Below, one piece after another: positions 1 through 38,494 of a DNA stretch of 38,494 bases. This DNA is from Malassezia furfur (taxonomy: Eukaryota). Numbering within the stretch: the stretch's first letter is position 1; each line of letters starts with the position of its first letter. The DNA is taken from NCBI GenBank assembly GCA_052055015.1, contig JBQJIT010000060.1. The stretch is one strand, 5' to 3'. A program made the position numbers and the translations under genes. Under the pieces are notes generated by a model. The model worked only from the letters and a program-made list of their open reading frames with translations. It did no database searches and was not told the origin of the DNA.

Positions 1-937
1 AAGGGTCGTGCGCCGGAGGGGCCGCAGGGGTGTCCGGTGCATCGGGCGCCACGGCTGGCCCCGGTGCAACCTGGTCGTGCTGCACGCCCTGTGCATCCGG
101 GAGGCGCATCGGATACCGCGCGGCCTCCTCGAGCCGCACAGCCAAACTCGCTGCCCCTGCCTCGGGCAGGAGCTGCGCACGACGCACATCCGTATGCCGC
201 ACACGCTGGACGAGCGCATCCCATGCGCTGCGGTGCGCTGCGGTGTCTGCCGCCGCCTGGAAATACACCTGTACGCGCCCGGGCGGCAGCGACGGATCCG
301 GCGCGAATTCGAGCAAGGCCCGCGCACTCGCGCGCTTGACGACCAGCACAAACAAGCGGTGGGCCTCACCGCCGATTGTCCAGTTGAACACGTCACGGAG
401 CGCAATCTTGGCACACTCGCGTGTGCCGAGCATCACGGCAAAGTGCGTTGGAAACGACACAAGCTCGAGACGGTCGTCCCGGGCGTACCACTCACCAATG
501 TACATGGCACGAAGATCAACGGTGATGCTGCTGGCTGACGGTGGCGGGGAAGGGGGGGCGTCCTTGCGGCGCATGCGCGCGTGCAGTGGCTGTGTCGGCG
601 GGAGCACATCGAGCTCGTCGGGGCTCGAGTCGCGCGCCGCGTGCGGTGCGCCGGAAATGAGCGGCGCCGTGCGTGTATGTTTGGCGCGCGGCGACCCTGC
701 GTCGCTTGCGCCGCGCTTTCGTGCCGCTGTGGCTTCGTGTGGCGAGCGGGTCTTGCCGTAGAACGTCGCAGCGGCGATCGGTGTGCGGTACGGCGAGGCG
801 ACGGCGCTGGATTCGCGCGGGCGCACCGGCTTTTCGCGCGGGCTGTGCACGGGGTCGGCGCGCTCGCGGGGGTGCGCAGGCCCTGCCGACGTGCGTGCGC
901 GCTCGCGCGCATCGCCGTACAGGTTGCCACGCTCCAT
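1..937 (-). CDS. Partial gene (runs off left edge), unknown protein: low-complexity N-terminus followed by a beta-rich (possibly PH-like) domain
   Basis: ATG at 937 (MERGNLYGDARE...). The frame stays open to position 2 (...ITVDLRAMYIGEWYARDDRLELVSFPTHFAVMLGTRECAKIALRDVFNW...APPAHDP). Absent from the ORF track because it has no stop in the window. The + strand ORFs here look like antisense shadows. Confidence 0.7.
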   Translation of the reverse strand, partial: MERGNLYGDARERARTSAGPAHPRERADPVHSPREKPVRPRESSAVASPYRTPIAAATFYGKTRSPHEATAARKRGASDAGSPRAKHTRTAPLISGAPHAARDSSPDELDVLPPTQPLHARMRRKDAPPSPPPSASSITVDLRAMYIGEWYARDDRLELVSFPTHFAVMLGTRECAKIALRDVFNWTIGGEAHRLFVLVVKRASARALLEFAPDPSLPPGRVQVYFQAAADTAAHRSAWDALVQRVRHTDVRRAQLLPEAGAASLAVRLEEAARYPMRLPDAQGVQHDQVAPGPAVAPDAPDTPAAPPAHDP

Positions 938-1031
938 TCGCGCTCGCGGCGGCGGCGGCGTCGATGCACGCACCACGTGTCGGTCGGCGCCGCGCGGCGC
1001 GTCGTTCGGCCCGGATGTGGAGGCTACGGCG

Positions 1032-3596
1032 CTACGTTTTGGGCGCGGCTGTCGGCGGCGCGTCGTACGGCTCGCCGCGCGCCTGCCAGAGCGTGCGGCG
1101 CTTTTCGAGGAGCGCCGTGGCCCAAACGCGGATCTGCGGGTTGTGGATCTTGGGGATGGCACCCTGCCAGAACTGTTGCAAGTCACGTATGCCCTGCGCC
1201 TGCTCGTACTCAAACGTCTGCAGGCACAGCTCAAAGCAGTCGAGGTCCTTGACGAGCCGCGCCTCGGGCGTCGCACGCGCCTCGTACTCGTCCCAGAGGG
1301 CACGGATCTGCTGCGCGGCAGGCGTGTCGGCGAGTAGGTCGCGCGTCAGGTACTCGATCGCCGCATGCTCGCGCCGCGTCTTTTCCTCCTTGTCCACCTG
1401 GCACATAGGCGTCAGGTCGCCGACCTGTGCCTCCGCAAGGTCGTGCACCAGCGCCATCATCACGCACTTGCGCACATCGAGCTGCGTGTCATCGACAAGC
1501 ATCGCCAACATTGCCATGCGGTACATGTGGTCCGCAATCGATTCGGGCGCCGGCACACCGTGGTGGTACCATCCCGTGCGTTTCGACAGCTTGAGATTCT
1601 GGAGGTAGTGCATATAGTACAGCATCTTGTCGAGGTGCGCTGCATCCACACCGAGCGCCGCGTCCCAGCCCGTCGCCAACGCGCGCGGCGCACTTTCAGG
1701 GCCGAGCGAGACGCGCGCACTGGCGCTTGGCACAAACGGCACCGGCGGCACGGACGCACCGGCGACCGGCGCGGTCGACGCACGCACAGACGCTGGAACG
1801 CCACCCCCCGTACACATCGTCCGTGTCCGTGCCGACGCGGCACCGCCTGCATTCGACGTCCGCGCCATCGAAGGCGTCGCACTGCCTGGGCTAAAGGTCC
1901 GCTGCACGATCGGCGCCGCGGCCTGCGGCGATGCCCGCGTGGCCTTGCGCAGCGACGGCACCATCATCTTCTCCTTGTACGGTAGGCTCGTTTTCGGCTC
2001 ACGGTCGAGGCCATCAGAATTGTCGCGCGCAGGCCGTGCGATCGATACGGCGCGCGCAGGCTTCCACGGGACGGAACGTGCCTGGCTCCCGCTTGGTGCT
2101 GCGCGGTATGACGACGGATGCGCATACTGGTTGTTGCGGTGCGAGGGCATGTTGGAAGCAAGTACGCCCGCAAGCGCCAACTCCTCGTCGGCGTACCGGT
2201 CATGCGGCACATGTGTGCGCTCGTTATCGGCCCCGCGCACACCCTCGTACTCCTGCTCGATGCGATCGGCGCGGTCGAGGTGCTTGCGTGCCGCCTGCAT
2301 GCTGTGCTCGGTGAGCACCGAGAACGAGAAGCCCTGCGCACCCGTGAGCCGCTGTGACATTTCCGAAGCACGGGGCAGGCGCTCCACTCGGTGGTTCTTG
2401 GCCTTGCGGGGCGTGGGCGGCGGCCGCTCTGTCTCGTGCGCGAGGTCCTCGTCGATGGCGAACACAGGGTTTTCGTCGTTGCCGTCGTAGGACGGGACCA
2501 CGTCGTCGTCGACCGAGCCGGTCTCAGAATCGTAGCGCGTAGGATGCAGCTCCAGCGAGCTCGTTTCCTGCTTGTCGATCGAGTGTTCCGAGCGCGTCTC
2601 GTTCGCAGATGTGCGGTGCGCGGCATGCGCCGCCCGTGCGGCACGGCGCTCCTCGCGCTCTTCGGCATCGCGCTGCTCGAGGTGCCCCGGCAGCGTCCTC
2701 CCAAAGCGTGCAAACGATGCCGATAAACGCCCGACCGACGACGAGAGGTCCACGGCAGGCGGCGGCGCTCGCTTGGTAAACGTCGGCGCTGGCTCGGGGG
2801 CGTCCTCGGCGTCGGCAGGCAGCGCTGACATCTCGGGTTGCGCGGGCGTCGACTCGGACGGTGTTGGTGCCGAAGACGTCGCCGGTACAACGGCATGCGA
2901 CAAGACATACTCCTTTGCACTTGATATGGCGCTCTGCATGGTCTTTTGCGCCTTGTGGATGGCTGACTCGACCTCGCGCTGCACCTGGTCGTACTGCACA
3001 CGCAGCTGATCTAGGGTCGCAGCCTCAACCTTCTTGGTACGTGCGTCGGACGCAGCGAGGGTATCTTCGGTGAGGCGCGTGGGGACGCTGGGGAGGTGCA
3101 GCGACGCCCAAACCTGTTCGAGGTCGTGCAGTGTGTCGAGCGGGCGTGGTTGACCCGACGCAGAAGATAGACGCGGAAGCACAATGCCCAGGGGCGGGAC
3201 GTAGTCGGGCGACTGGATGCGCGCCTGCATATCGTCCTCGCCGATGCACGTATCATTGAGCAGCAGCACGTCCGAGGTGGGAAACGTTGGGTGCGCATGC
3301 AGCGAATACGACGTGGACTGCGTCGAAGGAAGATTCAGCTCACTCGCATACACATCCATCGAGCAGATTTTGCACGACACCACGTCAAGCCCCACCTCAT
3401 GCTCCTGCCTCGTCCAGAGTGGCAGCGCCTGTGGTTAGCCATAGCCAAGCAGGGCACGTACGATGGTGAGCGACGAAGGCGTGTTGAGGCGCACACGCTT
3501 GCTGAACGGCGCCTTGGCTTTTCCGATAACTGTACAACTCACGCGCACATTCAAACAGGGACACGCCCATACGCCGGACGCCGTGTCCGGGTCCAT
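1032..3596 (-). CDS. Cys-motif (CxC...CxxC)/coiled-coil/disordered protein fused to a C-terminal HD-domain 5'-deoxynucleotidase (HDDC2/YGK1/YBR242W family)
   Basis: ATG 3596 (MDPDTASGVWACPCLNV). A 33-nt intron at 3429-3461 (GTACGT...GCTAAC...CAG, in-frame stop inside) joins it to the 787-aa ORF. C-terminal motifs KRTGW, ESIADHMYRMA, MALVHDLAEAQVGDLTP and EARLVKDLD are typical of HDDC2. Confidence 0.8.
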
Positions 3597-3709
3597 GGCG
3601 AACGGCGACAACGCTCGCACGCACCGGTCGCGTGACTCAGCCGTATCGGCCGATCCTGGCAGATCGGTGATGAACGCATTGGCCAACGCAGATCGGGGCA
3701 AAAAAGACC

Positions 3710-4660
3710 ATGGCGAAGCGGCCGCGCCCACGCAAGCGCGCGAAGAGCAGCGCAGTGCCGGACAAGCACGAGCAGGCGGCAATTGCGCAACTCACAAAGC
3801 ACACAAAAGAGTATGAGGAACAAGCGCGCGCAGAGACGGCGGCCGAGGCGGCCGAGCCTGCGCACGGCGATGCTCTGTCGGCACCGTCCGTGGACACCAA
3901 CGAGGCAGCGCCTGTGCACGACAACGAGCGCGCGGATGCATCGTCAGACGATGAGGGAAAGCCACAAAAAAAGCGCAAGCGTACGCGTAAGCGCCGCAAG
4001 GAGGCCAAGCCCGGGCCGGACCCTGCGAGTGTGCCTGGTCTCAGCGAGGCAGCGCAGCGCGCGATTGTCTATGCACAGACCTACCTGCGCGACCGGGATG
4101 CATGGAAGTTCTCCAAGCCGCGCCAGAACTGGCTAATGCGCCATATTCTCTGGTCCGAACGCATCTTCCACGCCGCCAAGCCACTTGCAGATGTTGCGGA
4201 TGATACGCGGCGTACGCTTCCCGAAGATCTGCAGACCTGCATCGCGCCGGCGCTGCAGCTGCCGGACGAAGGGGCGTGGATCCCTGACGAATACGTGGCG
4301 GTCGTGGCCGTCTATTTGCAGAGCATCATGGGGCTTGGAAAACAGGTACGTCCCCACGTCCCAAGGCTCACCCAGCGCATGCTCGAGACACTCCAAGCTG
4401 CCGTGGATGCAAAGGTGCCGAGCGCGCCGGCGGAAACACCGCAGACGCCCGCTTCCACCGTACCAAGCGGAAACGAGATCGCCGAGTCAAGCGTGGAGCC
4501 GGCGACAAGCGAGGCCGAGAACACTGCGGCCGAGGCCACCGCGCCGACCGCCGATCCCGCCATGGCCGTGCACACCGATGCGAGCGCTTGGAATGCGCTA
4601 CGTGCAGCGCGTGCTGCCGAAACACTGCAGTGGATCGAAACGCGCGAGGCCGCTACGTAA
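3710..4660 (+). CDS. WKF-domain protein (C7orf50/Rbp95-like, probably nucleolar)
   Basis: WKFSKPRQNWL motif, basic N-terminal patches and IPDEY...YLQS. Probable in-frame 30-nt intron at 4346-4375 (GTACGT...GCTCAC.CAG). Confidence 0.8.
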   Translation: MAKRPRPRKRAKSSAVPDKHEQAAIAQLTKHTKEYEEQARAETAAEAAEPAHGDALSAPSVDTNEAAPVHDNERADASSDDEGKPQKKRKRTRKRRKEAKPGPDPASVPGLSEAAQRAIVYAQTYLRDRDAWKFSKPRQNWLMRHILWSERIFHAAKPLADVADDTRRTLPEDLQTCIAPALQLPDEGAWIPDEYVAVVAVYLQSIMGLGKQVRPHVPRLTQRMLETLQAAVDAKVPSAPAETPQTPASTVPSGNEIAESSVEPATSEAENTAAEATAPTADPAMAVHTDASAWNALRAARAAETLQWIETREAAT

Positions 4661-4670
4661 TCGCTATACC

Positions 4671-7600
4671 CTACTTGTAGAGCATCGCGCGGAATTGGTC
4701 CTGGTCTTTGGGCGCCGCAGCCGACGTGTCATCGTTGGAGGCCGACTCGCGCGGCGTGTGTACGCGCGCAAAGCCGAGTGCGCCCCCACGCCCGCCACGT
4801 CCACCACGCCCGCCACGCCCCCGCATCGCGCTCCGCGGCACGATGGGTGTTGAGGCTGCATCCTTTGGCGCCGACGTATGCGCCTCGACGGTGAGCGGAT
4901 GCCCTTGATACTCAACGTGTGCGCCGAGCACTGCACGCCCCGCCGTCTCGGCGTCGACGAGCTCCACGAGACTCGAGGCGCCCGCGTCGCCTTCGTGCCG
5001 TGTCGGCGTCCAGAACACACGCACGACCGAGCGTGGTCCCAGCGCCTTTTCGACTGCCTGCTGGATGAGCGCTTCTTGTGCATCGGCAGGCAAACCACGC
5101 ACGACGATCGAGCGTGCGTGGCGGTCGTCAGCGTTCTCGGCCTTCGGTGCCGAGGTTTTGCGCCCTGGCTCGGCGATCGATACCGCGATGCGGCGGCCGA
5201 GCAGTTCGGTGTCGTTCGTTGCCTGCTGTGCACGCTGGGCTTCAAGCGCGGTGGCGAACGTGACAAACGCAATGCCGCGGCTCTTGCCGTCGGGTCGTGG
5301 GGGGATCCGCACGTCCTGCACAGGTCCATGCGGTGCAAAAAAGGCGCGAATGTCTCCCGCCTGTACGCTGCGCGGCAGACCGGACAGGTACAGCTCACGC
5401 TCGTTCGCATGTGCATCAGAGCGAGCCTTTTTGTGCGCAGGATTCGATAAGTAGACTTGCAGCGCAAACTCGTCCGTCCAGTGCTTGCCGTGCTCGGCGA
5501 GCGCCGCCTGCGCCGAATCGGCGCGCACAAACTGCACGTAACAGAAGCGACGCGACTGGGCAAACGTGCGGCTCGGCCAGCGCACGTCAAAGAGCGCGCC
5601 GTATTTGCCAAATTGTGCACGAATCTGGTCGTCGTCTGTGTCCGGCGCAAAGTTGGTAACGTAAAGCGTGCACTGGTAGCTGGGTGCCAGGTGCACTTCC
5701 ATATCGCGAATGCGTTTCAGGTCGCGCGTCAGCGCCGCTGCGGCCATGTCGCGGTCGGCAAACTCCACAAGTGCCGCCGATGTCGCCGTGCCATCGGGCG
5801 CAGGCGCTTCGACGGCGCGAGGGCCCACGATCTCGACCATCTCGCCGCACTCGCGGAAGAAGCGGCGCAGCTCGACCGCCTCTGCGTCTGCAGGGAGACC
5901 GGCGACCATCACTGACGAAAACTCGCGGTCGCGTGCAGGGAGCGGTGCGTCGGTCCGCCCCTTTTTGGTATGCGTCTCCAGGGCATCGTCCGCCTTGCGT
6001 TTCTGGCTCTCGGACGGCGCCAGAGGGGGGCGCTCGGGAAGCGCGGCAGGCTCGGGGGCGGCATCGACATGCATAGCGTCAGCCACGCTGGGTTCGGTGC
6101 TCGTCTCGGGCACCGCCGCAGGGGCCTCAGTCGCTGCCGGCGCCTCGCTGTGCTGCGCGCTCGCTGCTTGCACCGCCGCCTCGCTGCGGTACTGTGCCTT
6201 GTACCACTGGCGCCACAGACAGTCCGACTCGGCCTTGCGCTTGCTTTCGGCATGCTCAATTTGTGCAATACTTCCCCGGGCATGCTCAAATTGCACCCAT
6301 GCATCGAGGAGGGGCATCTTACTCTCGTCGCCGTGCCGGGCGGTGCCAGCTTTGAACAGCTGCCGCGCGCGTGTATCGTTGTCGTGGCGCGCAAAGTACT
6401 GTGCGGCGCCAAGGTGTGCCTGGACACCGTCCGGCTGCGCCTGTACCGCATTTTCCCACACACCCTCGGCGAGAGGGTAGAGCCCCGTGGCGGCTTCGAC
6501 CCCCGCGGCGGCGCTCAGCGCCCGCGCCGCGCGCTCGATCCAGTCGACCGCATAATGCTCGAGCGTACACGTACGGTCAGGCTCGGTCTTGGCGAGCTGG
6601 CCTACCTCGCTGAGTGCATGTGCCAACAGCTCGTAGATGTGCATGAAGCGGTCAAGGTCGGCGTACAGCACCACGTCCTCTGGTGCAACGTGCTGCGCCG
6701 CGGCGACCTCGAGCGTGGCGTACGCACGCTCGCCGTCGATACGCGCTTGCAAGAAAGGCACAAGTGCCTCGACGCCGCCCGATGTCGGCAGCGTGCGCGA
6801 TGTCAGCACCTCGTCCCATACGGCATCAAACTGCGCCTTGGGCCGCTGCGCGCGTGCGAGCGTGTGGAGGTACAGCGCCCACAGCCGGCCGGATACGGGC
6901 AGGACGCGCGACGCGTTGCGGCACACATCGAGCTGCGCCGCGGCGTCGAGGTGCGCAGGGCTCGTAAGTTGCGCGTAGTCGAGCCACAGCGACTCGGGCG
7001 CCACACACAGCGACCGCGCCGCCACGCGCGCCGCCTGTTTCTCTCGCTCGAGCATTTTCTGGCTCTTGCGTCCCGCCTTGGCCATCCATGCCTTCTCCTC
7101 GGCGCGCGTAGGCGGACGCAATGCGTGCGCCTGCTCCTGGGCATCTTTTCCAAGCGGGTACCATCCAAACCGGTGGAGCGCGCGGCGGTATAGTGCGGCA
7201 CCGAGCTCTTCCTCGGTCGCGAGGTGCGATTTGTCCTTGGCCGTGCGCAGTGTCTTCATCCGGTGCGACTCCCAGTGCAGATATGGCATCCACTGCTCTA
7301 GGGACGTGTGCGGCGCATGAGCACTGGCCTCGTGTCGCTCGCGCTCGCGCCACATGCGCAGCGCATCTGCATACACCTTGTTCGCCGATGCCAGCAGCTC
7401 TTCGTAGGCGTCTGCGGGGAAGTAGGTCGACACCCAGCTCGAAAAGCGCTGGAACGTTTCGTCAAGCTGCGCGTGCGGCACACGCAGGCGTGCAACGTAC
7501 ACCTGGCGCACCAGCTCGCGACGCTCGTCGCTGCGATCAGCGTCGAGCAGGTGTTGTTCCCAGTCGCAGTAAACGCGCCAAATGACCGCCGACTCATGGA

Positions 7601-8195
7601 CATGGTATGCACACCGCGAGTAAAGAGTGCGCAGCGCCGTGCGCACCGAGTCCTCGCCTAGCAGCTCGTCGCGCTCGTCGGCGTCGGTGGGCAGCAGCGG
7701 TGCCAGCGCCTCGATGTCCGCGTAGGCGCCAACCGCGTGCAGCGCTGGTGCATCGCCCACACCTGTCCACGTCTCCAGCAGTGCACACACATCATATGCG
7801 TCGCCATCCACGGTTGTCACCGCGGTCTCGGGCAGGTCGCCCCACGCCGGTGTTGCGACGCGATGGTGGGCCGCGTACAGGCCGAGCCACAAACTTGCGG
7901 CCCGGACGAACAAGCTCATATCCAGCGAGTCCTGCGTGCTCTGGTCGTGTAGGTCGAGCAGCTCACGCAACGCGTCGGCGCCGCCCGCCTCGTCCTTCAG
8001 CACCCGGCGCGTTGCCAGGCTCAGGTACAAGTGCCAGTCGGTGGGACGCAGTGCAATATGCTCTGCCGTCTCTTCATACGCGCGCAGCAGCTCAGTGACG
8101 AGTGGTGCGCGATCCTCGGCTGCAAGGAGCTTGCGCTGCAGCGACCGCGTCCAGCTTTGGTAGCTCCATGGGTCGAGCGTCGGTGCCTGCGCCAT
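4671..8195 (-). CDS. PRP24: U4/U6 snRNP recycling factor Prp24/SART3 (HAT repeats, RRMs, C-terminal LSm-interaction motif)
   Basis: HAT-like helical N-terminal half. RRM motifs TLYVTNF/RRFCYVQF and ELYLSGL/RGIAFVTF. C-terminus KDQDQFRAMLYK matches the (S)NDDFRxM LSm-binding motif. ATG at 8195. Confidence 0.9.
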   Translation of the reverse strand: MAQAPTLDPWSYQSWTRSLQRKLLAAEDRAPLVTELLRAYEETAEHIALRPTDWHLYLSLATRRVLKDEAGGADALRELLDLHDQSTQDSLDMSLFVRAASLWLGLYAAHHRVATPAWGDLPETAVTTVDGDAYDVCALLETWTGVGDAPALHAVGAYADIEALAPLLPTDADERDELLGEDSVRTALRTLYSRCAYHVHESAVIWRVYCDWEQHLLDADRSDERRELVRQVYVARLRVPHAQLDETFQRFSSWVSTYFPADAYEELLASANKVYADALRMWRERERHEASAHAPHTSLEQWMPYLHWESHRMKTLRTAKDKSHLATEEELGAALYRRALHRFGWYPLGKDAQEQAHALRPPTRAEEKAWMAKAGRKSQKMLEREKQAARVAARSLCVAPESLWLDYAQLTSPAHLDAAAQLDVCRNASRVLPVSGRLWALYLHTLARAQRPKAQFDAVWDEVLTSRTLPTSGGVEALVPFLQARIDGERAYATLEVAAAQHVAPEDVVLYADLDRFMHIYELLAHALSEVGQLAKTEPDRTCTLEHYAVDWIERAARALSAAAGVEAATGLYPLAEGVWENAVQAQPDGVQAHLGAAQYFARHDNDTRARQLFKAGTARHGDESKMPLLDAWVQFEHARGSIAQIEHAESKRKAESDCLWRQWYKAQYRSEAAVQAASAQHSEAPAATEAPAAVPETSTEPSVADAMHVDAAPEPAALPERPPLAPSESQKRKADDALETHTKKGRTDAPLPARDREFSSVMVAGLPADAEAVELRRFFRECGEMVEIVGPRAVEAPAPDGTATSAALVEFADRDMAAAALTRDLKRIRDMEVHLAPSYQCTLYVTNFAPDTDDDQIRAQFGKYGALFDVRWPSRTFAQSRRFCYVQFVRADSAQAALAEHGKHWTDEFALQVYLSNPAHKKARSDAHANERELYLSGLPRSVQAGDIRAFFAPHGPVQDVRIPPRPDGKSRGIAFVTFATALEAQRAQQATNDTELLGRRIAVSIAEPGRKTSAPKAENADDRHARSIVVRGLPADAQEALIQQAVEKALGPRSVVRVFWTPTRHEGDAGASSLVELVDAETAGRAVLGAHVEYQGHPLTVEAHTSAPKDAASTPIVPRSAMRGRGGRGGRGGRGGALGFARVHTPRESASNDDTSAAAPKDQDQFRAMLYK

Positions 8196-8213
8196 CACGG
8201 CGATGGTCGCTGA

Positions 8214-9821
8214 CTAAGCCCTATGGACGCGCGCGACGCTCTGCATGGCCAGGCGCCGCGCTTGGGCCAGCGAGATGTGGTCCTGACGGTACGCGAGCAA
8301 CTGTCCATTGTCGCCCGTGACACGCACCTCGCTAGCAGTCGGGGTATCCTCCACGGCATCCGACGCCGCAAATGCATCGTCGTCATCATCCATGTCCTGC
8401 GTCTCACTCTGGCGGTAGCCGCCAGTGTGTAGTCGGTGCAGGTCGCCGGGGCGCTCCGATTGGAAACGCATCCCCGGCTGCCCCTGAAAAGGCGCAAAGT
8501 CGGAAATGATGCGCGGGGCGCTCGGCGCAGGCTTTGGTACGGTCTCGCTGCGCGCGTCGACACGGTACGGTAGCGATCCGCTGTAGTTGGCGCGTCGTGC
8601 GTCGAGGAATTTTTGGCTGAGCCGCGAACCGACCACCTTGCGGATGTGTGGGCGCGCGGTAGGCACATCGGGCGCCTGGCTCCAGATGCGGACATTGTGT
8701 GTGGATTCTGTGTGGGTTTCGTCAACGTACCTTCGCTCTCGCGGTAAATGCTCTCGACAATGAGCTGCTTGGTGCTCTCATTGCGCAGCAGCAGCTTCTC
8801 GTGCAGCTCGTGCGTGACTTGGTCCATAAGTGAAGACGATGGATCGTCGCCCATGCTCAAGCTTAGCGACCGCATGCGGTCCAGCACCGCATCACCTACC
8901 TCGCGGTGCAGCCGATCCAAGTCCATCACCTCGCCTGCCGCGGCAATCACAACATGGCTAAGCAGCGAAGCGGTGGTGAGTGGAACGAGCAAGCCGCCGG
9001 TGATGGTGACCAGCCCCTGGTAAAAGTCGACTGCATGCTGGTAACCGGACAAAGCCGGCTCACATGCAACAACAAACAACGGGATCCCACGCGCCGACAT
9101 TGAGCGGGCCAGCAAAATGGGGTCCTCATTGTCCGGCGAGCCGGACGGAAACCCATCGCCGTACTCGCCGATGCCATGCGGGGGTGCGTCAGTGACCAAG
9201 ATGGCCATTTTTGCCGCATCCGGTCGCCAATCCTGCGTGAGTAGAAGTACACGCACAAGATCACACGCGGCCTTGAGCGCTGCCGTCGCGGCTTCAGGTC
9301 CGTCGCCGCCGCCGGCCGCAAACAGCGAATTGAGGTTCTCCTTCATTTCGTACACGCTGGTGGTGAAACCGACTGGATGAGTCGTGGGGCGTACAGTTTT
9401 TCACAATGTACACATGGTCCTGCGGTGGGTGGTCACGGTACGCAATGAGCCCGACGCGCAGTGCGCCGTCTTGGGCAAGCAGCTCCGACTGCACGATCTG
9501 GTCACAGATCGTCTCGATGTTGTGCGTCGCAGACTGGGTAAGCATGCAGGCGGCGCACGTTGATACTGTGTAAGCAGGCGCACATACTAGGACCCCATGG
9601 ATCCGGTCGCGTCGATGATCTGGTGAGCGCTGCACGTACAAAGACCAAATCGAGCATACGGGTGGGCGTCGGCTCCGCGAATACGTTGCCGCTCGCTGTC
9701 TGCCCGCCCTGCATCCAGTCAGGCACGACTGACGGGTCCGCAGCTGCACCAAACATGCTGACCGTGAGCGGCGCACGTACCTGTAGGCGCCCCCGCGTGG
9801 GGCACCGGCGTGGTTCGCCAT
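8214..9821 (-). CDS. Stand-alone von Willebrand factor A domain protein (related to the vWA module of VwkA alpha-kinases), 8 exons
   Basis: Introns 9758-9780 (23), 9620-9639 (20), 9566-9587 (22), 9534-9558 (25), 9373-9394 (22), 9233-9256 (24) and 8708-8730 (23). Splicing gives LDLVFIIDATGSMGSYINSATHNI...RVGLIAYRDHPPQD...GGGDGPEA...LVTDAPPHG, a canonical vWA/MIDAS sequence. The first exon is less certain (alternative ATG at 9756). Confidence 0.85.
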
Positions 9822-9890
9822 GGTCTGGGAAGCGGTAGCACGGAATTAGTCATCCCCGGATGGCGTCCCCAGACGTGTGGAGGATCCACG

Positions 9891-12304
9891 ATGGCGACGG
9901 GAGGAGCGGACAAGAAATCCGCGCCGGCGCTGCCGGCGTCGAATGAGTAAGTCGGCGCGCTGATGCAGCATCCATGCGACGTGGGAATTTCTCGAGGGCG
10001 GCATCGAGGTGATGGTATGCATGCGCGGCGACTCACACAGATGGCGCGCCTCACCGAGGGCATGTCGTATGAACGCTACATGCAGCTCTACACTGCCGCC
10101 TACAACTACTGCATTAGCAGTGGCATGGGAGGTGCGAGTGGCATCGCTGCTGGTGCACACCTGGTGGGCGGTGAGCTGTACTCGCGCATCGCACACTACT
10201 TCCAACAGCATCTCCGTGGCACCTTGACGCAGCTCGAGTCGCTCTCGGGCGAGGCGCTGCTGCGCTACTATGCCGCGGAGTGGGAGCGGTACACGAACGG
10301 GTCCAACTTTGTGCATCGCCTGCTTATCTACCTCAACCGCCACTGGGTGAAGCATGAGCGCGAAGAGGGTCGTACGGACGTGTATACCATTTATACGGTA
10401 CGTGGCTAAACTGACCCAGCTTGCATTGATCCAGTGGAAGCGGTTCGTGTTTGCGCCGCTCCAGACGCACCGCCAGCTCACGAATGCTGTGTTGGATCAG
10501 ATCCGCATTCAGCGCGATGGTGGCGTGATTCAGTCGACCCTGCTTAAGACGGTGCTCGATAGTTTTGTGTCGCTCGGCATTGACGACACCGACGCCACGC
10601 GCCTCAATCTGGACGTGTACCGCACCGAGTTCCAACAGGCGTTTTTGGAGACGACCATGGAATACTACAAGGCCGAGAGCGCCACATTCGTCGCGCAGAA
10701 CTCCGTCACTGACTACATGCGCAAGGCCGAAGCACGGCTCATGGAGGAAGACGACCGCGTGGAGCTCTACCTGCAGCCATCGACACGTATTCCACTTGGC
10801 GATGTGTGCCGCGAGCAGCTGGTGACGAGTCACAGCGCACTTCTCTGGGGCCAGTTCAAGACGCTGCTCGAGAACGAGATGACAGCGGATCTGAGCCGAA
10901 TGTATGCGTTGCTGGTGCAAATCCCCAACGGCCTCGACCCGTTGCGGGAGCAATTTGAGGCGCACGTCAAGGCCGAGGGGCTCGACTCTGTGGCGCGCAC
11001 CGTCGAGGAGGCGGCGGAGCAGGTGGACCCGGCGCGCTACGTCCAGTCGCTGTTGCGCGTGTACGACCACAACATGCAGACAATCGAGACGTCATTCCAG
11101 TCGGAGGCTGGCATGATTGCGGCGCTCGATAAGGCATGCCGCGTGTTTATTAACCAGAACCAGGCAACGGGCAAGTCGGCGAGCAAGAGTCCCGAGCTGC
11201 TCGCCAAGTACGTCGACGGCCTGCTCAAGAAGAGCAACAAAGGTGCGGAAGAGGCTTCGCTCGAAACATCGCTGGATCAGGCGATGGTGGTGTTCAAGTA
11301 CATCGAAGACCGCGATCTCTTCCAAAAATTCTACTCCAAGTTCCTCGCGCGGCGCCTGGTGACGTTCGCCTCAGCGTCGTCGGACGCAGAAGAGGGCATG
11401 ATCTCCAAGCTGAAGGAGGTATGCGGCTTTGAGTACACGCACAAGCTCCAGCGCATGTTTACCGAAGTGGGCCTATGCCGCGAGCTGAATGAACGCTTCC
11501 GCGAGGCGGAGGCAAACCGCGGGTCGAGCGACGACATCGACTTTTACTCGCTGGTGCTTGCCAACGGCATCTGGCCGCTACAGGCGCCGTCTACCGACTT
11601 TAGTGTTCCTACCGAGCTCCAGGGGCTCTACGAGCGTTTCAAGGAGTTTTACGGTGCGCAGCACTCGCGCCGCGTTCTCACCTGGCTGTGGCACCTCTCG
11701 TCCAACGACGTGCACGCCAACTACTTGCCACGCAAGCACATCTTCCAAACGTCTACATACCAATGCGCTGTCCTTTTGCTCTTCAACACGCACAGCGTCC
11801 TGACGTTCGACGAGATTGCTGCAGCGACGCGGCTCGAGACGGCGACTCTCAAGGCAGCGCTGTTGCCGCTCGTCAAGAGTAAGGTGCTCCACGAGCTCGA
11901 CGACTCCTACTCGCTCAATATGGGTGCGTATTTGTGGCTAACCCAGACTTTAAGTCGAAAAAGGTGCGGGTCAACCTCCAAATTCCGGTGCGTGCCGAGC
12001 AAAAAGCCGAGTCCACCGAGGTGATGAAGACGGTGGAGGAGGATCGCAAGATGCTGCTCCAGGCGACCATTGTGCGGTATGTGCGCATCCTGACTCAGCA
12101 TCATGAAAGCGCGCAAGACGCTCAAGCACAACCTGCTCCTCCCCGAGGTCATCACGCAGGTCCAGTCGCGCTTCCAGCCCAAGGTGCCTGATATCAAGAA
12201 GGCGATTGACGCCCTAATCGAGCGCGAGTTCCTGCAGCGCGTGGAGGGAGAGAAGGATGTGTATGTGTGTACATGCTTACACCAGCTATGCATACGTGGC
12301 CTAG
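9891..12304 (+). CDS. CUL1: Cullin-1 (Cdc53), SCF ubiquitin ligase scaffold, 7 exons
   Basis: Introns 9947-9968, 10015-10040, 10398-10419, 11924-11946, 12077-12098 and 12261-12285 (22-26 nt). Motifs [29 protein letters not shown], neddylation site IVRIMKARK and C-terminal YAYVA*. Confidence 0.95.
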
Positions 12305-12305
12305 G

Positions 12306-13382
12306 CTATGGCCCACAGTATGCGACTATCATGCGCCGTGTCGCGAGGGGGCCATGCTGCAGTAGATAGGTAGCACTGTGCGAGCCAGGAAGGTGCACGA
12401 CGCGTTGTCGTATTACGGATTGCACGAGTAGGCCTAGCAACATGACCAGCATGCCGGCGCTCGGGTGCATGGGGAGCACCGTGCCTAGCGCTACTCCAGC
12501 GCTCATCCCGCCGATCCACGTGCGAATCAACCATTCGGTGTTCCACTCGCTTAGCACATCTGCGACGGCAACCAGGTGCGGCCGGTGCGTTGCGTCGTGG
12601 GCAGACGGGATCCACCGGGCAAGCTCAATGCCAAACGTCTGCTGTTTCCGCCGGTCAAGCGGGAGTCGCGAATCCCATACCAAAAGAAACCCGAGGAGCA
12701 GCATGGTGCTCACATTCGAGAACAGCAGCGCAACCGAGGGCAGGTTCCACGAGTAAGGGTGCATGTAAGGCGTGCGCGCACGATTGCACCAGATACGGTG
12801 AATGACAAGCCCCATGACCACGACGGCAGCGTGGTACAGCACCGACTCTACTGCCGTCGCGACCGTAACACGCACAACACCGTGCAATGAGGGAGGGAGA
12901 TGCGGGAAGTGCGCCACGATGCTCGACCACGGGCGAGGCTCATCCTCTGCAAGGCGAGGTACCTTTTCTCCAGCCACCACATAGGGATGTACGCCTGCGT
13001 TAGCCAGCCACCTACACAGACTAAACCAGCGAAGGTCTGGGTAAGTACACAACGTACAGCTCTCCACGAGGATGTAGGCAAGAAAATGACGGGCGTGCGT
13101 CCAGTAACGCCACGACATCGGCTGTGGACTGGGTATAGGGCTGGTGTGGCCACGGTTGTAAAGCAAATGACGGTATACGCGTGGCTTGGCCAACATCTGC
13201 GTAAGTCGGCCACATACGAGGTCGATGAACAGGATGGTCGGGCCAAACTCGAGATATGGATCAGCAATACGACCACAGCCGCCCTCCTCCTTCGACGCAC
13301 ATCGTGTCAGCGCGACATGTCCCGAGCCAAACGTCGTAAGCAACGCCGGCAGGGGACGTGCGCAGTGCACACACACCGGCAT
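12306..13382 (-). CDS. ARV1: ARV1 ER sterol/lipid homeostasis protein
   Basis: N-terminal Zn motif MPVCVHC...TRC...[11 protein letters not shown]...[17 protein letters not shown], followed by TM segments. Two in-frame 21-nt introns at 13197-13217 and 13037-13057. Confidence 0.9.
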
Positions 13383-13627
13383 TGCGGCCAGGAGGACGAC
13401 CCTCCACTCGCGTGCATTAGACGCCCGATTGACTGGAGCTTCGCGCGCGCGGTGCGGCAATTTAGCGGTTGCATACGAGAATGCGAATACGTCGATGCCA
13501 AACTATGAGTGCAAGGCAGCTGCGCACGAGTCGCGACGTCTCCGAGGTCGGATAGCTATGTAGCCAACTGAACGGGCATCGGCAGTGCGTAGTCCAGTGC
13601 CAGGCATGGCACGCCGTGTCGTATACC

Positions 13628-14253
13628 TTACTCCGCCTTGGCCTGGATCGCCGACACGGGCGTCTCGGCCTCCTTAACCGCTGCCTTCTCAGTCTGCGGG
13701 CCGTTGTTCTCCGTCAGGCTGCTGAAAAGACCCGGCGCAGGCTTGAAAGGACGCTTCAGCTCGCCCGTCGCCGGCACGCCCCAAATCCAGATCTTAGCCA
13801 TGTTCGACTCGAGCGCGTTTTTGAACGGAATCAAGCTCTGGATAACAAGACTGAGTCAGCACAAAGCCACATACGGGTTGGTGTAGCCAAAGTAGAAGTG
13901 CATGAGCGCGACGATGCCCATGCCCATCAGGATGCCACGCACGCTCTTGCTGACCTCGGCGAGGTCGTAGTCGCGGTTCGTCGTGGTGACAAGCTCACCC
14001 GGCTCCTGCGACTGACATGAGCAGGTAAACGTACCATGGGGTTTTTAGCATTCACGTACTTGAGCACAGTCAAGTCGTTCTTCTTCTTGATCTGGATGCT
14101 GCAGAAGTAGTACACAGCCAGACACGCGAGTTGCGCGGCGAGGTAGCCGATACGGGCGTACGTCACGTAGTCCGGGTTTTCTTCGAACGGGATGCGCTTG
14201 GCCAGCTGCATCACGCCGAACATTACGGCCATGTTCGTCACTGCGGCGTTCAT
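13628..14253 (-). CDS. PHO88: Pho88/Snd3 ER membrane protein
   Basis: MNAAVTN...KKNDLTVLKYV, TTNRDYD, MHFYFGYTNPLVIQS and LKRPFK after removing introns 14012-14034 (23) and 13851-13874 (24). Confidence 0.9.
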
Positions 14254-14383
14254 TTTCGTGGATAAGACGTAGGGGTCAGTGGAAAAGGCGACGTGGACGG
14301 CGTGATTGCCACGTGGCGCCCCCGGTGCGGCGGCCGCCCGGGCTGCTTCTCCACACGACGGAGTCGACTGCTCGTCCTCCGGC

Positions 14384-15670
14384 ATGTCGTTGCAGGTACA
14401 CCAGCTCTCGTACAGCCCTCTAACGGCGCACGCGTTCAATGCCGACCGTAGCAGGGTCGCCGTGTCGCCTAACACCAACGAAATCAACATCTATGCGCGC
14501 TCTGGTGACGGATGGGTGCTCGAGCATACCCTCGCCGAGCACGACAAGCTCGTCACCGGGATCGACTGGGCGCCGAACACGAACCGTATCGTGAGCTGCT
14601 CGCAGGACCGAAACGCCTACGTGTGGTCTCTGAGCGACGATCAGCGCACCTGGAAGCCGACACTCGTGCTCCTCCGCCTGAACCGCAGTGCGACGGCCGT
14701 GCGCTGGAGCCCGAACGAGGACAAGTTTGCGGTTGCGAGCAGTGCACGTACCATTTCAGTGTGCTCCTTCGAGGAAGACAACGACTGGTGGGTCGCCAAG
14801 CACATCAAGCGCCCGCTGCGCTCGACGGTCAACTCGATCGATTGGCACCCCAACAACGTGCTGCTCGCCGCAGGCTGCGCTGATTTCCGTGCGCGTGTGT
14901 TTAGTGCGTACATCAAGGGCGTGGACAGCAAGCCTCCGCCGAGCGTGTGGGGTGAGCGCCTGCCGTTTGGCACGGTGTGCGGCGAGTTCGCTACGTCGTC
15001 GAGCGGCTGGGTCCATGGCGTAGCCTTCAGTCCGAGCGGTGATGCCCTTGCGTTTGTGGGCCACGATGCATCGCTGACGATTGTGTATCCGTCGGCGCCG
15101 GACGTACCGCCGCACGCCGTACACACGATCTGTCTGCCGAGTCTGCCTTACGTCACGTTGATGTTCCTGACTGAGACGTCGCTTGTCGCCGCGGGACACG
15201 ACTGCCAGCCGATTGTGTTTGAAGGCGACTGGCAGAACGGTTGGAGGCTCACACGCTCGCTCGACACGGCCGGCGCTGCGGCAAGCAAGCCGAAGCCGCC
15301 GCCGCCGCCGCCGAAGGCTGCGGGGCTGTCGGGCGGCGGCTCCGGCGGGGTGGGCCGTTTGAACAATGAGGCTTTTGCGCGTTTCCGCGCGGCCGACTCG
15401 CGCGGCACCTCGTCGACGCCTACAGCCAATGGGGAGGCGTCGCCTGCCTCGCTGGGTGCGGTTGCCGGTGCGAGCATCGCAGACGATGGCGAGCTGCACA
15501 CTACGTGCCAAAACACCATCACCTGTGTACGCAGCTACAGCGGAGCGCCTGGCAACGTGCAGGCGGTCAGCACCAGCGGCATGGACGGCCGTTTGTGTGT
15601 GTTTGACGCAACCAAGGGCACCACCGCTGTGGCGCCGATCTTGCGGGGCGTTTCGAGTCTACAGAAGTAG
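14384..15670 (+). CDS. ARC40: Arp2/3 complex subunit ARPC1/Arc40 (WD40)
   Basis: HDKLVTGIDWAP, SCSQDRNAYVW, WKPTLVLLRLNR, DWWVAKHIK, WHPNNVLLAAG and WGERLPFG. Intronless from ATG 14384. Confidence 0.95.
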   Translation: MSLQVHQLSYSPLTAHAFNADRSRVAVSPNTNEINIYARSGDGWVLEHTLAEHDKLVTGIDWAPNTNRIVSCSQDRNAYVWSLSDDQRTWKPTLVLLRLNRSATAVRWSPNEDKFAVASSARTISVCSFEEDNDWWVAKHIKRPLRSTVNSIDWHPNNVLLAAGCADFRARVFSAYIKGVDSKPPPSVWGERLPFGTVCGEFATSSSGWVHGVAFSPSGDALAFVGHDASLTIVYPSAPDVPPHAVHTICLPSLPYVTLMFLTETSLVAAGHDCQPIVFEGDWQNGWRLTRSLDTAGAAASKPKPPPPPPKAAGLSGGGSGGVGRLNNEAFARFRAADSRGTSSTPTANGEASPASLGAVAGASIADDGELHTTCQNTITCVRSYSGAPGNVQAVSTSGMDGRLCVFDATKGTTAVAPILRGVSSLQK

Positions 15671-15688
15671 TGTATAGCAACCAAGGCA

Positions 15689-17794
15689 CTAGCTGCCCAG
15701 CTTGCGGCTCTTGACCGTGTTGATCGAGATACCGCTCTTCTCGCCCTGATAGCCTCCCTGGAGCGCGCTTTGGCCGCCCTTGTACACGGCGCGCGTGCTT
15801 GACAGGCGCTTGTTTGCCCGGTCGAACTTCATGCGCCGCTTTACACGGGGGTTGCGGATGCTCTTGGGCCGGTGCGGTGTCAAACCCTTGTTCTTCTCGA
15901 TCGTGCGGTCGATCAGGCGGTGCTCGCCATCGCCCACCGTTTCATCATCATACACGCGCGACGCGAGGCGCTCCTGGTCATACTCCTCCTTCTTCTGCGC
16001 CTTCTTTGCGCGCTTATTGGAGCTGATCAGGTCGTAGTAAGCCGCATCGTCCTCCTCGCCGCCTGCGGCCTCGTCAGCTTCCGGCTTGGCATCGCCGCCA
16101 CCCATAACGGCATTGCGGTCGCGCCAGTCGCTCTCCGCCCACTCGGTATCGTTCAAATCCGTGTCCATGTGCTGGGGCTGCATCTTGGCCAGCTTGTTGG
16201 TCTTGGCCGCGGCCACCGCCTCGCGGCTACGTCGCCGGTCGCGGTAGGGGATATCCGCATCGCCTTCGAGTTTGTTCTGCTTCTGTTTCGAGGCCGCCTC
16301 GGCCGCCGCATCGGTGTGGAATTGCGTGAGTCGCTTGCGCTGCGACTTTTCCTGGGCATCCACTGCATGCATCTGCGTTGGCTCGCCGTAGGCATCGGCA
16401 CTCGCAAGTGGCATCGATGTCGCGCGCTTTGGCGCACGCGGCGCGTCGGCACTGACGTCGGCAACCGCCGCGAGCGGCGCCGGCACCGGCGGCTCGGCAC
16501 GCGATTCGGCGCGGCGCTTGGCTTTGGTCTTCTTGCGCTTCGGTGCCGCAGCCTCGCTCGCGGCCGGAGCAGATTTCACACCCTGGTTCTCCTTTTCGTC
16601 CTCAATCAAGTCATCCACCTCGCCGGGCTCGAGCTCACCGAGCTCTTCGTACTCCATGTCCTCATCGGTGGGCGGGCCCATGATGCCGGCCATTTCGCGC
16701 TCGTCACTGCTGCTCGGCGCATCCTCGGGATCAAACAGGCCGAGCGCCTTCATCTCGACCAGTACCTTTTTGAACTGGCTCAGGCGCTCCATCACGGGGT
16801 GCTCCAGTAGCCGCTGGGGCTCGGCAGCCCAGGCGGGCGTCGACGCAAGCTGGAAGAAGAACGCAAGCTGCATCGCATAGGCAGAGAGCGTCTGGTAATA
16901 CAGGTGCGCAATCTCGGCAATGGAGCGCTCGCCGTGCTTGGTCACCTCGCTCATGTAGGCCTCCGCCTCGGGGAGTTGCTGGAGGACGTCGCCAAACTCA
17001 TCGACGAGGGCCAGCACAATCGGCGCATGCGTGCGCAGGCGCGCTAGCAGCTCCTCTGGGGTCGCAGAGGTCGCTACACTCGTGTCGTTGGCATCGCCAT
17101 CGAGCTCGCGCTTGCGACGCGCACGGGCAGCGGCACTCTGCTCGTCGGCGTTGATGAGCGCCTCCGTCGCATCGATGCTTTCAAGGCCGAAATCGTCGTC
17201 CCCCATGCCCGCACGGCTCAGACGCTGGAGACGGATAGCCTCGTTCGTCTCGAGCTCGTGCGCCTTTTCTTCATCAATGTCTGAATCCGACTCGAGGTCT
17301 TTGTCGGTGTTGCCGCTGTAGTAGGCGCGTTTGTTGGCGCCCCATCCGTGGGGCTCTTCATCCGAGTCTTCGTCGGAGATCTCTTCGTCCGAGTCGTGCG
17401 CATCGTCGCGGGGTGCACGACGCCGCACCTGTTGCATGATCTCCTCGGGGATATGCATGGAGCGGTAGCGTTCCTCGTCGCCCTCGAAACGCGTCTCGTC
17501 CTCGTCATCCTCATCCTCATCCGCTTCCTGATCTTCGTCCTCGTCCTCTTCTTCTTCCGAGTCGCTGTCATCATGCCGCGACTGGCCCAGCGACAGCACC
17601 TCGCGGTCGTTCGCGCCAAAGTCTTCCTCCTCGTCGTCAGGCTCGTACTGTGCATCGTCCAGCAAAATTTTGTCTCGCGCGGCATCAAAGCGCTCTACAT
17701 CGTCCATTGGAATTTCATCGCGCGTTTCCATACGCATACCGCCGCCGCGTTTCCCCGGCGCGCGGCCGCGCGCACGCATGCTGCCCTTGGCCAT
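15689..17794 (-). CDS. SAS10: SSU processome component Sas10/Utp3
   Basis: Acidic N-terminus, WGANKRAYY, HPVMERL and C-terminal Sas10 motif IEKNKGLTPHRPKSIRNPRVKRR...YQGEKSGI...KSRKL. Confidence 0.93.
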   Translation of the reverse strand: MAKGSMRARGRAPGKRGGGMRMETRDEIPMDDVERFDAARDKILLDDAQYEPDDEEEDFGANDREVLSLGQSRHDDSDSEEEEDEDEDQEADEDEDDEDETRFEGDEERYRSMHIPEEIMQQVRRRAPRDDAHDSDEEISDEDSDEEPHGWGANKRAYYSGNTDKDLESDSDIDEEKAHELETNEAIRLQRLSRAGMGDDDFGLESIDATEALINADEQSAAARARRKRELDGDANDTSVATSATPEELLARLRTHAPIVLALVDEFGDVLQQLPEAEAYMSEVTKHGERSIAEIAHLYYQTLSAYAMQLAFFFQLASTPAWAAEPQRLLEHPVMERLSQFKKVLVEMKALGLFDPEDAPSSSDEREMAGIMGPPTDEDMEYEELGELEPGEVDDLIEDEKENQGVKSAPAASEAAAPKRKKTKAKRRAESRAEPPVPAPLAAVADVSADAPRAPKRATSMPLASADAYGEPTQMHAVDAQEKSQRKRLTQFHTDAAAEAASKQKQNKLEGDADIPYRDRRRSREAVAAAKTNKLAKMQPQHMDTDLNDTEWAESDWRDRNAVMGGGDAKPEADEAAGGEEDDAAYYDLISSNKRAKKAQKKEEYDQERLASRVYDDETVGDGEHRLIDRTIEKNKGLTPHRPKSIRNPRVKRRMKFDRANKRLSSTRAVYKGGQSALQGGYQGEKSGISINTVKSRKLGS

Positions 17795-17828
17795 TGTCGC
17801 GCAGGAGCGAAAGCGCCTTGCCTTTGCC

Positions 17829-17855
17829 CACGTGATAGTCCAAAAAAAATTTGGG
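17829..17855. promoter_or_regulatory. Candidate E-box (CACGTG) plus RRPE-like AAAAAAAATTT in the divergent SAS10/FCF2 promoter
   Basis: CACGTG at 17829-17834 and AAAAAAAATTT at 17842-17852, between two divergent ribosome-biogenesis genes. Confidence 0.45.
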
Positions 17856-17923
17856 CCTGACTAACCAGAGGCGGCGCTTTGTCCAGATTTTGCCCAGGGA
17901 CATCTATCTGTTGCATTGTGACG

Positions 17924-18742
17924 ATGGTGCTATCCGATTCCGACGATGATGATCAGCTGTTGAATGCTTCGCGACAAGCCTACAAATCCAGTGCTGGTGG
18001 GTCGAACCATGCCTCGAGCTCTCAGGAGGCGTTCACCGATGGCACGGATCTAGTCACCTTTGACTCCGAGATACCCCCGCCCACCCCAGCGCGCAAGGCG
18101 TCGCGGCCGACCAAGAGTGCCGGGAAGAAGAAAGCCGGCGATGCGCCCGAGGTAGCTGCCTCCCTGGAAGCCATTGAACGATCGGGTGTGACACGATCAA
18201 AGAAGCCAAGCAAGCGCGAAATCCAAGAGGTACGTCCTCGTCATTGCTCACCCGCAGTACCGATCGAAAACCGCCGGACCTGGGTGGTACAATATGCCAG
18301 CTTTCCCTGGTGCGCACTATACCAAAAAAGACGCGCGGACGGAGGGTGGCAAGGCGACTTATACAGGCGGTGATGCGCGTGCCGCGACCGAGAAGGAGAT
18401 GCGGCGCCAAGTGACGGCGATCCGACTGCGCAATGCTTTGGATCCTACACGTTTCTACCGTGGTGGCTCTGGTACTGGCGCAGACAAAGGCATGCCTGCC
18501 TATGCGCAGCTGGGCACAATCGTGGGTGGTGGCCTGGAGCCAAAATCGATTGTGCCGCGCAAACAGCGCGCAGACACCGTTGTGGGCGAGCTGGTGAACG
18601 ATGCACGTTCCATTGCCTATTCCAAGAAAAAGTTCAACGAGGTAAGTGTCCTCGGTCCTGACGCCAGCTGCAAGCCAAGCGCATGGCGCTGGCCAAGCAA
18701 GGTCGCTCCAAGCCGCCAGGGCGGCGGCGCCGTCGATCGTAG
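17924..18742 (+). CDS. FCF2: Pre-rRNA processing protein Fcf2
   Basis: KTAGPGWYNMP, IRLRNALDPTRFY, PAYAQLGTIV and YSKKKFNE. Introns 18230-18257 (28) and 18642-18667 (26). Basic C-terminus, TAG at 18740-18742. Confidence 0.88.
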
Positions 18743-18777
18743 ATCCCTCGCCCACGTGCCGACCACGTGCTGGGCAC

Positions 18778-18822
18778 GAGGAAAAACCAGGGCATTTCTG
18801 GTTTTTCCTCTTTTTTTTTTTT
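18778..18822. repeat. Perfect 13-bp inverted repeat followed by T12
   Basis: GAGGAAAAACCAG (18778-18790), a 7-nt loop, CTGGTTTTTCCTC (18798-18810), then 12 T (18811-18822). Confidence 0.9.
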
Positions 18823-19186
18823 CTTTGCGGGCGGCAGACACCGGTAAAGTGCCTGCGGCTTTGCAAAGCCGTTTTCGCGCAGCGGTCTTATTGGCAGTGG
18901 CTGTGCGAAGCAGAGACACCCGTGTCTCCCCGCCCCTAAGGCTAGACGAGCGGCGTGCGAAGCGTACCGGTCAAGGTACCTACGGGCTCAACGCGACGGG
19001 AAACAACTCCCGTTCCAGCCTTGACATCACGGTGCTCGACGTGAAAGCACATCCAGTCCTTCATTGGTCTTGGATGGCTGTTGAGTGGCCGCGTAGCGCT
19101 GCATGAGTGTTCAAGCGTCTTCGCCGGCGCCTGCGCACAATCGTGCGGCAGCGACCGGTTCTTCTTCACCATTCCCGCCCCTTCAT

Positions 19187-21836
19187 ATGTCTAGCAGCCG
19201 TATGCGGAACAAGAAGCTGAACTACAAGCAAAAAAGTGCGTACCATGACGGGCCGACCAGTGACGCCGTGGAAATGTGGAATTATGCATGTTTACGGCGG
19301 ACTGGTCGGCGTAGTTCCCAGGCAAAGAGCAGGCTGACCGGCAGTATGTATCCAGCGCGGTTCGCTACAGGGCGCAGGCAATGCGCTTGTGAATGGTGTG
19401 GCGCCCGAGTTTGAGAGCAATGAGAACCAACAGGATGAGACGTTTGGTGTCGACTCGCACGAACTCACGGAGCACCACCTGCAAGCGGCGCTGTCGTCGC
19501 ACCAGCTCGAAGCGACCCAGACGTCGACGAGCGGCGCGACGAAGCGTGCCTACCACATCCCCACCCCCAAATCGGTCGAGGTGCTGAGTGTAAAGCAGTA
19601 CAACGATCTGTACCCTCCTAATTCCTACTCTGACCCGGTCACCTATGTACGATATTCGGATACGGTCGAGAGCAACACGCGTGGTGCGCCCTACTGTCTC
19701 GACGAGGACGACCAAGGCTGGCTCGACAAGCACAACCAGAAGGCCAAGAGCGAGCTGGAGCAGGCGCTCAAAGGCATCAAGGGCGCACAGGCGCAGGCCA
19801 AAGAGCACGACCTCGCGCAGCAGCACCCCGACAAGTACCTCGTGATCGACGAAGACCAGTTTGAGACGGTCATGTTTGTGTTTGAGCGGGCCACGTGCGA
19901 GCACCACCCGCTGCTGGAGCTTGACTTTGCCAAAGTGCCGACGCTGGACGACTTGCTCCCTGAGTTTGACGAGACGTCGGCCGCCGCAGAGCTGGCGCTG
20001 CCGGAGCTGCCGCCGTATCGCGCGCGGCCGGCGGAAGCGCTCGATGGCAAGCCTGTCAACGGCAAGCTCCCGTCCAAGGGCGCAGGTGCGAAAAAAGGCG
20101 ACGCGGCCGCGCCCGTGTGGAGCGCCACGAACCCATTTCGGCATCTGCCCCTCCTCAAGCCGTGCGCGCGCGTCATTTACCCGTGGTGGCGACTGCGGCG
20201 GCAAGCGCGAGATGGCAAGCCGATCGTGCCGAGCCTCAACTTTGACGAGAGCAACGACAGCGACCCGTACGTGTGTTTCCGCCGTCGCGAGGTGAAGACG
20301 GCGCGCAAGACGCGCAAGACCGATACCCTCCAGCTCGAGAAGCTGGTGCGGCTCCGCTCGGAGCTGATGCAGGCCACGCGTCTGTTCGAGATGGTGGCGC
20401 AGCGCGAGCAGCTCAAGGAAGAGCAGGTGCGCGAGGCACACGCATGCTGGACACAGGCGCACCGTCTGCTCCAAGTCAAGCTCGAGTACGGCTTCACGGC
20501 GAGCGTCAAGGGCGCCGAGGACGAGAATCTCATCTTTGGCGTGCAGCCGGACCCGACGGCGCCCGTGCCCAACGTCGCGGCAGCGGCACACGCGACGCAG
20601 CTCAAGAAGAAGCGCAAGGCAGACGAGGCGGCAGCGACCCCGACGACGCTCAAGCTGCGCCGTCCCAAGCCCGGCGAGGCCGAGGCCGCGCATGCGGGCA
20701 AACTGCATGCGCCCGACTCGGCGACGAACGGCATCGGCGCCGCGCTGCTCGAGCGTGTCAAGGCGGTGCAGGCATACATCGAGCGCGAGACACAGTGGCA
20801 CCAACAGACCGAGGCGGGTTTCGAGGACCTGACGGACGTGGCGTTCCAGCCGCTCGCCGCGCCACTGTCACAGCGCGCGTTCCGCCCCGTGCAGTCGGAC
20901 TCGCACGACACGCAGTTCTGGTCGAACCATCCGCTTGCGCGGCTCGGACGCCAGCCGTGCTTCCGGCGCCGTGTGGGTCGTGGCGGGCGTGTCTACCTGG
21001 ATCGCCGGCCGCTCACGGTCAGCCCCGCGCCGGCGAGTGTGCTCGCTTGGCCGCGCGGGCCGCACTGCTGGCCGCCAGCGCCGGGCGCGCGCGATGCGCT
21101 GCGCGCACCGGGCGAGCTGAGCGGCACGCAGCGCCCCATGATGTTTGCCTCGCGGCTGCGTCCGGCACTGCTGCCGACGCCCGACTTTGTGCTGGATGCG
21201 CCGCCGCCGCACAGCAGTGCGTACCCCAGCCGTGACGTGCTCCGCGCATCGCGTGCGCACGCCGAGGGTGCACGCGACGGCGGGGCCTTTGCTGCGGCGA
21301 GCCGAGCCGAGGAGGCGAGCACGTCGTCGGCGTCGAGCGAGCACTCCAAGTCGTCCGATGACGTTGGCGACGGGCAGAGCACGCAGGCGACCGATGTCGA
21401 GCAGGACGTGACGATGCACGAGTCCAAGGATCTTGGCATCGCGAGCGACTCGGAGGACGAGCTGCCGTCGCCCGAGGAGCAGCGCGAGCGTGCGCTCAAA
21501 CTGGCCGAGCGCTGGCGGTACGATGAGGACGGCGGTCGTTGGGCGGGTCTGGGCCTCTTGGGGCTCGGCGGCATGGAGGGCGACGAAGAGGCGGTGTTGG
21601 ACGACTACGACCACCGTTTCGTCCGGTACCGTATGTCGCTTCTCGACGAGAACCTGCTCAAGTTGTCCACTGACTGGACGTACATGCGCCAGGCCCTTGC
21701 GGCGGCCGAGATGCATCCGTCCGATGCGCACGCTGCCGCGGCGAACAAACCCGCCGCGCAAACGCCCGCCGACGTCAAACCGGCAAACCCGGCGCACGAC
21801 GAGCAGGCCGCCAAGCCTGCCCAGCGTGCGGCCTGA
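19187..21836 (+). CDS. EPL1: Enhancer of polycomb-like protein 1 (NuA4 HAT subunit)
   Basis: Exon 1 MSSSRMRNKKLNYKQK, then a 109-nt intron (19236-19344), then EPcA motifs GVDSHELTEHHLQAAL, HIPTP, YCLDEDD and DPYVCFRRRE, plus FRRRVGRGGRVYLDRR. Confidence 0.92.
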
Positions 21837-22334
21837 TCCAGCATCGCCGCTGCCCCCTTTCGATGGAGTGCGACGTGGATGTATCATACCGAGGATGTAC
21901 AGTACTGCATCGCGGCGATCGCGCCCTGTAGGCTGCGAGCGATTGCCAGCACTAGAAAAAAGACGTAGCGCTTCATGGAAGCCAATCTGTATCATAAACA
22001 AGGGGCCAGCTACGCGACACCCAACTCCGTGTGGTCACACACTGCCGTCGTACACGGCGCCGGCGTGTGCAGGCCGAGCCGCGTGCACGGCTCAATGCGA
22101 CTACCAAGTACCACACATACCATAGACGGCCTGCACCGTGCGATCGGCGAGCCGGTGCTGCCGCGGCCCTTTCCCGCGGTCAGCGTCGCGTCGCCTCGGC
22201 ACGCGCCCTCCCCCACAGACCCCGCGTGCGGTTCGGGAGTTTCTGCTATGGTCGTCTACTCCCCCACTCCTCCCGCGCAGCGCCATCGAGGCACTGCGCC
22301 AGCGTCCAGTGCAACGCACTCATCCGTGCGACGC

Positions 22335-22877
22335 TTAGAAGCCCGGCGGGCGCAGGCCCTGCGGCTGCGCACCCTGCGCGGCCGCAGCCTGTGCCGCGAC
22401 CTCCGCGGGCAGACCGCCGCCAGCACCGGGATGGCCACCCTGCTGCGCAATGAGCTCCTTCTCCTGGGCCGAGATGCGGCTCTCATCCTCGACAGCCAGC
22501 GCGAACGGCAGGCCGACGAGCAGCGCCGAGGTGACGCCGATCCAGATCAGCTTCCCAGCGACCCAGCCGCCAAAGTATGAGTAGGTCGACACAGTCTTCC
22601 ACGTCTTGGCGAGCTCAGCGCGCGTCGTCGGCGAAATGATGTCCTTCAGCGCCGCAATGCGGTCCAGAAGCGACTCGTCGCGCAGCGCGAGACCACGCTC
22701 GGTCACCTCGTCTTCGTCGTCCGACAAGTCCTCCTGTAGTCAGCTTCCCGTGCGCGGACGTACATCGTCGGACTCGTCCGAGGTCGCCTCCCAGTCCTTC
22801 TCGTCGTCGGCCGGGATGTCGAAGCCTTGTTGCCTGAGCTTGTCGGCCTCGTCTTGCACTTCTTCGATGCGCACCAT
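22335..22877 (-). CDS. TOM22: Mitochondrial import receptor Tom22
   Basis: MVRIEEV, acidic cytosolic domain, ESLLDRIAALKDIISP and TM WIGVTSALLVGLPFALAVEDE. 30-nt intron at 22734-22763. Confidence 0.92.
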
Positions 22878-22997
22878 GATCGGCTAATCGCCACCCCTCT
22901 GCGGCTGCACCCAACGGAAGATTTCCGGTCACGTGCTTTACACGCGCCGGGGTCCAGCGTCATTCGCCGTCCGTGCATCGGTCCTTTGTCAGCGTGG

Positions 22998-24059
22998 ATG
23001 AGCGCGGAGCCGAGCAAGGTGCCGCCGGACGCGCCCTTGGCGGACGAGGAGGCGCGTCGTGCGGCGCTTCGGCTCGCTGCGTTGCAGTCACGAAAGTCGG
23101 GTGCATCCGCGAAGAAGACAACACCGGCCAAGGACGCGCCCGACGGCGCCGCTGCGACACGCGCCGACGTGCCACCGACGCCGTCGCCGTCCTCGCCGCC
23201 ATCCGTGGATCGCGATCCCCCGGCGCGGACGCTGCCTGCGCCTCGGCGCAATGCGCAGAGAAGCGGCTATCGCGATGTAGATATGCCTGACACAGGCGCC
23301 GTGGATTTGCTGGCGTACTTGGACTACGACCAGCCGACCACCTCTACGGTCCCCGATGCCCACCGCGCGCGGCCGCGGATCTCGTACGCGGACGAGTTTA
23401 GCACACACCCTATTGCGCCCTCCGGCGAGGTAGGACTGGCACCCTGGCTTGACTTACCATTGGATGCTGCCGTGTCGTCACCGCCGTTTCACACCACCCC
23501 CAAATCGTTCCCGCGCCGGCAAAAGGTCGTCTCACAGAGTCCCAAACAGGATCCGCATGCGGTTGCACGCTCTATCACACAAAACACCTTTTCCAATTTT
23601 GTGAACCGGCCGTTGCGCGGTCCCTTCATTATTGAATGGTCCGACGACGAGGACGAGGACGAGGACGTACGTCGCAATGAAGAACGTCTAAGTGCGTTTG
23701 CCATGCGAGACGCGTTAGGCGACCACGCGAGGTCGGTCCTGGTCTCGTCTGCGGTTCTTTCGGAGAAGGAGCGCGAGATTCGGCGGATGCTCGCCCGCAT
23801 CCAGGAGCTCGAACAGCGCAAACGAACGCAGCCGAGCACGAATACGCGAGGCACGACGGGGGATGCGACCGGGGACATGACGGGCGAAACAAGCTCGGTT
23901 GTCCTTGGCAAACGGATAGGACCGCCGTACGAGGAGGCGGATCAGAGTGCCTACTCGACTGCCAAGGTACGTACGCAGTTCCACACTGCAAGGAGATCGC
24001 ATGAGGACTTATGGTGCAGCGGCCAAAAGCGGAGAGTGCTGCTCCGCACAGCACTGTAG
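22998..24059 (+). CDS. Hypothetical protein, disordered with coiled coil; 3' exon structure uncertain
   Basis: Long ORF from ATG 22998 with LRLAALQS, FIIEWSDDEDE and coiled coil LSEKEREIRRMLARIQELEQRK. GTACGT donor-like sites near 23967 and 24074 suggest unresolved 3' splicing. Confidence 0.6.
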   Translation: MSAEPSKVPPDAPLADEEARRAALRLAALQSRKSGASAKKTTPAKDAPDGAAATRADVPPTPSPSSPPSVDRDPPARTLPAPRRNAQRSGYRDVDMPDTGAVDLLAYLDYDQPTTSTVPDAHRARPRISYADEFSTHPIAPSGEVGLAPWLDLPLDAAVSSPPFHTTPKSFPRRQKVVSQSPKQDPHAVARSITQNTFSNFVNRPLRGPFIIEWSDDEDEDEDVRRNEERLSAFAMRDALGDHARSVLVSSAVLSEKEREIRRMLARIQELEQRKRTQPSTNTRGTTGDATGDMTGETSSVVLGKRIGPPYEEADQSAYSTAKVRTQFHTARRSHEDLWCSGQKRRVLLRTAL

Positions 24060-24371
24060 CAAACTCGTTCAGTGTACGTGGGATGCCCAGTTCTCCTTGT
24101 GATCAGACTAACCAACCCTATGGCAGATTGCAGGATGGATTCGCGATCGGTTTCGCTGGGCATTCGGCAATGCATCGTCGAATGCGGAGCGATGAAACCG
24201 GTATATTAGCCAATGTTGCTCATGCCTTGTCAGATACCACTATGGGTCGCGACAGCGCCCATCATACTGTACGTTGCGCAACCGTAGCGTGCACCATAAA
24301 AATTCAGTGTTGGTCCGTACGTCGCCTATTGCGGAACTAGCCCTGCGGCCGAACAGGCAAGTCCAAAAAAA

Positions 24372-24475
24372 TGCCCACTGGCTGGATCGAACAACCGACC
24401 TCGTCATGTCGCTAGGGACGTACCGCGATTCGCGGGAGGTACGAGTGACGCGCTCTACCACTGAGCTAAGCGGGC
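24372..24475 (-). tRNA. tRNA-Thr(CGT) with 32-nt intron (24408-24439)
   Basis: GCCCGCT/AGTGGGC acceptor stem, D arm GCTCAGTGGTAGAGC, anticodon arm CGTCA-CTCGTA|A-TGACG, T arm GGTTGTTCGATCCAGCC, 72-nt mature length and a downstream T-run terminator. Confidence 0.95.
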
Positions 24476-24564
24476 ATCACGGCTAACGCGTGCGCTCATT
24501 TGACAACATAATCATTTGGTAAACATGGCAGGCGTGACAAAAACTTTTGTACAATGCAAAAAAA

Positions 24565-24667
24565 TGCCCACTGGCTGGATCGAACAACCGACCTCGTCAT
24601 GTCGCTAAGGACGTTCCGCAATCGCGGGAGGTACGAGTGACGCGCTCTACCACTGAGCTAAGCGGGC
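24565..24667 (-). tRNA. tRNA-Thr(CGT) with 31-nt intron (24601-24631)
   Basis: Exons identical to copy 1; T-run terminator. Confidence 0.95.
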
Positions 24668-24738
24668 CGCCGATACATGAGCCCAACAATTGAGAGTATA
24701 TGAGAGACATGTACGCTAAGCAGATTATCAAAAGGGAA

Positions 24739-24841
24739 TGCCCACTGGCTGGATCGAACAACCGACCTCGTCATGACCCAACGGCCAACCGCGAATCGCA
24801 GGAGGTACTAGTGACGCGCTCTACCACTGAGCTAAGCGGGC
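24739..24841 (-). tRNA. tRNA-Thr(AGT) with 31-nt intron (24775-24805)
   Basis: Same exons as copies 1 and 2 except anticodon AGT. Confidence 0.95.
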
Positions 24842-24921
24842 TCTTCCGCGACTGCCACGCGACATGTGTCAACATAATCATGACATATGATGTCGAAGCT
24901 GTCTTAGCGCGCAAAAAGAAA

Positions 24922-25023
24922 TGCCCACTGGCTGGATCGAACAACCGACCTCGTCATGACCCGAAGGCCGACCGCAATCGCGGGAGGTACTAGTGACGCG
25001 CTCTACCACTGAGCTAAGCGGGC
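24922..25023 (-). tRNA. tRNA-Thr(AGT) with 30-nt intron (24958-24987)
   Basis: Same exons as copy 3; T-rich terminator. Confidence 0.95.
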
Positions 25024-25226
25024 TTTGGTTATGTCACGGTCCGAGTTAAGATTACATGAGGATGTGCGCCGCTAATGCCGAGATTTTGTTACGGTGGTTA
25101 GGGTTATCGACGCACGTTTTTATGTAAGCCCAAAATTGTCGCGCACGCGCGCGTCTCGCATAGGGCTTGTTCGTCCGCACGCAGTTTGACCGCGCAGGAC
25201 CCTGACCTTTGGGCCTTACCTTCATC

Positions 25227-27939
25227 ATGTCGATGGAACTTGAGGGCACCGAGCATCATTTCGAGCCTTTCGAGGTCTCGGCCCCTCATGTCATCTACGT
25301 GGCTCTGGGGTTATTTATCGTGGTGGTACGTTGACGCTTGGCTCACCTCTAGTTCGGCATGTTCTCCATGTTAATCAAGGAGAAGTTGTATTTGGGCGAA
25401 GCACCTCTTGCTATGCTTTTTGGTATCATCATTGGTATGTTAGTGTGCAGTACTGGCTAATGACAGGCCCGGTGGCCGCGACAATCTTTGACCCTGCAAG
25501 CTGGGGTAACCAGAAATCTTTGACACCGGGGGACGAAACCACCAACGAAATTACATTGGAGGTAACTCGCGTCTGTATTGCCTTATCCGTCTTTGCTGTG
25601 GGCGTTGAAGTACGTACCTTATACCCTCGCTCACACCCCAGTTACCCAAAAAATATGTCTGGCGACACTGGAAATCGATCGCAATGCTGTTGGGACCCGT
25701 GATGGTCTGGAGTTGGATCATTTCATCCTTGCTGATCTGGGCGCTGATTCCTGGCTTGGACTTTCTGAACTCGTGCGTGTAATCGCTGACCCAGTTTGAT
25801 GATTGGCGCCTGTTTGTCGCCCACCGATCCCATTTTGGCGCAAGCCGTCGTGGGTGGACCTTGGGCTGAGCGCCATGTCCCTGCGCATATCCGTCATGTG
25901 CTGCAGTGTGAGTCGGGGTGCAACGATGGTGCTGCGTTCCCTTTTCTATTTCTTGCCTACTACTTGACCGTCAACCGCGGCCAAGTGGGCTTCCCCGTGG
26001 GCAAATGGTTTTACCGTACGTAACGTGCGCTGACGCAGAAACGTGGGCGTGGGAGATTTGCCTTGGGACCTTTTTGGGCGCCATGATGGGCTTCTTGGCA
26101 CGCCGTCTGATCCGCTTCAGTGAGCGCAAAAAGTTGGTGGACCGTGAGAGTTTCGTGGCGCAATACGTCAGTCTGGCGCTGGCGAGCATGGGCGTGAATG
26201 TGCTGTTGGGCAGTGATGACCTGCTAGCGGCCTTTGCGTGCGGAAGCGCATTTGCGTGGGATGGCTGGTTCCAAAAGCAGACGGAGGACTCGAACTTTAG
26301 CAGCATCATCGACCTGCTGTTCAACATTGGCACGTTTGTATACATTGGCGCCATTATGCCATGGCACGACTTTGTGAACAGCGAGATCAACCTGTCCATT
26401 TGGCGCCTGATTGTGTTGGCCATTCTTATTCTGCTGCTCAAGCGCATTCCGATTGTGGTCGCCTTGTGGAAGTTTATTCCCGACATCAAGACGTTCCACG
26501 AGGCGGTGTTCTCGGGTTACTTTGGCCCGATGGGTGTTGGTGCCATTTTCATGTCGACCTACGGCCGTCTGCTGCTTATCCAGCACGTGGAATACCCTCC
26601 GCAGACCACCAACGATGTGCTGGCGTTCACCATCCAACCGATCGTGTTCTTCCTCGTGCTGGCCTCCGTGGTGGTACACGGCTTTACGGTGCCGTTCTTT
26701 GCCTTCGGCAAGCGTGCACATGTTAACTTGAGCCGTACTCTCAGCATGGCGCCAAGCTATGCGTTCTCCATCGACGAACCTGGCTGGGTCACGAGTTTGC
26801 GCCGCACCATGACTGGGGCCACGGGCCATGCGCCCCCGGAGGAGGAGCCGACCGGGCAGACGTCCGTGGTGGAAGCCATGCACCAGGGCCTGCGCCGCCT
26901 GCGCGAGCCGAGTGTGTCGACCGACGAAGAGTCGCAGCACGGCACGATCCCCGAGGTGTCCAGCCTGCGCAAGAGCGAAGTCGAGGAGCTGGGTACCGAA
27001 GAAGATCGTGCTGTGCCGGCCAATGACGAGGAGGACTGGGGTGGTGAGGATACAGCCGAGATGCGCAAGTACCGTCGGAAGAAGGCGATGGAGCGTCGTG
27101 CTGCGGAGAAAGAGCATGGGGCCGACGACGAGAAGGACATTGCGGATATGGCTTACGACGACACAGACGAGAACAAATACCCGCGAGTGAAACAATGGCT
27201 CGAGGGTCACAGCATGGTGCTGGAGTACCAGGAGCAACCCTTGTCGGAGGCCAAAACGGTGGTTATCCCCATCTCGGACAACGACTACCGTGCGCTGCGC
27301 GAGCAGAACAGACCGTTCCATGCGTGGCTCGCGCGCCACAGCGACAAGCTCGAAAACTACTTTGGTTGGGACGAAGATCACCCACTGGAAGAGTCGCACA
27401 TGTCGCAGCTGTTCAGCAAAGGCATCCCGCACCAGATTTCAAAATACATGACGGACTGGCTTGGCGCCAAGAAGAGCGACCCGTCCGAGATCCAGGCGCA
27501 GCCCGAGTTTGGCAACTACACCCAGGATCAGTGCCTCGGCAAAGGCACTCGGACACACTCGAGCCTCATTCAAGAGACACCTACGGAAGGCTCTAGCGGC
27601 ACCAACGGCACCAACGACACCAACGACACCGACAGAACCGTTGGCAATAACGCACCCGGTACCATCATCTCGGTGCCGCCGCCCAATACGTGGCGTTCGG
27701 CCACCAATACGTATACGTCTATCGAGACGGACAAGTCGGCTCCGTCAGACGAGCCGTATGATTCGGGCATCTTGCGCTCTCACGATACCTCGAGCCCCGA
27801 AGAGCGCAACGAGGGCACCGACTCTGGAGCGGAGTCGGACGCCACGGACTTGAATGTACCGCGCGTCTCCTTTGCCGCCTACCGCCCGCCGGGCGTGACG
27901 AAGGAGGAGGCCGAGGCGGAGTCCAATGCGTCTTCGTAG
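25227..27939 (+). CDS. NHA1: Plasma-membrane Na+(K+)/H+ antiporter Nha1/Sod2 family, 6 exons
   Basis: Introns 25326-25352, 25435-25466, 25610-25641, 25773-25794 and 26016-26038. Motifs IKEKLYLGEA, VGVELPKKY, SPTDPILA, ESGCNDG, GSDDLL and FGPMGVGA. Long hydrophilic C-tail. Confidence 0.93.
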
Positions 27940-27987
27940 ACGTAGAACTGGGATTGATTCATGCATAGGGTATCTGTAAATGAGTAC

Positions 27988-28305
27988 CTAAATCAAGCGG
28001 AACATGTTTTTCTTGGTCTCCTTGCCGAGACCGCCCTCGTACTTTCCATCCACAATGCCGACTGCATGATGCCCGCCTTCGCGGTCCATCAGCCGCTCGT
28101 GGATTTCGCGGTCGCGGTCAGAGACGGAGCGCTGCGGCGCAGCATCGTCGCGCGGTGCCTCCTTCTTGGGCATCTCTTTCGGTTTGTGCGTGGGCTCCTT
28201 GCCAACGCAGCGCGTCGTGTGCAACACACGGCTCAGCGTGGGTACGCGGGACAATGCTTGCCACCCGCTCGACATCGTCGCTAGGTGGAGGCCTGTTCTG
28301 GACAT
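27988..28305 (-). CDS. Small uncharacterised protein, probably mitochondrial (start could be ATG 28275)
   Basis: 105-aa ORF with an Arg/Ser/Leu-rich, acid-free presequence-like N-terminus (SRVLHTTR) and a conserved-looking C-terminus DREGG...DGKYEGGL...KKNMFRLI*. It fills the gap between NHA1 and TAD3. Confidence 0.7.
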   Translation of the reverse strand: MSRTGLHLATMSSGWQALSRVPTLSRVLHTTRCVGKEPTHKPKEMPKKEAPRDDAAPQRSVSDRDREIHERLMDREGGHHAVGIVDGKYEGGLGKETKKNMFRLI

Positions 28306-28319
28306 TCGCCCTTTTTTTG

Positions 28320-30002
28320 ATGGCCGACAGTGTCACGGCCGCCGGCTGGACGGAGGTGACGCCGCATCTTAACGCGCTCGGCCTGCGCATCTGCGACACA
28401 CCCACGGCAGGCCGTGGTGTTGTGGCATCGCATTCAATTGCCCGTGATGTCGTGGTGGAGATTAGCCCCGTGCTCTTGTTCCGCGCCGAAGAATACCAAG
28501 CGCACGGACGACATACGCAGCTCGACTCGTATACGTTCGTTTGGGAAAAACGCGCGAACGGAAGTACCATGGCGCTTGCATTAGGCCTTGGCTCGCTTTT
28601 TAATCACTCACCGCATGCCAATGTATCCTACCAGCTCAATCGTGCGGCCCAGTGCATCCAGTTCCGTACGGTGCGTGACATCGCCGCGGGCGAGGAGCTT
28701 TGTATCTGCTACGGCGCCGGAAAAATGTGGTGGGAGACCGAAGATATGCCCACGACTCCGCCTGCGACCGAGAGAGACGAATGCACGCTATTTGGCCAGA
28801 TGGACCTAGCCGATGCGGACGATACAGGCTCCTCCGATACCCTCCCAGCCCCTACGTATGCGCGCGCGCCGGTCGACACCGACGCTCCGCTCTGGCGCAT
28901 CACCGCGTCCCCCGACCCACGCACGATGCCGCTCGAAACCATGCTCGCTTGGGCCTTGGATGCAGAGCCGCGCAACTGTGCGTCGGTTGCTCGCGTGCTC
29001 CAGGGCCTCACCAAGGACAGGGTCGTGCACAGTGGTACACAGCTGCGACACCTGCGCACGTTCCGCAAGGCGCGCGAAGTTACGCGTGTTGATACCGATG
29101 GGAATACACTTCCAGGGAATAACGACACCGACCGCCTTGCGGTGCTCGTCGCTGCGTATGGCCCACAATCGCGCGACGAGCTCGTCGCGCTGCTGGCGCC
29201 CGCGCTTGGTGATCTCGCCGTGCCCGAGCTGTATCTCGTGCTTGTGCCCGTGTGTGCCGCGCCAAGTCGTGCACGTCTCGCCGAGTGGGCGTCGGTCTGG
29301 CCATGTATTTTCTTGCCGCCCGGCGCCGGGCTCGCGACGGGGAATGCCTTGCCAGGAAGCGACGCGGCGCGTGCAGCGACGCTCGTAGACCGCGCACAGG
29401 ACGCAGCGCACTGGCAAGCGCCATACGCGACGGACTGGATCCGCGCAGGCCTTGCGCGGTGCCTCAAAACGGCGCTTGCGGCACATGCTGCCGGCGAGAT
29501 TGGGTGCGCTGCGTTCGTGACAGAGGCGCCCGATGCCCAAGGGCAGGTGGCGATTGCGCTCGATGCACACGACACACGCACACGCGACGCACACCCTTTG
29601 CGCCATGCGGTGCCGAATGCGGTGCGTGCTGTAGCCGAGTGGCGGGCGACACGGCGGACGGCACCGGTGGAAGGCGTCGCGGCGAACGGGCAGGACTACC
29701 TACTGACCGGCCTGTCGCTCTTTTTGACGCACGAGCCGTGCGTGTACTGCGCCATGGCGCTGATCCATTCACGCGTGCAGACCGTCTATTTTCTGTTCCC
29801 CGCTCCCCGCTCGGGCGGCTTTTGCGGTGCGCATGCCGGGCCCAACGGCCGCGCCGCGTGTCTTGGCGGCGAGGACGGAGGGCCGTATGCAATTCACGAG
29901 CAAAGTGGTTTGAACCACCGCTACGACGTGTGGCGGTGGGTGGACCCTAACGCGTTCCCAGAAGCCCAAGGACTCACTAGTGCGGTTGCGCTCGACTTAT
30001 AG
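28320..30002 (+). CDS. TAD3: SET-domain / tRNA-specific adenosine-34 deaminase subunit Tad3 (ADAT3) fusion protein, 560 aa
   Basis: SET motifs GRGVVA, SLFNHS, RDIAAGEELCICYG. Tad3 motifs LRHLRTFRK, WASVWP, HPLRHAV (pseudo-active HAV), YLLTG...THEPCVYCAMALIHSR and LNHRYDVW. One uninterrupted ORF. Confidence 0.88.
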   Translation: MADSVTAAGWTEVTPHLNALGLRICDTPTAGRGVVASHSIARDVVVEISPVLLFRAEEYQAHGRHTQLDSYTFVWEKRANGSTMALALGLGSLFNHSPHANVSYQLNRAAQCIQFRTVRDIAAGEELCICYGAGKMWWETEDMPTTPPATERDECTLFGQMDLADADDTGSSDTLPAPTYARAPVDTDAPLWRITASPDPRTMPLETMLAWALDAEPRNCASVARVLQGLTKDRVVHSGTQLRHLRTFRKAREVTRVDTDGNTLPGNNDTDRLAVLVAAYGPQSRDELVALLAPALGDLAVPELYLVLVPVCAAPSRARLAEWASVWPCIFLPPGAGLATGNALPGSDAARAATLVDRAQDAAHWQAPYATDWIRAGLARCLKTALAAHAAGEIGCAAFVTEAPDAQGQVAIALDAHDTRTRDAHPLRHAVPNAVRAVAEWRATRRTAPVEGVAANGQDYLLTGLSLFLTHEPCVYCAMALIHSRVQTVYFLFPAPRSGGFCGAHAGPNGRAACLGGEDGGPYAIHEQSGLNHRYDVWRWVDPNAFPEAQGLTSAVALDL

Positions 30003-30007
30003 TTGGA

Positions 30008-33000
30008 CTATGCCTCTTCGGCCTCGTAATCTTCGTCGTCATCCTCCTCGTAGTCGTCCTCCTCGTCCTCGTCTTCGCCGTAGTCGTCAAACTCGTCGTC
30101 ATCCTCGTAGCCGTCGCTCTCCTCTTGCTCGACGTACTGCTCAAGCGTCAGATCCTGCGGCGGCGATACGGGGCGCGGCGGGACGAGCCCCTCGAACGTG
30201 GTATATGTAGGCCCCGACGACGCGTGGGTGGCGGGGACCGCCGCGCTGCCGTGCGCCGGCACATGTGCCACCGTGCACGCTTGGGGTGTCGGTGCACGCA
30301 CACCGTCCGGTGTCTTGGTAGCCAAAAAGTCGGGGCGCATCGGCTTCGGTCCGGGGTCAGCAGGCGCCGCGGTGGGTGCAGCAGGCGCCAGTGCCGGCGG
30401 CGGCGGCGTCGCCTCGCGCAATGGCGCCCGATGCAGCACGACTGGTGCATCAATCCCTTCGGCGCGCATGTTCGATGCTGTGGCCTCGGTAACGACCGGC
30501 GTCGTGCGCACCTGCAGTACCGTGTCCATCGCGGCCACATGCGCGGCCCATTCCGCCTCGCTGTCGGCCTCGGTGGCTTCCGGCAGCGTCGTGTGCAGGT
30601 CGTGGAGCGAGTCGAGTGCGGTGCTTGTCTTACGTGGCGTGGTCATGCGGCTCTCGTCACTCAGCGGCGCGGGCGTCGCAGCATCTGGTCGCAGCTCCTT
30701 GAGTTCTGCCCCGAGTCGGTCGAGCTCGGCGAGGCGCCGTGCGGCGAGAGTACTGATGTGCTCTGCTGAACGGTACACCGAGTCGAGCGAGGGCGGACGC
30801 AGCGACGAGCGCCCCGACTTGTCGTTGGCAACCGTCGTCTTTATGGTATGCAGGTAATCTTCGAGCTCCTGCATCCGCTCGCGTACCATGTGCGTTGTTC
30901 GCCGGAGTCGCTGCTGGTTTTCCATATGCTCCGGGCCTAGGTGGCGCACATGCACCAGTTTCGCGAACGATGGGTCTTTGCGGGCGCGGAGGAAGCGTGC
31001 GGCCTCGTCGCGCTTGATTTCCGCCTTGAGCTGCACACTCTGGATACTAGCGACGCGCTGCTGGCTTTCGGCCACCGCCCGCTCCGTGTCCACAATGCTC
31101 GTCTGCAGCGCATGGGCCACCGACGCCAACGAAGGCAGGTCGCCAAATGTCCACGAAGCAGGGTCCTGCAGGTCGTCGACATGCTTCTCACTGCCGCACT
31201 GCTGCACCTCGTCGACAAAGCGACCCAGCTCGTTGGCACGCTCGTGCAGCGCCCTGAGCTCCGCGTTCACGCTCAGGTACACCTTAACGAACTCGCGCTG
31301 CAGCTCGCCGTTTTCACCCGACACATCGGGTGTCGGCACGGAGGGTAGGTGTACCTTGGGCACCCGCACGTCGCGGAGCGGTGTGCCTTGCGCACGAGCC
31401 GGTGCTGTGGGTGCTGCCGTCTTGCCAGGCGCTGCAGCAGCACTTGTCGTTTTCCACGCAGGTGCCGAGGCAGCCGGCACAGCGTCGGTCGGCTTGCCGA
31501 ACGAGAAGGCCGGACCGCCCTGCTTCGTATCGGCCGTGGGTGCATCGACGCTGCTCGACCTGGCAGACGAAGAGGAGTGGGGCGTCGGCGCCGCATCAGT
31601 CTTGGGCTTGGTCTCCTGAGCAGGCGTTTTATCCGCCGGCTTTGACGCAAAGAACGGGGCTTTGGATTCTTGTGCATCGGCCGGCTTTGCGAACGAGAAA
31701 CTCGGCGTGGCCTTGGGCGTGGTGCTCTCTGGATTAACAAACGAGAACGCACCAGCCGGCTTCTCGTTGCCGCCCTTGTCGTCCGTCTTGGCGAGCGAAA
31801 AAGCCGGCTTCGTCGGCGTCTCGGGCTTGGCAAACGAAAAGGCCGAGTTGGGCTTTGGCGCATCGTCACTCTTGGCAAAAGAGAACGCAGGTGCCGCACC
31901 ACCTGCCTTCTCTCCGCGGTTCGACTGCGCAAATAAGAAGGCCGACGCCTGCTTCGCTGCACCGCCGTCGTGCGGTGCAGCAAACGAGAAACCCGAGGTC
32001 GGCTTGGACGCATGCGTCGTAGGCGCCTTGACCGGTGTTGTACTTGCCCCTGAGGAAGTCTCATTGGGCTTGGCCTCTTCCGTCGGGGTCAAGGGGCTTT
32101 CTTGCTGGGCAACCGCTTCGGGCTGCACGTTTTCGAAACGATCGTCCGAAGCGCCTGCCTCCAACTTGGCGACCATTTCTTTCTGACCCTCGGACTCCTT
32201 GGCGGGCTCGGAAACCACCTCGACCTTGCTGACTTCTGTCGACTTGGGCGCATAACCAAGCTCCCTTTGATCTTTGGGTTGGTCGTTAGACGAGTTTTTT
32301 GCCGACATATCCGTCACAGGCTCCTTAGCATCGCCTTGTGGCATCGCCTTGGTAGCCGCCTCGTCCGACTTGGGCTTGGCAAACGAGAACGGCGATGCTT
32401 TGGAATCACCCGGCTTGGCAAACGAAGAGAAGGCAGTTGGCTTACTGTCGCCCCCTTTCTCTTGTGGCTTAGCAAAAGAGAACGGAGAAGACTCTTTCTT
32501 GTCCTCAGACTTGGCAAAGGAGAAGGAGGGTGCGCCTGGTTTCACATCTTCCTTCTTGTCCTCGGACCTGGCAAACGAGAAGACAGGTGCACTGGGTTTG
32601 GTATCTTCCTTTTTATCCTCCGGTTTGGCGAAGGAGAAGGCCTGCTTGCTTGACTTGCCGCCCTCCTTTTCCTCAGGCCTAGCGAAAGAGAAAGCAGGCG
32701 TGCTTGGCTTGGTGTCTTCCTTCTTGTCCTCAGGCTTGGCAAAGGAAAAGGCTGCCGCGCTGGATTTGTTCTCCTCCTTCTTGTCCTCGGACTTGGCAAA
32801 AAAGGTAGGCGCACTTGATTTGGCATCCTCCTTCTTATCCTCGGTCTTGTTGGCAAAGGAGAAGGTAGGGGTGCTTGGCTTGGCCTCCTCCTTTTTGTCA
32901 TCCGACTTTGCAAAGGAGAAGGCGGGTTTGCTTAGCTTGCCTTCTTCCTTCTCATCCGACCTGACGAAGGAGGTGCTAGGCGTATTTGGCTTACCATCCT

Positions 33001-35942
33001 CCTTCTCCGGCTTTGTAAACGAGAAGGCAGGGGTGCTTGGCTTGCCCTCCTTTTTGTCTTCGGGCTTTGCAAACGAGAAGGCAGGAGTGCTTGACTTGCC
33101 CTCCTCCTTCTTGTCTTCGGGCTTTGCAAACGAAAAGGCAGGGGTGCTTGGCTTATCATCCTCCTTCTCCGGCTTGGCAAACGAAAAGCTGGGAGGGTCG
33201 CCAATCTCCTTCTTCCCGTCAGGCTTTGCGAATGAAAACGGAGACTTCTTTGCCTCATCATTCCCTTGCGATGCCGTTTCGTTCGGTTTGGCAAAGGAAA
33301 ATGGTGTCGTAGGCTTAGCATCGTTACTCTCTTTTTGCTCGGCCTCAGGTTTGGCAAACGAAAATGCAGATGCATCCTTGGGCTTCTCCTGATCAGGCTT
33401 CGTCATCGGCGGGGACGGAGCCCCGTGCTGCTGAGTTTCCTTGGCGGGACTCGCGTCTTGTGCCGATGCAGTACCCTTGGAGGCTGAGCTGCTGGCATCA
33501 TCGCTTGTAGGCGTTGTGTTCTCTTTCTGTTGGCCAAACGAAAAGGTGGGTGTTTCTGCCGGTTTGTTGTTTTCACCCTGCTTGGTCTCTGGCTTGGCAA
33601 AGGAGAACGCCGACGCACTTCCACCAGTGCTTTCCGGCTTGGTAAACGAGAACGGTGACGATTTCGACGGTTCAGTCTGAGTCTCGTCCTTCTTCTGGCC
33701 GAACGAAAAGCCTGCAGAAGGTGCATTTGCCGAAGCGGCAAAGCCAAATGTAGCCGATTGCTTCTCCTTGTTCGCATCTGCCTCCTTCTTTGCCGTGGAG
33801 CCCATCAGATCACCCATCGAGCCAAATGAGAAGGCACCCTGACTTGCATTATCCAGTGGCTCAGCATCCATGCTCGATTCTTCCCCAGCCGTCTCCTTCT
33901 TCGGGGCGGGTTTGACACCCTCAAAAGCTGGCTTTCCTTTGTCTAGCGACTCGCCCGATCCAAACACCGAGGCGCCGTTGGTGTTGCTCACTGCACCAAA
34001 CCCAGTAGGTTTGCCTGCCATGGCACTAAATGCCGAGCCAGAAGCGGGCGCGGCTGCCGTTTTTCCGAACGCCGGCGCCGAGCCAAACCCGGAGGGCTGT
34101 CCAAATGCCGTGCTGGATGCTGTGCTTCCAAATGCCGATGGCACAGCTGCCTGTGACCCAAACGCCGAAGACTGCCCAAACGCGGGTTTTCCAAACGCCG
34201 AAGGCGTTGAAGTGCTTCCAAATGCCGGCGTACTCGATCCACTCCCAAACGCTGACGGCGTAGCTGTGCTGCCAAACGCGTTTGCTGGCTTCAATCCGCT
34301 GTTTGCGCTCCCAAACGCTGATGCACCACCGCCAAAGGCGCTGAAGCCGCCCGTCGAGGATGTCGAAGTCGATGCGTTCCCAAATGCCGAGGCACCAAAG
34401 CCCGAGGTTGAGCCAAACGCCGGCTTGGACGCTCCAAATGCGGATGGGGCACCAAACGCTGGCGTGCTGCTGGGCTGAGATACGCTCCCAAAGGCCGGCT
34501 TGGATGACGATGCTGGGGCGCCAAACGCCGGTGTAGCCGGTGCAGCCTGGGGCACAGCCGTTGAAGGCTGACTGGCAGGGGTGGAGTCGGAGGACGAAGG
34601 ACCTGTGCCGGGGGTCACCATGCCAGGGTATGGTTCCGAGGTATCTGTATTGATCACATGGTAGGCGAGCAAGACGCCATCATTGGTGTATACGAGGAGA
34701 ATGGGCATGGCTGGCAGCTTGGTCGAGGTGTCCTCACCCTTTGCCGCCGCGTTGGGGTCATCAACGGGATCGCTGGCCGTCAGATCAAATTCGAGGCCGA
34801 TCGGTGCCGTGTCTGAGGCATCGTCCGTCGACGAAAATGGCAAGGCGGGACGCGAGGTGTCCTCCAGTTCTAGCGCATTCCATGCGCTTGGCCCAGAGGC
34901 GTCCGCCTTGCAATCCAGCACGCCGACATCAGTGCTGGGTGTATTGGCCATAAACACGAGGTGCTTTTCCCGGTCCCACGCACGCAATGCGGCGATGTAG
35001 CGCCGGCCTGCTCGTCCGACATCGCCAAAAGGTGGTGCCACGTCGAGAGGAAATGCAGCATAGGTACAAGACTGCGACTTTGGGTCGCGCAGCACGACAA
35101 AAACATCGTATTCATGCACCATCTCCTCGGACACCGTGTTGTAGGTGACGATGAAGACGTGGTTTTCCAGCCAACGCACGTCCTCCACGAGAAGAGGGCG
35201 ATCTGCATCTGGCGGTGGTGCAAGTCGCGCTTTGACCTCACCCTCCGTGGTGCATTGGACAAGTTCGCCAGTGCGAAGGCCCAAGACGAGCTGCTTGCCT
35301 TTGGTCGACCACGCCGCGGAGGTCACGCCCGACTCGGGCAGGGACGCGACCCAGCTACCCGACCGCATGTCCAATAGGTGACACGTTCCCCCGGACGCAG
35401 CCGCAGGGGCCGCAGCATAGAGGGCCACGCACAACTCACTGCGGTCACCAGGGTTCGGAATGACGCCAACCAGATGCGCGCCGGCTGTAGGCGGTGCGGC
35501 GCGCCCGACAGGTCCATTCCCAGAGGAATCATACATAAGGATACTGCCGTCCGTCAGTCCACAGACGAGGCGTGTCTCCTGGTCGGCAAACGCGAGGAAC
35601 TGCACAGCGGCATATTCATGCGTCGACACCGACTTGAGGGGCTGAGCACGCGGCGTCGCACTGCGCTCTGCCCCTAGAAACGTTTTTCGCAGCGCTTGAA
35701 AAGCGTGTATGTCGAATCCTGAGTAAGCTGGGTCGTTGACGCACCGTCACGCGTAGTCACCGCCGCGATGCCAAGGTGGTTTGCGACGCTGAGCGCCAGG
35801 AACGGACGCGTCGCGTCGAGATCGAGCGGCTCAGAAAGACGCACATTGACGTCTTTCGCCAGCTGCCGTAGGACGAGATACTGGATGAGCGCGCTTCACG
35901 TACCGGCGCGGCGGCTTCGCCGGCCTCCGCACGAGACGCCAT
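30008..35942 (-). CDS. NUP159: FG nucleoporin Nup159/Nup146/NUP214 (beta-propeller, FG repeats, FSF repeats, coiled coil)
   Basis: ATG 35942, introns 35881-35903 (23) and 35719-35744 (26), then the long ORF. Propeller motif WSTKGKQLVLG, many SAFG/PAFG repeats, and a C-terminal coiled coil with HLGPEHMENQQRLR. Confidence 0.88.
32370..33370 (-). repeat. Degenerate coding tandem repeat (about 57-60 nt unit) encoding xxFSFAK(P/S)EDKKE
   Basis: Repeated (g/c)gcttggcaaa(c/g)gagaaggcagg...cttcttgtc units within NUP159. Confidence 0.85.
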
Positions 35943-35986
35943 GGCAGGTGTCGATGAGGCACGCGGGCGACGCTGACTAAACAAAA

Positions 35987-36983
35987 CTACGTCTGCTCGA
36001 GCTCAGTGAGACTGTGCGGGCGTTCGCGCATCCACTGCATGCGCGGCCCGCTGATCGCAAACTCGCTTACGCGGAACCCGTAGATCCGCGGGGTGTAGAT
36101 TCCCGTATGCGGAATTTTGCGGCCTAGCCGTGCGGGCGTCAGGGCCCCGGCACTTGGCGCCTCCGCCGCCTGCTCGGTGCGCGCCTGCTCTTGCTGCTCG
36201 CCCGACAGAGACGTGGAAGGCGCAGCCACAATCGACGGCGCAAGGTCACGGTAACATTGTAGTAAGAGATGTGGGAATGTGGTGCCAAAAAATGCGCCTG
36301 TGTCAATGGTGGGCACGCACCATCAATTCCGTGGAACCGGCTGCTGGGCGGAATGTAGGTATCGAGGCAGTTCGGGCAGTACAACTTCACCGTATCGAGG
36401 CCTGGGAGATCAGATCGCCCGCATGGGAGAACAAGCTGGGAATTGCAGAATACGCGTGGGCAAACGCCGAAATGGCCCTCTTCGTACTTGTCGACCTGCG
36501 CGTGAGCCTTGGGCCACCTACCATCTGCTGCATTCCCTGCCGCGTGAGGATATACCGCTGGTGAATCAGCCCGTACAAAAGCTCTGCCGACGACTCGACA
36601 ATCGACACGTCGGGGATTTTAAGCGAGTCTTCTTGCGGCTCGATGTCGAGGATCATCTCGAGCGCCTCCTTGTAGAACGGTACGAGGAAGTTTAGCCCTG
36701 TGAGGTTGAAATCGTCCTCGATGAAGTCTTCGGCAACCTCAGCGAAGTACTGGTGGCCCGCAAGCGAGCAGAACCACGAGATCCACGTCAGTCCTTCGGT
36801 TCCGCTTTCGGAGGGCGTTTCACTTTCTGGGTGAGTGATACACGCACCATAAATCTCCTCGTCTTCACCGAGGTCGCTCACAGTATCCATGTTCTGCGGA
36901 TCGCTCATATTCGACACATGCATCGCACGTTCCTGCGCTGCGATGGCGCCGTTCGCATGAGCGTCGCCGGCCCCGGACGCCAT
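35987..36983 (-). CDS. CKB1: Casein kinase II regulatory beta subunit
   Basis: WISWFCSLAGHQYFAEV..DFIEDDFNLTGL, LYGLIHQRYI, VKLYCPNC.D.Y, DGAFFGTTFPH and YTPRIYGF. Introns 36827-36847 (21), 36496-36521 (26) and 36298-36320 (23). Confidence 0.93.
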
Positions 36984-37103
36984 GTCGTCGTAGCAGCGCG
37001 TGCAGTGTCGGCCGAATTATCGGGGGTCATCAGATCCCTACTCTACAAGGCGGGGGAGGCCCACGCACGGCCACCTGTGGACGCGGTCGATGGCAGGCCC
37101 TCG

Positions 37104-38494
37104 CTACGGAGGATGCGCCGAGCTCTGCGCATCTGGATTGAGATGCAAGTGAGGCACGCTCGTGCCTGGGCTCATGGCGCCTGATAATGGGGATGGTGCC
37201 GTGTTTTTTCGCATCGGGAACGAGCCCGGAGACGAGAGGTTGCGCATCCCCAGCGGCGGCGAGTATGCTGGGGCGCTGCGGACCTGCGGTGCACCACTGG
37301 GCGGTGGCGTGCCAGTTGGCGCGGTTGTCGAGGTTGCGGGCGGCCATGCAGGGCGCGCGAGCGGAGTGTTTGGGTGCGCATAGGGTGCGTCGCTACCCAT
37401 GGACGACGCCGTGGGGGCACTAAGCGGTCCAGGCGCCGTGCCAGGCAGGGCACTGGGCGGCACTGCGGGACCGGGCACATGAGATGGTGCCGCCATGGAC
37501 GATGCGCCAGGCAGCGCACCCGCGAAGGACAGCGGCGCTGGCTGCGTCGGCATCGCTGGCACGGCAGCGGGCAGAGGTGCATCGTGGGCATCGACGTCGG
37601 CCTTCACCGGCGTAGGTGCGGCATCCAGTGAAGTGGGCGGCTGCGGCAATGATGCTTCTGCCTGAGCGGCACAGGCGCTGCACACAAAGTCGACCTTTTC
37701 CCAATCGCGCGGCGCGCGTCCCGCGTTACGGTCGCGACGGTCCCAACACTCGGTATGCTGCCAGACACCGCACCGCTCGCATGCGACAACACTGTCGTCG
37801 CCTGGCGGATTGTGTGCATCCATGCCACACACCTCGCAGCGCAGGTGCCAGTCGGTATCGGATGGCGGCTCCATGGCGGGCTTTTCGGTATCTTGGGTGC
37901 CTCCGGCCATGGGCGTGTGGCTGCGCGAGCGCTCTTGAAAGCGCCGCTCCCGTGCCAGGATACGTTCCTCGCGGTCGCGGAGACGGTCCTCGCGGCTGCG
38001 CCTCGCGAGGCGCTCGGCCTCTTCGCGCGCGAGGCGCTCGCGCTCGGCAGCAAGGGCGGCGGCGGCGGCCTCGCGTGCGGCGAGCGCTTCGTTCAGCTCG
38101 CGCTCGCGCTCCTCACGCTCGCTCTCCTTCATGGCGATGCGCGAGCTGCGCTTGCGGTGCTGCATTGCCTCCTCGAGCGCCTGGCGACGCTGCTCGGCGA
38201 GCATGACCTCTTCGACGCGCGGATAGACTTCTTTGGCCAGGTAGTTGTACAAGCTGCGCTCGTCGGGATGCTTCGACGTAGCGAAGCGCTCGAGGAAGCG
38301 CTGCCAGTCCTCGAGTGAGATGCACAGTGTCTCGAACTCGACGAACGAGCCGTCCTCCTGCTCGTCCTCAGACGGGGGATTTGACAGCTCCGAGCCGCTG
38401 TCAAACACATCCTCAGGGCGCAATATCTCAGGGGGAACCTCTTCCCACTCCGAGTCGCGGCTCAGGCGCGACGAGCGGCGACCGCCGCGGCGCG
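37104..38494 (-). CDS. Partial PHD-finger chromatin protein (WHIM/ISWI-partner-like), 5' end outside window
   Basis: Frame open from the right edge (RRGGRRSSRLSRDSEWEEVPPE...). Contains FETLCISLEDWQRF...HPDERSLY, RKRSSRIA, a coiled coil and a PHD (CEVC...CERCGVWQHTEC...FVCSAC). Confidence 0.82.
   Translation of the reverse strand, partial: RRGGRRSSRLSRDSEWEEVPPEILRPEDVFDSGSELSNPPSEDEQEDGSFVEFETLCISLEDWQRFLERFATSKHPDERSLYNYLAKEVYPRVEEVMLAEQRRQALEEAMQHRKRSSRIAMKESEREERERELNEALAAREAAAAALAAERERLAREEAERLARRSREDRLRDREERILARERRFQERSRSHTPMAGGTQDTEKPAMEPPSDTDWHLRCEVCGMDAHNPPGDDSVVACERCGVWQHTECWDRRDRNAGRAPRDWEKVDFVCSACAAQAEASLPQPPTSLDAAPTPVKADVDAHDAPLPAAVPAMPTQPAPLSFAGALPGASSMAAPSHVPGPAVPPSALPGTAPGPLSAPTASSMGSDAPYAHPNTPLARPAWPPATSTTAPTGTPPPSGAPQVRSAPAYSPPLGMRNLSSPGSFPMRKNTAPSPLSGAMSPGTSVPHLHLNPDAQSSAHPP

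Follow-up and report, generated by a model that had tools for sequence, protein, structure and literature searches.

Very short GT-AG introns in a 38.5-kb stretch of Malassezia DNA

Genes and introns of the window

The stretch of DNA analysed here (the window, 38.5 kb) holds 12 genes in which 34 introns of the GT-AG type are found between positions 3429 and 36847 (Table 1). The interrupted genes are CUL1, ARV1, PHO88, FCF2, EPL1, TOM22, NHA1, NUP159, CKB1, a vWA gene, an HD-domain gene and a WKF gene. The gene models were rebuilt independently by combining a codon-usage/intron dynamic programme with a motif scan and hand curation against homologs, introns of up to 200 nt being admitted. A first-pass annotation had counted 33 such introns; the GT-AG set and its outer coordinates stand, and the count becomes 34.

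One intron measures 20 nt, four 21, six 22, seven 23, two 24, two 25, four 26, one each 27 and 28, two 30, two 32, one 33, and one 109 nt. The median of 23 nt (34 introns from one 38.5-kb window) is the value given earlier and lies below the 30 nt that bounds the ultra-short class; the distribution covers the coding-region introns found here, as this approach is blind to introns in UTRs and to any additional ones that are both in-frame and stop-free. With the EPL1 intron as the single long one, 33 of the 34 fall within 20–33 nt and 22 are of 25 nt or less, and the size pattern described previously holds, with numbers slightly higher than the 32 and 21 then claimed. Retention would shift the reading frame in 24 of the 34 and, among introns with lengths of 3n (10 of the 33 short ones), would bring in an in-frame stop in four and leave the frame open in six. 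Such in-frame, stop-free introns had been put at five; all six have complete donor, branch and CAG signals. At the level of sequence, the observation of many very short introns across the window is confirmed.

Table 1. Introns and micro-exons in the window. A slash marks an exon junction; L003 is a M. sympodialis-like locus.
Feature	Position	Strand	Length (nt)	Evidence and remarks	In L003 (nt)
HD-domain gene intron	3429..3461	-	33	GTACGT..CTAAC..CAG; signals, internal in-frame stop	
WKF gene intron	4346..4375	+	30	in-frame, stop-free; orthologous DNA	
vWA intron 7	8708..8730	-	23	gapless against 12 homologs	25, same position
vWA intron 6	9233..9256	-	24	in-frame, stop-free; its 8 residues in no homolog	absent
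vWA intron 5	9373..9394	-	22	GTACGC donor; junction YIVKN/FGFT as in homologs	24
vWA intron 4	9534..9558	-	25	GTGCGC donor; removal gives homolog-like GSYIN/SATHNIE	23
vWA micro-exon	9559..9565	-	7	between 22- and 25-nt introns	same micro-exon
vWA intron 3	9566..9587	-	22	homologs	24
vWA intron 2	9620..9639	-	20	shortest, GTACGTGCAGCGCTCACCAG; homolog motif LDLVF/IIDATGSMGSY regained	23
vWA intron 1	9758..9780	-	23	joins MANHAGAPRGGAYS to MFGAA; cf. GGVYSMFG in Violaceomyces, Acaromyces	24-nt motif after upstream exon MAAPRGGV..
CUL1 intron 1	9947..9968	+	22	GTAAGT donor; homolog colinearity	28-nt motif after conserved upstream exon ..PALPPSN
CUL1 intron 2	10015..10040	+	26	GTATGC donor; homologs	27, same position
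CUL1 intron 3	10398..10419	+	22	homologs	absent
CUL1 intron 4	11924..11946	+	23	homologs	absent
CUL1 intron 5	12077..12098	+	22	homologs	absent
CUL1 intron 6	12261..12285	+	25	conserved C-terminus ..EGEKDVYAYVA regained	absent
ARV1 intron 3	12995..13015	-	21	in-frame, stop-free; GTAGGT donor; homolog gap	absent
ARV1 micro-exon	13016..13036	-	21	encodes LRWFSL, conserved in homologs	
ARV1 intron 2	13037..13057	-	21	in-frame, stop-free; homolog gap	absent
ARV1 intron 1	13197..13217	-	21	in-frame, stop-free; homolog gap	24
PHO88 intron 2	13851..13874	-	24	Pfam Pho88 73-117 / 119-179	23, identical phase
PHO88 intron 1	14012..14034	-	23	Pfam Pho88 1-72 / 73-117	24
FCF2 intron 1	18230..18257	+	28	spliced SKREIQE/YRSK equals uninterrupted L004 ORF	25
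FCF2 intron 2	18642..18667	+	26	GTAAGT donor	26
EPL1 intron	19236..19344	+	109	sole long intron	about 124
TOM22 intron	22734..22763	-	30	contains in-frame stop; Pfam Tom22	
NHA1 intron 1	25326..25352	+	27	only TAG acceptor; homolog colinearity	
NHA1 intron 2	25435..25466	+	32	homolog colinearity	
NHA1 intron 3	25610..25641	+	32	homolog colinearity	
NHA1 intron 4	25773..25794	+	22	homolog colinearity	
NHA1 intron 5	26016..26038	+	23	homolog colinearity	
NUP159 intron 2	35719..35744	-	26	signals and frames	
NUP159 intron 1	35881..35903	-	23	signals and frames	
CKB1 intron 3	36298..36320	-	23	Pfam CK_II_beta 90-144 / 148-182	
CKB1 intron 2	36496..36521	-	26	GTAGGT donor; Pfam CK_II_beta 1-88 / 90-144	
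CKB1 intron 1	36827..36847	-	21	in-frame, stop-free; GTGCGT..CTCAC..CAG; signals	

Splice signals

All 34 introns begin with GT and end with AG, as U2-type introns do. The donors are mostly GTACGT (14), GTGCGT (7) and GTATGT (6), together 27 of 34 and in agreement with the first-pass annotation, followed by GTAAGT and GTAGGT (2 each) and single copies of GTGCGC, GTACGC and GTATGC. Position +5 is G in all 33 short introns and position +6 is T in 30 of them, which corresponds to the extended GTRNGT-class consensus. For the branch site, the last YTNAY ahead of the 3′ end was scored, the branch adenosine thus being assigned by motif only. The motif is present in all 34 introns, as CTCAC (10), CTGAC (8), CTTAC (6), CTAAC (3), CTCAT (3), TTGAC (2), CTGAT (1) or CTAAT (1). 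Downstream of the nominal branch adenosine there are 5 nt in 20 of the 33 short introns, 6 nt in six and 7 nt in four, and the distance is 4–8 nt in 32 of the 33. The exception, 8708–8730, has an ambiguous branch site because its only YTNAY is a TTGAC near the donor, with none within 14 nt of the 3′ end.

Thirty-three of the 34 introns use CAG as acceptor. No AG occurs between the nominal branch adenosine and the 3′ end in the set, and the 3′ splice site is the first AG past that adenosine in every intron. The introns contain no polypyrimidine tract, as stated in the earlier description, which also placed a CTRAC/CTYAC-like branch a few nucleotides before the AG. The typical layout is GTRYGT, a spacer of 4–14 nt, CTNAY, 1–4 nt and CAG, so that the nominal branch adenosine is preceded by 15–20 nt and usually has 5 nt behind it. 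When both strands were scanned with a strict pattern (GTRYGY, 4–20 nt, YTNAY, 1–5 nt, YAG, at most 35 nt in total), 30 matches were obtained, whereas 300 dinucleotide-preserving shuffles gave 4.26 on average (sd 2.06) and never more than 12. The matches comprise 27 model introns, two segments nested inside model introns and one extra; seven of the 34 model introns, 8708–8730 among them, are missed by the pattern.

U12-type introns have a highly conserved ATATCCTT-like donor and a TCCTTAAC branch, and no donor of this type is present among the 34, which sets them apart from the minor class. Introns of the tRNA (bulge-helix-bulge) and group I/II types were considered and rejected: the only three tRNA genes identified in the window with Rfam, at 24372–24841, harbour none of the 34 introns, and segments of 20–33 nt would be too short for a group I/II ribozyme fold.

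Restored proteins and shared intron positions

Splicing of 30 of the 34 introns is supported by alignment to homologs, by abutting Pfam segments or by the DNA of orthologs, consistent with the earlier claim that their removal restores conserved proteins; the other four (HD, both NUP159 introns and CKB1 intron 1) were placed by signals and reading frames. The spliced vWA protein is gapless against 12 homologs and colinear at all seven junctions. Its 7-nt micro-exon encodes part of ...GSYIN..., which is conserved from Ustilago to Trametes. A further candidate intron in this gene, 9709–9733 (minus strand), was rejected because it encodes SVVPDWM, a segment conserved in other Malassezia proteins. 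At the amino-acid level, the main exon of CUL1 shares 97% identity with CDC53 of M. furfur, the species closest to the window, and 84% with its M. obtusa counterpart. Splicing of CUL1 gives a protein that is gapless against distant homologs at six of six junctions, and a public M. psittaci protein carries an 8-residue insert at the intron 4 junction. The NHA1 protein is gapless and colinear at all five junctions with NHA1 of Ustilago, Tilletia, Cryptococcus, Gelatoporia and Fomitiporia. In ARV1 the three junctions are likewise colinear, with all 13 homologs lacking exactly the 7 residues that each intron would encode, and segments 1–48 and 49–87 of the Pfam Arv1 profile abut at intron 1. The ten codons of the WKF intron (VRPHVPRLTQ) are missing from the L004 and L005 orthologous ORFs, which show a gap of exactly 10 residues there.

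Pfam coordinates abut at both PHO88 junctions, at two of three in CKB1 and at the one in TOM22, where an approximate test of the Tom22 profile places 1–42 in exon 1 and 39–136 in exon 2. CKB1 intron 1 lies upstream of the Pfam domain, in a variable acidic N-terminus. In NUP159, exon 2 lacks an ATG and MASRAEAGEAAAP is supplied by exon 1. The long ORF of this gene opens 12 codons before the point that corresponds to position 27–28 of the propeller Pfam profile, and the gene must therefore have a further exon upstream; searching PDB with that exon gave no match. The HD intron links a 45-codon ATG exon to an ORF of 798 codons, and an ATG about 24 codons into this ORF could serve without any intron; the loci used for comparison contain no ortholog of the HD gene.

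The gene order WKF-vWA-CUL1-ARV1-PHO88-FCF2-EPL1 recurs in Malassezia-like loci, and the gene coverage of L003 makes 21 of the window introns comparable. Fourteen of these occur there at the same position and phase with a different sequence. The 13 short shared pairs span 20–28 nt in the window and 23–28 nt in L003, with means of 23.5 and 24.6 nt, about 1 nt apart. For the long EPL1 intron, exon 1 (MRNKKL.YKQK), phase and GT donor are kept in L003, and after splicing the FCF2 proteins of the two loci finish in basic tails that resemble each other, LQ..R.A.A.Q..RR..S, before the stop. In a second syntenic species (L004) the PHO88 introns measure 26–31 nt. Both genus membership and the sharing of intron positions and sizes with another species, which characterize the Malassezia short-intron trait, are thus observed. 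CUL1 introns 3 and 5 match introns of about 73 nt (position and phase) and 57 nt (codon and phase) in a distant fungus (L019), which argues that they are old introns that have since shrunk.

Proposed explanation, alternatives and related systems

The introns are very probably ordinary U2-type GT-AG introns of a Malassezia yeast, either M. furfur itself or a very near relative of it, which evolution has pared down to little beyond three recognition signals. Each would be recognized as one unit (intron definition), with pairing predicted between U1/U6 and the strong GTRYGT and between U2 and CTNAY, the CAG probably being picked by its nearness to the branch. The introns would be excised from the RNA with a lariat at the adenosine of the named CTNAY. 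That they are real is supported as far as sequence can carry, and if so, the spliceosome that removes them would have to form lariats with about 15–20 nt before the branch adenosine and about 5 nt after it. From the RNA-seq-supported annotation of M. sympodialis it is evident that Malassezia splices introns like these (PMC5389616).

The notion that the frames are broken by indels introduced in sequencing or assembly, or because the genes are pseudogenes, with GT..AG segments chosen by hindsight, has next to no probability. The sequence is GC-rich, with many open frames and GT..AG pairs, and a loose scan returned 4251 frame-joining candidates. However, the strict motif is seven-fold more frequent than in shuffled sequence, 27 of its 30 matches are exactly the frame-restoring segments, and different GT-AG segments of 23–28 nt occupy the same positions in the independent assembly of another species, while two positions carry long introns in L019. 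Furthermore, the short introns with lengths of 3n mend no frameshift, which speaks against indels. It is also improbable that the extreme shortness is an ascertainment artefact and that the true median, with longer introns overlooked, is nearer to 30 nt, the published mean for M. sympodialis and median for M. restricta. UTR introns are invisible to protein homology, and the models allowed at most 200 nt, but the search up to this limit gave a single long intron, and the colinearity of CUL1, vWA, NHA1, ARV1, PHO88 and FCF2 over the conserved regions examined leaves no room for missed coding introns. Since the M. sympodialis-like introns at the 13 shared positions average 24.6 nt, the published mean of 30 fits a distribution with a mode of about 24 and a tail.

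Of the six segments that are in-frame and stop-free (21–30 nt), some could instead be coding inserts, retained or spliced part of the time to give two protein forms. Retention keeps the frame open in these six of the 34 introns, CKB1 36827–36847 is beyond homolog comparison in its variable N-terminus, and in public annotations, among them the CUL1 model of M. sympodialis (VRASYSRQ in P0014), segments of this kind are translated. We nevertheless regard this as unlikely, given that for five of the six (vWA 9233–9256, the three in ARV1 and that in WKF) exactly those residues are missing from every homolog or ortholog examined, and that the signals are complete in all six.

With ordinary, trimmed U2-type introns as the preferred reading, the trait is genuine and already in print for Malassezia, which limits its novelty. 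The first-pass annotation rightly took short introns to be known in the genus and underrated the published extent: the curated M. sympodialis annotation of 2017 lists 5350 introns with a mean of 30 bp, 99% of them supported by RNA-seq (PMC5389616). Short introns are likewise known in M. restricta (PMC9241646, PMC6473144; reviewed in PMC7426719), and Malassezia annotators have set the minimum intron length to 10–20 nt. The present set resembles that of M. sympodialis in GT-AG type and signal layout, with 14 of 21 positions identical in M. sympodialis-like DNA, where the shared short introns measure 23–28 nt, and differs from M. restricta in its median (23 nt versus a published 30). The portions of the Malassezia literature available to us report totals and means for introns, and descriptions of branch geometry, a 20-nt floor or micro-exons were not found in them. 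Automatic annotation is regularly broken by such short introns. As had been anticipated for gene predictors, mis-splicing at these sites is evident in the public models of seven species (M. furfur, M. obtusa, M. psittaci, M. brasiliensis, M. yamatoensis, M. sp. CBS 17886 and M. sympodialis), with exons skipped, introns retained or the start placed inside an intron.

Introns of the Saccharomyces type are few in number and have strong GTATGT and TACTAAC signals. Like them, the window introns carry much information in the 5′ splice site and the branch site and depend little on a pyrimidine tract. Unlike in Saccharomyces, there are 34 introns in 38.5 kb, more than ten times shorter than yeast introns, for which the mean is 397 bp (PMC8476143). 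Introns below 30 bp are reported from microsporidia, dicyemids and myxozoans, with medians of 22 bp in two myxozoans and 27 bp in Henneguya (PMC13644364), a range similar to that seen here; in the available text of that paper, Malassezia is missing from the list of exceptions. Those organisms are obligate parasites, for which the paper reports reduced splice-site motifs, whereas the present introns, with strong donor and branch, belong to a culturable skin yeast. In Stentor coeruleus, the introns are 15–16 nt, with the branch adenosine at position 10 of 15 and 5 nt after it (PMC9505925). The window introns are similar in being GT-AG introns close to the minimum, with 5 nt past the branch adenosine in most of the short ones and no polypyrimidine tract. 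In Stentor, an unrelated lineage, the length is fixed and a weak U-rich branch region leaves 9 nt before the adenosine, whereas here, in a GC-rich genome, lengths vary from 20 to 33 nt and a strong CTNAY leaves 15–20 nt.

Interrupted genes and the intron set

The window comes from the nuclear genome of a basidiomycete yeast, is densely packed with genes, and has 53-69% G+C. Eukaryotic Pfam domains are found in stop-to-stop ORFs of both strands (HD_3, WKF, RRM/HAT, VWA, Cullin, Arv1, WD40, Sas10, Fcf2, EPL1, Na/H exchanger, SET, NUP159 propeller, CK_II_beta, and PHD). Among named species, Malassezia furfur is the nearest: identity of the CUL1 main exon is 97% to M. furfur CDC53, 84% to the M. 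obtusa sequence, and 66% to that of M. sympodialis. Several domains are clipped at ORF borders, which is the pattern of interrupted genes. The Cullin match begins at profile position 105 and the exchanger match at 180, and the CK_II_beta profile is divided between ORFs (1-89 and 147-182).

Gene models were built from a motif scan (GTNNGT..CTNAY..AG, at most 45 nt; 44 matches), a dynamic-programming gene finder trained on long ORFs, in which many motif matches fell between coding frames, and hand correction against homologs. The automatic model missed ARV1 entirely and read in-frame stop-free introns as coding, and was unusable alone. In vWA, it proposed a 106-nt intron, which was replaced by introns of 20, 22, and 25 nt and two small exons, since only the three-intron reading reproduces the conserved IIDATGSMGSYIN block. 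A further vWA candidate of 25 nt with good signals was dropped; it encodes SVVPDWM, which is conserved in Malassezia proteins, and a vWA model that includes it has seven stops.

The final models contain 34 GT-AG introns in 12 genes, with lengths of 20, 21 (four), 22 (six), 23 (seven), 24 (two), 25 (two), 26 (four), 27, 28, 30 (two), 32 (two), 33, and 109 nt. The median is 23 nt; 33 introns measure 20-33 nt and 22 are no longer than 25 nt. The first-pass annotation had listed 33 introns, 32 of them of 20-33 nt and 21 of at most 25 nt, and the rebuilt set differs by a single intron and has identical outer limits, 3429 and 36847. We regard the observation of ultra-short introns as confirmed and its interpretation as supported. 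Retention would cause a frameshift for 24 introns and an in-frame stop for four with a length divisible by three, while six are in-frame and free of stops. Lengths divisible by three (10 of the 33 short introns) occur at the share expected by chance.

Because a loose search of this GC-rich DNA finds 4251 GT..AG pairs that would join coding frames, a chance control was needed. A strict pattern (GTRYGY, 4-20 nt, YTNAY, 1-5 nt, YAG, at most 35 nt, two strands) gave 30 matches, against a mean of 4.26 (sd 2.06, maximum 12) in 300 dinucleotide-preserving shuffles. Of these, 27 coincide exactly with model introns, two are nested within model introns, and one is extra. The extra match is an in-frame GTGCGT..TTAAT..CAG segment within the NUP159 ORF. 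It may represent another stop-free intron or one of the roughly four matches expected by chance. Seven model introns fall outside the strict pattern, either because the donor is GTAAGT or GTAGGT, because the spacer is shorter or the branch odd, or because the length is 109 nt.

Coordinates of features in the window and in the comparison loci
Feature	Coordinates (strand)	Length (nt)	Remark
HD intron	3429-3461		without homology support
ORF with HAT/TPR-like repeats and three RRMs	4674-8213 (-)		intron-free in model
vWA intron	9233-9256		absent from L003
vWA automatic-model intron	9534-9639	106	replaced
vWA micro-exon	9559-9565 (-)	7	part of GSYIN
vWA intron	9620-9639	20	
vWA candidate intron	9709-9733 (-)	25	rejected
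CUL1 introns (four)	10398-12285		absent from L003
CUL1 intron 3	10398-10419 (+)	22	
CUL1 intron 5	12077-12098 (+)	22	
ARV1 introns (two)	12995-13057		absent from L003
ARV1 micro-exon	13016-13036 (-)	21	encodes LRWFSL
tRNA genes (three)	24372-24475, 24565-24667, 24739-24841 (-)	~103 each	
SET and cytidine/dCMP deaminase frame	27984-29999 (+)		672 codons
Extra strict match, NUP159 ORF	31729-31752 (-)	24	
NUP159 introns (two)	35881-35903, 35719-35744		without homology support
CKB1 intron	36827-36847		without homology support
L003, putative CUL1 first intron	2202-2229 (+)	28	contains public start ATG
L003, CUL1 segment	4388-4411 (+)	24	read as VRASYSRQ
L004, PHO88 ortholog	12906-13596 (-)		
L019, intron at CUL1 junction 3	about 24-97	~73	
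L019, intron at CUL1 junction 5	2161-2217	57	

Signal layout and homology support for the junctions

The donors of the 34 introns are GTACGT (14), GTGCGT (7), GTATGT (6), GTAAGT (2), and GTAGGT (2), with C at +6 in the remaining three. The last YTNAY, whose adenosine was taken as the nominal branch point, is CTCAC in 10 introns, CTGAC in eight, CTTAC in six, CTAAC and CTCAT in three each, TTGAC in two, and CTGAT and CTAAT in one each. In the 33 short introns this adenosine is mostly preceded by 15-20 nt, and is followed by 5 nt in 20, 6 nt in six, and 7 nt in four. The acceptor is CAG in 33 of the 34 introns, no AG lies between the nominal branch adenosine and the 3' end, and the model introns show neither a pyrimidine tract nor an exon consensus. 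The shortest intron, GTACGTGCAGCGCTCACCAG, consists of the donor, six bases, the branch site, and CAG. From this layout alone, we infer canonical GT-AG splicing in which the entire intron would be the recognition unit. The information would be carried by the strong donor and branch motifs, and the first AG downstream of the branch, only a few bases away, would serve as the acceptor. The 15-nt introns of Stentor have their branch adenosine at position 10 (PMC9505925), and thereby the same 5 nt after it as in most short introns here.

Homology supports 30 of the 34 introns. Fetched homologs were aligned by script to the spliced translations, and with six introns removed CUL1 gives 757 residues without a gap at any of its six junctions relative to Ustilaginomycotina and Agaricomycotina proteins. 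The same holds for all seven vWA junctions compared with homologs, where removal of the 20-nt intron restores LDLVF|IIDATGSMGSY. The vWA micro-exon, flanked by 22- and 25-nt introns, is kept in L003, an M. sympodialis-like locus. NHA1 with five introns removed is colinear with the Ustilago, Tilletia, Cryptococcus, Gelatoporia, and Fomitiporia proteins. In ARV1, three 21-nt in-frame segments each fall exactly on a gap of 7 residues in all 13 homologs; the micro-exon in this gene is flanked by 21-nt introns and is not separate in L003 since both of these are missing there. The 10 codons of the 30-nt in-frame WKF intron likewise match a 10-residue gap in L004 and L005, two loci from another species.

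Single exons were also scanned with Pfam to see if profile coordinates abut across junctions. They do so for PHO88 (1-72, 73-117, and 119-179), CK_II_beta (1-88, 90-144, and 148-182), and Arv1 (1-48 and 49-87); for Tom22 (1-42 and 39-136) the test is approximate. The scan gave no result at the junctions of HD, WKF, FCF2 introns 1 and 2, NUP159, and CKB1 intron 1. For FCF2, the spliced reading at junction 1 equals an uninterrupted ORF in L004, and L003 has a 25-nt intron there, while splicing at junction 2 yields similar basic C-terminal tails in the window and L003. The 11-codon exon 1 of EPL1, its phase, and its donor are conserved in L003, where the intron is about 124 nt compared with 109 nt here.

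The four introns without homology support are in HD, NUP159 (two), and CKB1. An upstream exon is nevertheless required in NUP159, since no more than 12 codons separate the start of the long ORF from propeller profile position 27-28; a PDB search with exon 2 gave no match at E ≤ 10. A tblastn search with the HD protein against seven related loci returned nothing at E ≤ 1, and this gene might instead start at a downstream ATG.

Intron history and a possible lower size limit

Metagenome contigs scanned with the CUL1 alignment yielded 45 loci. Among the loci used for comparison, the CUL1 of L001-L003 is identical to the public M. sympodialis protein, and L004-L007 represent another species with the same gene order as the window and 51% G+C. 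In the genes covered by L003, 14 of 21 window introns recur in that locus with identical position and phase. The lengths of the 13 short pairs (window/L003) are 23/24, 20/23, 22/24, 25/23, 22/24, 23/25, 22/28, 26/27, 21/24, 23/24, 24/23, 28/25, and 26/26, with means of 23.5 and 24.6 nt; the pairs for vWA intron 1 and CUL1 intron 1 are based on a conserved upstream exon and an L003 motif rather than a full model. Seven window introns (one in vWA, four in CUL1, and two in ARV1) are absent from L003 DNA, and at least two L003 introns, one of 24 nt in vWA and one of 24 nt and in-frame in CUL1, are missing from the window. Intron presence thus varies among Malassezia lineages. In an automatic model, the PHO88 ortholog in L004 contains three introns, of 26, 30, and 31 nt, and possibly a fourth of 72 nt, so that length also varies somewhat within the genus, with the window at the short end.

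Introns missing from M. sympodialis could be recent gains. For CUL1 introns 3 and 5, and for these only, this is ruled out by their ancestral positions: both match, in codon and phase, longer introns in L019, a locus from a distant fungus. The longer L019 intron has a pyrimidine-rich stretch after its CTGAC. At least the two CUL1 introns are therefore ancestral, shrunk in the window, and lost in the M. sympodialis line. Traceable to introns of 57-73 nt, they are a clear case of shrinkage, not gain, in a culturable and transformable yeast.

The window introns are a further, somewhat more extreme case of a genus trait already published. A review notes very short introns in Malassezia genes (PMC7426719). 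For M. sympodialis, the curated annotation lists 4493 genes and 5350 introns with a mean of 30 bp, of which 5271 are backed by RNA-seq, with intron size set to 10-2000 bp in mapping (PMC5389616). M. restricta has 2150 introns with a mean/median of 37.2/30.0 (PMC9241646), and the minimum intron lengths set in its annotation were 20 and 15 (PMC6473144). A paper from 2026 on the shortest introns of animals, in the portion available, names ciliates, microsporidia, and dicyemids as exceptions below 30 bp, and leaves Malassezia unnamed (PMC13644364). Unlike parasites with introns below 30 bp, in which the signals are degenerate, Malassezia combines introns of this size, in their thousands, with strong signals. 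We found no paper on Malassezia branch geometry, a 20-23 nt mode, or micro-exons among open-licence PubMed Central and bioRxiv texts. What this analysis adds is the geometry of the signals, a conserved micro-exon of 7 nt, evidence that longer ancestral introns have shrunk, and a list of errors in public annotations.

A more speculative reading, which we consider rather doubtful, is that the M. furfur lineage is at the mechanical floor of U2-type splicing, with a spliceosome retuned for such introns. On this reading, donor (6 nt), spacer (6 nt), branch site (5 nt), and CAG would together account for the 20 nt, the Stentor-like spacing after the branch adenosine would be nearly fixed at 5 nt, and the 7-nt micro-exon would be held between its 22- and 25-nt introns. 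The retuning would include, for example, 3' splice-site choice without pyrimidine-tract binding or long-range second-step factors. Should it hold, M. furfur, being culturable and transformable, would lend itself well to studying what determines the lower intron-size limit.

Public gene models and neighbouring features

The expectation in the first-pass annotation that default predictors mis-annotate these genes was borne out, as public protein sets are wrong at these sites in at least seven Malassezia species. Missing from the M. furfur CDC53 model (677 aa) are the N-terminal 40 residues, five residues at junction 3, and the entire exon that junctions 4 and 5 enclose. The CUL1 errors include a skipped exon of 42 residues. 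Two M. furfur vWA models both lack IIDATGSMGSYIN, and the metal-binding motif is lost. Introns are retained or misplaced in models of M. obtusa, M. psittaci, and M. sp. CBS 17886, and the NHA1 models of M. brasiliensis, M. yamatoensis, and M. psittaci have a frameshifted or unrelated N-terminus. In M. sympodialis CUL1 (P0014), a GTACGC..CTCAC..CAG segment is translated into residues present in no other CUL1 homolog, and the public start ATG is inside a segment with intron signals that looks like the first intron, downstream of a conserved exon ending ..PALPPSN. Comparative or drug-target work on such public models inherits their errors.

Adjoining the introns studied is a long ORF that encodes HAT/TPR-like repeats along with three RRMs, and we read its Pfam hits as the layout of a splicing-related, SART3/Prp24-type U4/U6 recycling factor. 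The SET and deaminase domains share one open frame that represents either one fused gene or two. ARAGORN found no tRNA in the window, compared with three by Rfam (50-51 bits), probably because these genes carry introns. The three tandem genes are 96% alike, and the anticodon loop of each contains an insert of 31-33 nt; in the alignment, two copies have the anticodon CGT and one has AGT, which would make them tRNA-Thr.

Follow-up and report, generated by a model that had tools for sequence, protein, structure and literature searches.

A 20-nt GC-rich intron predicted just before the metal-site motif of a Malassezia vWA-domain gene

Short introns in Malassezia and in other lineages

Very short introns are described in a review as belonging to the genus Malassezia (PMC7426719). 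In M. sympodialis, 5350 introns with a mean of 30 bp were annotated, 5271 of them (99%) with RNA-seq support (PMC5389616, Table 2), and mapping in this species permitted introns from 10 bp as well as micro-exons (PMC5389616). The 2150 introns of M. restricta have a 30-bp median (PMC9241646, Table 1), and the annotators of this species set the minimum intron length at 20, then at 15 (PMC6473144). Our literature search found no paper giving the smallest Malassezia intron, and papers may exist beyond the scope of that search.

Tiny introns are also found elsewhere. Genome-wide medians of about 22–27 bp are reported for Paramecium and other ciliates, myxozoans and dicyemids (PMC13644364; PMC5014332), and for some myxozoans the median is 22 bp (PMC13644364); these medians are similar, in lineages different from Malassezia. 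In Stentor coeruleus, introns measure 15–16 nt and branch at an A in position 10 or 11 (PMC9505925); in the Bigelowiella natans nucleomorph they measure 18–21 bp (PMC6009652). The 30-bp physical limit set by a database study (PMC4675715) is already superseded by such shorter introns. Among the exceptions below 30 bp given by a 2026 survey, ciliates, Microsporidia and Dicyemida are named and Malassezia is not (PMC13644364), and a 2021 fungal intron study is, in its treatment of short introns, silent on those of Malassezia (PMC8476143). Because both leave them aside, the Malassezia trait is under-noticed rather than unknown.

A vWA-domain gene with seven candidate introns

The window, that is, the whole stretch of 38,494 nucleotides analysed here, carries on its minus strand a gene for a von Willebrand factor A (vWA) domain protein. 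Its largest exon was translated and searched against 5.8 billion proteins, giving 467 matches at E ≤ 0.001 among 7494 candidates. At the top stood M. brasiliensis with 97% identity, an ENA protein with 100% and, at 93% and 96%, two M. furfur proteins; other Malassezia and Ustilaginomycotina came next, at 64–80%. Judged by these best protein relatives, the window is nuclear DNA of a furfur-group Malassezia that has M. furfur and M. brasiliensis as near relatives. The family is widespread in fungi (1025 matches at E ≤ 0.001 in a profile-free scan of 1.84 billion representatives). A sequence search of the PDB with the orthologue P0007 gave 0 matches, so that no relative of solved structure is detectable by sequence.

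The gene model was aligned to ten relatives and draws on tblastn of three orthologues (P0007, P0035 and P0017) on the window, whose matching blocks break and resume at GT and AG dinucleotides. With P0017, a block begins at 9619, exactly at the start of exon 3. Joining the eight exons by their coordinates yields a coding sequence of 1449 nt with the stop codon, or 482 residues. The seven introns measure, in gene order, 23, 20, 22, 25, 22, 24 and 23 nt; each of them has CAG at its 3' end (Table 1). Three of them, together with two exons of 32 and 7 nt, lie within the 106 nt of 9534-9639 (minus strand); in our view the 20-nt intron is less unusual than the 7-nt exon (9559-9565). Intron 6 (9233-9256) is translated as eight extra residues in the M. 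brasiliensis model and in the query protein P0001.

Table 1. Proposed exon–intron structure of the vWA-domain gene, listed in the direction of transcription.
Feature	Position	Strand	Length	Description
vWA-domain gene	8214..9821	-		8 exons, 7 introns; alignment to 10 relatives and tblastn of 3 orthologues
Exon 1	9781..9821	-	41 nt	ATG at 9821; same start in M. brasiliensis model P0002
Intron 1	9758..9780	-	23 nt	GTACGT donor, CTCAC with A at nt 16, CAG acceptor
Exon 2	9640..9757	-	118 nt	LDLVF codons at its end; tblastn places P0007 residues 1-40 on 9756-9637
Intron 2	9620..9639	-	20 nt	phase 0; GTACGT donor, CTCAC with A at nt 16, CAG acceptor
Exon 3	9588..9619	-	32 nt	micro-exon; IIDATGSMGS and two bases of the next codon; DxTGS (MIDAS-like) motif
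Intron 3	9566..9587	-	22 nt	GTATGT donor, CTTAC, CAG acceptor
Exon 4	9559..9565	-	7 nt	micro-exon; same seven bases implied by P0269
Intron 4	9534..9558	-	25 nt	GTGCGC donor, CTTAC, CAG acceptor
Exon 5	9395..9533	-	139 nt	tblastn places P0007 residues 53-98 on 9533-9396
Intron 5	9373..9394	-	22 nt	phase 1
Exon 6	9257..9372	-	116 nt	tblastn and alignment
Intron 6	9233..9256	-	24 nt	in frame, no stop; 8-residue insertion relative to every orthologue (tblastn gap of 8)
Exon 7	8731..9232	-	502 nt	main part of the vWA domain
Intron 7	8708..8730	-	23 nt	no clear YTNAY near the 3' end
Exon 8	8214..8707	-	494 nt	includes the stop codon at 8216-8214

Read directly in the window, the minus strand from 9639 to 9620 is GTACGTGCAGCGCTCACCAG, 20 nt running from GT to AG. 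The upstream exon ends at 9640 with the LDLVF codons and the downstream one starts at 9619 with those of IIDATGSMGS. The element is laid out as a 6-nt GTACGT donor, a 6-nt spacer, the 5-nt CTCAC motif and the CAG acceptor; the A of CTCAC is nt 16, with 4 nt left to the intron end, and G+C amounts to 65%. If the 20 nt are kept, the frame shifts and a stop is reached at 9504-9502 (open reading frame 9502..9849). A preliminary description of this DNA had reported the interruption between LDLVF and IIDATGSM, the frameshift upon retention and a putative branch A at nt 16, 4 nt from the 3' splice site. It was right in every detail of sequence, exon ends, branch A position and frame. Its further claim, that removal restores the first beta-strand of the vWA domain and the DxTGS motif, is well supported by the orthologue alignment, by an enumeration of splice combinations and by two other Malassezia genomes (see below).

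The element is one of eight window matches to the pattern GTACGT-N5-12-CTNAY-N0-4-CAG, for which 0.04 matches were expected; none of 100 shuffled sequences reached eight. It shows terminal GT and AG, the consensus donor of the genome, a branch-point motif and, on removal, a frame that matches the orthologues, as a U2-type GT-AG intron does. By comparison of sequences, 9639..9620 is thus very probably a spliceosomal intron of this type, in a vWA-domain gene conserved in Malassezia, and the preliminary description would stand on this point as well.

The canonical metal-site motif of vWA domains is DxSxS, located after strand beta-1. In the window the motif is DxTGS, with T replacing the first S, located where it would be expected, at positions 1-10 of the VWA profile, and it is MIDAS-like by sequence. 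On the orthologue P0007, the Pfam VWA profile (PF00092) scores 37.7 bits for a cut-off of 23.8, and its position 1 falls on the D of LDLVF, which places the predicted intron 2 inside strand beta-1, just before the DxTGS motif. The exon-7 fragment of the window alone scores 17.5 bits, under the 23.8 cut-off, a value for the fragment and not for the joined protein.

Splice alternatives and other genomes

The 62 GT..AG pairs of 8-130 nt present within 9700-9480 were combined one, two or three at a time. An open frame from RMLDLVF to SATHNIETICDQ was kept by 42 combinations. The motif was restored by only two of these, both of which use 9639-9620, and only the combination of 20, 22 and 25 nt matches the orthologues across all 13 residues between LDLVF and SAT. 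These residues are gap-free in six of the ten aligned relatives (P0007, P0017, P0020, P0021, P0035 and P0069, which come from M. vespertilionis, M. cuniculi, Violaceomyces, Pseudozyma flocculosa, Ustilago maydis and Gelatoporia). Of the other four relatives, two M. furfur models have none of the 13 residues, P0010 is two residues short, and the P0009 sequence is garbled at this place.

Among the 42 open combinations, the main rival is the removal of a single 106-nt intron, 9639-9534, in which the 32-nt and 7-nt stretches would be intronic and the protein would have no DxTGS motif. The frame stays open after this removal, and the annotated models of M. brasiliensis (P0002) and M. furfur (P0004 and P0005) were built with it; such a splice could exist as a minor isoform. 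However, the 39 nt that it skips code for exactly the 13 residues present in six of the ten relatives, and the M. vespertilionis and M. cuniculi models keep them. P0005, for its part, loses the VWA profile match: none was found in this model at E ≤ 0.001. Moreover, introns and exons this small are often missed by gene callers, as the minimum intron length of 15-20 chosen for M. restricta (PMC6473144) illustrates. We consider it very improbable that the 106-nt splice is the principal one.

For three introns in place of one, other Malassezia genomes were informative. The preliminary description had proposed to compare intron lengths in related species, and the same length was recovered in two of them, as deduced from mis-annotated or unspliced protein translations and not from DNA reads. 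A genomic open reading frame of another Malassezia assembly (P0268) aligns without gaps, over 174 codons, to the unspliced frame of the window from the ATG. Because a gapless alignment in a single frame admits no indel, introns 1-4 and the exons between them appear to have the same lengths in that genome. The two sequences have many differences, yet the eight codons across intron 2 (LYVQRSPD) are identical; those across introns 3 and 4 are not. In M. psittaci, the model P0027 runs on through the orthologous interruption, with LDLVF, VRASLI and RSSMRQDLW where the window has VRAALT and RSSTRPDPW, in the same register. This implies an interruption that would also be 20 nt long in M. psittaci, with a YTNAT at nt 13-17.

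By back-translation, both out-of-frame peptides, from P0268 and from P0027, agree with IIDATGSMGS being encoded in the true frame; of 200,000 random 11-mers, none did. The differences in the stretch skipped by the 106-nt splice thus fit the same residues in two other genomes, which speaks against that splice. The same length in two genomes, taken with the back-translation, shows what looks like purifying selection on the 32-nt exon, and argues against an assembly indel or a pseudogene. A frame-breaking insert of 20 nt in a conserved motif does, viewed alone, resemble a sequencing or assembly error, or the decay of a frameshifted pseudogene. But length and register are identical in the independent frame P0268 and in the M. 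psittaci model, the insert has all three splice signals common to the other candidate introns, and GT-AG splicing cleanly removes all seven interruptions of the gene, so that error or decay is even harder to credit than the 106-nt splice. That the 20 nt stay in the mRNA and are compensated by translational bypassing, programmed frameshifting or a non-spliceosomal excision is a logical possibility with nothing specific in its favour, and the least plausible of all given the canonical donor, branch and acceptor motifs of the element and the six more tiny GT-AG introns of the same gene.

Further away, the same 7-nt exon, bordered by CTNACNCAG and a GT donor, can be deduced from P0269, a genomic open reading frame of a Malassezia that is more distantly related. 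Eight extra residues follow ...ICD(Q/H) in exon 5 of P0269 and P0009, which suggests an additional in-frame intron of 24 nt that is absent from the window. A metagenome scan for orthologous DNA returned two distant loci only, L001 and L002, the latter from a remote relative. L001, from a distant fungal relative (metagenome, 47% GC), has the beta-1 and motif region in one uninterrupted exon (358-513). Because of this locus, we regard introns 2-4 as not common to all fungi, and the predicted 20-nt intron as not ancient and universal. A protein search with the read-through frame of exon 2 gave no candidate.

Local intron population and proposed mode of splicing

Introns of similar kind were looked for in the window by a scan for GTRNGY...YTNAY...YAG elements of 15-90 nt bridging open frames of at least 40 codons on each side. 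It gave 70 frame-required records against 29 on the reversed sequence, and 25 against 3 for lengths of 30 nt or less. The scan did not pick up the 20-nt intron itself, since the exon that follows has no more than 32 nt. Gene strands were set by Pfam on 30 long open reading frames, 18 of which had a family at E ≤ 1e-5. A curated set of 24 candidates was then defined as those of the 33 rows of at most 40 nt that lie on a supported gene strand, plus two vWA introns found by homology. Two elements antisense to supported genes, 9538-9577(+) and 14630-14649(-), were dropped; the latter, a second 20-nt candidate, is antisense to a Pfam-supported WD40 gene. Also left out were, as ambiguous cases, 9947-9968(+), 37584-37615(+), 7449-7483(-) and 2302-2341(-), one duplicate, and, as alternative ends, 10398-10434, 14006-14034, 9758-9776 and 9620-9659. 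Outside the vWA gene, candidates rest on signals and frame logic, except for one CK2-beta intron, at which two Pfam matches abut at profile position 89.

Lengths of the 24 candidates are 20, 22 (five), 23 (six), 24 (two), 25 (two), 26 (four), 28, 30, 32 and 33 nt, that is, a range of 20-33 nt with a median of 23.5 and a mode of 22-23 nt, in a sample that is small and selected. All have a YTNAY motif, CTCAC in six cases; 23 end in CAG and 10 start with a GTACGT donor. Pooled, they are 59% G+C (62% for the window). The branch A lies exactly 5 nt from the end in half of the set (12/24). Among the 23 other candidates, 22 have a longer distance from the branch A to the end than the 4 nt of the 20-nt intron, whose branch position, nt 16, is shared with intron 1 of the vWA gene. 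The common 22-nt form consists of a donor of 6 nt, a spacer of 7, YTNAY (5) and NCAG (4). In the 20-nt intron, the spacer is 6 nt and the tail after the motif 3 nt, each one nucleotide shorter. It is therefore one base short in each half, but of the same kind as the others. Of the 24 candidates it has the smallest length, about 2 nt below the mode, within the short tail of the ordinary local distribution.

Several other elements were observed in the window. The neighbouring cullin gene, on the plus strand, has candidate introns of 22, 23 and 22 nt (10398-10419, 11924-11946 and 12077-12098), with CTGAC or CTAAC 5 nt from the end, and a NUP159-like gene has a 23-nt candidate (35881-35903, minus strand) right after its short first exon. 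Only 4 of the 24 lengths are divisible by three, which may be an artefact, as the scan selects against in-frame introns. An in-frame element of 21 nt, GTACGT...CTTAC CCAG, is present inside the long Arv1 open reading frame (13037-13057, minus strand); its removal would swap eight residues for one, and a further tiny intron may thus be present here, concealed by a length divisible by three. Rfam gave three tandem tRNA matches on the minus strand (24372-24475, 24565-24667 and 24739-24841; 50 bits), where ARAGORN reported none. They are probably intron-containing, because each match is about 103 nt long.

With published Malassezia introns, the 20-nt intron shares the genus and the GT-AG kind. The species-wide figures for M. 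sympodialis and M. restricta are longer than those of the window candidates, whose median is that of a small, selected sample. Stentor introns are likewise GT-AG, with a fixed branch A a few nucleotides from the 3' end (position 10 of 15), and a conventional spliceosome with a very tight lariat is assumed for them (PMC9505925). They are however 4-5 nt shorter, near-fixed in length and 75.6% A+U, whereas the Malassezia candidates are GC-rich, variable in length and carry an explicit YTNAY. The Bigelowiella nucleomorph resembles the present gene in its class of about 20 nt, its canonical splice sites and its high intron density per gene (PMC6009652). Its introns differ in being AU-rich, with no discernible branch adenosine, for which a 'caliper' was proposed (PMC6009652), whereas the Malassezia intron is GC-rich with a clear branch motif. 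The traits of a caliper type (AU-richness, near-fixed length, a weak or absent branch consensus) were found neither in the 20-nt intron nor in the 24 candidates. The preliminary description had placed the intron near the physical lower limit for spliceosomal introns. Comparison bears out the intron, but not the limit: this reading is overstated, because Stentor (15-16 nt) and nucleomorph (18-21 nt) introns go lower, and the usual local length is 22-23 nt. The known minimum intron size is left unmoved.

We propose that the intron is removed by ordinary two-step splicing, with recognition across the intron through three explicit signals packed end to end. Donor and branch sites are paired with by snRNPs. 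A16, if it serves as the branch point, would attack the donor and form a lariat whose loop has 16 nt and whose tail has 4; ligation at CAG would then join the LDLVF codons to those of IIDATGSMGS. The signals, and the need for removal, are visible in the gene; from these we infer splicing, its efficiency and the use of A16. Introns 2-4 (20, 22 and 25 nt) would be removed sequentially, because the 32 and 7 nt of exon that lie between them leave no room for simultaneous complexes.

Several public models of this gene look wrong (P0002, P0004, P0005, P0009, P0010, P0011, P0027 and P0029, from M. brasiliensis, M. furfur (two), M. caprae, Malassezia sp. CBS 17886, M. equina, M. psittaci and M. yamatoensis), their faults being skipped micro-exons, intron read-through or late starts. 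P0002 (1642 aa) is fused with the downstream RRM/HAT splicing-factor gene (4674-8213, minus strand). As in other cases of missed coding micro-exons, several public models leave out the 32-nt and 7-nt exons, which code for an invariant motif; the difference is that the flanking introns are here only 20-25 nt. Since tiny introns are normal for Malassezia and shorter ones are known elsewhere, the value of the 20-nt intron lies mainly in the correction of the gene model: in the public proteins of this gene from M. furfur and M. brasiliensis, the metal-site motif is missing or a neighbouring gene is fused on, models from other Malassezia are garbled at this spot, and introns of 20-25 nt and exons of 7-32 nt evidently still defeat gene callers. 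A GC-rich 20-nt intron with readable signals, in a yeast that can be grown and transformed, is also a handy substrate for the minimum donor-branch and branch-acceptor distances.

It is possible, rather than probable, that the M. furfur lineage uses a near-modular intron built of a 6-nt donor, a spacer of 6-8 nt, YTNAY and N-CAG. Such an intron, most often 22-23 nt long, would be shorter than the averages published for Malassezia, and its GC-richness would set it apart from all other tiny-intron systems known. If so, the spliceosome of this lineage would cope with a 16-nt loop and a 4-nt tail, as well as with three introns set apart by exons of 32 and 7 nt within 106 nt, a packing that would force an ordered, intron-by-intron removal. 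A culturable, transformable yeast would then be a model for the minimal requirements of canonical splicing.
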